Below are positions 1-64,000 of a DNA stretch of 64,000 bases, piece by piece. Source of the stretch: Nannocystis bainbridge (GTDB lineage Bacteria > Myxococcota_A > Polyangia > Nannocystales > Nannocystaceae); NCBI RefSeq assembly GCF_028368995.1, contig NZ_JAQNDL010000001.1, forward strand, positions 1,664,001 to 1,728,000. Reading direction: 5' to 3'. The translations under genes and the position numbers were made by a program. Numbering within the stretch: the stretch's first letter is position 1; each line of letters opens with the position of its first letter. The notes under the pieces were generated by a model that ran no database searches, was not told the origin of the DNA, and was given only the letters and a program-made list of their open reading frames with translations.

Positions 1-1142
1 ACGGCCGCCTGCTGCCCGCGCGTGAACTCGCCGCGCGAGGCCGTGCCAGCCACGTGGTATTCGGTGACGACCAGCTCGAGCCCGGGCCGCACGCCGTCGA
101 GGGCCGCCCGCGCGCGCGCGAAGCCGGGGCGGAACGCCTCGGCGCCGGCCAGCGTGAAGAACAGATCGCCGGGCCCGGACCAGCCGAGAGTGCGCGCGTC
201 GTCGAGGAGGTAGTGATGGACGACGGCCCCGGCGACCGATGGATCGCGCAAGAGCGGCGCGAGGCCCTCGACGGCCGCCTCGACGCCGCCCCACCCGTCC
301 ATCGACGCCTGCGCGAGCGGGACCCAGAAGCGCGCCTCGGGCTCGACGGCCTTGACCGCGGCCACGTATTCGAGCGCGCGCGCGGCGTAGTCGGCCGCCG
401 CGGCGCTCGGCTTGCCGGCCCACGCCGGATCGCCGCCGTGCTTGGCCTCGGGGTTGGCGTACGCATAGTCGCCGTCCGCGGAATGGCCGGTGTTCCACGG
501 GCCGTAGCTCTCGCTGCCGAGCTCGAACAGGGTCTGCCGATACGGCTGGTCCTGACCCCAGTGCAGGCGCGCGGCGACGTTGATGTCGTCGGCGTCGGCG
601 CCGTTGAGGTGGGCGACGTAGGCCGCGGCCTCGGCGGCCGTACCTGACCCAAAGTTCAGGGTCACGATCGGCGCGGCGTCGGCGTCCTGCATCAGCGCGA
701 AGTACTCGAAGGTGGCCATGGCGTCGCCGGGCGCCGCGGCGCGGCCGGGCTCGACCCACTTGTAAAAGTGGTAGCCGTCGCCGCCGCGGGCGCCGTCGAT
801 CGGCAGGCCGGCGAAGCGCATCCACGGCGCGCGCCCGTGGCCCGGCCGCGCCTCCGCCAGCGCCTGCGCGGCCGCGACCTTGACCGGCGTGCGCCATTCG
901 GGGTGCAGCGGGTCGTTCTCGGGCGCGTAGCGGGTGCCAGGGCCGAGGTTCCAGCCGACCAGGTCGCCGACGGGCTCGCCCGGCCGCGTGAAGTCGAGGT
1001 TGGCGTGCACGTCGCCGGTCATCACGGGGGCGTCGCCGGTCGACGTGCTGAGCACGCCGAAGGTGGTCACGGGCGGCGCGATCGAGTTGCACGCGAGCAG
1101 CCACAGCCCGGGGACCAGCGACGCCGCACCACGCACCTGCAT
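1..1142 (-). CDS. GH51 alpha-L-arabinofuranosidase-like (clan GH-A) lipoprotein, truncated by window start
   Basis: Not in the ORF track; translated by hand from ATG at 1142: MQVRGAASLVPGLWLLAC (lipobox)...TLNFGSGTAAEAAAYVAHLN...FELGSESYGPWNTGH...LVVTEY, matching GH51-type acid/base (LGNE) and nucleophile (xxEY/W) regions. Confidence 0.7.
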   Translation of the reverse strand, partial: MQVRGAASLVPGLWLLACNSIAPPVTTFGVLSTSTGDAPVMTGDVHANLDFTRPGEPVGDLVGWNLGPGTRYAPENDPLHPEWRTPVKVAAAQALAEARPGHGRAPWMRFAGLPIDGARGGDGYHFYKWVEPGRAAAPGDAMATFEYFALMQDADAAPIVTLNFGSGTAAEAAAYVAHLNGADADDINVAARLHWGQDQPYRQTLFELGSESYGPWNTGHSADGDYAYANPEAKHGGDPAWAGKPSAAAADYAARALEYVAAVKAVEPEARFWVPLAQASMDGWGGVEAAVEGLAPLLRDPSVAGAVVHHYLLDDARTLGWSGPGDLFFTLAGAEAFRPGFARARAALDGVRPGLELVVTEYHVAGTASRGEFTRGQQAA

Positions 1143-1247
1143 CGACCGTCGATACCACGATCAGGGATCGCCGTAGAAGCGCTTTCGCACGGCTCCGCGC
1201 GGCCGCGGCGTCTCTCTGTCCCGGAAGTCATGTGGTATCGGGGGCCC

Positions 1248-3116
1248 ATGCTGCCTCGCCCGCCCCGCACGGTCCTCACATTCGCGGCCCTGGCCCTGCT
1301 GGGTTGTCCGCGGCCGCCGGCGAGCGAGGCGCCGGCGCGGACCTCCCCGCCGATCGCGGCGGAGCTGGTGATCCGCGACGTCCGGCTGTTCGACGGCGAA
1401 ACGGTGGTCGCCCGCACGTCGGTCGCGGTCCAGCGCGGCACCATCGTCGCGGTCGGGCCCGACCTCGTGGTCGCCGACGGGGCGGTCGTGATCGACGGCG
1501 CCGGCCGGACCCTGCTGCCGGGCCTCATCGACGCGCACACGCACATTCAGTCGGGCGACCAGCTGCGCCAGGCGCTGGTGTTCGGGGTGACCACCGAGCT
1601 CGACATGTTCACCCTGCCGGCGGTGACCGGGCCGCTGCGCAAGGCCGTCGCCGGGGCCGGTGGGCGCGCCATGGCCGACTTTCGCAGCGCCGGGATCCTC
1701 GCCACCGCGCCGGGCGGGCACGGCACCGAGTACGGCTTCGCCATCCCGACCCTCACCGGCCCCGACCAGGCCCCCGCGTTCGTCGCGGCCCGCCTGTCCG
1801 AAGGGTCCGATTACCTCAAGATCGTGCTCGACGACGGCTCCGGCTTCGGCCGCACGAGCCCCACCCTCGCCGTCGACACCGTCCGGGCCCTCGTCGCCGC
1901 CGCGCGCTCGCAAGGCCTGACGACGCTGGTCCACGTCAGCAGCCAGCGCGAGGCCACCGCGGCGATCGAGGCCGGCGCCGACGGCCTGGCTCACGTGTTC
2001 GTCGACGCCCCCGCGACCGACGCGTTCGTGGCCCTGGCCCGCGACAAGCGGGTGTTCGTGACCGACACGCTGGCGGTGATCATGGGGCTGTGCGAGCGCG
2101 ACCACGGCAAGGCGCTGGCCGCCGATCCGGAGCTGGCGCCGTTCCTCGGGCCGGGCGAAGAGCGGGCGCTGAAGACCGGCTGGCCGGTCACCGTGCCGGC
2201 GGCGACGTGCGAGGCGGCGCTGGCGAGCGTCGGCGCCCTGCACCGCGCGGGCGTGCCGCTGCTCGCCAGCACCGACGCGCCCAACCCCGGCACCGTGCAC
2301 GGCGCCTCGCTTCACGACGAGCTGGCGCTGCTGGTGCGCGCCGGCCTGCCGGCGACCGCGGCGCTGGCGGCGGCCACGTCTGTCCCGGCGGACAGCTTCA
2401 AGGCGATCCTCGGCGATCGCGGCCGCGTGGCCGTGGGCAAGCGCGCCGACCTGCTGCTGGTGCGCGGCGACCCGACGGTCGACATCACGAGCACGCGGGC
2501 GATCGAGGCGGTGTGGAAGGCCGGGCAGCGGCTCGACCGCGACAGCTACCGCCGGGCCGTGGCCGAGGAGCGGGCGGCCGTCGAGGCCCAGCGCTCCGCC
2601 GCGCCGCCGCCCGGCGCGGAGTCGGGCAAGATCGCCGCGTTCGAGGCCGGCAAGCTGGCGGCGGAGTTCGGCGCCGGCTGGCAGCCCGGCACCGACGCGC
2701 TGATCGGCGGCGCCTCGACGGTCGAGCTCGGGCTCGCCAAGAAGGGCGCGCGCAAGAGCAAGGGCGCGCTGCGCATGACCGGCAGCGTGGTCGAGGCCGA
2801 GCGGCCGAAGTGGGCCGGGGCGATGTTCTTCCCCGGCGACGAGCCGATGCAGCCGGCCAACCTGCGCAAGTTCACCCGCCTGGTGTTCGCCGCCCGCGGC
2901 GACGCGCCGGGCGCGATGACGGTGATGCTGTTCGCGACCCAGTTCGGCATCGCCCCGGTGCGCAAGGAGCTCGCCGTCAGCCGCGAGTGGAGCGAGTTCT
3001 CGGTCGATTTCGCCGCGCTCGGCCTGACCGAGGCCCACGACCTGACCGGCCTGTTCTTCGGCGCGACCCAGGCCGGCGCGTTCGCGCTCGAGCTCGACGA
3101 CGTCCGGCTCGAGTAG
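1248..3116 (+). CDS. Metal-dependent amidohydrolase with C-terminal CIA30/CBM11-like domain, probable lipoprotein
   Basis: PGLIDAHTH, YLKI, LVH, LAH and STD metal-binding motifs; GKRADLLLV; C-terminal beta-sandwich; LALLGC signal. Start trimmed from ORF 768..3116. Confidence 0.85.
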   Translation: MLPRPPRTVLTFAALALLGCPRPPASEAPARTSPPIAAELVIRDVRLFDGETVVARTSVAVQRGTIVAVGPDLVVADGAVVIDGAGRTLLPGLIDAHTHIQSGDQLRQALVFGVTTELDMFTLPAVTGPLRKAVAGAGGRAMADFRSAGILATAPGGHGTEYGFAIPTLTGPDQAPAFVAARLSEGSDYLKIVLDDGSGFGRTSPTLAVDTVRALVAAARSQGLTTLVHVSSQREATAAIEAGADGLAHVFVDAPATDAFVALARDKRVFVTDTLAVIMGLCERDHGKALAADPELAPFLGPGEERALKTGWPVTVPAATCEAALASVGALHRAGVPLLASTDAPNPGTVHGASLHDELALLVRAGLPATAALAAATSVPADSFKAILGDRGRVAVGKRADLLLVRGDPTVDITSTRAIEAVWKAGQRLDRDSYRRAVAEERAAVEAQRSAAPPPGAESGKIAAFEAGKLAAEFGAGWQPGTDALIGGASTVELGLAKKGARKSKGALRMTGSVVEAERPKWAGAMFFPGDEPMQPANLRKFTRLVFAARGDAPGAMTVMLFATQFGIAPVRKELAVSREWSEFSVDFAALGLTEAHDLTGLFFGATQAGAFALELDDVRLE

Positions 3117-3179
3117 CGCTGTCCCCGAGGACATGCTCCGCGGGACATGTCCTATCTGACATGTCCCGAAGGCATCCTC
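3115..3179. repeat. GACATGTC 14-bp-pitch array (about 5 units)
   Basis: CATG-core positions 3118 (degenerate), 3132, 3146, 3160, 3173 (degenerate); begins at the stop codon of the amidohydrolase. Confidence 0.9.
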
Positions 3180-3195
3180 GCGCCGTCGCGGGCGC

Positions 3196-3244
3196 TTGAC
3201 TCGCGCCCGCACGACATTTAGACGTTAACCTAAACGTCCAAATG
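3196..3244 (+). promoter_or_regulatory. Palindromic operator CATTTAGACGTT-N6-AACGTCCAAATG overlapping a sigma70-like promoter (TTGACT-17-TAGACG), antisense to the ArsR gene
   Basis: 11/12-bp inverted repeat at 3215-3244; similar to the site at 3683-3712. Confidence 0.55.
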
Positions 3245-3265
3245 AACGCAAGCACGACCGGTGCT

Positions 3266-3547
3266 TCACAGCTCGGCCAGGCGGGCCAGGTAGGCTCGCC
3301 AGACGTCGCGCTGGAACACCACGTGGGCGAATTTGCCGTCGCGCACGATCTCGACCAGCCCGGCGGTCTCGAGCTCCTTGAGGTGGTGCGAGATCGTCGC
3401 CTGACTGACCGCGTGACACTCGACGATCGCGGCGCAGGGCATCTGCTGCGCGCGGTCGGCCGCCAGGTCTTGCAAGATCTTGAAGCGCCGCGGCTCGGCC
3501 AGGGCGCTCGAGATCCGCTGGACCTGCTTGTCCGTCAAGCGAGTCAT
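3266..3547 (-). CDS. ArsR/SmtB family transcriptional regulator
   Basis: [11 protein letters not shown]...[18 protein letters not shown] winged-HTH signature, 93 aa. Confidence 0.92.
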
Positions 3548-3663
3548 CGCCAGGGCAGCGTAACACGGGGACCGCCGCGACCCTAGCCCGGCGGGCGGCC
3601 GTGTGCGCGGTCACGGCGACACGGCGGTCCGGGCGCGCGGCGACGAAAAACAGCGACGGTGAT

Positions 3664-3712
3664 TTGCGCCCGGCTCATTCGTCATTTAGATTTTCATCGA
3701 AACGTCGAACTG
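3664..3712 (+). promoter_or_regulatory. Putative SDR promoter (TTGCGC-17-TAGATT) with overlapping palindromic operator CATTTAGATTTT-N6-AACGTCGAACTG
   Basis: AT-rich island in the divergent ArsR/SDR intergenic region; -35 at 3664-3669, -10 at 3687-3692. Confidence 0.6.
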
Positions 3713-3735
3713 ATAACACGACGGGGAGAGCGGAC

Positions 3736-4488
3736 ATGGTCGAGTCATTGAAGAACAAGGTCGCGGTCGTCACCGGGGCGTCCAAGGGCATCGGCGCGGG
3801 CATCGCTCGCGCGCTGGCGGGCGCTGGCGCGGCGGTGGTCGTCAACTACGCCGGCGACCGGGCGGGCGCCGAGCGGGTCGTCCGCGAGATCGTCGAGCGC
3901 GACGGCAAGGCCGTCGCGGTCCAGGCCGACGTGGCCAAGGCGGCGGACGTGCGGCGGCTGCTGGCCGAGGCCCGGCGTCAGTTCGGCCGGCTCGACATCC
4001 TCGTCAACAACGCCGGGGTGTTCCGCTTCGATCCGCTCGAGGCCGTCACCGAGGCCGAGTTCCACCGCGAGTTCGGCGTCAACGTGCTCGGGCCGCTGCT
4101 GGCCGTGCAAGAGGCGCTGAAGTACTTCGGGCCCGAGGGCGGCAGCGTGATCAACATCGGCTCCTCGGTGACGCGCCGGCCGGCCCCGCAGTCGGTCGTC
4201 TACACCGCCAGCAAGCACGCGCTCGACGGCATCACCCAGGCCCTCGCGGCCGAGCTCGGGCCGCGGAAGATCCGCGTCAACTCGATCAACCCCGGCCCGG
4301 TCGACACCGAGGGCGCGCGCACGCTCGCCGTGATCGGCAGCGAGTTCGAGCGCCAGATGGTCGCCGCCACCCCGCTCGGGCGCGTCGGCCAGCCGGACGA
4401 CATCGCCGCGGTGGCGCTGTTCCTGGCCTCGCCGGCGTCCGGGTGGCTGACCGGCGAGATCCTCACCGCCTCCGGCGGGCTGCGCTGA
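3736..4488 (+). CDS. Short-chain dehydrogenase/reductase (FabG/glucose 1-dehydrogenase-like)
   Basis: [17 protein letters not shown] motifs; GGAG RBS upstream of ATG 3736. Confidence 0.93.
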
Positions 4489-4580
4489 CCGGCGGGTGGG
4501 CAGGCCCGCTCGCCGGGCTTCGATCTGGTGCCACGCCGGCCACGGCTGCGGTGGCGCGCGAATCGGCGTAGCATGATCGA

Positions 4581-5084
4581 ATGCATGGTTTGCGATGCGA
4601 CGCTCCGGGCTTCAGCCCCCCGATCTCGCGGTGCGGCGCGGCGCTGTTGGGGGCCCTGCTGGTGGCCAGCCAGGCCGGCTGCGAGAGCTGCTCCTTCAAC
4701 CACGGCGGCATCGAGCTCGAGGTCGCCGTGCAGCTCGTCGACGAGGCCGGCCAGCCGCTGACGGCCGCCGAGTTCGAGAAGCGGCGGGCCGCGGCGACGG
4801 TCACCACCTGCGTGCACGGTCGGGACGTCGAGCAGTGCGACACCGACCCCACGTATTACGCGACGCCGCACCCCGAGCCGGCGATCGCAACCTTTTACGT
4901 CGGGGTCGGCGGCGAGGCGTACGAGCCCTCGGCCGTGTCGCGCCGCTGTTACTTCCCGTCGCTGCGGGTCAAGGTCGAGATCCCCGGCTGCGACACCGGC
5001 GAGCACGAGGTCCCCGGCGCGCGCACCGACGGCTACGGCCCGATGCTCGTCGAGACGCTCAAGCTCACCTGCGGCGCGGCGTAG
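4581..5084 (+). CDS. Hypothetical Cys-containing secreted protein or lipoprotein
   Basis: Hydrophobic signal followed by AGC, coding-like GC3 bias; start uncertain. Confidence 0.6.
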   Translation: MHGLRCDAPGFSPPISRCGAALLGALLVASQAGCESCSFNHGGIELEVAVQLVDEAGQPLTAAEFEKRRAAATVTTCVHGRDVEQCDTDPTYYATPHPEPAIATFYVGVGGEAYEPSAVSRRCYFPSLRVKVEIPGCDTGEHEVPGARTDGYGPMLVETLKLTCGAA

Positions 5085-5106
5085 ACATGTGCCTCGGGAC
5101 ATGTCC
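5083..5106. repeat. GACATGTC 14-bp-pitch array (2 units)
   Basis: AGACATGTGC and GGACATGTCC, cores at 5086 and 5100, filling the gap between convergent stops. Confidence 0.8.
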
Positions 5107-5111
5107 GGCGA

Positions 5112-5486
5112 TCACGGCCACACGTTGGAGCCCGGCGCGCCGGCCAGCGGGCGGCGGGCGTCGATGACACAGAAGCGCTGGCCGGTCGGCGCCTCCATCA
5201 CCACCCAGCGCGGGCCCCGGGCGACCTGCCGGGCACCGAGGCGCTCGAGCCGGGCGACCTCGGCCGACTGGTCGTCGGTCTCGATGTCGAGGTGGAGGCG
5301 GCTCGGGTGGCTGACCCGCTGGACCTCGATGTGCAGGTCGCGGGCGCTGGCGTCGAGCACGGCGTAACCGTGGCCGTCGTCGCCCTCGGAGGCCATGCCG
5401 AGCGCGCGGCTCCAAAACGCGGCGGCGTCGTCGGGCGGGGTGTCCTGGCAATCGATGATGAATCCGGCGAGGCGGCTGTGGTGCAT
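5112..5486 (-). CDS. VOC/glyoxalase family protein
   Basis: MHHSRLAGFIIDC...AAFWSRALG...RLHLDIET...WVVMEAPTGQRFCV. Confidence 0.88.
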   Translation of the reverse strand: MHHSRLAGFIIDCQDTPPDDAAAFWSRALGMASEGDDGHGYAVLDASARDLHIEVQRVSHPSRLHLDIETDDQSAEVARLERLGARQVARGPRWVVMEAPTGQRFCVIDARRPLAGAPGSNVWP

Positions 5487-5566
5487 CGCGAGGGTGTACC
5501 AGAGCCGCCCGCGCGAGGACCACGGCGAATGCGGCGAGTCGCCGAGCGGGCTCGACGGTATGCGGC

Positions 5567-6013
5567 TCAGCGGCGATGGCCGTAGTAGAACCGTGGAAAG
5601 GCGCGGGCCTGAAACTCGGCGATCAGCTCGCGCGGGAAGAACGGCAAGGTGTGGAGCTCGGCCAGCGGGACCCATACGATGCCGCTCTGCCAAGCGTCCG
5701 GCGAGAGCATGCGCAGGGTCTGGCCGGGCAGCAGGCGGCCGTGCACGAACACCTCGACCTGATGGAAGCCGGGCGGCAGGTTGGTGACGGCCAGGCGGTC
5801 GGCGATGATCTCGCGGATGAAGGCGACCGCGCCGAACTCGGCCTGCGCCCCGAGCTCCTCCTGCAGCTCGCGGTGGAACGCCTCCTCGAGGGTCTCGTTG
5901 TCCTGGACGCCGCCGCCGGGGGTCACGTACCACGGCCCGCCGGCGTCCTCGAATTGCTCGAGCAGGATGTTGTCGTCCTCGACGAGGATGGCGCGCACGG
6001 CGAGACGCGGCAT
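5567..6013 (-). CDS. NUDIX hydrolase
   Basis: Nudix box PGGGVQDNETLEEAFHRELQEELG. Confidence 0.9.
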   Translation of the reverse strand: MPRLAVRAILVEDDNILLEQFEDAGGPWYVTPGGGVQDNETLEEAFHRELQEELGAQAEFGAVAFIREIIADRLAVTNLPPGFHQVEVFVHGRLLPGQTLRMLSPDAWQSGIVWVPLAELHTLPFFPRELIAEFQARAFPRFYYGHRR

Positions 6014-6201
6014 GGTGCGCGCGACGATAGCGGATCGCCGGCGCGGCGCATACGTCCGCGGCGACGGCCCGAGCCGACGCCGGGGCCGGACGCGAGGGCG
6101 TCACGAGTTCGACGGCCGGCGGCGCCCGCAGGAGGACCCGCGCGAGGCGCGAGGCGACGGGTCACGTCGTCGCGGCGGGCCGTCGAGCACGGATCGGCGG
6201 A

Positions 6202-6267
6202 AAGCATGGCTTTTACGACATGCCCCGATAGACATGTCTTTTCGGACATGTACACGGGAACATGCCC
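6202..6267. repeat. GACATGTC 14-bp-pitch array (5 units)
   Basis: CATG at 6205, 6219, 6233, 6247, 6261; just downstream of the AraC stop. Confidence 0.95.
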
Positions 6268-6282
6268 TTTTTAAAAAGCATC

Positions 6283-7191
6283 TCAGTCGCGCCCGCGCAG
6301 CGCCCGGCGGTAGGCTTGCGGCGGGGTCCCGCGCGCGCGCACGAAGGCGCGGGTGAACGCGGGTTCGCTGGCGTAGCCGACGCGGGCGGCGATCGCCTTG
6401 ACCGGGGCGTCGGTGGTAGCGAGCAGGCTGGCGGCGCGGTCGAGGCGGAGGCGGCGGAGGTAGCTGCCGACCGGCTCGCCGAGCAGCGCGGTGGCACGGG
6501 CGGCCAGCACCGAGCGCGACATCCCGACCTCGGCCGCCAGCTCGCCGAGCGCCCACGGCTTCTCCGGCTCGGCGCGCAGCCGCAGCAGCGCCGCCACCAC
6601 CCGGTCGTCGCGCAGCGCCTCGGCGCCCGGCAGCGCCGCGCCCTCGACCCGCAGCGCGTGGGCGAACAGCGCCTGCGCCCACGCGGCGGTGATCGTCTCG
6701 CGCAGCGACGGCGACAGCGCCCGGGCCCGCCCGAGCAGCGCCAGCGTGTCCGCCAACCAGCCGCCGAGCTCGCGGTCGTCGTGGGTGACGTGCACCACCG
6801 CCGGCAGCAGCGACAGCCACGGCGCGTCGGCGTGATCGATCTGCAGGTCGACGATCACGAGGCTCGTCGTCGCCGCCGCCGCGCTGGCCCACACGTCCGC
6901 CGCCGTCTGGTGCATGCCGACGCAGGCGCTGCCGCCCGGCGGCACCAGGGTGCCGGGGCCGTCGCGGATCACGTGCTCGTCGGCGCGCGGGAGGAAGGCG
7001 AGCTCACCTGGCCCGAGAGACAGGCTCTTGCCCGCGACTCGCAGCTCGCCGCCGCCGTGCAGCGCGGCGTACAGCTTGGCGCTGCCGCACGCGGCCCGAC
7101 GATGCTTGCCCCACCGCCCGCCGAGCTCGAGGGTGTTGACCTCGCTGCCGAGGACGACGAGAGAGCGCGCCAGCGCGTCGAGCCCGGTCAT
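6283..7191 (-). CDS. AraC family regulator with cupin_6-like N-domain
   Basis: C-terminal PEKPWALGELAAEVGMSRS...VGYASEPAFTRAFVRARGTPP double HTH. Confidence 0.92.
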   Translation of the reverse strand: MTGLDALARSLVVLGSEVNTLELGGRWGKHRRAACGSAKLYAALHGGGELRVAGKSLSLGPGELAFLPRADEHVIRDGPGTLVPPGGSACVGMHQTAADVWASAAAATTSLVIVDLQIDHADAPWLSLLPAVVHVTHDDRELGGWLADTLALLGRARALSPSLRETITAAWAQALFAHALRVEGAALPGAEALRDDRVVAALLRLRAEPEKPWALGELAAEVGMSRSVLAARATALLGEPVGSYLRRLRLDRAASLLATTDAPVKAIAARVGYASEPAFTRAFVRARGTPPQAYRRALRGRD

Positions 7192-7206
7192 CGCCGCGAA
7201 GCATAC

Positions 7207-7294
7207 CCCACGGCGGCTCGCCTGGCCCGTCCGCGGGCACGCCGGCCTATAACCCACGGCGGCTCGCCTGGCCCGTCCGCGGGCACGCCGGCCT
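7207..7294. repeat. Exact 42-bp direct repeat x2 (period 46) in the divergent AraC promoter region
   Basis: CCCACGGCGGCTCGCCTGGCCCGTCCGCGGGCACGCCGGCCT at 7207-7248 and 7253-7294. Confidence 0.9.
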
Positions 7295-7407
7295 GTCGCA
7301 GAGTCGCGCCGGCGCACCTCGCTGGCCCCTCGCTCAGGACGCGCGGATCGGCGATCCGGACGCGCGGTGCGGCCGGCCGCATTAGCCTCACGACCATGGG
7401 AGACGCC

Positions 7408-7857
7408 ATGCAAGACCTTGCACAGGATCCACCGCGCCGCGCGACCGAGCTGCTCGCGGATCACCTCGAGTGGATCGCCCGCGACATCGAGCGCTGGCTG
7501 CAGCTGTTCGCCGACGACGCGGTCGTCGAGTTCCCTTACGCCGTGCGCCTCGGGATGCCGACGCGGCTGACCGGCAAGACCGCGATCGCCGAGTACTTCC
7601 GACGCACGCCGGGCGTGTTCCGCGACCTGCGCTTCCGCGACCTGCAGGTCCACGCGACCACGAACCCCGAGGTCGTGCTCGGCGAGGTCCACGGCTCGGC
7701 GACGCTGGCCCCGGGCGGCGAGGTCTACGAGCAGGACTACGTGATGGTGCTGGAGTGCCGCGCGGGGCAGATCGTGCGCTACCGCGAGTACTGGGATCCG
7801 TCCGCGGCGAGCGGGTTCCGCGACGGCCCGGTCCGCGCCGCGCTGGGAGGTGGGTGA
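7408..7857 (+). CDS. SnoaL/NTF2-like protein (PhzA/B-like)
   Basis: LFADDAVVEFPYA...YEQDYVMVLECRAGQIVRYREYWDP; GGAG RBS. Confidence 0.88.
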   Translation: MQDLAQDPPRRATELLADHLEWIARDIERWLQLFADDAVVEFPYAVRLGMPTRLTGKTAIAEYFRRTPGVFRDLRFRDLQVHATTNPEVVLGEVHGSATLAPGGEVYEQDYVMVLECRAGQIVRYREYWDPSAASGFRDGPVRAALGGG

Positions 7858-8675
7858 TGCGCGCGCTCGTCACGGGAGGCACCGGCAAGACCGGCAGCGC
7901 GGTGGTCCGCGGGCTGCGAGCCCGCGGCGCGGTGGTGAAGATCGCCAGCCGTCACCCGCGCGACCCGGACGCCGTCGGCTTCGACTGGGCCGATGTCTCC
8001 TCACACGACGCGGCGCTCGCGGGCGTCGACGCCGTCTACCTGGTGGCGCCGGGGCTGGTCAGCGATCCCGAGCGACTCATGGTGCCGTTCATCGACCGCG
8101 CGGTGGCCGGCGGCGTCCAGCGCTTCGCGCTGCTCAGCTCCTCCGCCATCGAAGCGGGGACGCCCGGCCTCGGCGCGGTGCATGCGGCCCTGCGGGCACG
8201 CGCGCCGGCGTGGACCGTGCTGCGCCCGTCGTGGTTCATGCAGAACTTCGTCGACCCGCAGCACGGGATCGGCCGCGGCGTCCGTGAAGCGCGAGCGTTC
8301 GTCAGCGCCAGCGGCGCGGGGCGGATCGGCTTCATCGACGCGGAGGACATCGCCGCCGTCGCCGTGGCGACCCTGTTCGCCCCGGCCGACGCCGACCTGA
8401 TCCTCACCGGCCCGCAGGCGCTGTCCTACGACGAGGCCGCGGCGATCCTCTCGGAGGTGCTCGGCGAGCCGGTGACCCACCGCGCCATCACGGTCGAAGC
8501 CTGGTGCGCCCGCCTCGTCGCCGCCGGCATGCCCGCCCCGTACGCGGCGATGCTCGGCGCGCTCGAGCAGGCGATCGCGGGCGGGGCCGAGGACCGCGTG
8601 ACCGACGAGGTCCTGCGCCGCACCGGCCGCCCGCCCCGCTCGCTGCGAGCGTTCGCGCAGGCGGCGTTACAGTGA
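7857..8675 (+). CDS. NmrA-like atypical SDR (EasG/ergot-alkaloid-protein-like)
   Basis: VTGGTGKTG, FDW, LRPSWFMQNF, FIDAEDIA, LTGP; start overlaps the upstream stop (TGATG). Confidence 0.9.
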   Translation: MRALVTGGTGKTGSAVVRGLRARGAVVKIASRHPRDPDAVGFDWADVSSHDAALAGVDAVYLVAPGLVSDPERLMVPFIDRAVAGGVQRFALLSSSAIEAGTPGLGAVHAALRARAPAWTVLRPSWFMQNFVDPQHGIGRGVREARAFVSASGAGRIGFIDAEDIAAVAVATLFAPADADLILTGPQALSYDEAAAILSEVLGEPVTHRAITVEAWCARLVAAGMPAPYAAMLGALEQAIAGGAEDRVTDEVLRRTGRPPRSLRAFAQAALQ

Positions 8676-8696
8676 CGCGGCAGTCGTGACTTGTTC

Positions 8697-8747
8697 TCGA
8701 ATGACCTGAAGGACATGTCCTATACGACATGTCCTTCGGACACTGCG
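8697..8747. repeat. GACATGTC 14-bp-pitch array (3-4 units)
   Basis: Cores at 8700 (AATG), 8714, 8728, 8741 (degenerate). Confidence 0.85.
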
Positions 8748-8880
8748 CCGCAGCGGCACGGTCTGCGAGCTGGAGCAGGCCCGGCGGCCCCCCAAAGCCA
8801 GTACCCAACCGCGGTTGGAGCGACCAACGCGGCCTGCCCGTTCGAGCCCCGGAACCACAGGAATCGCGGCCCGTGGAGCC

Positions 8881-8895
8881 TGGCACGCCGCTTGC
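8881..8895 (+). promoter_or_regulatory. Putative sigma54 -24/-12 promoter
   Basis: TGGCACG-CCGC-TTGC, exact match to TGGCACG-N4-TTGC, immediately upstream of ATG 8911. Confidence 0.55.
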
Positions 8896-8910
8896 CTTGG
8901 CCGGTACAGC

Positions 8911-10815
8911 ATGTCGAACCGCGCCCGCCTCTATCCGCTCCTCACGCTCTGCACCCTCGGTTGCTCTCTGCCCGCCGACTCCGGCGATATGGCCGCCACG
9001 ACCGACGATTCGAGCTCGAGCACCTTCGCCGAGCCACCGTCGCTCACCGATTCGCTGATCTCGACGACGCTCGCGGACGCCACGACCACCGGCGACGGTG
9101 ACGACATCGGGGCGCCTCCCGGCGCGCCGGGCCTCGTCCTCGATTATGCGCCGATCAAGCAGTTCATGTTCTCGTGGGACCCGGTCGACGGCGCCGACTA
9201 TTATCAATTGCTGGAGCGCCCCTACCCCGAGGTCCCGGGCTGGTCGCAGTTCGGCGCGGACCAATTCGAGACCTCGCTCGCCCTGACGATGCCGATCCAC
9301 CGCCGGCTGTCCGCGGCTTACAAGCTGCGCGCCTGCAATCGCTTCGGCTGCAGCGAATCGGAGCCGGTGCCGGTCGGCCCCGCGGTCGACGCCGCGATCG
9401 GCTATTTCAAGGCCTCCAACGCCGAGAGCCACGACAACTTCGGCCACAGCCTCGCCATCTCGGCCGACGGCTCGACCATGGTCGTCGGGGCCCCGTACGA
9501 GGACAGCGGTGCGCGCGGCGTCGGCGGCGACGAGCTCCACAACTATGCGCCGGACAGCGGCGCCGCCTACGTGTTCGTCCGCGACGGCGACACCTGGAAG
9601 CAGCAGGCCTACCTCAAGTCCGCCAACGCCGAGGCGGATGACCAGTTCGGCGCGGTCGCCATCTCCGCGGACGGCGACACCATCGCCGTCGGCGCTCCGC
9701 GCGAAGCCAGCGCGGCGACCGGCGTCGGCGGCGATGCCAAGGACAACAGCATGGCCGCCGCGGGCGCGGTCTACGTATTCGAACGCACGGCCGGGGTGTG
9801 GAAGCAGGCGGCGTACGTCAAGGCCAGCCATACCCGGGAGCTGAGCCAGTTCGGCGAGGCGCTGGCGCTCTCCGCCGATGGCCACACCCTCGCGGTCGGG
9901 GCGCCGGGCGAGGACAGCGCCGCCACCGGCGTCGACGGCGACCCGTGGCAAGGGCTCGCCGAGGACTCCGGCGCTGTGTATGTCTATTCGCGTGAGGGCG
10001 GCGATTGGCAGCACCGCGCGTACCTCAAGGCCGCCAATGCCGGCGCGGCGGATCGGTTCGGCGTCGACCTCGCGCTGTCCGCCAACGGCGCCACCCTGGC
10101 TGTCGGCGCCCCTTACGAGGCCAGCAATTCCGCGGGCATCGACGGCGACATGTCCGACGATTCGCAGAGCTCGGGCGCGGTCTATGTGTTCACCGCGAAG
10201 ACCGGCGCCTGGTCGCAGGAGGCATACATCAAGGCGTCGAACCCGGGCCTGGGGGACTGGTTCGGGTACTCGGTGGCGCTGACGCCCGACGGGGACATGC
10301 TGGCCGTCGGCGCGCCGGCCGAGTCCTCCGCCGCCACCGAGATCGACGGCGACCCGTGGAACGACGCGGCGCCGAGCGCCGGGGCCGTCTACATGTTCTC
10401 GCGCCTGGGGCAGACCTGGCAGCAGGATGCCTATCTCAAGACCCCGAACGCGGGGGCGGGCCACTCGTTCGGCGCCTCGGTGGCGCTGTCGGCCGACGGG
10501 GGCGTGCTCGCCGCGGGTGCCGCGACGCAGGACGGCGGCGGCGTGGGCAGCTTCCCCGCCTCAGCCGGGGCGAGCGCGCCCGAGTCCGGCGCGGCCTATG
10601 TGTTCTCGCGCGTGGCCGGCACCTGGAAGCACCAGCGCTACCTCAAGGCGCCGAACTCCCGCCACGACATCCACTTCGGCGGGTCCATCGGGCTCACGTC
10701 CGACGCCGGCACTCTGGTGATCGGGGCGCCCCTCGAAGACAGCGCTGCCACCGGCGTCGGCGGCGATCTCCACGACGCCTCCGGCTCGCGGGTCGGCGCG
10801 GTGTACATGTATTGA
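8911..10815 (+). CDS. Integrin-alpha-like FG-GAP beta-propeller lipoprotein
   Basis: TLGC lipobox; about 6-7 repeats of YxKASN...FGxxxAxSxDGxTLAVGAPxE...GAVYVF. Confidence 0.92.
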   Translation: MSNRARLYPLLTLCTLGCSLPADSGDMAATTDDSSSSTFAEPPSLTDSLISTTLADATTTGDGDDIGAPPGAPGLVLDYAPIKQFMFSWDPVDGADYYQLLERPYPEVPGWSQFGADQFETSLALTMPIHRRLSAAYKLRACNRFGCSESEPVPVGPAVDAAIGYFKASNAESHDNFGHSLAISADGSTMVVGAPYEDSGARGVGGDELHNYAPDSGAAYVFVRDGDTWKQQAYLKSANAEADDQFGAVAISADGDTIAVGAPREASAATGVGGDAKDNSMAAAGAVYVFERTAGVWKQAAYVKASHTRELSQFGEALALSADGHTLAVGAPGEDSAATGVDGDPWQGLAEDSGAVYVYSREGGDWQHRAYLKAANAGAADRFGVDLALSANGATLAVGAPYEASNSAGIDGDMSDDSQSSGAVYVFTAKTGAWSQEAYIKASNPGLGDWFGYSVALTPDGDMLAVGAPAESSAATEIDGDPWNDAAPSAGAVYMFSRLGQTWQQDAYLKTPNAGAGHSFGASVALSADGGVLAAGAATQDGGGVGSFPASAGASAPESGAAYVFSRVAGTWKHQRYLKAPNSRHDIHFGGSIGLTSDAGTLVIGAPLEDSAATGVGGDLHDASGSRVGAVYMY

Positions 10816-10944
10816 TTGCGCTCACGCTGCACGCGTGCGCAGATTGCTACCATGCCGAGGGCCGCGGCGACCGGTGATACCCACCGGCCCGCCGCGGCCC
10901 CTGGCCTGATTCATAGCGACGATACAATCACCGCGCCGCGCCCA

Positions 10945-12459
10945 TCACAGCGCCCCCAGGATCTGGCGGATCTCCGCCAGGTCGGCGTCGCCGGGCAGCG
11001 CCGCCTCGGCCCGCGCCAGCGCGGCGGAGGCCGCATCGAGCATCTCCTTGGAGGACTTGCCGTCGCGCACCGCCTTGAGCGCCTCGGCGTAGGCGAACAC
11101 GGCCGCGCCCTTCTTGAGCATCGCCGACTCGGCGGCCAGCACCTCGCCGAGCTGCAGCGACACCTGGGTCTCGCGCTGGGCGAAGGTGACCGCGTCCTTC
11201 CACTGGGCGACCACGGTGAAGCTGGTGTTGGGGTCGAACTGCTCCGGCGCGCAGGTCTCGATCACCTGGTGGAACACCATCGCGTCGTTGGGCGCGAGGT
11301 GCTGCGGCTCGATGTCGGCCGGGTCGGCGGAGAACTCCTCGCCGCTGAACTTGACGATCGAGAAGCCGGGCGGCATCTCGAGGCGCACGCGCACGTCGCG
11401 GGCGGCGACCGCCATGGTCTGCACGAACCGCTCGCCGAACATCCGCTGGGCCTCTTCGACGGACGAGACGAACAGCGAGGCGCCGCGGCCGACATCGGTG
11501 ACGGCGTCCATCAGCGAGTCGTTGTAGGCGTCGGGCAGGCCGACGCCGACGCCGACGAGGTAGATGCCCTCCTGATCCTGGGCGCCCGCGCCGGCGCCGA
11601 TGATCTCGCTGTCGGTGATGCCCGCGTTGGCGCCGCCGTCGCTGACGAGCACCACGCGGTTGATCCGCGAGGCGTCGAAGTACTGGTGCGCGAGCTCGTA
11701 GCCGGCCGTCAGCCCGCCGTGGAGGTCGGTGCCGCCGCCGGCCTGCAGACCGTCGCACACGCCCACCAGCGCCGGATCGTCGGCGCCGGCGATCTCGTGG
11801 CCGGCCAGCTTGATCGCGTTCTCGATGTCCCAGCCGACCACCGAGACGACGTCGCCGGCGCGCAGGCTGCCGGCGATCCGGCGACACACCTCCTGCTGCA
11901 TCGCCATCGCCTCGCCCTCCATGGAGCCCGACTCGTCGAGCACGAGGGTGACGTTCATCAGCCGCCGGTCGGCGTTGCCGATCGCCTCGCCGGCGACGCC
12001 GATCTGCATGACGAACTGACCCTCCGGCATGCCTTCGATGCGCGTGAGCTCGGTCGTCAGCGTCAGCTCGCCAGGCTTGGCCGCCGGGTAATTGAACGCG
12101 TAGTAGTTGAGGAATTCCCAGGTCCGCAGCGGCACCGACCCGAGGCGGCGGCCGCTCAGGATCGCCTCGCGGGCCTGCACCGGCGAGGAGGTCGAGTTCG
12201 AGTCGTCGGGCGACAGGAAGAGCGTCACCGGGCTGTCCATGTCGCACGCGGGCTGCTCCTCGGCCTCGGCGTCGTCCGGCATCGGCTTGGGCGCCGGCTC
12301 CTCCCCGGGCGGCTCGCCGTAACCGTCGTAGCCGCCGCTGGCGTAGTAGGCGCCGTCGTCCCCGCACGCGCCCGTGAGCGCGGCCAGGAGCGGGAGGATC
12401 AGCGCGCCGGGACGACCGGCGCGCGCGAGCAGAGAGCGATTTAAGTTCAAGCCAAGCAT
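10945..12459 (-). CDS. von Willebrand factor A domain lipoprotein (YfbK-like)
   Basis: LTGAC lipobox, EFLNYY, MIDAS DESGSM, GGTDL, LVSDGGAN; GGAGG RBS. Confidence 0.9.
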   Translation of the reverse strand: MLGLNLNRSLLARAGRPGALILPLLAALTGACGDDGAYYASGGYDGYGEPPGEEPAPKPMPDDAEAEEQPACDMDSPVTLFLSPDDSNSTSSPVQAREAILSGRRLGSVPLRTWEFLNYYAFNYPAAKPGELTLTTELTRIEGMPEGQFVMQIGVAGEAIGNADRRLMNVTLVLDESGSMEGEAMAMQQEVCRRIAGSLRAGDVVSVVGWDIENAIKLAGHEIAGADDPALVGVCDGLQAGGGTDLHGGLTAGYELAHQYFDASRINRVVLVSDGGANAGITDSEIIGAGAGAQDQEGIYLVGVGVGLPDAYNDSLMDAVTDVGRGASLFVSSVEEAQRMFGERFVQTMAVAARDVRVRLEMPPGFSIVKFSGEEFSADPADIEPQHLAPNDAMVFHQVIETCAPEQFDPNTSFTVVAQWKDAVTFAQRETQVSLQLGEVLAAESAMLKKGAAVFAYAEALKAVRDGKSSKEMLDAASAALARAEAALPGDADLAEIRQILGAL

Positions 12460-12780
12460 GTTCGTGCCTCCGCGATGGGAGTAACCGCGGCGGCCGATCG
12501 AATTGCGGGGGCGAGAAGAAACCCGCGCCACGGGCCGAGGCTTTGCGGCGGACCGCGGTGGCGAAGCGTGCTCTGCCTCGATTCGGCGCTGCCGAAGCCG
12601 CCGCACGCCTGCCGCAGCCATGGCGCGCGCTCGGGCTTCGGCCCATGCGCGATCGTCAGCCGGGGCGGACCCGCGATCAGGGTCGGCGCCGGCCCCCGGG
12701 ACCGCGGCGTCGGCGAGCGCGCGGGCCGCTCCGGGGCGGTTCTTGCGAGCGGACGCGCGGGTCTGTTACGGTGCCCGCCC

Positions 12781-13392
12781 GTGGCGGAAGCCAGCGATTC
12801 GCAGCTGCTCACGGCCTGGCGCGCGGGCGATCAGGCGGCCGGCGAGGCTCTGTTCGCCCGCCATTTCGCGTCGATCGCCCGCTTCTTCCGCAACAAGATC
12901 CACGGCGACATCGAGGAGCTGATCCAGCGGACCTTCCTCGGCTGTCTCGAAGGCCAGCAGCGATTCAGCGGCGAGGGCAGCTTCCGCGGCTTCCTGTTCG
13001 GGATCGCCCGCAACGTGCTCTACAACCAGCTGCGGTCCAACCACCGCCACGGCGCGCCGCTCGACCTCGACGAGGTGTCGCTGTGCGAGCTGGGCCCGAC
13101 GGCCAGCGCGGTGGTGGCCAAGGAGCAGGAGGAGCAGCTGCTGCTCGACGCGCTGTTCCGCCTGCCGCTGGCCCACCAGCTGGTGATCGAGCTGTTCTAC
13201 TGGGAGGAGCTCAGCGTCGCCGAGATCGCCGAGGCGCTGGCGGTGCCGGTCGGCACGGCGGCGACCCGGCTGCGGCGCGCGCGACAGCTGCTCGAGGAGC
13301 AGATGGGGCTGCTGACCCGCTCGCAGGCGGTGCGCGAGCGCATCCCGTTCGGCTTCGAGACGTGGGCCCGCAACCTGCGGGACCAGCAATAG
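12781..13392 (+). CDS. ECF sigma-70 factor with short C-terminal extension
   Basis: SDSQLLTAWRAGD, FRGFLFGIARN (region 2), ELFYWEELSVAEIAEALAVPVGT..TRLRRAR (region 4); GTG start. Confidence 0.9.
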   Translation: MAEASDSQLLTAWRAGDQAAGEALFARHFASIARFFRNKIHGDIEELIQRTFLGCLEGQQRFSGEGSFRGFLFGIARNVLYNQLRSNHRHGAPLDLDEVSLCELGPTASAVVAKEQEEQLLLDALFRLPLAHQLVIELFYWEELSVAEIAEALAVPVGTAATRLRRARQLLEEQMGLLTRSQAVRERIPFGFETWARNLRDQQ

Positions 13393-13397
13393 CCGCC

Positions 13398-16370
13398 ATG
13401 GACCCCGAGCGCCCAGGCCCGCGCCCCGGCGCGCTGTCGGACCTCGAGGCGAAGCTGCTGGCGGCCAGGGTCGGCGGGCGCCTGTTCCAGCGGCCCGCCG
13501 AGCCGGTCCAGCTGGGCCGCTACCGCCTGCTCGGGCGCCTCGGCCAGGGCGGGATGAGCGTGGTGTTCCGCGCCCACGACCCGCAGCTGCGCCGCGAGGT
13601 CGCGGTCAAGCTGCTGCACGCGCCGCGCGGCCAGCCCGACCCGGAGCAGTTGGCCCGCCTGCGCCGCGAGGCCCAGGCGCTGGGCCGGCTGTCGCACCCC
13701 AACGTGGTCCAGGTGTTCGAGATCGGCGAGGCCGAGGGGCAGTCGTTCGTGGTGATGGAGCTGGTCCGCGGGACGACGCTGCGCGAGTGGCTGGCCGAGC
13801 GCCCGCGGACGCCGGCAGAGACGGTGGCGATGGTGTCGCAGGCCGGGCGCGGGCTGGCGGCGGCCCACGCGGCGGGGATCATCCACCGCGACTTCAAGCC
13901 GGAGAACGTGTTGGTCGGCGCCGACGGGCGTGCGCGCGTGGTCGATTTCGGGCTGGCGCGCGCGAACCCGGGGGCGCCGGCGGACACGGCGACGGGCAGC
14001 CTCGACGCGCCGCTCACGAAATCGGGCACGGTGCTGGGCACGCCGGCGTTCATGGCCCCGGAGCAGCTGCGCGACCCGGGCCGCGCCGACGCCCGGGCCG
14101 ACCAGTTCAGCTTCTGCGTGATGGCCTGGGAGGCGCTGCACGGCGAGCGGCCGTTCGAGGACCTGGCCGCGGTGGCGGCCGGCCGAATGCGGCCGCCGCC
14201 GCCCGGGACGCCAGTGCCGGCGGCCCTGCGCGAGGCGCTGGCCCGCGGGCTGCGGACCGACCCTGCCGAGCGCTGGCCGACGATGGACGCGCTGCTGGCG
14301 GCGCTGGCGGCCGCGGACGGCCGACGGGCTGCCGGCGGCCGCCGACGCTGGCTGCTGGCGGCCGGGGCCCTGGCGCTGGTGACGGGGGCGCTGCTGGGCG
14401 GCCGGGCCTGGTCGGCGCACCGCGAGGCGCGGGCGGCCGAGGAGCTGGCGGCGGCGCTCGAGCAGCGGCTGGCAGGGCTGCTGGCGGCCGGCCAGGTCGA
14501 GCGCGCCGGCCACGTGCTGGCCGAGGCGAGCGAGGCGCAGGCCGCTCGCGCCTGGGCGAGCTGGGCCCGGCTGATCGAGCAGACGCCCGGGCAGCCAGCG
14601 CGCGAGGCGTGGGCCCACGCGTACGTGTTCGCGCGCGCGGACGCGCAGGCCCGGGAGACGGCCCTGCTCGGGCTGGCGCGGGCGACCCTGGCGAGGCGCG
14701 AGGATGGGCGCAGGCGCGCGCCCGGTCAGGCAGCCGCGCTGCTGGCCTTGATCGGCGCCGAGGCGCCGGGCCTGCTCGCTACCCCCGAGCTGGCGCCGCT
14801 GCACGCCGCCGCCCGGACGGCCGGCGAGGCCTCCCCGCGGCTCGACCTGGCCCAGCGGCTCGCCGAAGCCGAGGCGCCGCCCGAGGTGGTCGCGCTGGCC
14901 CGGGCCGGGTTGCTCGACCTGGCGGCGGCCACCCTGCTGACCCTGGCGGACCGGGCCGAGGCGCCCACCCGCGCGCGCTGGCGCCTGGCGGCGGCCACCC
15001 TGCTCGCGGCCGCGCACGACTCGCCGCGCGCCCTCGCCCTCGCCCTGGCGGCCGCCGAGGAGCCCACGATCCGCGACGCCGCGCTGGCCGAGCTGGTCGC
15101 CCTCCATGCGCGCGACGGCCACCTCGAGGCCGCTGCCGAGGCTCTGGCGACCCGGCTGCGCGAGTCGAGCGCGGCGGGCCCCGAGGCCCAGGCGCTGCGG
15201 GAGCGTCTGGCGACGACCCTGGCCGCCCGCGCGCGCCTGTCGCTGCGCTTCGGCGAGGCCGACGCGTGGACCGTGGTCGACCCCGCGGCCGTGCGCGGCG
15301 ACCCCATCGATCGCGCGCTGCTGGTCACGGCCGACGCCGGTGTGCTCGCGGCCTGGCCGCTCGAGCTCCGCGGCGATCGCCTGCTCGTGGAGGTGACGCT
15401 GAGCCCGTCCTCGCTGGTCGCCGGCGCCGCCTTCACGCTGGCCGTGACCCAGGGCGACGCGACGGCCCAGGTCGGCCTGCGCGTCGAGCACGAGCTGACG
15501 CTGACCTGCGCCGGACCTGCTCCTGGCGCCGCCGCCGTCACGCCGCTCGGCTCCGTGCACGCCGACCAGACCTTCCCCGGGCTCGGCCTGCAGCTCGACC
15601 TCGACATCACCGGCGGCACCGCCACCTGTCGCGGACTCGACCCCGCGCGCACGATCGTCGCCCGCGACATCGTCGCTCTGCGCGGCACCTGGTCGCCCGG
15701 GCCGGCCGCCCTCGAGCTGCGCGGCGCGGACACCCCGCTGGCGCCGCGCATGCGCCTGCGAATCACCGCCATCGACCTGCTCGGCGCCACTCTCGGCGCC
15801 TCGCCGGCCGCCTCGCCGTGGCTGCGAGCCGCCGCCTCGCTGGTCGACGGCGACGCCCACGCGGCGAGCGAACAGCTCGCGCAGATCCCCGAACCACGCG
15901 CTCGCTTGTGGCAGGCGATCGCCGCCATCCGTCTCGGTCGCGCGCAGGCCGTCGCCGCTTCGCTGGAGCGCGCTCTCGTCGAAGCCCCCGACCTCGAGCT
16001 CGAGCTGCAGCGATGGTTGCGCGACGATCCCGACGGCCTCGCGCCGGGCCTGCGGCACGCGCTCGGCGAGGCGCGCTACCTCCAGCTGTTCGCGCGCGCG
16101 TGGAGTCACGAGCTCGGCGCACCGATCCTCGAGCCCGCGCTCGTGCGGCGGATCCTCGCCGAGCTCGGCGGCCTCGACGGGCGCTGCTCCGGCGCTGCCG
16201 CGTGCGCCGAGCTGCACCGCGCGCACGGCAGGGCGCTGGCGCAGATCGGCGAACCAGCGCGCGCTCGCCGGGCCTTCGAGGCGGCGCTCGCGGTCGCGCC
16301 GGCCGACGCTCCGGGTCGTGCGCTGGCCAGCCAGCTCGTCCTCGACCTCGCTCTGGTCAACGCACCATGA
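13398..16370 (+). CDS. Membrane Ser/Thr protein kinase with long unique C-terminal region
   Basis: GQGGMS, VAVK, HRDFKPEN, DFG, GTPAFMAPE, TM segment; begins 5 bp after the ECF stop. Confidence 0.93.
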   Translation: MDPERPGPRPGALSDLEAKLLAARVGGRLFQRPAEPVQLGRYRLLGRLGQGGMSVVFRAHDPQLRREVAVKLLHAPRGQPDPEQLARLRREAQALGRLSHPNVVQVFEIGEAEGQSFVVMELVRGTTLREWLAERPRTPAETVAMVSQAGRGLAAAHAAGIIHRDFKPENVLVGADGRARVVDFGLARANPGAPADTATGSLDAPLTKSGTVLGTPAFMAPEQLRDPGRADARADQFSFCVMAWEALHGERPFEDLAAVAAGRMRPPPPGTPVPAALREALARGLRTDPAERWPTMDALLAALAAADGRRAAGGRRRWLLAAGALALVTGALLGGRAWSAHREARAAEELAAALEQRLAGLLAAGQVERAGHVLAEASEAQAARAWASWARLIEQTPGQPAREAWAHAYVFARADAQARETALLGLARATLARREDGRRRAPGQAAALLALIGAEAPGLLATPELAPLHAAARTAGEASPRLDLAQRLAEAEAPPEVVALARAGLLDLAAATLLTLADRAEAPTRARWRLAAATLLAAAHDSPRALALALAAAEEPTIRDAALAELVALHARDGHLEAAAEALATRLRESSAAGPEAQALRERLATTLAARARLSLRFGEADAWTVVDPAAVRGDPIDRALLVTADAGVLAAWPLELRGDRLLVEVTLSPSSLVAGAAFTLAVTQGDATAQVGLRVEHELTLTCAGPAPGAAAVTPLGSVHADQTFPGLGLQLDLDITGGTATCRGLDPARTIVARDIVALRGTWSPGPAALELRGADTPLAPRMRLRITAIDLLGATLGASPAASPWLRAAASLVDGDAHAASEQLAQIPEPRARLWQAIAAIRLGRAQAVAASLERALVEAPDLELELQRWLRDDPDGLAPGLRHALGEARYLQLFARAWSHELGAPILEPALVRRILAELGGLDGRCSGAAACAELHRAHGRALAQIGEPARARRAFEAALAVAPADAPGRALASQLVLDLALVNAP

Positions 16371-16471
16371 CACCAGAGTCGCGGCGCATCGCCGTGATCG
16401 TTCCTCGATCGCCGCGATCGTCTCCGCCGCAGTTGACGGGCCCGCACCCGCGTGCTGTGCTCCCCCGAGTG

Positions 16472-17410
16472 ATGCGCGGATCGTCCTGGTTGTGGGGCCT
16501 GTGTGGTGGAGCGCTGCTGTGCGGCTGCGGCGACGACGGCGACACCTCGACCGGTGGGCAGATGATGTACACCACCCACGGCAGCGTCAGCGACGGCCTC
16601 TCGCAGGTCGGTGACATCATCGCCGCGCCTGGCGACGGCGTGTTCGGCGTCCAGAGCGGCACCGGGGTCGGCCAGATCCGCGACGGCTGGACCGTCGAAT
16701 ACCAGAAGGTCCTCGTCTCGCTCGGCAGCGTCACCCTCAGCACCGCCGGCGCCAGCGACGTCGAGATCGTCGCCGACTACGTGATCGACCTGCAGAGCCT
16801 GCCGACGAGCGGCGCCCTCCTCGATCACGCCGATGGCCGCCCGCGCCCGTCCTCGATCGGCTTCACGTTGACGCAGGCGGACCCCGATCGGGTCCGGCCG
16901 CTGTCGCCCTTCACCCTCGAGCAGGACGCCGCGCTGATGGCCAAGAACGGTTATGCGGTCTACGTCGAGGGCACGATCGAGAAGGCCGACGGCAGGTCGT
17001 GTCGGCCCGAAGCGCCGGCCGACTGCGCGCCGGCGCCGAGCGTCAAGTTCCGCTGGGGTCTGCCGAACGGCGTGGCCTACGACGATTGCGTATGGACCGA
17101 CCCCGCCGCCGCCAGCCAGAGCGTCAGGCTGGCGTTCCCGGCCGTGACCTGGCTGCAGACCTCGATCGGCGCCGAGCGCCCGACCCTGCGCGCGCAGTGG
17201 ATCGCCGACGCCGACCTCGACCGCGACGGCGAGACGACCCTCGCCGAGCTGCAGCAGATCGACGCCACCACCCTGCTGACGCGCCGCCGCGGCTACGACC
17301 TCGCCGGCGCGGCCGGCCCGGTCGCCACGGTCCACGATTTCCTGCGCGAGCAGGTGCGGGCCATGGCGGTGCGCAGCTGGGGCGAGTGCGGCACGATCCG
17401 CGACCTCTGA
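16472..17410 (+). CDS. Hypothetical lipoprotein with EF-hand-like motif
   Basis: ALLCGCG lipobox; DLDRDGETTLAEL loop; alternative start at 16367 overlapping the kinase stop. Confidence 0.75.
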   Translation: MRGSSWLWGLCGGALLCGCGDDGDTSTGGQMMYTTHGSVSDGLSQVGDIIAAPGDGVFGVQSGTGVGQIRDGWTVEYQKVLVSLGSVTLSTAGASDVEIVADYVIDLQSLPTSGALLDHADGRPRPSSIGFTLTQADPDRVRPLSPFTLEQDAALMAKNGYAVYVEGTIEKADGRSCRPEAPADCAPAPSVKFRWGLPNGVAYDDCVWTDPAAASQSVRLAFPAVTWLQTSIGAERPTLRAQWIADADLDRDGETTLAELQQIDATTLLTRRRGYDLAGAAGPVATVHDFLREQVRAMAVRSWGECGTIRDL

Positions 17411-17769
17411 CAGCACGTTTCACGTGGCTCGATGCGAGGATGACCTGCGCGCGGCGGCTCCAGCCGTCGCGCGCTCGCTGTGAGGCACGGACACTGCCGG
17501 TAGCGAGCCGGGCGAACGTGCAGAGCGCGCCCCGTCGCTGGAGCGCGCTTTCACGGGCGTAGCGGTTTGCGGCCGGTTGCCGCAATTCGTGGTTCCCCTG
17601 CGCGGCCGGTCACCGCGAATCGCGGCTCACCCCGGCGCTGATGATTGCGGCGATTCTCGGTTCGCTGCCTTCTCGGCCTTTTGCCACGATTCGCGGCTCA
17701 CCCTTCGCGGCCCTCCGCCACGATTCACGCTGCGACCCGCACGGCCCTCCGGGCCACGCCGACGAATCA

Positions 17770-17793
17770 CTGCATGTCCCGAGAGACACCCGT
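17770..17793. repeat. Degenerate GACATGTC 14-bp-pitch array (2 units)
   Basis: CTGCATGTCC core at 17773 and AGACACCCGT core at 17787, downstream of the GAF-kinase stop. Confidence 0.45.
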
Positions 17794-17814
17794 CCTTCGC
17801 CGCCGCGCCCTGCG

Positions 17815-19281
17815 TCACTCCGCCGCCTGGTGGTGCCCCTCGCCTTGCGAGCCGAACGGCTCCAGCGCCAGCGCCAGCTCGTCGACCGAGGCGAAGCGCT
17901 TGTTGCGGTCCTTTTGCAGGCAGCGCACCACGACCTGCGCCAGCGCCTCCGGCACGTCGGGCCGGTGCAGCGGGAGGCGCGGCGGTTGGGCCGTCAGCAG
18001 CTGCGCGCACACCTCGACCACCGACTCGGCCTCGAACGGGCGGAAGCCTGCAAGCATCTCGAACAAGATCACCCCGAGCGACCACACGTCGCTGCGGACA
18101 TCGACCGTCGAGCTCTCCACCAATTGTTCGGGCGACATGTAATGCGGCGAGCCGGCCCGGCTCAGCTTGGACGCCGCGTCCTCGGGCCCCTCCTCCTGTC
18201 GCCACGGCCGCGCCACCCCGAAATCGAGCACCTTGACGATCGGGGGGCCGGCCTCGCTGCGCGTCAAGAACAGGTTCGAGGGCTTCAGGTCGAGGTGCAA
18301 GATGCCCGCCGCGTGCACCTGCGCCACCCCCGCGCACGCCTGCAGCATCAGGTCCGCCACCTCGTGCGACGGCAGCCCGCCGCGTCGGTCCAGCAGCGAG
18401 TCGAGGTCCTCGCCGTCGAGCCGCTCCATGACGATGAAGGGCGCCCCGTTGCCGAGGTTGCCGGCGTCGAGGATCCGCGTGATGTGGTCGCCGCGCAGGC
18501 GCATGAGCACGCGCGCCTCGTGGACGAATTTCTCGAGCATCTCGGCGTCGCTGCGGGTCGCGGGCAGCAGGAACTTGATCGCCACCGGGCTCTTGGTCTC
18601 GAGATCGGTCGCCCCGACCACCAGGCCCATGCCGCCCACGCCGATGATGTCGCCGAGCCGGTAGCGGCCCGCGATCGTGTCGAGCGGCAGCGGCGTCTCG
18701 CGCAGGACGTCGCTCAGCACCGTGCGGCTGGCCGAGGGCGAGCGCGGCAGCTCCGACGGCCCCGTGAGCTGGTGCTTGAGCGCCGACAGCTGCCGGCGCA
18801 GGCGCAGCTCGGTCGACAGCTGGCGGGCCAGCAGCGCCAGCGCCTCGAGCTGTTTGGCCGACAGCTGGCGCGGCACGCGGTCGATCACGCAGAGGGTGCC
18901 GACCGCGACCCCGTCGTCGAGCACCAGCGGGACGCCGGCGTAGAAGCGAATGCTCGGATCGGAGGTGACCAGCGGATTGTCGGCGAAGCGGGCGTCCTTC
19001 AGCGCGTCGGGGACCACCAGCGGGTCGGCCGGATCGAGGATCGCGTGGGCGCAGAACGCCTGCTCGCGCGGCGTCTCCGACACGCTCAGGCCGATCCGCG
19101 ACTTGAACCATTGCCGCTTGTCGTCGACCAGGGTGACGAGCCCGATCGGCGTCGAGCACACCTGCGTGGCCAGGCGGGCGATATCGTCGTACGCGGGCTC
19201 GGGCTCGCTGTCGAGGACTCCGCACCGCTCGAGCGCCTCCAGGCGCTCGCGCTCGTTGATCGGCTTGGACGGGACCAGCAT
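17815..19281 (-). CDS. GAF domain-Ser/Thr kinase fusion (cytoplasmic)
   Basis: NERERLEAL...QWFKS...FCAHAI...RFYAGVPL...GTLCVID GAF; kinase GVGGMG, VAIK, HLDLKPSN, DFG, GSPHYMSPE. Confidence 0.92.
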   Translation of the reverse strand: MLVPSKPINERERLEALERCGVLDSEPEPAYDDIARLATQVCSTPIGLVTLVDDKRQWFKSRIGLSVSETPREQAFCAHAILDPADPLVVPDALKDARFADNPLVTSDPSIRFYAGVPLVLDDGVAVGTLCVIDRVPRQLSAKQLEALALLARQLSTELRLRRQLSALKHQLTGPSELPRSPSASRTVLSDVLRETPLPLDTIAGRYRLGDIIGVGGMGLVVGATDLETKSPVAIKFLLPATRSDAEMLEKFVHEARVLMRLRGDHITRILDAGNLGNGAPFIVMERLDGEDLDSLLDRRGGLPSHEVADLMLQACAGVAQVHAAGILHLDLKPSNLFLTRSEAGPPIVKVLDFGVARPWRQEEGPEDAASKLSRAGSPHYMSPEQLVESSTVDVRSDVWSLGVILFEMLAGFRPFEAESVVEVCAQLLTAQPPRLPLHRPDVPEALAQVVVRCLQKDRNKRFASVDELALALEPFGSQGEGHHQAAE

Positions 19282-19674
19282 TCCGGGAGCAAGTCTATGG
19301 CACGTCTCCGGCCCGCGGGAGACACCTCGCATTGGCGTCTGCTGCAGCGGTCCAGCTCGCCGCACGCCTGCACTGGACTCCGCGCCCGGACGCGAGCGTC
19401 GTTCCATTGGACATAAAACATTGTATGGAGGGCACGGCCGTCGGCCCGTACCACACCGACCGAACGCAGAGACGCGCGCGTCGGCGCGCAATCACCGGTC
19501 CGCGCGGCCCTGCAGATCCGGCTCGGCTCGCCGGCGGCGGCGCGGCGCGGCGGATGCGACGGGTGGTGATTGGTGGTACTGACAGTCACATCGGTGCATT
19601 GACGGGCGCCTCACCGGCCGTCGGGTGCGGCCAATGCAGGTCGCGGGCGCGAGTGATTCGCGGCGCCCCGGACC

Positions 19675-23001
<3,327 letters not shown>

Positions 23002-23169
23002 GCGGACCTTAGCCCGGACGGAGTACCCGCCGCCCGGGAAAAAATTGCCCGCCGGCCACAAAACCCCCGCTCGCGGATCCGCCCACCCGTGGACGCCCTC
23101 GCGGCGGGGCGCCGCCTCGCCGTGAAGCGCTCGCCCGTCTTGCGAGCGGCGCCCAGACCGCTGCGCACG

Positions 23170-23207
23170 TCACATGTCCCCATGAGCATGTCCTGAGGAC
23201 CAGGCCG
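23170..23207. repeat. GACATGTC 14-bp-pitch array (3 units)
   Basis: Cores at 23173, 23187, 23201 (CAGG). Confidence 0.75.
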
Positions 23208-23303
23208 AAAATTCACGAGAGTCGATACCCGTCGACGGCCCCCGCGGGACCGAAGATTGACCTCGATCCAGGCGCGGCGGCTCGCGCCGTCACGCCCTCG
23301 GGC

Positions 23304-24398
23304 TCACGGCGGCGGGCCCACGAACGCGAGCCTGAGCTTCGCCTCCCCGCGCAAGCCATCGTCCGCCGGGAATCGCAGCAGCAGCACGTGCTCCCCCGCC
23401 TCCAGCGAGCCGCGGATCGTCTGCCCCCCGTGCGAGCCGAGGCTCTGGCTCATCGTCGCCGACGCGCAGGCTTGCAGGACCCCCTCCACCCCCGCCCCCT
23501 CGATCGTAAAATCATGAAGCCCCGCCCTGGCCACCTCGACCACGAAGGTCGCCTCGAACGCGGGCTGGCCGTCCACCAGACCGGGGCCGAAGAACGTCCC
23601 GTCGCCGCACTGACTGACCACCGACCGATCGATCGAACCTTCCGCGTCCCACGCCAGCGGCTCGCCCTCCCCGCAGCCGAGCGGTCGGTTCAGCCCGTAA
23701 ATCGGCTCGTCCATCGCCGCCAGCGCCTCGCCCCACGAGCGCCCGTAGATCGATTCGAACACCTCCACGAATTGAGGCAGCCGCGCGTCCCCCGGCAAGG
23801 CCACACGAAACGCCCGATACTTGGCGGCGCCGTCGCGCGCCACGATCGACCCGACGAAATGCTGCGCCAGCAGATAATCGAGCTCGCCGCGCTCCACCAT
23901 CGCCTCGAACGCCGCGGGGAAGCCCGCCACCACGCCCGCCGTCGACGTGCCCGACCCCAGGTGCTCCGCCAGCCCCTCGCCGAGCACCTTCGACCCCGCC
24001 TGTCCCAGCGCCGGGACCTCGACCGCGTGCACGAGCTCGTGACGATTGACGACGGTGCGCGAGACGATCAGCCCCGAGTCGCGCGATTCATCATACCGGT
24101 AGCAATCGCGCGAACGCTCGCAGGCCCACGGTTCGCCCGAGGCCGCGAACGCATCCCACACATAGCGAATCCGTCCGGTCGGGACCCCGACCCCGACCGC
24201 CCCGGCGACCGCCGCGACGAACCGCTCCTCGCGCGCGAGGAAATCATCCATGCACAGCAGCGACGCGTCGGCGTCGGTGTGAAAATCGATGAATCGGCCG
24301 CTCGCCACCAACGGTGGCAGATCCTCGCCCGCACAACCCGCCGACCCGCCGAGCAGCGCCGCCGCCGTGATCACCAGCCTCGCGCGATTGTTCGGCAC
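23304..24398 (-). CDS. Lipoprotein with gluzincin-like HExxH motif
   Basis: SAGC lipobox; RHELVHA...GEGLAE; GTG start. Confidence 0.7.
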   Translation of the reverse strand: MPNNRARLVITAAALLGGSAGCAGEDLPPLVASGRFIDFHTDADASLLCMDDFLAREERFVAAVAGAVGVGVPTGRIRYVWDAFAASGEPWACERSRDCYRYDESRDSGLIVSRTVVNRHELVHAVEVPALGQAGSKVLGEGLAEHLGSGTSTAGVVAGFPAAFEAMVERGELDYLLAQHFVGSIVARDGAAKYRAFRVALPGDARLPQFVEVFESIYGRSWGEALAAMDEPIYGLNRPLGCGEGEPLAWDAEGSIDRSVVSQCGDGTFFGPGLVDGQPAFEATFVVEVARAGLHDFTIEGAGVEGVLQACASATMSQSLGSHGGQTIRGSLEAGEHVLLLRFPADDGLRGEAKLRLAFVGPPP

Positions 24399-24816
24399 GC
24401 GTGAACGTTACTCGAAGGCGAGCCTCTCGCCCGCGCCGGCCGCACTCGCGGTCGTGCATCGGCGTGCGCCCGTGCTCGCGAGAGCGATCGCCCCGCTCGC
24501 CGCTTTCCCTGCCAACCATCGCACCACTCGGCGAATGCGCTCATGGATCCTCGGAGGCGCTGCCTGTCTCGCCTGACAGCGCATCCCTCGCCACACGCTC
24601 CCGCCATCGCACCCGCAGCGCCGGCCAGCGAATCGCCATTGCCCACGCGCCACGATCGGCCCGCGCACATGCGTAAGTCGAGGTAAGCAAGCAGCGACAC
24701 GCCCCCCTGCGCAGCGACGCGCACTGGGGCCACGAGACCTCAGGCAAGCTCGCATCCCCGGGGGGCGCATGCATCGCCCGTGGATCCACCGCATATGCTC
24801 AAGTCGTCGCGAGCCG

Positions 24817-26100
24817 ATGAGTGAAAACGCCGAGATCGCCCGCCTACAGGCGGAGAACGCCGCTCTCCGTCGCCGGGTCGCCGAGCAGGACGATCAGCGC
24901 CAGCGGCTCGAGCGCCTGCTGCAGACCACCATCGACCACGTCGATTCGCTGATCTATCTGCGCGACGCCGACGGCCTCTTCACGCACATCAATACCACCT
25001 ACGAGCGCCTGACCAGCCTCTCGCCCGCCGCCGTGATCGGCCGCCGCGACTCCGACGTGTTCCCCAAGGAGGTCTACGAGGCGTTCCGGATCGCCGACCG
25101 GCAGGTCGCCGAGTCCCTCGCCACCGTCACCCAGGAGGAGCTGCTGCCGCAGGACGACGGCATGCATTTCTTCCGCTCTTACAAGTTCCCGGTGCTCGGC
25201 GCCGACGGGCGGATGATCGCGCAAGGCGGGATCTCGACCGACCTGACCCAGCAGCGGCGCGCCGAGGCCAAGCTGCAGGCCACCAAGTCGATCTTGCAGG
25301 CGATCGTCGAGAACGCCCCGCTGGCGATCCTCGCCACCGACAGCAGCCACAAATACGTGCTGGCCAGCAACGAGGCCGCGCGCCAGGTCGGCCTCAAGCC
25401 CGAGGACGTGCTCGGCAAATACGTCACCGACATCCTCCCGCCCGGCGCGGCCGAGGCCATGCAGGACACCACCGCCCAGGTGTTCCGCACCGGCACCACC
25501 CTGGTGCTCGAGCAGAAGGTCCCGTGGGAGGGCTCCTTCAAGGTGTTCCTCACCCACATGTTCCCGATCCGCGACGACGACGGCCAGGTCGGCGCCGTCG
25601 GCACGATCGCCACCGACGTCACCGATATGCGCCGCGCCGAGAGCGAGCACCTCCGCCTGCAGGAGGAGGTCATTCACGCCCAGCGCTCGGCGCTGCTCGA
25701 GCTCTCGACCCCGATCGTCCCGATCGTCGACGGCGTGCTGGCCGTGCCGCTCATCGGCGCCATCGACCGCGAGCGCAACCAGCAGATCGCCGTCGCCGTC
25801 CTGCAGCACGTCGCGGCCACCCGCGCCGCCGTCGTCATCCTCGACCTCACCGGCGTGCGCCACGTCGAGGCCGACATCGTCGACGCCTTGATGCAGACCG
25901 TCCGGGCCATGGGCATGCTCGGCGCCGAGGCGGTCCTGACCGGCATCTCGCCCGACCTCGCCGCGATGATGGCCGACCTCGACGAGCCGCTGCGGCACAT
26001 CACCGTCCGCCAGACCTTGCAGCACGGCATCGGCCACGCCCTCACCAAGCTCCGCGAACGTCGGACCGGTCATCGCCGCAGCGCGGCAGGAGAGCATTGA
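24817..26100 (+). CDS. PAS-PAS-STAS sensor (RsbR-like)
   Basis: N-terminal coiled coil, two PAS/PAC domains (KFPV..GGISTD; FPIRD..GTIATD), STAS ELSTPIVP...ILDLTGV...LTGISP. Confidence 0.92.
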   Translation: MSENAEIARLQAENAALRRRVAEQDDQRQRLERLLQTTIDHVDSLIYLRDADGLFTHINTTYERLTSLSPAAVIGRRDSDVFPKEVYEAFRIADRQVAESLATVTQEELLPQDDGMHFFRSYKFPVLGADGRMIAQGGISTDLTQQRRAEAKLQATKSILQAIVENAPLAILATDSSHKYVLASNEAARQVGLKPEDVLGKYVTDILPPGAAEAMQDTTAQVFRTGTTLVLEQKVPWEGSFKVFLTHMFPIRDDDGQVGAVGTIATDVTDMRRAESEHLRLQEEVIHAQRSALLELSTPIVPIVDGVLAVPLIGAIDRERNQQIAVAVLQHVAATRAAVVILDLTGVRHVEADIVDALMQTVRAMGMLGAEAVLTGISPDLAAMMADLDEPLRHITVRQTLQHGIGHALTKLRERRTGHRRSAAGEH

Positions 26101-26101
26101 C

Positions 26102-27103
26102 ATGAGCAGCGCCCCTTCCTCGGAGATCCCGGTCATCGACATCGGCCCGTTCGGCGACGGCGACGGCCCCGGCGCGGCCGCCGTCGCCGCGGCGTTCGAC
26201 CGCGCCTGCCGCGACCTCGGCTTCGTCGTCGTCGTCGGCCACGGGGTCCCGCAAGCGGCGATCGACGCGGCGCACCGCAGCTCCCGCGCCTTCTTCGACC
26301 TCGAGCTGGCGCAGCGCGACCGCTACGCCGCCCCGCCCGGCGGCTTCGTCGGCTACCGCGGCCTCGGGGCCGAGGGCCTGTCGTATTCGCTCGACCAGGA
26401 GACGGTGCCCGACTTCAAGGAGGCGTTCACCGTCGGCCGCATCGAGCGCGGCGACGAGCCCTACTTCACGTCGGAGATCGGTCGCATGTACATGCCCGAC
26501 CTGTCGTGGCCGACCGAGGTCCCCGAGTTCGCCGCCACCTGGACCGAGCTGTATCGCCACATGGACCGCGTCGCCTGGCGACTCATGCGCGTGTTCGCGG
26601 CCGCGCTGGCGCTCCCGCTCGGTTTCTTCGACGACAAGGTCGACCGCAACATCAGCTGCCTGCGCGCCATCAATTACCCGCACCAGTCGACCCCCGCGCA
26701 GCCGAACCAGCTCCGCGCCGGCGCCCACACCGACTACGGCAGCTTGACCCTGCTCAGCATGGAGGACGCCCCCGGCGGCCTCGAGGTCCAGCGCGCCGAC
26801 GGCTCGTGGGTGCCCGTGCGCGTCCCCTCCGACGCGTTCGTGATGAACGTCGCCGACCTCATGGCCCAGTGGACCAATGACCAGTGGCGCTCGTCGATGC
26901 ACCGGGTCGCCAATCCGCCGCCCGACGCCAATGGCAACACCCGCCGGCAATCGCTGGTGTTCTTCCACCAGCCGAATTACGACGCCGAGGTCATCCCCCT
27001 GGCGAGCTGCTGCGGCCCCGACACCCCGCCCAAGTACGCCCGCACGACCTCCGGCGAGCACCTGTTCATGAAGATGACCAAGGCCAAGAACATCAACGTG
27101 TGA
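26102..27103 (+). CDS. Isopenicillin N synthase-family 2OG/Fe(II) oxygenase
   Basis: IPVID, HTDYGSLTLL, MHRV, RQS motifs. Confidence 0.93.
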   Translation: MSSAPSSEIPVIDIGPFGDGDGPGAAAVAAAFDRACRDLGFVVVVGHGVPQAAIDAAHRSSRAFFDLELAQRDRYAAPPGGFVGYRGLGAEGLSYSLDQETVPDFKEAFTVGRIERGDEPYFTSEIGRMYMPDLSWPTEVPEFAATWTELYRHMDRVAWRLMRVFAAALALPLGFFDDKVDRNISCLRAINYPHQSTPAQPNQLRAGAHTDYGSLTLLSMEDAPGGLEVQRADGSWVPVRVPSDAFVMNVADLMAQWTNDQWRSSMHRVANPPPDANGNTRRQSLVFFHQPNYDAEVIPLASCCGPDTPPKYARTTSGEHLFMKMTKAKNINV

Positions 27104-27113
27104 CCGGCCCGGG

Positions 27114-27892
27114 TCAGCGCGCGTAGAGACGCAGGACTTCAGCTGCGAGCCGCGCTGCCGGGCGCCGAAGGCTGCGGCACCGCGCCGCGAATGCGCCCGT
27201 CCGGGTGCGCGCGCAGGCGATCGAGCGCGTGGCGGTAGAGCTTCCCGGGCCCGTTCGGGTAGAGAAACGCGATCGCACCCAGCGCGCGCAGCACCTCCGT
27301 CTGCTCGCTCGATGAGGTCGGGGACCGCCGGCTTCGTGTCCGGTTCGCGGCGCAGCGACCGTGGGTCGCTGCGGAAGGCCTGCGCGTGCGCCGGGCTGTA
27401 GCCGTGGGTCGCGTGCGGCGAGCGGGCCTGCAGCTCGTCCAGGAGCGCCTGCCGGTCGTCGTCGTTCAGGTGCGTCGTCTGCAGCTCGACGCGGGTCCCG
27501 TCCTCCAGCCCGAGGGTCACATAGTCGTGGGTCCCGCGACGATTTCCGTGCGTGGTATGGCCGTAGATCCACACGATCTCGTCGCTGAGCAGCTGTTCGC
27601 GCCGGCCGGTGGCGGCCTGCCGGGGCCGAGCCGCGCGGCGCGAAGCGGCCGCCCGCACGCGGCGGACCATCGGCCACACGTGCGAGAGCTGCACGGCGAG
27701 CGCCATCAGCAGGATCATCGGAATCACGAAGATCGCCAGCGCGACCCCCATCTTCCAGCCGACGACCGCGCCGAGGCCCAGGCAGCCCACCGCCGCGATC
27801 GGCGTGAGGGAGACGAGGAAGACTCGCGTCGCGCCGTGCGTGGAGATCGATCGGAGGCAGCGCTCGAGCGCGGGCGAGGAGCTGACGGCCAT
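27114..27892 (-). pseudogene. Two-TM membrane protein gene lacking a nearby stop, fused to frameshifted remnants
   Basis: Coding-like MAVSSSP...AFRSDPRSLRR, then the frame stays open to 26042 antisense to the oxygenase; other frames carry coding-like pieces (EVLRALGAIAFLYPNGPGKLYRHALDRLRAHPD; RLAAEVLRLYAR-stop at 27114). Confidence 0.45.
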
Positions 27893-28182
27893 GCCCGATG
27901 GTAAGGGCCCGTGGGGACTTTGAAGCGGTAATTCAGGGCCGCGACGGCGGGGGGTAGGGAAGCGCGCGTGGGTTCGTTCGCTCGCCAGCGGGACGAGCAT
28001 CGGCGGCGCTCGAGCCTCGCGCCCGACAGGTGCCGACGGCGAGGGTCCGGGCGGGCGTCGATGGCACGGCCGCCGCGGACGCGCCGGGCCGGCTTGCCGG
28101 CTCGCGCCGCTGGCATACACCCGCTCGGGTGTCGCCCTCGCGCCCTCGACCCGACCCGCTCCGCGCCCGCTCCGCCGCGCGC

Positions 28183-29475
28183 GTGATCGTCGTCGCGGCG
28201 GCGCTCGGCTGGCCTTCGGACCAGGCGAGCGCGGCGCCCCCGGGCGCGGACGGGCCGCCGGTCGGGCCGTCCGCGGTCGAGCGCATGGACGTCGACGCGG
28301 CGGTCGCGGAGGCGCTGCGGCTCAACCTGCAGCTGCTGGCGCAGATGCACGAGGTGCCGCTGGCGCGCGCGGAGGTGATCACGGCGCGGCTGCGGCTCAA
28401 CCCCACCCTGAGCCTCGGCGCCGATCACCTCGACCTGCTCGGCACCCACTACGACAACGTCAACCACGCCGGGCCGCAGGAGTTCTTCGCCCGCACCGAC
28501 GTGATGATCCGCGGCGGGCGCAAGCGACAGCGGCGGATCGAGGTCGCGGAGACCGGCGTGGCCGTCGCCGAGCAGCAGCTGCGCGACGCGGCGCGGCGGC
28601 TGATCCGCGACGTGCAGTGCGCCTGCGTCGACGTGCAGTACGCGGCCGCGGCGGTCCAGCTCGCCGGCACCAACCGCGAGCTGTACGCCCGGGTCATCGC
28701 GCTCAACGAGCTCCGCGTCGGCACCGGCGACCTGGCCCGGGTCGACCTGACGCGCGCGCAGATCGCCGAGCTGCAGGCGCGCAACGAGCTGCGGCAGGCG
28801 CAGGGGGCGCAACAGGTGGCGGCGAACAACCTGGCGCTGCTGCTCGGCCGCACGCGCGTCGCGGCTGCGATCTTCGTCACGGGCGAGATGCGGGCCGACG
28901 CCGGGGCGTACGCGCTGACCGACATCCGCGCGCAGGCGCTGCGACAGCGGCCCGATCTGCAGGCGGCCCGCACGGAGCTGCGCTTCACCGAGTCCGACAT
29001 CCGCCGCCAGATCGCCGAGGGCAAGGTCGACCTCTCGCTCGGCGTCGAGGCGCGCCGCCAGCAAGGCCTGGCCGGCACCGGCAACTCGCTCGGGTTCTTC
29101 TTCGTGGTGCCGCTGCGGCTGTTCGATCGCAACCAGGGGCAGATCGAGCGCGCGCGCCAGCTGGCGGCCCAGTCCGAGCAACGGGCGCGGGCGGTCGAGC
29201 AGTCGATCCGGATCGAGGTCGAGAACGTCCACGTCGACTACGAGGTGGCGCGCGACCTGCTGCGCAGCTTCGAGGGCGGGATGCTGGCCAAGGCCGAGCA
29301 GGTACTGGCGACCGCGGAGTACGCCTACGAGCGCGGCGAGGCCGGGCTGATCGAGCTGATCGACGCGCAGCGGGCCTTCAACGACACGCGGCGGACCTAC
29401 AACGAGGCCCGGGCGGCCTACGCCAAGGCGCTGTACGTGATCGACGCCGTGACGGCGCGGGAGACCCCGCAGTGA
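28183..29475 (+). CDS. czcC: TolC/CzcC family outer membrane efflux protein
   Basis: RLNPTL, RPDLQAA, VPLRLFDRNQG, YERGEAGLIELIDAQR; start uncertain (ORF opens at 28030). Confidence 0.85.
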   Translation: MIVVAAALGWPSDQASAAPPGADGPPVGPSAVERMDVDAAVAEALRLNLQLLAQMHEVPLARAEVITARLRLNPTLSLGADHLDLLGTHYDNVNHAGPQEFFARTDVMIRGGRKRQRRIEVAETGVAVAEQQLRDAARRLIRDVQCACVDVQYAAAAVQLAGTNRELYARVIALNELRVGTGDLARVDLTRAQIAELQARNELRQAQGAQQVAANNLALLLGRTRVAAAIFVTGEMRADAGAYALTDIRAQALRQRPDLQAARTELRFTESDIRRQIAEGKVDLSLGVEARRQQGLAGTGNSLGFFFVVPLRLFDRNQGQIERARQLAAQSEQRARAVEQSIRIEVENVHVDYEVARDLLRSFEGGMLAKAEQVLATAEYAYERGEAGLIELIDAQRAFNDTRRTYNEARAAYAKALYVIDAVTARETPQ

Positions 29476-30638
29476 CGACGCGAGCGTGGCTCGTGATGTT
29501 GGCGGCGGGCTGGCTCGGGCCGTGCCAACCACGGGCGCCGCAGCGCGAGACGGCGGCCGTGTCGGCGACGTCGCCGCAGCCGGGCCAGCCGACGCAGATC
29601 GAGCTGCCGCCCGACTCGCCGATGCTGCAGGCGGTGCGGATCGGCGAGGTCACCGCGCGCGAGCTGCCGTCCGACGAGGTCGTGTCGCCGGCGCAGATCG
29701 AGATCGATCCGAGCCGGCTGTCGCACGTGCTGCTGCCGGTGACCGGGCGCGTACGCGCGGTCGAGGTGAGGGTCGGCGATCACGTGCGCGCCGGTCAGAG
29801 GTTGCTCGAGCTCGACAGCCCCGAGGCCGATGCGGCGATCGCCCACTTCGAGCAGGCGGGGGCCGACGTGCTGGCGGCGCGGGCGGGGCTGGCCAAGGCG
29901 AACGCCGACCGCGCGCGCGTGCTCGGGCTGTTTCAGCACGACGCGGTGGCCCGCAAGGAGGTCGACAACGTCGAGGCGGCGCACGCCGAGGCCCGCGCGC
30001 AGCTGGTGCGCAGCACGGCCGATCGCAAGCAGGCGCGCCGCCGCCTCGAGCTGCTCGGTCTGAGGGTCGGCGACCCGCGCGACACGATCGCGGTCGAGGC
30101 GCCGATCTCGGGGACGGTGCTCGAGCTGCACGTGGCGCCCGGCGAGTTCCACTCCGACACGGCGCAGCCGCTGATGACGATCGCCGACCTCAGCGCGGTG
30201 CTCGTCACCGCCGACGTGCCGGAGAACCTGGTCCGTCTGGTCACGCTCGGCGAGTCGATGCAGCTCGAGCTGGGGGCGTATCCAGGCGAGACGTTCGCGG
30301 CGCGGGTGGTGCGGATCGCCGACACGGTGGAGCCGAAGACCCGGACGATCAAGGTGCAGGCGGCGCTGCCGAACCCCGAAGGCCGGCTGCGCCCGGAGAT
30401 GTTCGGGCGGGTCCGCCACGCGCGGGCGTCGGCGGCGATGCCGGCGGTGCCGCAATCGGCCGTGCTCCACCGCGACGGCGGCGACGTCGTGCTGGTCGAG
30501 CGGGGCGCGGGGAGCTTCGAGGTGCGGCCGGTGACGATCGGGGCGCGCAGCGGCGAGTGGCTCGGGCTCACCGAGGGCGGGAAGGTCGGCGACAAGGTGG
30601 TGATCGACGGCGGGCTGCTGCTGCTGCCGCCGGAGTGA
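29472..30638 (+). CDS. czcB: RND periplasmic adaptor (CzcB/CusB-like)
   Basis: PVTGRV..VGDHVRAGQ, APISGTV, TRTIKV, LRPEMFG; GTG overlaps the upstream TGA. Confidence 0.88.
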   Translation: MTTRAWLVMLAAGWLGPCQPRAPQRETAAVSATSPQPGQPTQIELPPDSPMLQAVRIGEVTARELPSDEVVSPAQIEIDPSRLSHVLLPVTGRVRAVEVRVGDHVRAGQRLLELDSPEADAAIAHFEQAGADVLAARAGLAKANADRARVLGLFQHDAVARKEVDNVEAAHAEARAQLVRSTADRKQARRRLELLGLRVGDPRDTIAVEAPISGTVLELHVAPGEFHSDTAQPLMTIADLSAVLVTADVPENLVRLVTLGESMQLELGAYPGETFAARVVRIADTVEPKTRTIKVQAALPNPEGRLRPEMFGRVRHARASAAMPAVPQSAVLHRDGGDVVLVERGAGSFEVRPVTIGARSGEWLGLTEGGKVGDKVVIDGGLLLLPPE

Positions 30639-30644
30639 CAGGCG

Positions 30645-33600
30645 ATGCTGACGCGACTCCCGACGCTGGCCCTGCGCTTCCGCCTCGCGGTGCTGTTCGC
30701 GGCGGTCCTGTGGATCGCGGCCGGGACGTACGCGCTGCTGACGCTCAAGATCGAGGCGTACCCCGACGTCTCGGACACGCAGGTGGTCGTCGTCACGACC
30801 TTGCCCGGCTACGCGGCCGAGGAGGTCGAGCAGCTGGTGACGGTGCCGATCGAGCGGGCCCTCGGCAGCGTGCCGCACGTGATCGGCCGGCGCTCGCGGA
30901 CGATCTTCGGCCTGTCGGTGGTCGAGCTGACGTTCGACGACCGCATCGACGACCTGGTGGCGCGCCAGGTGGTGCTGGAGAAGCTGCGTGACGCCGATCT
31001 GCCGCCGGGGGTGTCCTCGTCGCTCGGACCGATGTCGTCGGCGATCGGCGAGATGTACCGCTATCACCTCGTCAGCGACACGCTGACGCCGATGCGACTG
31101 CGGACCCTGCAGGACTGGGTGGTGGCGCCGCGGCTGCTGCAGGCGCCGGGGGTGGCCGATGTCGTCACGTTCGGCGGCGAGGTCCGGCAGTACCAGGTCG
31201 AGCTCGACCCGCTCGCGCTCGAGAAGTACCACCTGTCGATCGAGGACATCGACGGCGCGATCGAGGACAACAACGCCAACGCCGGCGGCGGGGTGATCGA
31301 CAACGGGCAGCAGGCGATCGCGGTGCGCAGCGTGGGTCAGCTGCAGTCGGCGGAGGACATCGCGTCGACGCTGGTGGGCGTCGACGACGGGGTGCCGATC
31401 TTCGTCCGCGACGTCGCCACGGTGCGGATCGGGGCCGCGCCGCCGACAGGCATCTTCGGCATCGACGCGACGCAGGGCGGGGTCGAGGGGCTGGTGCTGA
31501 TGCGCCGGTGGGAGAACCCGAGCGAGGTGCTGGCGGGGATCCACGCCCGCGTCGACGCGCTCAACGCCGGCGAGGAGCTGGCGGGGGCCCGCATCGTCGG
31601 GTTCTACGACCGCAGCGAGATGGTCGGCCGGACGCTGCGCACGGTGTCGCGCACGCTCGCCGAGGGCGTGAGCATCGTCGTGCTGGTGCTGGTGTTCCTG
31701 CTCGGCAGCGTGCGCGCGGCGTTGCTGACGGCGCTGACGATCCCGATGTCGCTGCTGTTCGCGTTCGTGTGCATGAAGCTGGCGGGGGTCGCGGCCAACC
31801 TGCTCAGCCTCGGCGCGCTCGACTTCGGCATCATCGTCGACGGTACGCTGGTGATGGTCGAGGCGCTGGTGCACCGGCTGCAGCGCCGCCCCGACCCGGG
31901 GGCGCCGGCGACGGTGGCGGAGCTCGACGAAGCGGCGTGCGCGACGGCGCGGCCGATCGTGTTCTCGCTGGCGATCATCATCGCCGCGTACCTGCCGCTG
32001 TTCATGCTGCAGCGGATCGAGCGGCGGCTGTTCACGCCGATGGCGTTCACGGTCAGCACGGCGCTGCTCGGCTCGCTGCTGCTGTGCCTGACGCTGACGC
32101 CGGTGCTCGCCAGCTACCTGTTCCGCCGCCGGGTCCGGATCCGCGACAGCCGGGTGATGAAGGCCAGCGCCCGCGCCTACGAGCGGTGGATCGGCCGGCT
32201 CGTCCGCCGCGCGCGGCTGGTGGTGATCGTGGCGGCGCTGGCGACGGTGGCGGCGCTGGTGGTCCTCGGGCGCCGCGTCGGCACCGAGTTCCTGCCGCAG
32301 CTCGACGAGGGCTCGATCTGGATCCGCTGCAACTTGCCGCCCGGGCTGTCGCTGTTCAAGTCGGCCGAGGTCGCGTCGACGATCCGCGCGCTGGTGCTGC
32401 AGTCGCCCGAGGTGCGGCTCGTCAGCTCGCAGACCGGCCGCAACGACTCCGGGACCGACCCGTACGGGCCCAACCGCAACGAGCTCCTGGTCGCGCTGCA
32501 ACCTTATGACACATGGCCTAAAGGACAGATCAAGGCCGACCTGGTCGAGGCGCTGGCGGCCCGGCTGCGCGCGGCGATCCCCGGCGCGACGTTCAGCTTC
32601 ACCCAGCCGATCCTCGACAACGCGACGGAGGCGGCGACCGGCTCGTCGGCCGACCTGGCGATCATCATCCGCGGCCCGGACCTCGGCGAGCTGCGTCGGC
32701 TGGCGGTGCAGAGCCGCGAGGTGGTGGCGGGCATCCCGGGCGCGGCCGACACGGCGATCGAGCAGGAGGCGGGGCAAGAGCAGCTGCGGCTGCGGCTGCG
32801 GCGGGCCGACATGGCGCGCCACGGGGTCGACGTCCGCGACGTGCAGCAGCTGGTGAGCCTGGCGATCGGCGGGCGCCCGATCGACACCGTCTACGAGGGC
32901 TCGCGGCGGTTCGCGGTGGCGCTGCGGTTCATCCCGGAGGCGCGGGCCAGCGGCGACGCGATCGGCCGCCTGCTGATCACGCCGCACCGCGGGGGCCGGG
33001 TGCCGCTGGCCGAGGTCGCCGACATCGAGGTGGTCGAAGGCGCGACGATCATCGCCCGGCGCGAGAACCACCGCCAAGTCACGGTGCGCACCAACATCCG
33101 CGGGCGCGATCAGGGCAGCTTCGTGGCCGAGGCGCAGGCCAGGCTGCGGGCAGCGCTGCAGCTGCCGCCCGGGTACCAGCTCGAGTGGGGCGGGCAGTTC
33201 GAGAACCTCGAGCGCGCGCGCCGGCGCCTGGTGGTGATCCTGCCGCTGACGCTCGGCATCATCGTGTCGCTGCTGTTCTTCGCGTTCCGCTCGCTGCGCT
33301 GGGCGCTGCTGGTGCTGGCGTGCGTGCCGTTCTCGCTGCTCGGCGGGGTGTTCGCGCTGTGGCTGCGCGGGATCCACCTCAGCGTGTCGGCGGCGGTCGG
33401 GATGGTGTCGCTGTTCGGGGTGGCGGTGATGAGCGGGGTGCTGCTGGTCGAGTCGATCCGCACGGCCGAGGCGGACACGGCCGCGGAGTCGGCGGTGCGC
33501 GGGGCGACCCGGGCGCTACGGCCGCTGCTGCTGATGATCCTGGTGGCGCTGCTCGGGATGGTCCCGGCCGCTCGCGCGACCGGCATCGGCTCGGACGTGC

Positions 33601-33794
33601 AGCGCCCGCTGGCGACGGTGGTGGTCGGCGGGCTGCTCTCGACGCTGTTCTTGACGCTGCTGGTGCTGCCGTGTGCGGCCTCGCTGGTCCCGCGGACCAG
33701 GGCGGGGAAGCGGCAGGGTGGTGCATCGGACATGTCCCATGCGACATGTAAAGATGGACATTCCCCGTCGGACATGAGCGCTCCCGGCCCATGA
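30645..33794 (+). CDS. czcA: CzcA/CusA heavy-metal RND permease
   Basis: IEAYPDV, SLGALDFGIIVDG (CzcA-type TM4), EFLPQLDEG, GSDVQRPLATVVVGG. Confidence 0.93.
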   Translation: MLTRLPTLALRFRLAVLFAAVLWIAAGTYALLTLKIEAYPDVSDTQVVVVTTLPGYAAEEVEQLVTVPIERALGSVPHVIGRRSRTIFGLSVVELTFDDRIDDLVARQVVLEKLRDADLPPGVSSSLGPMSSAIGEMYRYHLVSDTLTPMRLRTLQDWVVAPRLLQAPGVADVVTFGGEVRQYQVELDPLALEKYHLSIEDIDGAIEDNNANAGGGVIDNGQQAIAVRSVGQLQSAEDIASTLVGVDDGVPIFVRDVATVRIGAAPPTGIFGIDATQGGVEGLVLMRRWENPSEVLAGIHARVDALNAGEELAGARIVGFYDRSEMVGRTLRTVSRTLAEGVSIVVLVLVFLLGSVRAALLTALTIPMSLLFAFVCMKLAGVAANLLSLGALDFGIIVDGTLVMVEALVHRLQRRPDPGAPATVAELDEAACATARPIVFSLAIIIAAYLPLFMLQRIERRLFTPMAFTVSTALLGSLLLCLTLTPVLASYLFRRRVRIRDSRVMKASARAYERWIGRLVRRARLVVIVAALATVAALVVLGRRVGTEFLPQLDEGSIWIRCNLPPGLSLFKSAEVASTIRALVLQSPEVRLVSSQTGRNDSGTDPYGPNRNELLVALQPYDTWPKGQIKADLVEALAARLRAAIPGATFSFTQPILDNATEAATGSSADLAIIIRGPDLGELRRLAVQSREVVAGIPGAADTAIEQEAGQEQLRLRLRRADMARHGVDVRDVQQLVSLAIGGRPIDTVYEGSRRFAVALRFIPEARASGDAIGRLLITPHRGGRVPLAEVADIEVVEGATIIARRENHRQVTVRTNIRGRDQGSFVAEAQARLRAALQLPPGYQLEWGGQFENLERARRRLVVILPLTLGIIVSLLFFAFRSLRWALLVLACVPFSLLGGVFALWLRGIHLSVSAAVGMVSLFGVAVMSGVLLVESIRTAEADTAAESAVRGATRALRPLLLMILVALLGMVPAARATGIGSDVQRPLATVVVGGLLSTLFLTLLVLPCAASLVPRTRAGKRQGGASDMSHATCKDGHSPSDMSAPGP

Positions 33795-33829
33795 CATGTC
33801 CTCCACGACATGCCCGGAAAGACACCTTT
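33728..33829. repeat. GACATGTC 14-bp-pitch array (4+3 units), overlapping the czcA 3' end
   Basis: Cores at 33731, 33745, 33759, 33773, then a 22-bp step, then 33795, 33809, 33823. Confidence 0.92.
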
Positions 33830-33834
33830 GTTCT

Positions 33835-36800
33835 TCACGGCTCCCGCGCCGCCAGCCACGCCTCTGCGCGCTGCAGCTCGCCCGCGCGCGACTTGTCGCG
33901 CCAGCCCGCGAGCGCCGCCGCGATCAGCGGGCGGGCCGCGGCCGGCACCTCGCGCGCCGCCCCTGTGAGGCCCTGCGCGCGCAGGAAGCGGGCCCGCAGC
34001 GCCGGCAAGTGGTCGGGCTCGGCGACCACCTCGTAGATCGCCAGCGCCTCACCGGCCAGCTCGGCCGTCTCCTCGAAGCGCTCGCGCGCCAGCGCCAGCC
34101 CGGCGAGCGCGACGATCGAGCCCGCGAGGATCAGGTTGTGCGGCGGCGCCAGGCGCTCGAGGTCGGCCCGCGCCTGTTGCAGGTCGGCTTCGGCCTCGTC
34201 GAGGCGCCCGAGCTTCACGCGGATCTCGCCGAGGATCACCGCGATCGCGGCGGCGTCGAGGCTGCTCTCGGCGGCAGCCAGGGCCGCGTGCATCTGCGCC
34301 AGCGGCCCTATCGCCTCGTCCGGGCGACCGATCGCGTCGAGGGCCCGGCCGCGGGCCGACAGCAGCCACTGGTATTTCGCCTGCGACGGCTCGGGCGTCG
34401 GCAAGCGAGCCAGCGCGCGCGCATACTCGGCCTCCATCCCCGCCGCGTCGCCCGCGAGCGCGAACAGCCGCACGCGCTCGCACAGCACCGCGTCGTACGT
34501 CATCGACGCCTCGGGCACCTCCGCCAGCGCCGCGTCGAGGTGCACGCGCGCCTCTGCCAGCAGCCCCTCGTCGAGCTCGACCAGCGCCATCCCGTGGCGG
34601 ATCATCCCGCGCACGTAGCCGTTGTCGAGGCTGTCGAAGCGCTGCTCGATCGACCGCATCGCCGCCAGCGCCTGCCGCGGCCGACCGAGGCGCCACAGCC
34701 CGTCGGCCAGCAGCCACGCGTGGCGCAGGTGCACCGCGTGGCGCGGCCCGAACAGCGCCTCCGAGGCCGCGGCGGCGCGGGCGTACAGCGCCACCATGTC
34801 CTCGTCGCGGTTCTGCTGGCGCGCCAGCAGCCCGAGGTTGGCGGTGGTCTCGAGGCCCTTCGGCGTGTCGCTGCGGCCGTGCCGCTCGCGCAGCGCCGCC
34901 GCCTGCTCCCAGTAGTCGCGGGTCGCCGGCAGGTCGCGGCTGGCGATCATCACCGCGCCCATGTTGTTGAGGAACTCGGCGTACAGATCGACGTCGCCCG
35001 CGACCCTGCGGTTGATCGCCGTCACCAGCGGGATCTCGGCGCGCGCCTCCTGCGGGCGGCTCAGCGGGATCGCCCGCAGATAGGCCCGCTTCGAGCTGGC
35101 CTGCGCCGCCACCGCGTCGTGCCCGGCTCCGATCGCGGCCAGCAGCGCCTCCGTGAACGCGCTCTCGGCCTCGGCGTGACGGCCCGCCTCCATCGCCAGG
35201 CTGCCGCGCTGCAGCAGCGCCTCGGCGCGCAGCGGCTCGTAGGTCAGCGCCGAGCTGTCCTTGAGGACATCTCCTACCAGCGCCTCGCCGAGCGCGTACT
35301 GGGCCGCGTCCTCGCGGACCTGCGCGCGCGCCAGGGCCTCGCGGTGGGCCTGCACGGCCACGCGCAGGTGCGGCTCGTCGGGCGGCGGGACCGCGGCGGT
35401 GAGCGCCTCGACATCGGCGCAGCGGGCCAGCGGCGGCAGCTCGGCGGTCGCCTGGACCACCGCCCCGACCCCGGCCGCGTCGACCTGCGTGAGCGCGAGC
35501 ACCAGCGCGTCGAGGCCGGCGCGCCGCTGGTCGAGGCACGCGGTGCGGAGGTCGAACAGCGGCGACGACTGCCGCGCCTCCACGTGGGCCACGCACGCCT
35601 CGTTGCGCATCTCGACCCATGAAGCCGCGTATCGATCGATCCGCCCCGGCACGCTCGCCAGCGCCTCCGTGGCCGCGGCCGTGCCCGCCTTCGTCAGCGC
35701 CGCGCGGACCGCCGCCGCGCGGGCCGGGTCCCATACGCCTGCCAGCTCGGCCTGCGCGTCGGGGCAGCGGGCTGCCTCCGGCCCGCGCTCCGCGGCGAAG
35801 AACGCCGCCGTCGCGGTCGCCACCGCCGTCAAGCCGAGCACCGCGAGGCGCCGGCGCGTCGCCCCCGGATCGTGCTCGAGCTCGGCCAGCAGCGCCGTCA
35901 TCGACGGGAAGCGCTCGTCTGGCGCGCTCGCCAGCCCGCGGCGCAGCGCCCGGAAGATCCGCGCCGGCACCGGCGTGCCCGCGGGCGGCGGCGCCACCTT
36001 GCCGCGCCGCAGCTCGGCCAGCAGCGTCGCCAGCGACGTCGTATCGAACGCCGGCTGCTTGTAGAGGCATTGATACAGCGACACGCAGAAGCTGAACTGA
36101 TCGCTGGCCGCCGTCGAGGGCTCGCCGCGGTGGGCCTCGGGCGACATATACGCCGGCGTGCCGAGGACCACCCCGGTGCGCGTCAGCGGGGCCAGGTGCG
36201 ACGCGGCCTGCTGGATGTGACGCGGCAGATCGGGCTCGGCCGGCGCCCCGTCGTCGGCCGCGCGGGCCAGCCCGAAGTCGAGCACCTTGACCGTACCGTC
36301 GTCGCCGACCATCACGTTGGCCGGCTTGAAGTCGCGGTGGATGAGGCCCGCGCGGTGGGCCGCCTCGAGCCCGCGGCCGGCGCGGACGAACACCGCCACG
36401 ATCTCGCGCCACGGCCGGTCCTGCTGGGCCCACGCGTCGAGCGACGCGCCGCGGACGAACTCCATCGCCACGAACACCTGATCGTCGTCGCGCCCGACCT
36501 CGTGGACCGTGACGATGTTGGGGTGCTGCAGCCGGGCCATCGCCTGCGCCTCGCGCATCAGTCGCCCGCGCGACAGCGAAAGGTCGCGCACCGACTCGGA
36601 GAGCAGCAGCTTGACCGCGACCTTGCGGTCGAGCAGGTCGTCGTAGGCCGCGTAGACCACCCCCATCCCGCCGCGCCCGATCACCCCCAGGATCTGGAAC
36701 CGCCCGATCTGCACCGGCGTCGTCCGGCGCGGGAACAGGGCCCGCTTGACCAGACGCTTGTCGAGCCCGACCTCGTCTGCCTCCGGCGTCGGCAGCCGCG

Positions 36801-36921
36801 GGATCGTGTCGCTATCGCCGCGGACGGACGGTTCGGACGGCTCTCCGCCCTCGTCCGTGCCTCCGTTGGTCTCGTCGGGCGTCATGGCCGGTGCGGACAG
36901 TGTGTCTGAATTCATGGCCAT
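33835..36921 (-). CDS. Ser/Thr kinase with TM and TPR-like repeats
   Basis: GRGGMG, VAVK, HRDFKPAN, DFG, GTPAYMSPE; degenerate TPRs. Confidence 0.94.
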   Translation of the reverse strand: MAMNSDTLSAPAMTPDETNGGTDEGGEPSEPSVRGDSDTIPRLPTPEADEVGLDKRLVKRALFPRRTTPVQIGRFQILGVIGRGGMGVVYAAYDDLLDRKVAVKLLLSESVRDLSLSRGRLMREAQAMARLQHPNIVTVHEVGRDDDQVFVAMEFVRGASLDAWAQQDRPWREIVAVFVRAGRGLEAAHRAGLIHRDFKPANVMVGDDGTVKVLDFGLARAADDGAPAEPDLPRHIQQAASHLAPLTRTGVVLGTPAYMSPEAHRGEPSTAASDQFSFCVSLYQCLYKQPAFDTTSLATLLAELRRGKVAPPPAGTPVPARIFRALRRGLASAPDERFPSMTALLAELEHDPGATRRRLAVLGLTAVATATAAFFAAERGPEAARCPDAQAELAGVWDPARAAAVRAALTKAGTAAATEALASVPGRIDRYAASWVEMRNEACVAHVEARQSSPLFDLRTACLDQRRAGLDALVLALTQVDAAGVGAVVQATAELPPLARCADVEALTAAVPPPDEPHLRVAVQAHREALARAQVREDAAQYALGEALVGDVLKDSSALTYEPLRAEALLQRGSLAMEAGRHAEAESAFTEALLAAIGAGHDAVAAQASSKRAYLRAIPLSRPQEARAEIPLVTAINRRVAGDVDLYAEFLNNMGAVMIASRDLPATRDYWEQAAALRERHGRSDTPKGLETTANLGLLARQQNRDEDMVALYARAAAASEALFGPRHAVHLRHAWLLADGLWRLGRPRQALAAMRSIEQRFDSLDNGYVRGMIRHGMALVELDEGLLAEARVHLDAALAEVPEASMTYDAVLCERVRLFALAGDAAGMEAEYARALARLPTPEPSQAKYQWLLSARGRALDAIGRPDEAIGPLAQMHAALAAAESSLDAAAIAVILGEIRVKLGRLDEAEADLQQARADLERLAPPHNLILAGSIVALAGLALARERFEETAELAGEALAIYEVVAEPDHLPALRARFLRAQGLTGAAREVPAAARPLIAAALAGWRDKSRAGELQRAEAWLAAREP

Positions 36922-37141
36922 CGGGCGGACGCCCCGTCATCCCGCTTCGAGCATTCAGGTCACGCGCGCCGTCGGACCTCGCGGTCGCCGCCGGAGACGC
37001 CGCTCACGACGGAGACTTCCCGCTGCGGAGCGCTCGAACGGGCCCTGGAGGCCTATTTGCGCCGCCGCGACGGAAAGTTCCGGAGGCGGGCAATTGAAGC
37101 CGACACGGCGGTCACCTGCCGGATGTAGTTCGGGCACTACC

Positions 37142-38239
37142 ATGCACAAGACGACCCACAACCTCTTCCTCCTGGCTTCCACCCTTACCCTCGCCGTCGG
37201 TTGCGACGCGCCGCTCGCCGACGATTTCGCCGTCGGCTCCGAGTTCCGCTGCGTCGGCTCCGATTGCACCCCGCCGCCGGTCGGCAACACCTCCATGGTC
37301 GGCGACCACATGCTGTCGAACATCAAGGAGATCATCAACGGCGACGCCGCCAACTTCACCGCCGACATCCGGGTCACCGGCGGCTTCGGCCTCCACGACG
37401 AAATCCCGCGGGCGTTCACGGACTTCCTCGTCAAAGAGGACGGCCAGCTCCAGCTCGATCTCGGCTACTTCGGCATGCTCACCGGTGAAGCCGTCGAGGG
37501 CGCCGTGTTCGACCTCCTCGTCACCCCGTATGACCCGCTGGAGGCGCCGTTCACCGGCCAGCTGAGGATCGAAGACGTCGAGTGCGAGCCGGGCCTCTAC
37601 ATCTCGAGCGTGAGCATCTGCCGCTACGTGTTCGTCACCGACGTCGAGCCCAAGGACGACGAGCTCTACCCCGAGACCTCGAAGGGCTCCGGCTGGTACC
37701 ACGTCTGCCCCGACGACGACGACGGCGGCCTGCTCGCCGCCAACTACCGCTTCAGCTCCGTGCTGAGCCCCGAGGTCACCCTGGGCTACAGCCCCGCCGC
37801 CGGCCCGACGATCGACTTGGACAGCGGCTACTTCATCAACGGCTGCCTCAACGGCGCGGTGTCGAAGGGCCAGTACCGCCTCAACGCCTTCTACGACGCC
37901 AGCACCTACCGCGGCCTGAAGGCCAGCCAGCGCACCGCCATGCTGCGCATGTGGATGGCCTGGCACGACGACGCGCCGCGCACCGAGCCCGGCAACCTGA
38001 TCTCGCCGCACGACCCGCTCGGCGGCCTGTTCACCTGGACCTCCGCCTCGGGCTGGAACATCGAAGGCGGCTACGACGAGGACGGCGCCAGCTGCCGCGG
38101 CGGCTCGACCACCCACGGCAAGCACCGCGAGGTCGTCAACCCCGTGCTCAACCTGACCGGCTGGTCCTCGCTGCCCCATTGCAACACCGCCACCACGCTC
38201 GCCGCCAAGGCGGTGCTCGGCGTCAAGGTCAACAACTGA
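37142..38239 (+). CDS. Lipoprotein with divergent ADYC-like C-terminal domain
   Basis: LAVGC lipobox; GCLNGAVSK...MLRMWMA...TEPGNLISPHD...IEGGYDEDGASC pattern. Confidence 0.7.
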   Translation: MHKTTHNLFLLASTLTLAVGCDAPLADDFAVGSEFRCVGSDCTPPPVGNTSMVGDHMLSNIKEIINGDAANFTADIRVTGGFGLHDEIPRAFTDFLVKEDGQLQLDLGYFGMLTGEAVEGAVFDLLVTPYDPLEAPFTGQLRIEDVECEPGLYISSVSICRYVFVTDVEPKDDELYPETSKGSGWYHVCPDDDDGGLLAANYRFSSVLSPEVTLGYSPAAGPTIDLDSGYFINGCLNGAVSKGQYRLNAFYDASTYRGLKASQRTAMLRMWMAWHDDAPRTEPGNLISPHDPLGGLFTWTSASGWNIEGGYDEDGASCRGGSTTHGKHREVVNPVLNLTGWSSLPHCNTATTLAAKAVLGVKVNN

Positions 38240-38302
38240 GACGCGCGGCGACGGACCGCGCGCGGGCGGCCGCGCGCGGGCGGCCGTGTTAGCATCGAAC
38301 GC

Positions 38303-39547
38303 ATGTCGGCCCGCGAGCTCGCCCTCGCCTGCGCGCTCGCGGGCGCCTGCGCCCCGCATCAACCTGTCCCCGAGGACATCCAGGAGCCGCCGCCGCGCGA
38401 GGTCCCACCTGTCCCCAGGGACAGCGACCACTCGCAGCGCCCGCTCCGGCTGGCCGCCGTGTTCGCCGGTCCGCTGGGCGTGAGCCCGCTGGCCGGCGGC
38501 GCCGTCGCGGTCCACGGCCCCGGCGTGCTCGCGCTCGCCGAGGACCACGCCCCGCTCGCCAGCGAGACCCGCCTGCTGCGCGGCTGGCCGCGCGGGCCCG
38601 TGACGTACATCGGCGGCCGCTGGCCCGATCGCGCGTTCGTCGTCGCCCCGAGCGCCACCCGCCGCGACCTCGGGGCCGCGGTCCAGCGCTGGCACGATGG
38701 CGCGTGGGTCGGCGCACCACCGACCTTCGAGCCGCCGCAATTTTACAGCGCCTTCGCGATCGGTCACGACGGCGCGCTCCTCGGTCTGCGCGGGTCCCTC
38801 GAATCGTTGTTCGGCGACGCCCTCGGACCCCCCGCCCCGCTCGTGATCGATCGCCTCGACGACGGCCCCCCGCCGCCGTGGCCACCCTTGCCGCCGGGCC
38901 GCGGCGGCGAGCAACTCCTGACCTTCGCCGACGGCTCGGTCGTCGTCGTCGGCTTCGATCCCTCGTTCACCCTCGCGCTGCTCCGCTGGTCGCCGGGCGC
39001 CCCCGAATGGACCCGCCTGCCGCTCCCCGGACACGGCGCCCTCGACCTCACGCGCAGCCCGACGATCGTGGTCGGCCGCGACCCGTCCCTGCTCTACGCC
39101 CACCGCTGCCTGCCGGACGGCCGGCCTGCGCTCGAGCGCCTGTCGGGAGCGACCTGGCAGCCGTTCCCGCGCCCGGACGGCGGCTGCATCACCTCGCTGG
39201 CCGAGGCGCCCGACGGCACGCTGTGGCTCGTCGACGATCGCGGCCTGCACCGCCACCGCCCCGGCGCGCTGCAGTGGGAGGCGATCGCGCTCGCGCCGGT
39301 CGACGCGCCCGGCAAGCCGACCGCCGCGCTGCCTGGAGGCCCCGAGCTGCCGCCGCCAGGCCCCGAGCCGCTGACCCCCCGACACGTGCTGGCGCTCGAT
39401 CGCGGCGAGGTGTGGGTGGTCGCGGCGATCGGCGATCCCGACCTGCGACCCGCCCGCCACGCCGTGCTGACGACCCGCTCGGTGCTCCTGCCTTTGAACC
39501 TGAAGCCCCCGTCCGAAGGGACAGGCCAACCATCGAGCCCGCCGTGA
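38303..39547 (+). CDS. Hypothetical Pro/Trp-rich lipoprotein, probable beta-propeller
   Basis: LAGAC lipobox; W-containing beta repeats (APDGTLWLV, GEVWVV). Confidence 0.7.
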   Translation: MSARELALACALAGACAPHQPVPEDIQEPPPREVPPVPRDSDHSQRPLRLAAVFAGPLGVSPLAGGAVAVHGPGVLALAEDHAPLASETRLLRGWPRGPVTYIGGRWPDRAFVVAPSATRRDLGAAVQRWHDGAWVGAPPTFEPPQFYSAFAIGHDGALLGLRGSLESLFGDALGPPAPLVIDRLDDGPPPPWPPLPPGRGGEQLLTFADGSVVVVGFDPSFTLALLRWSPGAPEWTRLPLPGHGALDLTRSPTIVVGRDPSLLYAHRCLPDGRPALERLSGATWQPFPRPDGGCITSLAEAPDGTLWLVDDRGLHRHRPGALQWEAIALAPVDAPGKPTAALPGGPELPPPGPEPLTPRHVLALDRGEVWVVAAIGDPDLRPARHAVLTTRSVLLPLNLKPPSEGTGQPSSPP

Positions 39548-39561
39548 CCGGCCCGGCGTAA

Positions 39562-39598
39562 AGACATGTCCCATGGACATGTCTTATGAATCACGGCG
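39562..39598. repeat. GACATGTC array (2-3 units; 13- then 14-bp step)
   Basis: AGACATGTCC core at 39565, GGACATGTCT core at 39578, degenerate core at 39592. Confidence 0.8.
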
Positions 39599-39847
39599 GG
39601 CATATTTGTTCGTCAAAAATCGACACACCGTGATCCGAGCGTCGCGCGAATATCGAACAACCCGCGCCGGCATCGCTGCTTTCGGCGTCGCGCCCACCGA
39701 TTGTATCGCGTCCGTCACGCCCCCGCCGCTCGCGCCGCTCGGGCCCCCCGCAGCGCCCCGACCACGGCCGGGGAGGCCGCGCGCGAGGAGTTGTGCTGCC
39801 TCGCACGCGGAAGAGCGCGCCTGCTTGCCGGGTCGACGGCCTCTCCC

Positions 39848-40447
39848 ATGAAGCTGAATATGCTCCATCCGCACATTCTCGCCGCCGCGCTCGCCTTCCC
39901 CTACCCGGCGACGGCGCCCGACGCGGAGCCACCCTTCGCGGCCATTGCACCGACCACGATCCACATCGTCACCAATCCGGGCGAGGGCATCGACCTCGAG
40001 CTCTCCTATGATTGGCCGGACCTCGGCCGCGTCGGCCTCGAAGTCTTCGCCGGGGTCGACGGCACCGGCGCCCTGCTCGTCCTTCTTGACGAGGCGATGA
40101 TCGCCGCGATCGATCTCCACCGCGGCGAGCTCGCCGGCATCCATCCCGGCCTCGCCCTCGACCACGCCGACGTTCTCGCCCTCGCGGACAGCATCGTCCA
40201 GGTCGCGCACAGCCAGCCCGTCCAGGAGCTGCTCCTCGGCGACGAGCGCGGGTGGGGCTGCTGGCTCGCGGGCAAGATGGCAGGCGCCGCCGCTGGCGTC
40301 CTCGCCGCGGGCACCTGCGCCGCGGTCGCCGGCCCGCTCGCACCCGGCTGCGTCGCCCCCGGCAGCCTGAGCTTCAAGGGCGTCGATCAATACATCGTCG
40401 GCAAGTGCAACAAGGCGCAGAACGTCAGCCGGGAGCACCATGTCTGA
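39848..40447 (+). CDS. Secreted protein with C-terminal Gly/Ala-rich four-Cys peptide (bacteriocin-like candidate)
   Basis: Signal-like N-terminus; C-terminus GWGCWLAGKMAGAAAGVLAAGTCAAVAGPLAPGCVAPG...IVGKC. Confidence 0.65.
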   Translation: MKLNMLHPHILAAALAFPYPATAPDAEPPFAAIAPTTIHIVTNPGEGIDLELSYDWPDLGRVGLEVFAGVDGTGALLVLLDEAMIAAIDLHRGELAGIHPGLALDHADVLALADSIVQVAHSQPVQELLLGDERGWGCWLAGKMAGAAAGVLAAGTCAAVAGPLAPGCVAPGSLSFKGVDQYIVGKCNKAQNVSREHHV

Positions 40448-41033
40448 CCTCGCCATTGTCGATACCAAACCGCTGCCGCCGCAGCGGTGGGGATTGTTGC
40501 CGACCCGACAATTCTGGGCCCGCGCTTGGCTCACCCCGATCGCCCTGGTCTACTGGCTCGGCTACATCGGCTTCTTCAGCCTCGCCGAGTCCCTGCAATC
40601 CAACTGGTGGCAGACCGCCCTCGGCGTCTGCATCTTCCACGCGCTGTGGGGCGGCCTCGTCGAGCGCCTCTATCGGCGACGCCTCGCGCGACGCGCTGCG
40701 AATCTGCTCGAAGCCACCGCCCCGGCCCCGGCCTTCCCCATGACCGGACTTCCCTCGCGGCGCGACGCCCCGGAGTTCTCGGTCGACGACTGGGAAGCCT
40801 TCGTCGCCCGCATCTTCGGCCGCGGAGCCGACGCCGTCCAAACCCTGGCCGCCGTGGGGCTGTGCCTCCTGTTCTTCTATCCCGGCTGGCCGGGCAAGCT
40901 CGTGGCCGTCGCCGCGATGCTCGCCTCGACGTGGATCGCCAGGACCTGCCTGCGGCGCTGGCGTCGCGAGGCCCTGCACGGCCCACGCCCCGCCATCGAC
41001 CCGCCCCGCGTCGAATGCCGGGCACGCCACTGA
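40440..41033 (+). CDS. Four-TM hypothetical membrane protein
   Basis: Two pairs of hydrophobic helices; overlaps the upstream gene by 8 nt; GGAG RBS. Confidence 0.7.
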   Translation: MSDLAIVDTKPLPPQRWGLLPTRQFWARAWLTPIALVYWLGYIGFFSLAESLQSNWWQTALGVCIFHALWGGLVERLYRRRLARRAANLLEATAPAPAFPMTGLPSRRDAPEFSVDDWEAFVARIFGRGADAVQTLAAVGLCLLFFYPGWPGKLVAVAAMLASTWIARTCLRRWRREALHGPRPAIDPPRVECRARH

Positions 41034-41253
41034 CGACATTTTTTATTAAACGAATACCCGACGACTCGCATACGGCCCAGGGAATCATAGCAGCGACCTC
41101 CTCGTCGCTCGGCCCCACGGTCGTCGCGGAGCGCATGCGACCGGGTTATGGCCGCTCGATCGCTCCGGCTAAAAACCCGATCAATTCGCGGCCGAGCACG
41201 CTCGCCGGGTTACGAGCGCCCGCCATGCTTCGCGGCCCGAGTCGGAGGCTGTC

Positions 41254-42606
41254 ATGGTATTCATTCAAGCTCGCAAGCCCACGAATCCGCCGAACGGGCT
41301 CTTCCTTTCGTGCGCCGTGTTGGCCGCTCCTGGTCTCACCCTCGCCGCTCCCGTGCAGGCCGCGGATGGCGAGCCCGGCGCGGTTTCCTGGCTGAGCGCC
41401 GCGGACGACCCCGCCGCCGCAGACCCTTTAAAAAGAATCGTCGACTTCGACGGGGATGGTCGCTCCGACCTCGCGCTGACGGGGCCCAGCGGCTGGCAGA
41501 CCGTGCCGGTCGCCGCGTCCATCGGCGACGGCAACTTCACCGTCACCAACAAGGGCGTGGGCGACTTCGCCGTCTGGGCCGCCACCGGCGCCAGGGTCGT
41601 CCACGGTGATTTCGACCGTGATGGTCGCACCGACATCGTGCTGACCGGCACGAGCGGTTGGAGCACCCTGCCGGTCGCCTTCTCCAGGGGCGGCGGCGCC
41701 TTCGACGTCACCAACCGGACCATCGAGGACTTCGCCGTCTGGGCTGCCACCGGCGCCGAGGTCATCCCGGGCGACTTCAACCGCGACGGTCGCACCGATC
41801 TCGCCCTGACCGGCACGAGCGGCTGGAGCACCCTGCCGGTCGCCTTCTCCAGGGGCGATGGCAGCTTCGACGTCACCAACCGGGCCGTCGGTGACTTCGC
41901 CAGCTGGGCCGCCACCGGCGCCAAGGTCGTCCCGGGTGACTTCAACCGCGACGGCCGCATCGATCTCGCCCTGACCGGCACCCATGATTGGACCACCGTG
42001 CCGATCGCCTTCTCGCGGGGTAATGGCAGGTTCGACATCACCAACCAACTCGTCGGCGACTTTGCAGCCTGGGCCGCCACCGACGCCAGCGTCGTGCCCG
42101 GCGACTTCAACCGCGACGGCCGCACCGACATCGCCCTCGTCGGCGGCACTGGCTGGAGCACCGTGCCCGTCGCCTTCTCCCGCGGCAACGGCACCTTCGA
42201 CATCACCAACAAGCCCATCGGTGATTTCGCCACCTGGGCCGCCACCGGCGCCGAGGTCGTCCCCGGCGACTTCAACGGGGACGGCCGTACCGACATTGCC
42301 CTCACCGGCACGAGCGGCTGGAATACCGTTCCCGTCGCCTACTCGCGCGGCGATGGAACCTTCGAGGTCGCCAATACCGGCGTCGGCGACTTCGCCGCCT
42401 GGGCCGCCACCGGCGCCAGAGTCGTGCCCGGCGACTTCAACGGGGACGGCCGCACCGACATCGCGCTGACCGGCACGAAAGATTGGACCACCCTCCCGAT
42501 CGCCTTCTCGACCGGTGCCGGCTTCAACGTCACCAATCGCCCGATCACCGACTTCGCTACCTGGTCGACCACGCCGGGCGTCGAGGTCATCGGCGCCCTG
42601 CAGTAA
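41254..42606 (+). CDS. Secreted FG-GAP/VCBS protein made of seven 55-aa tandem repeats
   Basis: Unit DFNRDGRTDIALTGTSGWSTLPVAFSRGDGSFDVTNRAVGDFASWAATGAKVVPG; 165-bp DNA period. Confidence 0.9.
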   Translation: MVFIQARKPTNPPNGLFLSCAVLAAPGLTLAAPVQAADGEPGAVSWLSAADDPAAADPLKRIVDFDGDGRSDLALTGPSGWQTVPVAASIGDGNFTVTNKGVGDFAVWAATGARVVHGDFDRDGRTDIVLTGTSGWSTLPVAFSRGGGAFDVTNRTIEDFAVWAATGAEVIPGDFNRDGRTDLALTGTSGWSTLPVAFSRGDGSFDVTNRAVGDFASWAATGAKVVPGDFNRDGRIDLALTGTHDWTTVPIAFSRGNGRFDITNQLVGDFAAWAATDASVVPGDFNRDGRTDIALVGGTGWSTVPVAFSRGNGTFDITNKPIGDFATWAATGAEVVPGDFNGDGRTDIALTGTSGWNTVPVAYSRGDGTFEVANTGVGDFAAWAATGARVVPGDFNGDGRTDIALTGTKDWTTLPIAFSTGAGFNVTNRPITDFATWSTTPGVEVIGALQ

Positions 42607-42701
42607 TCAGGCGCTCGCACTCCCTCGCCGCCGCCCGTCGTTCGCCAGATCCTACGACGAATGCGTCAGCTCCTCTCGCGCGCCCTCGCTCGGGTCGCTT
42701 G

Positions 42702-43790
42702 TCACCCTGGCGGCCCCACGTAGCGCGACGCCGGGCGGATGAGGCGGCCCGTCGCGCGCTGCTCGAGCACGTGCGCGCACCAGCCTGCCACCCGGCCGAC
42801 CGCGAACGTCGGCGAGAATGCGGTGCGGCCCAGGCCCACCGCGTCGAGCAGCACCGCCGTATAGAACTCCACGTTCGCCGCCAGCGCCCGGTCGGGGTAT
42901 TTCGCGCGCAGGGCCCCCTCCGCCGCGCGCTCGACCGCCCGCGCCAGCGCCAGGCGGCCGCCGGTCACCCCCGCCTGCTCCAGCCGCCCCAGCGCCGCCT
43001 CGAGCACCGCCGCACGCGGATCGCGGACCCGGTAGATCCGGTGCCCCATCCCCATGATCCGGCGGCCCGCAGCCAGCTCCGCCTCGACCCATTGCGCCGC
43101 CTGGTCCGGCTCGCCGATCGCGTCGAGCATGTCCAGCACCGGCCCGGGCGCCCCGCCGTGGAGCGGCCCTTTCAGCGCCCCGATCGCCGCCACGATCGCC
43201 GACACCGGGTCCGATCCGGTCGACGCCACCACCCGGGCCGCGAACGTCGAAGCGTTCATCCCGTGGTCCGCCACCGTCACCAGGTACGCCTCCAGGGCCG
43301 CCGCCCGGGCCGGCGTCGGCGCCTCGCCCTCGATCATGCGCAGATAGTCGGCCGCGTGCGGCAGCGACCGATCGGGCGCCACTGGTCGCCCGCCTGCCCG
43401 CACGCGGGCCCACGCCGCGGCGAACACCGCCACCGCCCCGGTCAGCGCCGCCGGCGTATCGAAGCCGTCGTCCGCGGCCAGTTGGGCCGTCGTCGCTCGC
43501 AGCGCGTCCATCCCGTCGGCGAAGCGCCCCGGCCCGGCCGCCTCCAGCCGCGCGAACGCCCGCGCCCGGCCCTCCGCCAGCGCCTCCCGCGTCCTCCCCT
43601 GCGCACCCGCCTGCGGCAGCGCCCCTGTCCATAGCAGCTCTGCCAGCGCCTCGAACGACGTCCCTCCCGCCAGCCCCTCGATGTCGTGGCCGGCCACCAC
43701 CAGCCGCCCGCGCTCCCCGTCGACCTCGCTGAGCCGCGTGTCTGCCACCACCACCCCCTCGAGACCGCTCCGTGTCACCGTCGTATCCAT
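42702..43790 (-). CDS. Citrate synthase/methylcitrate synthase family (NVEFY type)
   Basis: GLEGVV, DHGMNASTF, GPLHGGA, GMGHRIY..DPR, ANVEFY. Confidence 0.93.
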   Translation of the reverse strand: MDTTVTRSGLEGVVVADTRLSEVDGERGRLVVAGHDIEGLAGGTSFEALAELLWTGALPQAGAQGRTREALAEGRARAFARLEAAGPGRFADGMDALRATTAQLAADDGFDTPAALTGAVAVFAAAWARVRAGGRPVAPDRSLPHAADYLRMIEGEAPTPARAAALEAYLVTVADHGMNASTFAARVVASTGSDPVSAIVAAIGALKGPLHGGAPGPVLDMLDAIGEPDQAAQWVEAELAAGRRIMGMGHRIYRVRDPRAAVLEAALGRLEQAGVTGGRLALARAVERAAEGALRAKYPDRALAANVEFYTAVLLDAVGLGRTAFSPTFAVGRVAGWCAHVLEQRATGRLIRPASRYVGPPG

Positions 43791-43825
43791 GCGTCCCTCC
43801 TGCCCGCAGCTTGGGCCGGCCCGCC

Positions 43826-43886
43826 ATGTTGATCAACGTTGATTCGACAATCCATCATTCACCGCAGACGTTGATTCGACAATCCA
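43826..43886. promoter_or_regulatory. Duplicated operator ACGTTGATTCGACAATCCA x2 plus GTTGATCAAC palindrome
   Basis: Identical 19-mers at 43836-43854 and 43868-43886 (period 32) with imperfect dyad TTGATT-N4-AATCCA, between divergent citrate synthase genes. Confidence 0.75.
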
Positions 43887-43916
43887 CCCTCCGCCTGCCA
43901 TCTTGACGGCGGGACC

Positions 43917-45164
43917 ATGACCGACGCCCACGACGAGGCCCCACCATTCTTGAGCGGTGAGCAGGCCGCCGCGCTGCTCGGCGTCAAGCGGGCCACCCTC
44001 TACGCCTACGCCAGCCGCGGCCTCGTGCGCAGCGAGCCGGGCGGCCCCGGGCGCGGGCGCCGGTACAGCCGCGACGACCTCGAGCGGCTCAAGGCTCGCA
44101 GCGACGCTCGCTCCGGCCACGCGGCGGTCGCCGCCGGCGCGCTGCGCTGGGGCGAGCCCGTGCTCGAGTCGGCCTTGACCGCCATCGACCCGGCCGGCCC
44201 GCGCTATCGCGGCCGGCCTGCCGTCGACCTCGCGGCCACCTGCTCCTTCGAGGCCGTCGCCGAGCTGTTGTGGACGGGCGGCCTGCCCGAGCGCGCCCCT
44301 CAGTGGTCCGTCTCCGGCCTCGGCCTGCGGCTCGCCTCGCTCGGCGCCCTCCTGCCCGAGGCCGCCGCCCCGCTCGTCACCCTCGCCCTGGCCGTGCCGG
44401 CGCTCGGCGCCGCCGACCCCGATCGCTTCGACGCCACGCCCGGCCCCGAGCTCGTCCGCGCCCGCGCCTTGCTCGTGCGCATGGCGGCGCTCGCCGGCGC
44501 CGGCCAGGGCGACGCCCGGGTCCGACCCGCGCTGGCCGAGCGCGACGTCGCCGGCGCCCTCCTGGTCTCGCTCGGCGCCCCCGCGACCCCGCGCGCCCGC
44601 CAGGCCATGGCCCGCGCGCTGGTGCTCTCGGCCGACCACGAGCTCAACGCCTCGGCCTTCGCCGTGCGCGTCGCCGCCTCCGCCGGCGCCGACCTGTACG
44701 CCTGCGTCAGCGCCGGCCTGGCCACCCTGTCCGGCCCGCGCCACGGCGGCATGGGCGAGCGCGTCGAGGCCCTCGTCACCGAGGTCGGCAAGCCCGAGCG
44801 CGCGCGCGCCGTCGTGCGCGAGCGAGCCCGCCGCGGCGAAGAGGTGCCCGGCTTCGGCCACCCGCTCTACCCCGACGGGGACCCTCGCGCCGCCGCCCTG
44901 CTGGCCGCCGCCCACGAGCACGCCCCGCGCAGCCCGAAGGTCCGCGCCGTCCAGGCCATCGTCGACGCCATGCGCGACGCCGGCCGCGAGCCGGCCAACT
45001 TCGACGTCGGCCTGGTCGCCCTCGGCGCCGCCCTCGGCCTGCCCCCGCGCACCAGCGTCGCCATCTTCGCCGTCGGCCGCGCCGCCGGCTGGCTGGCCCA
45101 CGCCTTCGAGCAGCGCGCCGCCGGCTTCCTCCTGCGCCCCCGCGCCCGCTACGTCGGCCCGTGA
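43917..45164 (+). CDS. Excisionase/MerR-like HTH fused to citrate synthase-like domain
   Basis: LSGEQAAALLGVKRATLYAYASRGLV HTH; DHELNAS, PRHGG, GFGHPLY..GDPR, ANFD. Confidence 0.92.
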   Translation: MTDAHDEAPPFLSGEQAAALLGVKRATLYAYASRGLVRSEPGGPGRGRRYSRDDLERLKARSDARSGHAAVAAGALRWGEPVLESALTAIDPAGPRYRGRPAVDLAATCSFEAVAELLWTGGLPERAPQWSVSGLGLRLASLGALLPEAAAPLVTLALAVPALGAADPDRFDATPGPELVRARALLVRMAALAGAGQGDARVRPALAERDVAGALLVSLGAPATPRARQAMARALVLSADHELNASAFAVRVAASAGADLYACVSAGLATLSGPRHGGMGERVEALVTEVGKPERARAVVRERARRGEEVPGFGHPLYPDGDPRAAALLAAAHEHAPRSPKVRAVQAIVDAMRDAGREPANFDVGLVALGAALGLPPRTSVAIFAVGRAAGWLAHAFEQRAAGFLLRPRARYVGP

Positions 45165-45261
45165 GCGCGACCTCCGGCTGGCTGGCCCACGCCTTCGCGC
45201 AGCGCGCCGCCGGCTTCCTCCTGCGCCCCCGCGCCCGCTACGTCGGCCCGTGAGCGCGACC
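45085..45261 (+). repeat. 88-bp tandem duplication of the gene 3' end including the stop codon
   Basis: 45085-45172 and 45174-45261, one mismatch (GAG/GCG). Confidence 0.95.
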
Positions 45262-45263
45262 GC

Positions 45264-45371
45264 CAGCACGCTCGAAATAACATGCCCACAGGGACATGTT
45301 CTATATGACATGTCCATAATGACATCACCCAAGAGACATGTCCTCCATGACATGTCCCATCGAACATCCAA
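45264..45371. repeat. GACATGTC 14-bp-pitch array (8 units)
   Basis: Cores at 45267, 45281, 45295, 45309, 45323, 45337, 45351, 45365. Confidence 0.97.
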
Positions 45372-45457
45372 CCCCGGCCCCGCCGCACGGAAGCTCACTT
45401 CGCCGCGCCCTCGCCCCGCTTTGCCCGCGACGCCGCCGCGGCTACGCTCCTCCGCGC

Positions 45458-46282
45458 ATGCGCGAGGCAGCCGTCGTCCTCATCACCGGTGCGTCCTCCG
45501 GCTTCGGCGAGGCCGCGGCCCGCTCCCTCGCCGATCCGGGGCTCCGCGGCCGCTACCGGGTCTTCGGCGCCAGCCGCCGCGCCGCGCCCGACGACCCCGG
45601 CGACGGCCCCGTCATGGTCCCGCTCGACGTGCGCAGCGACGCCTCCGCGGCCGCCTGCGTCGACGAGGTCATGCGCCGCGCCGGGCGGATCGACGTCCTC
45701 GTCAACAACGCCGGCTACTCGCTGGCCGGCGCCGTCGAGGAGACCTCGCTCGACGAGGCCAAGGCCCAGTTCGAGACCAACTTCTTCGGCACCGCGCGCA
45801 TGATGCGGGCCGTGCTGCCGATCATGCGCGCCCAGGGCGGCGGCCGGATCGTCAACGTCTCCTCGCTCGCCGGCCTCGTCGGCGTCCCGTTCCACGCCTA
45901 CTACGCGGCCAGCAAGTTCGCCGTCGAGGGGCTGTCCGAGGGCCTGCGCCAGGAGGTGCGCCGGTTCGGCATCCACGTCTCGCTGATCGAGCCTGGCGAC
46001 TTCAAGACCGCCGGCACCGCCGCGCGCGAGCGGGCGGCCGCCGGTCTCGACGTTTATGCCGCCACCCGCGACCGCGCCGTCGCCGTGATGGAGCGGGCCG
46101 AGCAGTCCGGCCCCGACCCGATCGGCTTCGCGCGCCTGTTGCTGCGGATCCTCGCGGCGCCCCGACCGCGGCTGCGCTATCGCCTCGGCAGCGACGCCGT
46201 GTGGGTGCCGCGGGCGCGCCGGCTCGTGCCCGAGGCGCTGTTCGAGCACCTCCTGCGCGCCAACTTCGACATGGACGAGTGA
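45458..46282 (+). CDS. Short-chain dehydrogenase/reductase
   Basis: TGASSGFG, NNAG, YAASK, IEPG. Confidence 0.93.
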   Translation: MREAAVVLITGASSGFGEAAARSLADPGLRGRYRVFGASRRAAPDDPGDGPVMVPLDVRSDASAAACVDEVMRRAGRIDVLVNNAGYSLAGAVEETSLDEAKAQFETNFFGTARMMRAVLPIMRAQGGGRIVNVSSLAGLVGVPFHAYYAASKFAVEGLSEGLRQEVRRFGIHVSLIEPGDFKTAGTAARERAAAGLDVYAATRDRAVAVMERAEQSGPDPIGFARLLLRILAAPRPRLRYRLGSDAVWVPRARRLVPEALFEHLLRANFDMDE

Positions 46283-46348
46283 GGCCGCGCGGCCCCCTGG
46301 CACCCCCCTCCGACGGCGCTACGCTTCGCCGAGCGCAGGAGCGTCACG

Positions 46349-46726
46349 ATGGCGATCACCCTCAATCACACGATCGTGCCGGCCCACGACAAGGTCGCGG
46401 CGGCCCGCTTCTTCGCCGAGATCTTCGGCGTCCGCTACGAGGGCCCGGTCGGTCCGTTCGCCGCCGTGCGGGTCAACGACACCCTCACCTTCGATTTCGG
46501 CGACGACGACGGCGGCTTCGAGGCCCACCACTACGCGTTCCACGTCGACGACGCCGAGTTCGACGCGATCTTCGCCCGCGTCCGCGCCGCGGGCCTGCCG
46601 TTCGCCTCGAGCCCGCACGGCGGGTTCGACGGCCGGATCAGCGAGTACGGCGCGGGCGGTCGCCGCGTCTACTTCCCCGACCCGAGCGGCCACGTGCTCG
46701 AGCTGATGACGCGCCTCGACAATTGA
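46349..46726 (+). CDS. VOC/bleomycin-resistance family protein
   Basis: LNHTIV, HYAFHV, VYFPDPSGHVLEL; AGGAG RBS. Confidence 0.92.
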   Translation: MAITLNHTIVPAHDKVAAARFFAEIFGVRYEGPVGPFAAVRVNDTLTFDFGDDDGGFEAHHYAFHVDDAEFDAIFARVRAAGLPFASSPHGGFDGRISEYGAGGRRVYFPDPSGHVLELMTRLDN

Positions 46727-46886
46727 CGCGACCCGCGCGGCGCAGCGGGCGCAGCCCGGGTGCATTCGCGCGCGACGATTTTGCAGCGAGCCGGCAATTT
46801 TCGGCCCGGCAGCGGCGACTCCATGGCCCGAGCGACCGGCGGCGAATGAACGCCAAGGGTTCGCTCCTCTTGCCAGGGACATCACC

Positions 46887-47627
46887 ATGCTGCGCTTCGA
46901 CCTTACTTCCCTTACGTTCGTCATCCTGTTCCTCACCGGCGCCTGCGCTCCGACCAGCGGGGAGTCCACCGGCTCCACCACCGAGTCCGGGACCGACGCC
47001 ACCGGCGCCACCACCGACGCCACCACCGACGAGCCGTCCAACCCCACCGGCGGCCAGGTCACCGGCGAGGACACCACCACCACGGAGGGCGGGGACCCGC
47101 ACACGACCTCCGCCACCGAGGGCGAGGACACCGACGGCGAGACCACCGAGACCCCCAACCCCGTGACTCCGGAGCAGGAGGCCGCCTGCGAGGCCGGCTG
47201 CCAGAAGGAGGCCATGTGCATCGGCGAGCCCGACGCTTCCGAGTGCGTGCTCGGCTGCATCGAGGAGTTCCAGTACATCGAGGAAGAGTGCGCCTCGCCC
47301 TACTTGAACTTCGTCCAGTGCATCGCGGAGCTCAGCTGCGCCGACCTGGAGGGCGACATCGAGGACACCGCGTGCGGCGACGAGCTCGCGGCGCTGGAGT
47401 CCTGCAGCGGCCCCGCCTGCGTCATCATGATGGAAGAGACCACCGAAGACTCCTGCGGGTTCGGCCGGAGCTGCCCCGAGCAGCCGACCCAGTCCATCTC
47501 CTGCGAGGGCGACACCTGCCGCTGCTTCCTCGAGGAGACCGAGGTCGCCCAGTGCGCGGCCGACGGCGTGTGCATGGACGGCGACGCGATCTTCGACAAG
47601 ATGGCGAGCTGCTGCCCGTTCGAGTGA
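46887..47627 (+). CDS. Cys-rich acidic lipoprotein with Thr/Gly linker
   Basis: LTGAC lipobox, T/E/G-rich stalk, CxxxC helical Cys domain. Confidence 0.85.
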   Translation: MLRFDLTSLTFVILFLTGACAPTSGESTGSTTESGTDATGATTDATTDEPSNPTGGQVTGEDTTTTEGGDPHTTSATEGEDTDGETTETPNPVTPEQEAACEAGCQKEAMCIGEPDASECVLGCIEEFQYIEEECASPYLNFVQCIAELSCADLEGDIEDTACGDELAALESCSGPACVIMMEETTEDSCGFGRSCPEQPTQSISCEGDTCRCFLEETEVAQCAADGVCMDGDAIFDKMASCCPFE

Positions 47628-47654
47628 TGCCCGCGGACCGCCACCCCACCGCGG

Positions 47655-47717
47655 AGACCTATCCCGAAGTACATGTCCGTGGGGGCAGGTTAAAAACCTG
47701 TCCCTGCGGACATATAC
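47655..47717. repeat. Degenerate GACATGTC array (3+2 units)
   Basis: Cores at 47658, 47672, 47686, then an 11-bp step, then 47697, 47711; between convergent stops. Confidence 0.65.
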
Positions 47718-47718
47718 G

Positions 47719-48018
47719 CTATCGCGGCACCCACAAATAGTACGACAGCGGCCCCAGCGTCACCGCGATCACCGCGGCGAGGAAGAGGTGGAACACGCCG
47801 ACCACCACCGCGGCGGTCCCCTCGACCTCGCCGTGGAGCAGCCGCCCGGCCGCGCCGCGGCCGAAGATCACCGTGCGGCGCAGGGTCAGCCCGCGCACGC
47901 CCGAGCGGATCAGCAGGACCACGCCGGTCACCAGCAGCACCGGCATCATCAGCCGCAAGAACGCCACCGGGCGCAGCTGCTCGGCCGCGCCGGCGAAGGC
48001 CCGCAGATATCCGTCCAT
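47719..48018 (-). CDS. Small two-TM membrane protein
   Basis: Two hydrophobic helices, 99 aa. Confidence 0.65.
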   Translation of the reverse strand: MDGYLRAFAGAAEQLRPVAFLRLMMPVLLVTGVVLLIRSGVRGLTLRRTVIFGRGAAGRLLHGEVEGTAAVVVGVFHLFLAAVIAVTLGPLSYYLWVPR

Positions 48019-48175
48019 CGCCGCACTCTACTGCGACCCGGCCCCGCCGGGCTGCCCGGGGCCTCCCGACCCGCGCCCGCGCGCCTGGAGCCTGACGCCG
48101 CGGAATCGCCCGCGCGCCGCCCGTGGCGGATTCACGCAATTGACCGCCCGGCGTCCGACACCGATCCTCCGCTCG

Positions 48176-51103
48176 ATGACCGGCGAGGACGACAGCCTGC
48201 GCGCGACCCTCGTCGCCGCCGATCACCAGGCCGCGACCCTCGACTCGGGCCAGGTCGAGCGCCACGCGCCGCCGGGCGCGGGCACGCCGGTCGACAAGGA
48301 GATCGTCAAGCGGGCGCTGTTCCCCCGCCGCGGCGGGCCGGTGCGCATCGGTCGCTTCACCGTCCTGGGCCAGGTCGGCCGCGGGGCCATGGGCGTGGTC
48401 TACGCCTGCTACGACGACCTGCTCGACCGCAAGGTCGCGGTCAAGCTGCTCAAGCACGCCGCCGCCGGCGACTCGACCGCGGCCCAGGTCCGGCTGCTGC
48501 GCGAGGCCCAGGCGCTGGCCCGGCTCGACCACCCCAACGTGGTCAAGGTCCTCGACGTCGGCACCTTCGAAGATCGCGTCTACCTGGCCATGGAGTTCGT
48601 CGACGGCCAGACCCTCGCCGCCTGGCTGGCCGCCGCGCCGCGCACGTGGCGGGACATCCTCACGGTCGTGCTCGCGGCCGGCGAGGGCCTCGCCGCCGCC
48701 CACGCCAAGGGCCTGGTCCACCGCGACATCAAGCCCGACAACATCATGGTCGGCGGCGACGGGCGCGTGCGCCTGATGGACTTCGGGCTCGCGCGCGCCG
48801 AGGCCGGCGCCGCGCCCGACGAGCTCGCCGGCCCGGTCGCCTCGCTGTCGGTCACCCGCACCGGCGCGATCATGGGCACCCCGGCCTTCATGGCCCCCGA
48901 GCAATTCCTGGGCGAGGCGATCGACGCCCGCTCCGATCAGTTCGCCCTGTGCGCCACCGCCTGGGAGGCGCTCTACCAGCAGCGGCCGTTCGCCGGCGAG
49001 ACCCTGGCGACGCTGATGGCCAGCGTCACCGCCGGCGCCCTGACCCCGCCGCCGCGCGCGAGGGCGCCGCTGTGGCTGCGGCGGGTGCTGGAGCGCGGGC
49101 TCTCGCGCGCGCGCACGGCCCGCTACCCCGACACCCGGGCCCTGCTGCAGGCCCTGCGCGCCGACCCGACCCGCCGTCGGCGCGCGCTCGCGGCCGTCGC
49201 CGGCGCGCTCGCGCTCGCCTCCGCCGGCTTCGGCGCGGCCACCGTCGCCGAGCAGCGCACGATCGCCGGCTGCGAGGCCGCCGGCGCGGCCGTGTTCGCC
49301 GACTGGGGCCCCGGCGCGCGCGAGGCCCTCGCCGCGGCCTTCGTCGCCACCGGGGCCGACCACGCCGCCGCCACCTTCGAGCGCACCACGCCCTGGCTCG
49401 ATCGCTGGGCCGACGCCTGGCGCGACACCGCCGACGCCGCCTGCCGCGCCCACCGGCTCGAGAGCACCTGGGACGGCGAGCAGTACGGCCGCGCCGTCGA
49501 CTGCCTGGCCGAGGCCCGCAGCAACTTCGCCGCCCTCGTGCGCGAGCTCGGGCGCGCCGACGCGGCCAGCCTCACCGAGGCCACCGCCGCCGCCGCCGCG
49601 CTCGCCGGTCCCGAGCTGTGCGCCGACCCGGTTCACCTGCGCGAGCGGCCGATGCTGCGCTTCGACCAGCGCGACCAGGTCCTCGGCGTGCGCGACCAAC
49701 TCGCGCGCGCCGGCTCGCTCGCCGCCGCCGCCCGCTACGCCGAGGGCCTGCCGGTCGCGCGCGAGGCCCTGCACGCGGCCGCGGCGATCGGCTGGCCGGC
49801 GCTGATCGCCCAGGCCGAGCTGCGCGCCGCGGGCCTGGCCGAAGAGACAGGAGCTTACCCCGCCGCCGAGGCCGGCCTGCTGCGCGCCCTCGCGGCCGCG
49901 CGTGCGGCCCGATCGGCCCGTCTGGCCCTGCAGGCCAGCACCGAGCTGATCTACCTGGTCGGCTACCGCGGCTCGCGGCTGGCCGAGGCCAAGGTGTGGG
50001 CCGAGTCGGCGCGGACCCAGCTGGCCCTGCTCGCCGGCGCCCACCCGCTCGAGGAGGCCGGCATCGAGAGCAACCTCGCCGGCGTCCTCTACGTCGGCGG
50101 CGAGCATGCCGAGTCGGCGCGCCTGTACGCCCGCGTGCTCGCGGCCCGCGAGGCGGCTCTCGGCCCCGACCACCCGCGCGTCGCCGACAGCATCAACAAC
50201 CTCGCCAGCCTGCGCTACGTCGCCGGCGCCGTCGGCGACGCCTCGCGCCTCTACCACCGCTCGCTGGCGATCTACGAGCAGGTCCTGGGCGAGCACCACC
50301 CGCAGGTCGCGACCACCCTCAACAACCTCTCGCTGGTCCACGAGGCCACCGGCGCCTACGACCAGGCGATCGCCGCGCTGGCCCGGGCCCTGGCGATCCG
50401 CGAGGCCACCTTCGGCCGCGAGCACTCCCTGGTCGCCACCTCGCTGTGCAACCTGGCGCTCGTGTACGAGGCCACCGGCGCCTACGACGAGGCCACGCGG
50501 CTGTTCGGGCGCGCCCTGGCGATCCAGGAGAAGACCTTCGGCCCCGACCACCCGGTCGTCGCCGACACCCTGCACAACCTCGCCACCGTCCGCTACGACA
50601 CCCGCGACGACGCCGAGGCCACGCGCCTGTTGCAGCGCGCCCGCGCGATCTACGAGCGCACGCTCGGCCCGGACCACCCCTCGACGATCTCGAGCGTGGT
50701 CGGCCTCGGCCTCATCCTCAACGCCACCGGCGCCCACGCGGAGGCGCTCGAGCTGCTCGCCCGCGCCCTGCCCCGCCAGGAGCAAGCCCTGGGCCCCGAC
50801 CACCCCGCCGTGGCCCACACCCTGCTCGGCCGCGGCGAGGCGCTGACCGACCTGGGCCGCCCCGCCGAGGCCGTGCCCGAGCTCGAGCGGGCCCTGGCGA
50901 TCCGCAGCGCCACCGAGGTCCAGCCCGAGGAGCTCGCCGAGGCCCGCTTCGCCCTCGCACGCGCCCTTTGGAGCAGCGGCGCCGACCGCCCCCGCGCCCG
51001 CGCCCTGGCCGAACAAGCCGAGGCCCCCCTGGCCGCCGCCACCGGCCAGGGCGCGACCCACGCCCGCCTCCGCGAGTGGCTGGCCGCCCACCCGGCGCCT
51101 TGA
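48176..51103 (+). CDS. Ser/Thr kinase with TM and TPR repeats
   Basis: GRGAMG, HRDIKPDN, DFG, GTPAFMAPE; LGPDHP-type TPRs. Confidence 0.95.
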   Translation: MTGEDDSLRATLVAADHQAATLDSGQVERHAPPGAGTPVDKEIVKRALFPRRGGPVRIGRFTVLGQVGRGAMGVVYACYDDLLDRKVAVKLLKHAAAGDSTAAQVRLLREAQALARLDHPNVVKVLDVGTFEDRVYLAMEFVDGQTLAAWLAAAPRTWRDILTVVLAAGEGLAAAHAKGLVHRDIKPDNIMVGGDGRVRLMDFGLARAEAGAAPDELAGPVASLSVTRTGAIMGTPAFMAPEQFLGEAIDARSDQFALCATAWEALYQQRPFAGETLATLMASVTAGALTPPPRARAPLWLRRVLERGLSRARTARYPDTRALLQALRADPTRRRRALAAVAGALALASAGFGAATVAEQRTIAGCEAAGAAVFADWGPGAREALAAAFVATGADHAAATFERTTPWLDRWADAWRDTADAACRAHRLESTWDGEQYGRAVDCLAEARSNFAALVRELGRADAASLTEATAAAAALAGPELCADPVHLRERPMLRFDQRDQVLGVRDQLARAGSLAAAARYAEGLPVAREALHAAAAIGWPALIAQAELRAAGLAEETGAYPAAEAGLLRALAAARAARSARLALQASTELIYLVGYRGSRLAEAKVWAESARTQLALLAGAHPLEEAGIESNLAGVLYVGGEHAESARLYARVLAAREAALGPDHPRVADSINNLASLRYVAGAVGDASRLYHRSLAIYEQVLGEHHPQVATTLNNLSLVHEATGAYDQAIAALARALAIREATFGREHSLVATSLCNLALVYEATGAYDEATRLFGRALAIQEKTFGPDHPVVADTLHNLATVRYDTRDDAEATRLLQRARAIYERTLGPDHPSTISSVVGLGLILNATGAHAEALELLARALPRQEQALGPDHPAVAHTLLGRGEALTDLGRPAEAVPELERALAIRSATEVQPEELAEARFALARALWSSGADRPRARALAEQAEAPLAAATGQGATHARLREWLAAHPAP

Positions 51104-51115
51104 TTTCTCCTCGGC

Positions 51116-51223
51116 TCGCGTGTCGTCGAGGACATGTCCATAAGAACATGTCCTTCACGACATTTTCTTTTGGACATTCCCTCAAAGACATCTCCATTCG
51201 AGCACGTCCTAAAGATCACTCGC
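51116..51223. repeat. GACATGTC 14-bp-pitch array (8 units)
   Basis: Cores at 51119, 51133, 51147, 51161, 51175, 51189, 51203, 51217. Confidence 0.95.
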
Positions 51224-51524
51224 CCAGCGCCCGCGCCATCTCGAAGGCGCATCCCCGCGAGGACGTGGCCACTGCCCCAGCATCGAGCCGCGCCGCGCAC
51301 GACAGCCAGCGACCACGCAGTGGGATGCATCCCCGCGACGACATTGGCTCGCTCGTCCGCGACGCCTCGACGCTGAGGATTCCATGCCCGCGCCGTCGCT
51401 CGAACCCGCATGTCCGCAGCCCGGCCGCGCGAGCCCGCCTCGTCCCCGTCGTGCGCGACGCTGGGCCTCGTCGTCCGTCGCCGCGGCTTGCGCGGCCCTG
51501 GCGATCGCTGTAGACGGAGCCTCC

Positions 51525-52658
51525 ATGGCCCCCCGCCACTGCCTCGCCCTCCTGCTCCTCCTCGGCCCCGCCTGCGGCGACGACGGCCCCGAGCTGACCG
51601 GCGCCGTCGATCCCAGCGCCACCGGCACGCCCTCGACCACGCCCGGCCCCTCGACCACGCCCGGCGGCACCACCGACGACGACCCCACCGAGGGCACGGA
51701 CAGCGACGGTGAGCCCACGACCGGCCCCGGCACCACCGACGAAGGCACCACCGGCGAGCCCGGCACCGGCGAGGCCACCACCAGCAGCGAGACCGGCGAG
51801 CCGGCCGCGACCGCCCCGCTCGTCGCCTACCTCACCCGCAACGCCGCCGGCCAGACCCACCCCGAGGACGTGCCCGAGGAGGCCGACCTCTGCCCCGCCG
51901 GCTGGACCCACCTCGGCGGCTCGAGCTTCAGCGCCGTGTGCCTGCTCGACGCGCCCGGCACCATCGTCAACGTCACCCGCAACGCCGCCGGCCAGTTCTA
52001 TCCCGAGGACGTGCCCGAGGAGGCCGACCTCTGCCCCGCCGGCTGGACCTACCTCGGCGGCACCGGCTTCAACGCCGTCTGCATGACCGACCAGCGGCTC
52101 ACCGTCGCCTATCTCACCCGCAACGCCGCCGGCCAGTTCTACCCCGAAGACGTGCCCGAGGAGGCCGACCTCTGTCCCGCCGGCTGGGACTACCTCGGCG
52201 GCTCCGGCTTCGCCGCCGCCTGCAGCACCGCCGAGGCGCGCTCGATCGTCAACGTCACCCGCAACGTTGACGGCCAGTTCTACCCGGAGGACGTGCCCGA
52301 GGAGGCCGACCTCTGCCCCGCCGGCTGGGACCACCTCGGCGGCACCGGCTTCAACGCCGTGTGCGCCGGCGACGAGGGCCTCGCCCTCGCCTACCTCACC
52401 CGCGACGCCGAGGGCCAGACCTACCCCGAAGACGTGGCCGAGGAGGCCCAGATCTGCCCCGCCGGCTGGGACTACCGCGGCGGCTCCGGCTTCGCCGCCG
52501 CCTGCTCGCAGGCCAGCGCGTCGGCGATCGCCAACCTCACCCGCAACGCGGCCGGCCAGACCTACCCCGAGGACGTGGCCCAGGAGGCCCAGATCTGCCC
52601 CGCCGGCTGGACCCACCTCGGCGGCAGCAGCTTCGCCGCCGTCTGCCAGCAGCCCTGA
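51525..52658 (+). CDS. Lipoprotein with six 47-aa Cys-containing tandem repeats
   Basis: LGPAC lipobox, Thr-rich stalk, unit TRNAAGQxYPEDVPEEADLCPAGWxYLGGxGFxAxC; GGAG RBS. Confidence 0.88.
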   Translation: MAPRHCLALLLLLGPACGDDGPELTGAVDPSATGTPSTTPGPSTTPGGTTDDDPTEGTDSDGEPTTGPGTTDEGTTGEPGTGEATTSSETGEPAATAPLVAYLTRNAAGQTHPEDVPEEADLCPAGWTHLGGSSFSAVCLLDAPGTIVNVTRNAAGQFYPEDVPEEADLCPAGWTYLGGTGFNAVCMTDQRLTVAYLTRNAAGQFYPEDVPEEADLCPAGWDYLGGSGFAAACSTAEARSIVNVTRNVDGQFYPEDVPEEADLCPAGWDHLGGTGFNAVCAGDEGLALAYLTRDAEGQTYPEDVAEEAQICPAGWDYRGGSGFAAACSQASASAIANLTRNAAGQTYPEDVAQEAQICPAGWTHLGGSSFAAVCQQP

Positions 52659-52662
52659 ATCA

Positions 52663-52742
52663 TCGCGTGCGCCTTCGGACATGCTCGAAAAAGCATGTCC
52701 GAAAGCACATTGTCCCGAAGACATGTCTTTTCAGGCATGTCC
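52663..52742. repeat. GACATGTC 14-bp-pitch array (6 units)
   Basis: Cores at 52666, 52680, 52694, 52708, 52722, 52736. Confidence 0.95.
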
Positions 52743-52823
52743 TTTTATTCCCGAGCAATCGGCGCCTGGCCCACCGCCCCGGCCATCGGCCTCAGCTCCG
52801 CGACCGCGCTCACGCCGGGCCAC

Positions 52824-53136
52824 GCCCGGCGACCCTGGAGCCTCCGAGCGTGCATAACCTCGACCGCGCTGACCCAGCGACGCGCACACGGGCGTCCGCG
52901 TCGAGCGCCCGCTTGATGGCGACGACCTCGACCTGTCGCATTCCCGCCCGGCGACCCTGGAGCCTCCGAGCTCGCATGCCCCGATCGCGCTGGCCCACCG
53001 ACGCGCCCACGGGCGTCCGCGTCGAGCGCCCGCCGCATGGCGACGAGCTCGCCGGCCACGACCTGTAGCGTTCCGCCGCCCGACGACACTGGAGCCTTCG
53101 AGCTCGCATGCCCCCGACCCGCGCCTGGCCCACCGA
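52824..53136. repeat. Intergenic tandem repeat, about 122-132-bp unit x2.5
   Basis: GCCCGGCGACCCTGGAGCCTCCGAGC-like starts at 52824, 52946 and 53078; shared CACGGGCGTCCGCGTCGAGCGCCCGC block in the first two units. Confidence 0.85.
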
Positions 53137-53357
53137 CCTGCACGCACACCTGACGGACGGCCTGCGGGCGCCCGCCTTCCCGTGACGCGGCGCCCGCGCG
53201 GTCCGGCGTGGGCGCGCCGGACCGCGCGGGCCGAGGATGCCGCGCGCCGCCGCCACCGGCCTGCCGCCTCGCCTCGCCGCGGCTCCAGAGCCCCCACGAA
53301 AAATTTCTCCGCCCTCGTGTAGGGTTCTTTCGGCTGGCGACACTCGAGCCCTGCAGG

Positions 53358-54533
53358 ATGAACGAACTGCTGCTCATCGACCTCACCGCCTGGATCGGCG
53401 AGAAGCTCTTACTGCTCGTGCTGGGGCTGGGGCTGCTCACCATGTTGGTGATGCCGGCGATGCGGCTGTCGGCGCTGGCGGTCGGCACGGCGCGCTGGCT
53501 GGCGCTGGCCGTGCCGCGGCTGCTGCGGCGCCGCGCCCTCGCCGGCGAGCCGTCGCGGCCGCTGCAGCTCGGCGGCCTCTCGGGCCCGCTCGCGCGGCTG
53601 ATCCGCCAGACCCGCACCCTCGCGCTCGAGCTGCGCCGCTCGAGCGACGCCGCCGTCGACTGGCCCGTCGAGCCGGCCCAGCCCGATCCGCCGCGCAGCG
53701 GCTGGCGCGAGCTGCTGCTCGGGGTCGCCGACGCCAACGCCCCGCTCACGGCGATCCGCGGCGACGTATTCGCCTGGATCGGCACGGTCGAGGCCATGTC
53801 GGCCAGCGATCGCCAGCTGCTGGTCGGGCTCGGCGTCGAAGTCGAAGCGGTCCGCCGCGCGCTGACCGACGAGGGCGCGCCGGTCGAGATCGTGCGGGCC
53901 CTCGCCGGCCTGCTGTGGAGCATCGACGAGCGGCTCGCCACCGTCGGCGCGTTCGGCTATCGCGGCACCAGCGTCGTCCAGGCCGCGCTGCCGGGCACGA
54001 GCGCGCGGGCGCTGACGACCGGCGGCGACGAGGACGAAACCCGGGCCCGCCGCGGGCGCTGGGCCGGGACGGTGGCCGAGCACGGCCCCGGGCTGTCGCA
54101 GATGGCCGCCAGCTACTCGCGCGGCGCGGCCGACCGCGCCGACCTCGAGCAGGACATCGCCCTCGCGCTGTGGCGCGCGCTGCCGCTGTTCCGCGGCGAG
54201 TCGTCGCTCAAGACTTTTGCTTATCGGGTCGCCCGCTACTGTTGTTTCCGCCACGTCCGCCGGCGCAAGGACTTCGACGCGAGCGTCGACCCGGCCAGCG
54301 TCGCCGACCCGGCCGCCAGCATCGAGTCGGCGATGCTGCGCGCCGACCAGCGCGCCCGCATCGAGCAGGCATTGACCGACCTGCCCGACAACCTCGAGTC
54401 GGTGATGACGCTGCACCTCTCCGGCCAGTCGTACGCGCAGATCGCCGAGACCCTCGGCATCACCGAGCGCAACGTCTCGGTCCGCCTGTCCCGCGCCCGC
54501 GCCCGCCTGCGCCGCCAGCTCGTCGCCGCCTGA
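53358..54533 (+). CDS. ECF sigma factor with long N-terminal membrane-anchored extension
   Basis: N-terminal hydrophobic helix; C-terminal DRADLEQDIALALWRALPLFRGESSLKTFAYRVA and SYAQIAETLGITERNVSVRLSRAR. Confidence 0.85.
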   Translation: MNELLLIDLTAWIGEKLLLLVLGLGLLTMLVMPAMRLSALAVGTARWLALAVPRLLRRRALAGEPSRPLQLGGLSGPLARLIRQTRTLALELRRSSDAAVDWPVEPAQPDPPRSGWRELLLGVADANAPLTAIRGDVFAWIGTVEAMSASDRQLLVGLGVEVEAVRRALTDEGAPVEIVRALAGLLWSIDERLATVGAFGYRGTSVVQAALPGTSARALTTGGDEDETRARRGRWAGTVAEHGPGLSQMAASYSRGAADRADLEQDIALALWRALPLFRGESSLKTFAYRVARYCCFRHVRRRKDFDASVDPASVADPAASIESAMLRADQRARIEQALTDLPDNLESVMTLHLSGQSYAQIAETLGITERNVSVRLSRARARLRRQLVAA

Positions 54534-54675
54534 GCGCGAGCGCTGCGTCGCCCGCTCGGCGCAGCGCTGCGTCACCTGCTCGGCGCGCTGCACGAGCGCA
54601 GCGCAGCGTCACCCGCTCGTCGCCGCCCGAGCGCGGCCCGGCGCAGCGCCGCCCGCTCGTCGCCGCCCGAGCGCG
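54518..54675. repeat. Short dispersed direct repeats copying the sigma gene end
   Basis: GCTCGTCGCCGCC(T/C)GAGCGCG at 54518, 54615 and 54655. Confidence 0.7.
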
Positions 54676-54676
54676 A

Positions 54677-56614
54677 TCAGAACGCCGCCTCCATCTCGAC
54701 CAGCCGCTCCTCGAAGTCCATCTGCTTGCGCGGCGCCGCGGGGCTCGGTGAGGCCGTCTCCTGCATCTGCTTGCGCTTCACGTCGAGCACCAGCGACGGC
54801 GGATACTCGACCTGATACGAGACCCGGAACGAGCGCTCCTCGCGGGCCGCGAGCGTCACCGTCCAGCGCACGATGCCCTTGACGTCGGCCTTCTCGCTCG
54901 GTCCAATGCGCACGTTGCTGACCCGCACGTCGCTGTTCTCCGCCACCGGGATGCGCTCGGCCAGCACCACCGTGACCGGCCGCTCCGACAGGTTGCGCGC
55001 CTTGCTGACGAACGACAGCTGCATGCGGTTGCGGGCGTTGCGTTGCAGCGAGCTCTGATGCCGGTCGAGCTCGCGCGCCAGCTTGACCTGATCGGCGACG
55101 CTGAAGAACAGCGAGAAGTCCTCGTCCCGGGCCACGAAGTCGATATCGGTCATGCCGAGGAACGCCCCGTCCTGGTAGCGGGCGACCCCGCCGGGCAGCA
55201 GCGCCTGCTCGGTCTTGTTGGTCATCTCGAGCGTGACCGCGGCGTTGAGTGATTCTTCGGGCGCGGCGATGATGCGGCGCTGGGCCTTGATCCGGCTGCT
55301 GCCGATGCGGACCCGGATCGATCTCCCGTCGGACCTGGCGATCACCGGGTCGCGGGCGACGAAGTGAGCCGTCGTCCCGCGCGTCTGCAGGCCCGCGAAG
55401 ATCTCGACCGTCTTGCTCTGCACCCGCTCCAGCAGCGCCAGGTTGCTCGAGTACGAGCGCTCGAACTGCTCGACCTCCGAGATGCGCTTCGCGGCCGCCT
55501 GGTTCATGCGGTTCCAGTGCACGTTCTGCTCGGCGAACTTCTGCTGCGCCGTGGTGAACGAAGTCAGCTCCCGCGTCACGCTGCGCGACACCTCCGGGCC
55601 CTTGCCCAGCGCCAGCATCTCGAGCTCCGGGATCCGCTCGCTGTCGGACGACGACTGGGTCGAGAACGACAGCTCCGCGTGACTCCAGTCCTCGCCCGTC
55701 GTCTGCGTGACCACGGCGAACGACGTCAGCTCCACCGCCTCGGGGTCGCTCGCGCCCGACCGCACCTCGTGCATCGGCTCCCACGTCGCCCCGGGCGTCG
55801 CGTAGGTCAGCGTCAACGTCGCCTCGCCCGCCGCGCTGCCCTGCACCGTCACCAGCACCATCGTCTCCTCGAGCCGGGTCAGGCGGCTCAGCTCCTCGAG
55901 GTTGCGCGCGCTGGCCTCGACGTCGGGCGCCAGCAGCTCGCGCGCGGCCCGGGCGTCGCGCCGCGACGACGCGGTCTTGCGCAGCGTGCCGGACACGAAC
56001 TCGATGACCTCGCCGTAGCTGTCGACCTTGATCTCGCGCTTGACCCCGTCGTCGCCGAGCTTCTCGAGCGAGAACACCTTGATGGACTCGACGTGCTTCT
56101 GCTGGGCGTCGAGGATCGCCAGCTCGTCGTCGAGCGCTTGCAACTTCTGCAGCAGCTCCTTGTGCCGCAGCTCGGCCTTGCGGAACCCCTCGTCGGTCGA
56201 GCGGGCCAGAAACCGCCGCTCGACGCTCACGTCGACGATCTTGCCGGCGCTGGTCGAGGCCCGCACCGAGCCCTCGTCGACCCACCCCGGCAGCTTCTTG
56301 AACCGAAACACCTTGGGCTCGTTCGTCAAGCTCACGCGGGCGTCGCGGCTGACCAGGGCGCGGTCCGAATACACGGTGACCCGGCCGATGCGCGAGGTCA
56401 CCCCGCGCTCCGCGGGGTCCTCGGGCCCGTCGGCGACCGCCGCCGCGAGGGCGAACACGGGCGGCGGGGGCTCCTCCGGCCGGCCCTTCGAGGGGACCGC
56501 GGCCCGGGTGGCGCACCCGGCGACGAGCGTAAAAAGGACGGTGAACGACTTCCAGACGAAGGGCCGCGGCAAAGTGGTCGATTGTACGTCGGACGGCCCC
56601 CGCCGATCTGCCAC
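54677..56614 (-). CDS. DUF4140/DUF4139 (MuiA-like) lipoprotein
   Basis: VTVYSDRALVSR, VTQTTGEDW..LSFST, LLPG....DGAFLG, ERIPV, VRW; LVAGC lipobox; start uncertain. Confidence 0.88.
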   Translation of the reverse strand: MADRRGPSDVQSTTLPRPFVWKSFTVLFTLVAGCATRAAVPSKGRPEEPPPPVFALAAAVADGPEDPAERGVTSRIGRVTVYSDRALVSRDARVSLTNEPKVFRFKKLPGWVDEGSVRASTSAGKIVDVSVERRFLARSTDEGFRKAELRHKELLQKLQALDDELAILDAQQKHVESIKVFSLEKLGDDGVKREIKVDSYGEVIEFVSGTLRKTASSRRDARAARELLAPDVEASARNLEELSRLTRLEETMVLVTVQGSAAGEATLTLTYATPGATWEPMHEVRSGASDPEAVELTSFAVVTQTTGEDWSHAELSFSTQSSSDSERIPELEMLALGKGPEVSRSVTRELTSFTTAQQKFAEQNVHWNRMNQAAAKRISEVEQFERSYSSNLALLERVQSKTVEIFAGLQTRGTTAHFVARDPVIARSDGRSIRVRIGSSRIKAQRRIIAAPEESLNAAVTLEMTNKTEQALLPGGVARYQDGAFLGMTDIDFVARDEDFSLFFSVADQVKLARELDRHQSSLQRNARNRMQLSFVSKARNLSERPVTVVLAERIPVAENSDVRVSNVRIGPSEKADVKGIVRWTVTLAAREERSFRVSYQVEYPPSLVLDVKRKQMQETASPSPAAPRKQMDFEERLVEMEAAF

Positions 56615-56642
56615 CCCCGACGCGCGCCCCCGCTCGCCCCGC

Positions 56643-57728
56643 TCAGAGCTTCACGGTCGGCGGGACGATCAGCGGCACCGGCTCGGGCGCAGCCACGATC
56701 ACGTCCGGGTGGCGGAACGCCTCGAACAGCGACAGCGCCACCGCGATCACCACCGGCCCGAGGACGATGCCGACGAACCCGAACAGCCGCAGCCCGCCCA
56801 GCACCGCGAAGAAGATCAGCAGCTCGTGGAGCTCGGTCCGCTTGCCGACCAGGCGCGGGCGCAAAAAGTTGTCGATGAGGCCGATGGCGAAGATGCCCCA
56901 CACCGTGAGGAGGATCGCCTTGATCCAAGCGCCCTGGATCGCCAGGTAGATCGCCGCGGGTACCCAGACCAGGAACGCGCCGATCAGCGACATGAAGATC
57001 ATCACCACGCCCCACAGCAGCGCCGAGGGCACGCCCAGGACCCAAAACGCCAGCCCACCGAGCGTGCCCTGGATCGCGGCGACCACCAGACCGCCGTAGA
57101 TGCTCGCGGCCACGACCTCGCGCACGCGCAGCAGCAGCGCCCGCGTCGGCTGGTTGCGCAGCGGGATCGCCGTCGCCAGCGCGTCGCGGATCGTCAGGCC
57201 GTCGCGGAAGAAATAGAACATCACGAACAGCGCCAGCAGCGAGCCGACCAGCATCGTCGCGGCGTTCTGCACCACGTACAGCATGCGCGTCGCCAGCTCG
57301 CCGCCGAGGGTGCTCAGGTACTCGGTGACCTGGACCCGGATGTGCAGGACGTCCATGCGCTCGTTGAGCCAGCGGACGGCGGAGCCGGTGGTGGCCGACG
57401 ACGGATCGGTCAAGCTCGCCACTGCCCCCTGCAGGCTGCTGACGGCCGGGCCGATCTCGCGGAACATCGCCCAGCCGATCAGCGCCAGCGGCAGGCCGAT
57501 CAGCAGGACCACGATCAGGCACGCCAGCAGCGCGCTGAGGTTGGGCCGCCGCGTCCGTTGCAAGATCCGCCGATGCACCGGCTCGAGCGTGATCGTGAGC
57601 ACGCTGGCCCACGCCAGCACGTCGATGAACGGCACGAGCATCAGCCAGCACAAATAAAGCGTGCCGCTCAGGGCGGCGACGAGGATGATCCAGCGGGCCT
57701 TCTCGCGGTTGTCGATCGAGTTGTTCAT
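56643..57728 (-). CDS. AI-2E family transporter (YdiK/PerM-like)
   Basis: FYFFRDG, AAIQG, IDNFLRPRLVG, GGLRLFGFVGIVLGP. Confidence 0.92.
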   Translation of the reverse strand: MNNSIDNREKARWIILVAALSGTLYLCWLMLVPFIDVLAWASVLTITLEPVHRRILQRTRRPNLSALLACLIVVLLIGLPLALIGWAMFREIGPAVSSLQGAVASLTDPSSATTGSAVRWLNERMDVLHIRVQVTEYLSTLGGELATRMLYVVQNAATMLVGSLLALFVMFYFFRDGLTIRDALATAIPLRNQPTRALLLRVREVVAASIYGGLVVAAIQGTLGGLAFWVLGVPSALLWGVVMIFMSLIGAFLVWVPAAIYLAIQGAWIKAILLTVWGIFAIGLIDNFLRPRLVGKRTELHELLIFFAVLGGLRLFGFVGIVLGPVVIAVALSLFEAFRHPDVIVAAPEPVPLIVPPTVKL

Positions 57729-58084
57729 CGTCGGGTGTCTGGCGGGGGGCGCGTCGCCAGGTCTCGCCTCGACCATCACCGTGATCGCGGTTGCACAAGT
57801 GCTCGCTCCGCCTAGCATCCACCCACGCGCCAGGAGCCCCGCGTCGGCCCACCCGCGCGCCGCCGGTCGGGGCTTGAAGTGGCGCCCCGGCCCGTCCGCG
57901 CACATCGCGGCGAGGCGAAGCCCGCGCTCCCGTCCCCGCGGCGTGCTCGACGACGTCGGCCCGCCCCGCGCCGGAGACCGGCGTTCGTGGCGACCGGCCC
58001 GCGGCGCCGATCGGGTCGCCCCTGGCCGACCCCGGCGACGGCGGGGCGTCTCCACTCGCCAGCCGCGCCGGCGACTGCCATCCA

Positions 58085-58852
58085 TCACAGCAGCGTCGCG
58101 TAATCGAAGCCCGACTCGGTCACGAGGTGCACGCCCGGCGTCACCTCCACGAGCGGCGTCTCGCAGGTCGCGTCGATCGCCATGCGCGCGCCGTACAGCG
58201 GACCGGGCACCATGAACGGCGCCGACACGTGGGTGTCGAGCCGGCCGGAGATCCACAGCGTCGCGCCGACGGTGGTCTTGACGATCACCAGCGGGCTGTC
58301 GGCCGGCGTCGAGCCCTTGTTCCACGACTCGCTCCACTTCGGGCTCGCCGAGCTCGCGCCGATCTGGACGCTACAGTTTGCCCGCCCGTCGTAGAGGCCC
58401 GACCCGTCCCACGCGACCGACAGCTCGGCGCGGAAGGTCAGCGTCACCGGCGTGTTCTTCGGCAAGCTGGCGGAGGCGACCACGAAGCGATCGACGAAGC
58501 GGTTGCTGGTGTTGGCCGCGACCGCGGCGGGGAAGCTGGTCGCCTGGACCCGCGCGGCCTCGGCGGAGACGTGGCTGGACAGCGAACCCAGGTCGCTCCA
58601 GGCGAACGCCGCCGCGTCGGAGTAGAGGATCTGCGTGGAGTAATAGGCCCAGGTGGTGCCGGCCGGGTCGTGCTGCGCGTCGGCCGAGGTCTGGCCCGTC
58701 AGCGGCCCGACATACGCGGCCCCGCTGCCCGGCATGCCGCCGGTGACCGCGTGCGCGGTGACCGAGTAGTTCGGGCCCGCCGCCCGCGCCGGCGCGGCCG
58801 CTGCGAACGACGAGAGACAGGCGACAGCCACCGAGGTCGTCCAAAAGTGCAT
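58085..58852 (-). CDS. Hypothetical secreted beta-rich protein
   Basis: Sec signal ending in ARA-A; Ser/Thr/Ala-rich; coding-like codon bias. Confidence 0.75.
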   Translation of the reverse strand: MHFWTTSVAVACLSSFAAAAPARAAGPNYSVTAHAVTGGMPGSGAAYVGPLTGQTSADAQHDPAGTTWAYYSTQILYSDAAAFAWSDLGSLSSHVSAEAARVQATSFPAAVAANTSNRFVDRFVVASASLPKNTPVTLTFRAELSVAWDGSGLYDGRANCSVQIGASSASPKWSESWNKGSTPADSPLVIVKTTVGATLWISGRLDTHVSAPFMVPGPLYGARMAIDATCETPLVEVTPGVHLVTESGFDYATLL

Positions 58853-59018
58853 GCCCGGTGAGCGCCGTCAGCCAGCCCCGAGGATCGCGCCGGCCGACGC
58901 CGTGTGAACGCACGCGGCACGCCGTGAACCGGTTTGCCGCGCGGCCTACATGGAAATCCCGCCCGCGACCCGCGAGGGGCGGCGCTCGGCGCTCACCCAC
59001 GACTGATTCTGCTCTCAT

Positions 59019-59070
59019 GGACATGTCCATGAGAGCATGTACTTTTAAACATGTTTAATACGACATGTCC
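59019..59070. repeat. GACATGTC 14-bp-pitch array (4 units)
   Basis: CATG at 59022, 59036, 59050, 59064. Confidence 0.95.
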
Positions 59071-59135
59071 TATCGTTTCAATCGTTATCATCGGCAGCGC
59101 ACTGCCGGCCTCATGCGAGGTTGGCACGCGGCCGC

Positions 59136-62030
59136 TCAGCGCTCCTGCCCTGCAAGCCACGCCTCGACCTCGCGCAGCTGCCCTTGCGCCGCCGCCCCGA
59201 TCTCCCGAAACCCCTCCGCCGCAGCGCCGGCCTCCGCGAGCGCGCGGCTGCGGTCGCCGCCGGTAGCGACCAGCGCCCGCGCCAGATCGAAGTGCGCCTC
59301 CGGCTCGAGGTACTGCCGGCCCGCGCTGTCCTCATAAAGCCTCACCGCTCGCTCGAGCAGCGCCAGCGCCTCGCCCGGTCGGTCCTGCAAGTACAGGCGC
59401 CCGAGGCTGGCCAGGCTGACCGCCACGTTCGGGTGGTCGCGCCCGAGCGCCTTCTCCTTGATCGCCAGCGCTCGCTCGACCAGCGCGATCGCCTTGCCCG
59501 GGTCGCCCGTGGCCGCGTACACATTGGCCAGGTTGCCCAGCACGCGGGCCACGTCCGGGTGTTCGGGCCCCAGGCTGCGGCTCCAGATGGCGATCGCGCG
59601 CTCGTACAGCGCCTTGGCCCGCGCGTACGCCTTCGCCTCCACGTACACGTTGGCCAGGCCGTTGAGGCTGAACGCGATGTCGACGTGATCGCGGCCGAGC
59701 GCCGCCTCCTTGAGCGCCAGCCCGCGCTCGTGCAGCGCCGCCGCGGTCGTCAGGTCGCCCATCTTCGACGCCGCGCTGGCGAGGTTGCTCAGGCTCTCGG
59801 CCACCGCCGGGTGGTCCGGGCCCAGCGCCGCCTCCTGGATCACCAGCGCGCGCGCGTACAGCCGGTGCGCCGCCGCCAGCTCGCCGGCCTCGATGTGCGC
59901 GTGGCCCAGGTGCTGCAGCGACGCCGCCACGTCCGGGTGGGCCGGCCCGAGCGCCGCCACCGTCAGCGCCAGCGCCCGCTCGGCCTGCTCGCGCGCCGCC
60001 GCGAACGACCCCGCCGCCTGGTTCGTCATCGCCAGGTTGCTCAGCGTCGTCGCCACGTCCGGGTGCTCGCGGCCCAGCGCCGCCTCGCGGATCGCCAGCG
60101 CCTGCTCGTAGGCGCCGCGCGCCAGCGCATAGTCGCCGGCGACGTAGTGCAGCGCCGCCAGGCTGTTGAGCCGCTGGGCCTCGCGCAGCCGCTCGGGGTC
60201 GCCCGCGTGGGCCGCCGCGACCTCGGCGTGCTGGGCCCACGCGCGCGCCTCGGCCGGGCGCCGCTGCTTGTAGCCGACCAGGAACGTCAGCTCGGCGGCC
60301 GCCTGCGCCGCGACGTCCCACGCCCCCGCGCGCGCCGCCGCGAAGTAGGCCGCCGTGTCGGCCGCCGCCGCCCGGTCCGGCAGCGCCAGGCCGCGCGCCA
60401 GCTCGCCCTCGGCCGCGCGTGCATCCGCCACCAGCGGCGGCCAGGCCAGCGCCTCCGCCCGCGCGCGCGCCGGCTCGAGCCTCGCCAGGCCCTCCACGTA
60501 GCGCCCGGCGAGCCCGAGCGAGCGAGCCCGGGCCAGCTCCGCGCGCAGCTCCCCGACCTCGGCCCGGCCCTCGGTCGGCGGCGCGGGCAGCCGGCGCAGC
60601 AGCTCCGGGTCGACGCACGCCTCCACCCCGCGCAGGCTGGCCGCGGCCGCCACCGCCATCTGCACCGCCGTCCGGTCGGCGCGGGTCAGCTCGCCGATCA
60701 GCGACTCGATCGCCGAGCGCCGCTCGGCCAGGCACCACTCCGCGCGGTCGAACGTGCCGGCGTCCCAGCGGCCCTCGACCTCGACGCGCACGCAGGCGCG
60801 CGCGCGCGCCGACTGCCACGCGCGCACCTGGTCTTCGAGCCAGGTCGAGGTCCGGATCGCCGTCCACTCCGCCTGCGGGAACCCGGTCGCGCGGAACGCC
60901 AGCCGCAGGCGCTCGCGCGCGGCGGGGTTCCAGGTCGCGTCGAGCTCGCCCGCCTGCGCCGCGCAGCCGGCCAGCCGCCGCGCGTGGTCCCACTGGCGCA
61001 GGCCGACGATCGCCGTCACCGCCACCGCCACCGCCACCACGGTCGCCCCGAAGGCGCGCCGGCGGGCCCGCGCCTGGCCGCGGTCGAGCGCGGCCAGCAG
61101 CGCCGTCATCGACGGCCAGCGCCGCCCCGGCTCGTTCGCCAGCCCGCGCGCCAGCACCTGTCGCAGCCACGGCGGCGCCCGGCGGCCGCGCGGGGGCGCC
61201 CGCAGCAGCCCCGCCATCACCTGCGTCGCCAGCTCGATCGGCGTCTCGCCGGCGAACGGCCGCTCGCCGTACAGCAGCTCCCACGCCGTCACGCACCACG
61301 CGAACTGGTCGACCGCCGGCGTCGCCTCCAGCCCCATCCACTGCTCCGGCGCCATGTACCCCGGCGTGCCCTCGAGCGCGCCGACCCGGGTCAACCGCAG
61401 CGTCAGCAGATCGAGCCCCGTCGGCGCCGTCGTGTGGTCCGACAGACCCGGCGAAAGCACCGTCGGCTCGGGCGCTCGCCCGTGCGCCAGCCCGAAGTCC
61501 ATCACCCGCACGCGCCCGTCGCCGCCGACCATCACGTTGTCGGGCTTCAGATCGCGGTGCACCAGCCCCGCCGCGTGGGCCGCCTCGATCCCGCGGCCCG
61601 CCTCTCGCAACACCCGGAGCGCCTCCGGCCACGGCCTCGTCCGGCCCGCCGCCCACGTCCGCAGCGTCTGGCCCTCGATCAGCTCCATCGCGATCCACAC
61701 CCGCTCGCCGTGCGTGCCGGTGTCGTGGACCGCGACCACGTTCGGGTGCGACAGCTTGGCCAGCGCCTGGGCCTCGCGCAGCAGGCGGATCCGGTCGACC
61801 TCCGCGCTCTCGCGCTGGGCCCCGGGGATCACCAGCTTGATGGCGATCTTGCGCTCGAGCTCGGGGTCCCGCGCGGCGTACACCACCCCCATCCCGCCGA
61901 CGCCGAGCCGCTCGAGGATCGTGTAGCGGCCGATCCGCGCGCCCCGCGGCAGCTCGTCCTCGGACGCGAGCAGGGCCGGCTCCGAACGCACCGGGCTGGC
62001 CGTGGCCGCGGCGGTGGTGTCGAGCTGCAC
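59136..62030 (-). CDS. Ser/Thr kinase with TM and TPR repeats
   Basis: GVGGMG, IAIK, HRDLKPDN, DFG, GTPGYMAPE; LGxxHPDVA TPRs; start GTG 62030 or 62084. Confidence 0.95.
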   Translation of the reverse strand: MQLDTTAAATASPVRSEPALLASEDELPRGARIGRYTILERLGVGGMGVVYAARDPELERKIAIKLVIPGAQRESAEVDRIRLLREAQALAKLSHPNVVAVHDTGTHGERVWIAMELIEGQTLRTWAAGRTRPWPEALRVLREAGRGIEAAHAAGLVHRDLKPDNVMVGGDGRVRVMDFGLAHGRAPEPTVLSPGLSDHTTAPTGLDLLTLRLTRVGALEGTPGYMAPEQWMGLEATPAVDQFAWCVTAWELLYGERPFAGETPIELATQVMAGLLRAPPRGRRAPPWLRQVLARGLANEPGRRWPSMTALLAALDRGQARARRRAFGATVVAVAVAVTAIVGLRQWDHARRLAGCAAQAGELDATWNPAARERLRLAFRATGFPQAEWTAIRTSTWLEDQVRAWQSARARACVRVEVEGRWDAGTFDRAEWCLAERRSAIESLIGELTRADRTAVQMAVAAAASLRGVEACVDPELLRRLPAPPTEGRAEVGELRAELARARSLGLAGRYVEGLARLEPARARAEALAWPPLVADARAAEGELARGLALPDRAAAADTAAYFAAARAGAWDVAAQAAAELTFLVGYKQRRPAEARAWAQHAEVAAAHAGDPERLREAQRLNSLAALHYVAGDYALARGAYEQALAIREAALGREHPDVATTLSNLAMTNQAAGSFAAAREQAERALALTVAALGPAHPDVAASLQHLGHAHIEAGELAAAHRLYARALVIQEAALGPDHPAVAESLSNLASAASKMGDLTTAAALHERGLALKEAALGRDHVDIAFSLNGLANVYVEAKAYARAKALYERAIAIWSRSLGPEHPDVARVLGNLANVYAATGDPGKAIALVERALAIKEKALGRDHPNVAVSLASLGRLYLQDRPGEALALLERAVRLYEDSAGRQYLEPEAHFDLARALVATGGDRSRALAEAGAAAEGFREIGAAAQGQLREVEAWLAGQER

Positions 62031-62144
62031 GCGCCACCGTATCGCCCCGGCCCGCGCAATTGAAGGCCCGTTTTCGCCCGTCACGGCGCCGCGAGAGGAC
62101 CCGCGTCGGCGGGAGAGCCCGCAGGACCCGCCGGCAGCGATTCA

Positions 62145-62224
62145 TCGCATGCCCTCTCGGACATGTCCCTCACGACATTTTCAAAAGGACATGTCCTCAT
62201 GAACATGTCCATCCGACCATAAAC
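62145..62224. repeat. GACATGTC 14-bp-pitch array (6 units)
   Basis: Cores at 62148, 62162, 62176, 62190, 62204, 62218. Confidence 0.95.
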
Positions 62225-62284
62225 TCGGATCCGCCGACAAGTCGACACGCAGGTCCCGTCACTCCCGGGCGAGCCACGCGAACC

Positions 62285-62375
62285 CGGCCCGGCGCGACGC
62301 CCTCACGTCTCCGGGCAGCACCCCGCACGAGCACGGCCCGGCGCGACGCCTTCGCGTCTCCGGGCAGCACCCCGC
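62285..62375. repeat. 42-bp direct repeat x2 (period 49)
   Basis: CGGCCCGGCGCGACGCC(C/T)TC(A/G)CGTCTCCGGGCAGCACCCCGC at 62285 and 62334. Confidence 0.85.
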
Positions 62376-62406
62376 CCACGTCCCGACCCTCACGAGCTCG
62401 GCCCGC

Positions 62407-62490
62407 GTCCACGAAGAACGTGCCGCCGTGGGCTCGCACGAACACGCCGTCGTGCTGGCTGACCGCGCCGGTGAAGGCGCCCTTCTCGTC
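62407..62490 (-). pseudogene. Fragment of a sigma54-dependent activator (bEBP) AAA+ domain
   Basis: Translates DEKGAFTGAVSQHDGVFVRAHGGTFFVD (GAFTGA loop through Walker B); rest of the domain absent. Confidence 0.8.
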
Positions 62491-62511
62491 GGATCCGTAT
62501 CGAGTCAGGCC

Positions 62512-62853
62512 TCACGCGCGACTCGTCGTCGTGAGCCCCGCCAGCGCCTCTGCCAGCTCCGCCCGCGACGGCCGCGCCAGCTGGCCGACCACCTCGCCGT
62601 CGCGCATCAGCACGAAGTTCGGCCACAGCTTGACCCGGAACGAGCGCCCCAGCGGTCGCCCCGGCCCGTCCTCCACCTTCACGTGCTCGACCTCGGCGTG
62701 CTCGGCCAGCAGCGACTTCACCCCCGGCGCCGCGGCCGAGCAGTGGCCGCACCACGCGGTCCCGAACTCGACGAGCACGAGCCCGCTCCGCTGGTTCAGT
62801 TGCTCGCGAGTCGGCGCTCGCTCGGAGTCCAGGTACTGGGTCGCAAAGGCCAT
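62512..62853 (-). CDS. Thioredoxin family protein
   Basis: VEFGTAWCGHC active site; FRVKLWP cis-Pro loop. Confidence 0.92.
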   Translation of the reverse strand: MAFATQYLDSERAPTREQLNQRSGLVLVEFGTAWCGHCSAAAPGVKSLLAEHAEVEHVKVEDGPGRPLGRSFRVKLWPNFVLMRDGEVVGQLARPSRAELAEALAGLTTTSRA

Positions 62854-63116
62854 GGTGGTGGCATTGTGACCGCTTTCTCCGGCCCGGCACGCCCGCCACC
62901 CAGGGCCGCCCCCGCGCGCCCGCGCGGCTCCCGACGCGCCCGACCGGCCTCGTCGGCATCGCCCGCCCGCCGATGGCGCGCGCCGTCCATGGTGAAATCA
63001 TCGGACATGCCGCGCCCGCTCCTCCCACCCCGAGCGCGAGCGACCTCTCCCGAGTCGCATTCCTGCGAGCCTGGCTCGCACAAACGCGACGAGGTGCGCG
63101 CTTCGCCTCGCGTACC

Positions 63117-63860
63117 ATGCTCCGCATGGCCCTGCCAGCACGATCGCGCGCAACTCCTCCGACTCGTCGCCTCCCGTCGCGCCCCCTCGCGCCCGCGCTG
63201 GCGTGCCTGCTCGCGTTCGGCTGCGGCGGCTCTGGCACCCCCGACACCTCCGCGACCATCGAGCCGACCAGCAGCCCCGCCACCACCGACACCGAAAGCA
63301 CCAGCGGCACCAGCGGCACCCCGACCACTGGCGGCACCCCGACCACCGGCGGCACCGACGATACCGGCGCCAGCACCGGCGGCGAACCCGGCACCTGCGC
63401 CGCGCTGTGCCAGCGCACCGTCGAATGCGAAGTCCCCACCACCCCGGAGCAGTGCGAGGCCGACTGCGAGGCCGCCGACGCGACCCTGCGCGCCTGCGTG
63501 ACCGCCTGCGACCAGCCGATCTGCGACGACTTGCTGGACTGCACCAGCAACTGCGCGCACCAGGGCGACCCGAACGCCACCCCGTACGCCTTCTGCAACG
63601 AAGACGCCTCGACCTGCCAGCCCGGCGTCTACCTCTGCCTCCACAGCGCCCACGACGGCCTCGAGTTCTCGGTCTGCACCCCCTTCTGCGGCGACGACGA
63701 CAGCTGCCCGATCCCCGCCACCGGCACCGCCACCCCCGTGTGCGACCTCGACGGCGAGCCCAGCCTCTGCTCGCTCGATTGCAGCCAGGGCCAGCAGTGC
63801 CCGGACGACATGACCTGCGACCTCATGGGCTCCGGCATGTGCATGTGGCCGGTCGGCTGA
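63117..63860 (+). CDS. Cys-rich lipoprotein with Thr/Gly stalk
   Basis: LAFGC lipobox, repeated CxxxC and C-rich modules. Confidence 0.85.
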   Translation: MLRMALPARSRATPPTRRLPSRPLAPALACLLAFGCGGSGTPDTSATIEPTSSPATTDTESTSGTSGTPTTGGTPTTGGTDDTGASTGGEPGTCAALCQRTVECEVPTTPEQCEADCEAADATLRACVTACDQPICDDLLDCTSNCAHQGDPNATPYAFCNEDASTCQPGVYLCLHSAHDGLEFSVCTPFCGDDDSCPIPATGTATPVCDLDGEPSLCSLDCSQGQQCPDDMTCDLMGSGMCMWPVG

Positions 63861-64000
63861 CCCGCGCGACGCTTCACCGCGAGCCGCTCCGCGCACGGCG
63901 AGCCGCAAGCGACTCGCCGCCCGTCGGCGTTCACCGCCTCGCCGTCACCACGGCCACGGCAGCGAGACGCCGCACAGGAAGTTGTCGTCCCACGTATAGG

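Follow-up and report, generated by a model that had tools for sequence, protein, structure and literature searches.

The 64,000-nucleotide stretch of DNA analysed here (the window), from the soil myxobacterium Nannocystis bainbridge, carries arrays of short palindromic units at the ends of genes. The initial annotation listed 13 clear arrays and two weak ones. All 13 were present, with slightly shifted starts, whereas the weak element at 17770 proved to be a single dyad and the one at 41020, which reads CGACA followed by a T run, was not supported. The features are:

3120..3166: half unit TGTCC plus three decamers (3129, 3143, 3157), 4 bp past the stop of an amidohydrolase gene (1248-3116, + strand)
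5083..5106: two units that occupy the 28 bp separating convergent genes 4647-5084 (+) and 5112-5486 (-)
6216..6267: four units just downstream of the stop of an AraC-family gene (6283-7191, -)
8702..8743: half unit, two decamers (8711, 8725) and half unit, after the stop of an NmrA-like gene (7854-8675, +)
17770..17788: single dyad CATGTCC-CGAG-AGACA, some 30 bp past the stop of a kinase gene (17815-19281, -)
23170..23193: two units, TCACATGTCC and GAGCATGTCC, between tandem genes 19675-23061 and 23304-24308 (both -)
33728..33815: two arrays, 33728-33779 (four units) and 33792-33815 (two units), mutually out of register
39562..39584: two decamers (39562/39575), 15 bp past the stop of gene 38303-39547 (+)
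45278..45371: six to seven units after a citrate-synthase-like gene
47655..47712: two units (47655, 47669) and a separate perfect dyad, TGTCCCTGCGGACA (47699-47712)
51121..51209: half unit plus six units after the stop of a kinase-TPR gene (47873-51103, +)
52677..52742: five units in exact 14-bp register, 19 bp past the stop of gene 51525-52658 (+)
59019..59070: four units in register (59019, 59033, 59047, 59061) between genes 58085-58831 and 59136-62030 (both -)
62150..62210: half unit plus four units between a kinase-TPR gene (59136-62030, -) and a thioredoxin gene (62512-62853, -)

The first unit of the 5083 array overlaps the TAG stop codon, and the two arrays at 33728..33815 take up the space between the AcrB gene (30645-33794, +) and the kinase gene that converges on it (33835-36885, -), extending over the final 66 nt of the AcrB coding frame. 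The 45278 array directly follows an 89-bp tandem duplication (45078-45264) of the 3′ end of the citrate-synthase-like gene, stop codon included, and the 47655..47712 array lies between genes 46887-47627 (+) and 47719-48018 (-). In the third unit of the 52677 array (52705-52718), a 1-nt insertion is offset by a 3-nt spacer. The neighbouring genes are indeed functionally unrelated, as had been remarked at the outset (amidohydrolase, glyoxalase-like, AraC, NmrA-like, AcrB, Ser/Thr kinases, citrate-synthase-like, thioredoxin), and no Rfam family reached its gathering score within the window.

The decamer RRACATGTYY, taken initially as the unit, occurs 17 times in the window against 0.19 expected from shuffles, and none of 100 shuffles reached 17; the arrays are therefore real. 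The decamers are real as well, but the repeating unit is better described as a 14-bp dyad, TGTCC-N4-GGACA, which with at most one mismatch occurs 28 times in the window (1.24 expected). When such dyads abut head to tail, their outward halves join as GGACA and TGTCC, so that decamers appear at a 14-bp pitch. Across the 11-Mb genome the perfect decamer GGACATGTCC was found 956 times (once in the reversed control) and the perfect dyad 1987 times (3 in the reversed control), and at one orthologous site the relatives G007 and G005 carry exactly two abutting TGTCC-N4-GGACA dyads. Arrays contain at most nine units and are made of the dyad alone, with no terminal inverted repeats seen around a body. 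Their termini are half-decamers in which the inner half is conserved (G at 0.60-0.79) and the outer half is at background. The outermost units had been described as the most degenerate; on the contrary, full outer units are the best in four-unit arrays, among which GbbG is the most frequent pattern, and the arrays finish in half units. The CATG core of tandem-context arrays with at least two units is conserved at 0.97 (C), 0.93 (A), 0.91 (T) and 0.94 (G). The spacers, first noted as variable and AT-rich, have about 50% G+C in a 71.5% G+C genome, yet their sequence is constrained, with a preference for CGAA/TTCG, GAAG/CTTC and CCGA/TCGG; adjacent spacers agree at 1.29 of four positions against 1.09 by chance, and identical spacers make up 4.2% of adjacent pairs and 5.2% at lag 2 (1.2% expected in each case).

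The genome-wide autocorrelation proposed as a check of the initial annotation was calculated from the distances between decamer hits with at most two mismatches. A sharp maximum fell precisely on 14 bp (2655; 21 at 13 bp and 10 at 15 bp), followed by peaks at 28 bp (1235), 42 bp (953) and 56 bp (461). Off-register counts were 32 at 27 bp, 19 at 29 bp, 26 at 41 bp and 29 at 43 bp, and all counts at 13, 15, 27, 29, 41 and 43 bp stood at about the level of other off-register distances. The 28-bp peak, set against its neighbours, shows that exact register persists through degenerate middle units. The pitch of 14 bp with few exceptions thus held genome-wide, the 39562/39575 pair being a 13-bp exception. 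Good units were over-represented at a distance of 42 bp. Our own array caller returned 3245 arrays, 2152 of them with at least two units. The observed/expected ratio was 1.46 for ACATGT outside arrays and 1.2 for CATG; restriction avoidance was rejected because ACATGT is not depleted outside arrays.

The 3′-end placement described for the window extends to the whole genome: arrays follow closely on stop codons, are over-represented in convergent intergenic regions and avoid promoters. Flanking coding signal identified 402 3′ sides and 28 5′ sides, and arrays of at least four units were found in 308 convergent, 167 tandem and 9 divergent settings against an intergenic background of 1460, 4968 and 1458, respectively. 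The median distance from stop to array was 43 bp, and from array to next start 179 bp. In convergent intergenic regions the top 8-mers were all derived from the motif. According to home-made gene calls, 1519 of 7891 called genes (about a fifth) have an array at their end, 719 of the 1987 perfect dyads fall within called genes, and dyad density is about eight times higher outside them; the caller used often places a start codon at an ATG within a unit. In the sister genus g2 the dyad is a single site near gene starts; in genome G000 the ortholog of the L093 gene has an array at its 3′ end and not at its promoter. A 3′-end position combined with promoter avoidance is unusual for operators and speaks against reading the dyad as the recognition site of a protein.

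The element is confined to three genera (g1, g2, g4) of one family. The junction pattern gave 8-772 hits in g1, 21-24 in g2 and 3-214 in g4; abutting dyad pairs were counted in three g4 genomes (239, 15 and 2) and were absent from two g2 genomes. Viral contigs contained 8 exact matches to the 16-base junction pattern, about chance by a rough estimate. Between species, arrays are gained, lost and remodelled. The 5083 array is absent at the orthologous place in all five relatives; the 3120 array has a counterpart in G010, G007 and G005 but none in G001 and G003; the 8702 array is present in G010 and G003 and absent from G001, G005 and G007, whose genes are separated there by about 20 bp; and the 45278 array is absent downstream of the ortholog in G005. 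The counterpart of the 47655 array is a dyad in G010, G001, G005 and G007, and the G003 locus differs. The 6216 and 51121 places are occupied in all five relatives with all but motif and register changed: unit numbers and spacers differ at the former, and at the latter 2 to 5 units with different spacers follow the orthologous stop. A 400-kb block of G005 contained best-hit orthologs for 19 G000 arrays, and in 3 of these cases G005 had a matching array of at least two units. This is a rough lower bound, since that block is array-poor (14 arrays of at least two units) and many best hits are not syntenic. Metagenome contigs from four DNA runs, which were short and of low depth, listed no informative change in array length. 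Array presence/absence and the counts of 2 to 239 within g4 resemble selfish or neutral turnover, an observation that runs against a protein reading.

The arrays appear to be an undescribed REP-like repeat family, and their reader is probably a sequence-specific protein. The register kept across degenerate units, together with the weak covariation of the hairpins (see below), favours a dimeric protein that reads duplex DNA, and we tentatively propose that the lineage-specific dyad at 3′ ends could well be the predicted site of such a protein with a boundary role. According to this model, the dyad would have multiplied to thousands of copies at transcription-unit 3′ ends in Nannocystis, with slippage extending the arrays in 14- and 28-bp steps. 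Each dyad would be the putative recognition site of a dimeric, sequence-specific duplex-DNA protein; strong dyads would nucleate the predicted binding and weaker in-register dyads would be filled cooperatively, so that the register would be kept while spacers and inner units drift. With a 14-bp step, each predicted dimer would be rotated by about 120 degrees from its neighbour, so that the same face would recur at every third dimer, after 42 bp or four helical turns. The arrays would thereby mark transcript ends, like the BIME/REP clusters of E. coli, with a putative role as roadblock, insulator or topological barrier.

Cooperative polymerisation of a protein had been suggested from the window. 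The register, its retention where a 1-nt insertion is balanced by a shorter spacer, the 5-4-5 dyad, the position-specific conservation with its weak compensatory change and the 42-bp excess all point towards it, while the searches found no binder and both the hairpin signal and the REP-type turnover point away from it. The anatomy of the element, its exact register, its placement relative to genes, its clade distribution and its turnover among species are shown directly by the sequences; we infer the protein, its cooperativity and its boundary function. The fullest form of the proposal, in which a putative helically polymerising protein occupies 14-bp lattices past the stops of about a fifth of gene ends in Nannocystis and two sister genera, is speculative and on balance doubtful. 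Among the reading frames that neighbour the sites in the sister-genus genome G011 (18 and then 38 scanned), no DNA-binding regulator was found; they encode DUF4215 lipoproteins, CAP, eCIS_core, OmpA, TonB_C, a desaturase and integrases. The likeness of the decamer to a p53 half-site, presumed coincidental from the start, is so as far as tested: the p53 domain (PF00870) had no match in G000, and the control was likewise silent in all 14 genomes.

RNA hairpins and selfish spread are serious rivals to the protein reading. It is possible, though we would not expect it, that the arrays act as RNA: transcribed adjacent units would pair into stem-loops after the stop and serve as factor-independent or Rho-assisting terminators or as 3′ exonuclease barriers, acting in either direction where genes converge. 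Every decamer is complementary to every other, and the placement right after stops with its convergent enrichment suits such a role. Of eight window stretches submitted to RNA folding, seven gave z scores of -3.2 to -5.9 (33780-33834 gave -1.4), and U-tract terminators were no commoner than chance in window positions 1-20000 (3 vs 3.0). Structure was likewise stronger in array-free 3′ regions (z -1.39 and -0.83) than in divergent controls (z -0.11), so that hairpins seem to be a general 3′-end device whose niche the arrays fill. Transcripts that enter an array from either flank are also predicted to fold there into stable stem-loops that are symmetric between the strands.

The pairing itself gave a hairpin signal that is small yet significant, with weak covariation. 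Sense-strand mismatches showed the excess expected of G-U pairs (G-T 914 vs A-C 656), the flanking 4-mers of two-unit arrays were complementary at three or more of four positions in 13.2% of cases against 7.8% (z 7), and relatives carry compensated variants (GGACATGCCC-taaa-GGGCATGTCC and AGACATGTGC-tcat-GCACATGTCC). Perfect complementarity of the end pairs in five-unit arrays was seen in 17 and 12 cases, where 6.0 and 3.7 were expected. Compensations numbered 1061 against 783 expected, and the same-base control 1017 against 780. At no position did flank complementarity exceed chance by more than 10 points, and pairing between adjacent units averaged about 7 of 10, barely above shuffled partners (7.57 vs 7.51 in two-unit arrays). 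A hairpin needs pairing only, yet the sequence is kept in three genera while the spacers are randomised; loops of 3 or 5 nt and variable gaps would be tolerable, yet only 14-bp steps occur. Isolated dyads form stems of 5-6 bp with little extension, neither T enrichment nor a U tract was found downstream of the arrays, and the UUCG loop has no strand bias (47 vs 50).

Less likely still, the arrays may be a selfish or neutral repeat whose spread would rest on slippage, on a putative enzyme of mobilisation or repair, or on biased transmission, for example as a DNA-uptake signal; 3′ ends would then be where a dyad harms least and is merely tolerated. The clade-limited distribution, the very uneven copy number and the presence/absence differences at orthologous sites all fit such an origin, as do the slippage signatures in spacer identity (adjacent and at lag 2) and the gene-end tandem duplications that adjoin arrays. 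Array-poor stretches are also lower in G+C than array-rich ones (0.689-0.707 in five hand-picked stretches of 100-200 kb, 0.720-0.735 in three array-rich ones). However, the RAYT/Y1 transposase (PF01797) had no match in G000, which is 90.5% complete (the control matched 6 of 14 genomes), and neither flanking terminal inverted repeats nor a duplicated target at filled versus empty orthologous sites was seen. Neutral indels would ruin the register, yet off-register neighbours remain at background, and some places are occupied in all five species despite rebuilt content. For an uptake signal a 14-bp lattice would be needless, and copies inside genes would also be expected. A CsrA sponge or target, in which transcribed arrays offer GGA every 14 nt like CsrB-type RNAs, is barely credible: the CsrA consensus is RUACARGGAUGU, G000 encodes a CsrA homolog (82.9 bits) and every unit contains GGA, but the GGA lies in the stem and not the loop of the predicted folds, and CsrA, present in 63 of 73 family genomes including the array-free genera g32 (8/8), g14 (11/11) and g10 (11/11), does not track the element.

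The earlier statement that no bacterial element of this geometry is known was too strong, as E. coli BIMEs and tandem MetJ metboxes are close analogues. BIMEs are clusters in which palindromic units stand in phase at the 3′ ends of genes, and REP/BIME sequences can fold in mRNA and also bind gyrase and IHF on DNA. Like them, the element described here consists of short palindromic units in hundreds to thousands of copies, gathered in ordered clusters that are extragenic, at gene 3′ ends and in convergent gaps (the 2152 multi-unit arrays), with a species-specific consensus and fast gain and loss. It differs in having a 14-bp, 5-4-5 unit instead of 20-40 bp imperfect palindromes, in units that abut with zero gap in exact register instead of alternating in orientation across defined linkers, and in the lack of a RAYT/Y1 match in G000. 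With MetJ metboxes and the ParR-parC and omega iterons the arrays share short, partly palindromic units repeated head to tail at a fixed pitch. In MetJ and other ribbon-helix-helix arrays one dimer binds per unit and cooperative contacts wind the protein around the DNA. Those systems are single loci at promoters or plasmid centromeres, whereas here about 2000 arrays stand at 3′ ends. The 10-12 bp uptake sequences of Neisseriaceae and Pasteurellaceae likewise reach about a thousand copies, are family-limited with genus-level differences, often form inverted pairs in terminators and are scarce in foreign islands, as the arrays are in the five low-GC stretches; they are, however, unphased and common inside genes, where the present element forms an exact lattice concentrated outside called genes.

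Intrinsic terminators resemble the arrays in their stable predicted stem-loops shortly past stop codons, and differ in that the arrays have no U tract, one shared sequence in place of arbitrary stems, and an exact multi-unit register. A MITE was rejected because the arrays are dyad-only and show no target duplication, and CRISPR, with its 23-55 bp repeats and unique spacers about as long, because the repeat here is 10 bp, the spacer 4 bp, the units at most nine and the loci about 2000. PadR operators carry an inverted ATGT/ACAT motif with its halves 8-10 nt apart (PMC3506622), and the dyad can be read as ATGT-CCNNNNGG-ACAT, that is ATGT-N8-ACAT. PadR operators are single promoter sites and not 3′-end arrays, and this candidate was rejected since PF03551 had no match in G000 (the control matched 14 of 14 genomes; G011 had two matches).

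Full-text literature searches returned nothing relevant on the decamer, on Nannocystis intergenic palindromes or on myxobacterial REP elements. Even as REP-like passengers, the arrays would be a very abundant and apparently undescribed signature of the Nannocystis genome, of use for strain typing, for flagging candidate foreign DNA, arrays being sparse in the five low-GC stretches, and for the design of expression cassettes in a natural-product producer. An exact 14-bp register that survives sequence decay is also a rare, clean case of selection on spacing. If the proposed protein lattice is real, it would be a sequence-specified roadblock terminator, insulator or supercoil barrier, and would offer a handle on how transcription is stopped or insulated in genomes above 70% G+C with few U-tract terminators, as seen over 20 kb here. 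We know of no described bacterial counterpart to a genome-wide, DNA-encoded 3′-end chromatin; if a protein lattice does occupy the arrays, Nannocystis would have a new bacterial way to mark the ends of its transcription units.

The decamers are visible in the window at 45200-45440 and 51060-51300 as first described, and RRACATGTYY occurs there 17 times where 0.19 would be expected, a number reached in none of 100 shuffles. In the source genome (G000; 11.05 Mb in 5 contigs, 71.5% G+C), in which the window corresponds to C1:1664001-1728000, the perfect decamer GGACATGTCC was found 956 times and its reversed control once; with at most one mismatch the counts were 4116 and 93. Distances between decamers with at most two mismatches gave the 14-bp autocorrelation peak that had been proposed as a genome-wide check.

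Distances between decamers in G000 (neighbouring distances in brackets)
14 bp: 2655 (13 bp, 21; 15 bp, 10)
28 bp: 1235 (27 bp, 32; 29 bp, 19)
42 bp: 953 (41 bp, 26; 43 bp, 29)
56 bp: 461
70 bp: 193

Arrays were called from seed units with at most one mismatch; extension kept the register and accepted units with up to three. This yielded 3245 arrays in G000, 1093 of a single unit and 2152 with 2 to 9 units. All 13 arrays that the initial annotation listed as clear were recovered in the window; of its two weak ones, 17770 is present as a single dyad and not as an array, and 41020 was unsupported by the sequence. Two good decamers at window 39562-39584 lie 13 bp apart, a rare exception to the register (21 cases genome-wide against 2655).

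Decamers spaced 14 bp apart are a real pattern but not the repeating unit. They are the appearance produced by abutting 14-bp dyads, TGTCC-N4-GGACA, because the dyad is commoner, arrays end in half units and two-dyad sites exist. Perfect dyads number 1987 in G000 against 3 in the control, twice the perfect decamers for an equal number of specified bases, and 6245 against 164 with at most one mismatch. At that same tolerance isolated dyads predominate (5306 singles, 426 pairs, 25 triples, 3 quadruples). Profiles around arrays place a half unit just outside each one, its inner half conserved (e.g. G 0.60-0.79) and its outer half at background, and one orthologous site in the relatives G007 and G005 consists of exactly two abutting dyads. 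Within arrays of at least two units in tandem intergenic regions the junction CATG is best kept (0.91-0.97), while positions 2 and 7 vary as R and Y. The spacers in G000 arrays, at ~50% G+C, are AT-richer than the genome as claimed, but they do not vary freely: CGAA/TTCG (275), GAAG/CTTC (247) and CCGA/TCGG (201) are preferred among 4099.

Gene context was taken from a home-made codon-based gene caller covering 82% of G000.

Context of arrays of at least four units (all intergenic regions in brackets)
Convergent: 308 (1460)
Tandem: 167 (4968)
Divergent: 9 (1458)
Deep in called genes: 52

The location at gene 3' ends noted in the window thus extends genome-wide. Flanking coding signal, used without gene calls, placed arrays on 3' sides in 402 cases and on 5' sides in 28, with a continuous frame at 31 of 546 arrays against 42% of random positions. 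In tandem contexts the stop-to-array distance has a median of 43 bp and a mode of 10-20 bp, the next start follows at a median of 179 bp, and no T run was found 3' of the arrays in G000. An array lies within 70 nt of 753 of 1922 convergent gene ends, and all 13 of the 13 most frequent 8-mers in convergent gaps derive from the motif. Next to tRNA genes, four arrays are on the downstream side and one is on the upstream side. Carriage rises with the codon-score density of the gene, from 10% in the lowest fifth to 25% in the highest. Arrays are over-dispersed along G000, with a mean of 9.7 and a variance of 26.3 per 50 kb, and five hand-picked array-poor stretches of 100-200 kb have a G+C of 0.689-0.707 against 0.720-0.735 in three array-rich ones. 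The 200 kb at C1:1100000-1300000 (G+C 0.689, few confident gene calls, 18 convergent gaps, a single array in all) look like foreign or atypical DNA.

Genes beside arrays in the window are functionally unrelated, as first noted. Three paralogous genes for TPR-repeat Ser/Thr kinases are found within 30 kb; those at 33835-36885 and 47873-51103 have an array just past the stop and that at 59136-62030 has arrays at both sides. Perfect dyads also occur within reading frames at window 2381, 35256, 38365 and 38410, the last two coding for Pro-Val-Pro-Glu/Arg-Asp in a lipoprotein. Of the 1987 perfect dyads in G000, the home-made calls place 719 inside genes, seemingly above codon-usage expectation.

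In a scan with one genome per species, 75 of 78 loci with exact two-decamer matches belonged to Nannocystis or Nannocystaceae records. A strict pattern was present in 8 of 10 Nannocystis genomes and in none of 30 other relatives; a looser junction pattern was sought in 73 genomes of the family.

Genomes with the junction pattern, by genus of the family
g1 (genus of G000): 10/10, 8-772 per genome, G000 highest
g2 (sister genus): 5/5, 21-24 per genome
g4: 7/7, 3-214 per genome
g32: 0/8
g15: 0/6
g14: 1/11
g10: 1/11
Remaining genera: none

Abutting double dyads number 239, 15 and 2 in three g4 genomes and were absent from two g2 genomes. G011, a g2 genome of ~60% G+C, carries the element as one 20-bp palindrome, ACATGTCC-N4-GGACATGT, whose spacer is A+T-rich. 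It mostly lies just upstream of the starts of lipoprotein or secreted-protein genes (neighbours include four DUF4215, CAP, eCIS_core, OmpA and TonB_C); for one of these genes, the ortholog in G000 has an array at its 3' end instead. One G011 locus (L103) packs 15 tRNA genes into 1.8 kb; a dyad separates two tRNA-Trp genes there, and a gene for an HNH endonuclease follows just downstream. At three others (L088, L091, L094) near-identical tyrosine-integrase genes adjoin small Gly-Asp-repeat lipoprotein genes with an upstream dyad; an integrative element seems to target this gene family.

Between species, whose coding DNA is ~75-90% identical, the arrays turn over. Genes 6283-7191 and 47873-51103 have arrays past their stops in all five relatives, and these arrays differ in their flanks, their spacers and both the number and the sequence of their units; array 3120 is common to three of the five, 8702 to two and 5083 to none. 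A 400-kb block of G005 held counterparts for 3 of 19 G000 arrays, a rough figure, the block being array-poor and many best hits non-syntenic. Adjacent spacers are identical in 4.2% of cases and spacers at lag 2 in 5.2%, where 1.2% would be expected for each; these are traces of slippage. Gene-end tandem duplications and dyad-bearing higher-order repeats adjoin arrays. At window 45078-45264 a citrate-synthase-like gene has its 3' end, stop codon included, duplicated in tandem (89 bp, 2.1 copies, 95% matching); this duplication directly abuts array 45278, and G005 has neither. At the G001 ortholog of the stop at 3116 (L131) there are four to five tandem copies of a ~90-bp part of the gene's 3' end with its stop codon, in place of the array of G000, G010, G007 and G005. 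Loci in G005 (L139) and G007 (L141) carry ~38-75 bp tandem repeats with one CATGTCC-CCGA-GGACATG dyad each, as does a further G005 site, downstream of its ortholog of window 53358-54533; the dyad can therefore also be amplified outside the 14-bp register. Other tandem repeats in the window are 121 bp x 2.5 at 52823-53137, just past array 52677; 46 bp x 2 at 7203-7294; and, in coding sequence, 165/495 bp and 141/282 bp at 41442-42510 and 51823-52647.

That the arrays act as RNA stem-loops is a serious rival reading, somewhat less probable than a protein-read lattice. Any two units are complementary, of eight window stretches folded seven have z-scores between -3.2 and -5.9 (33780-33834 has -1.4), 3' regions without arrays are structured too, sense-strand G-T mismatches exceed A-C (914 vs 656), and extra complementarity is significant for end pairs of 5-unit arrays and flanks of 2-unit arrays. 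However, neighbouring units pair at ~7/10 on average, hardly above shuffled partners (7.571 vs 7.508), and compensation (1061 vs 783 expected) is equalled by a same-base control (1017 vs 780). No flank position extends the stems of isolated dyads by more than 10 percentage points, and UUCG loops show no strand bias (47 vs 50). Hairpins would moreover allow loops of 3 or 5 nt and gaps of any length from one hairpin to the next, whereas neighbours out of register stay at background level even where decayed units intervene; at window 52705-52718 an extra T in unit 3 (GCACATTGTCC) is offset by a 3-nt spacer next to it, leaving all five units in register. The motif is kept and its spacers are close to random, so that the constraint is on sequence and register themselves, as would be expected from a putative dimeric protein that reads a duplex lattice. 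At 42 bp, four helical turns, there is also an excess of good units.

The defining tests of REP failed, G000 having no RAYT and the unit being different, as did those of MITE and CRISPR. The dyad equals the PadR-type pattern ATGT-N8-ACAT (PMC3506622), but a PadR operator was rejected, no PadR domain being found in G000. CsrA is encoded there, but its presence does not track the element. A p53 domain search of G000 gave no match, its control being equally silent, and no avoidance of ACATGT elsewhere in G000 was found. The full-text literature searched, which left subscription journals outside its coverage, held no description of this dyad family.

The finding is real: a clade-specific, very abundant, REP/BIME-like family built of a 14-bp dyad. 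Selfish or neutral spread of the dyad family is a serious rival too, but less probable than RNA stem-loops. The most probable reading, still tentative, is that its arrays are a DNA lattice that marks transcript ends and is read by a putative protein.
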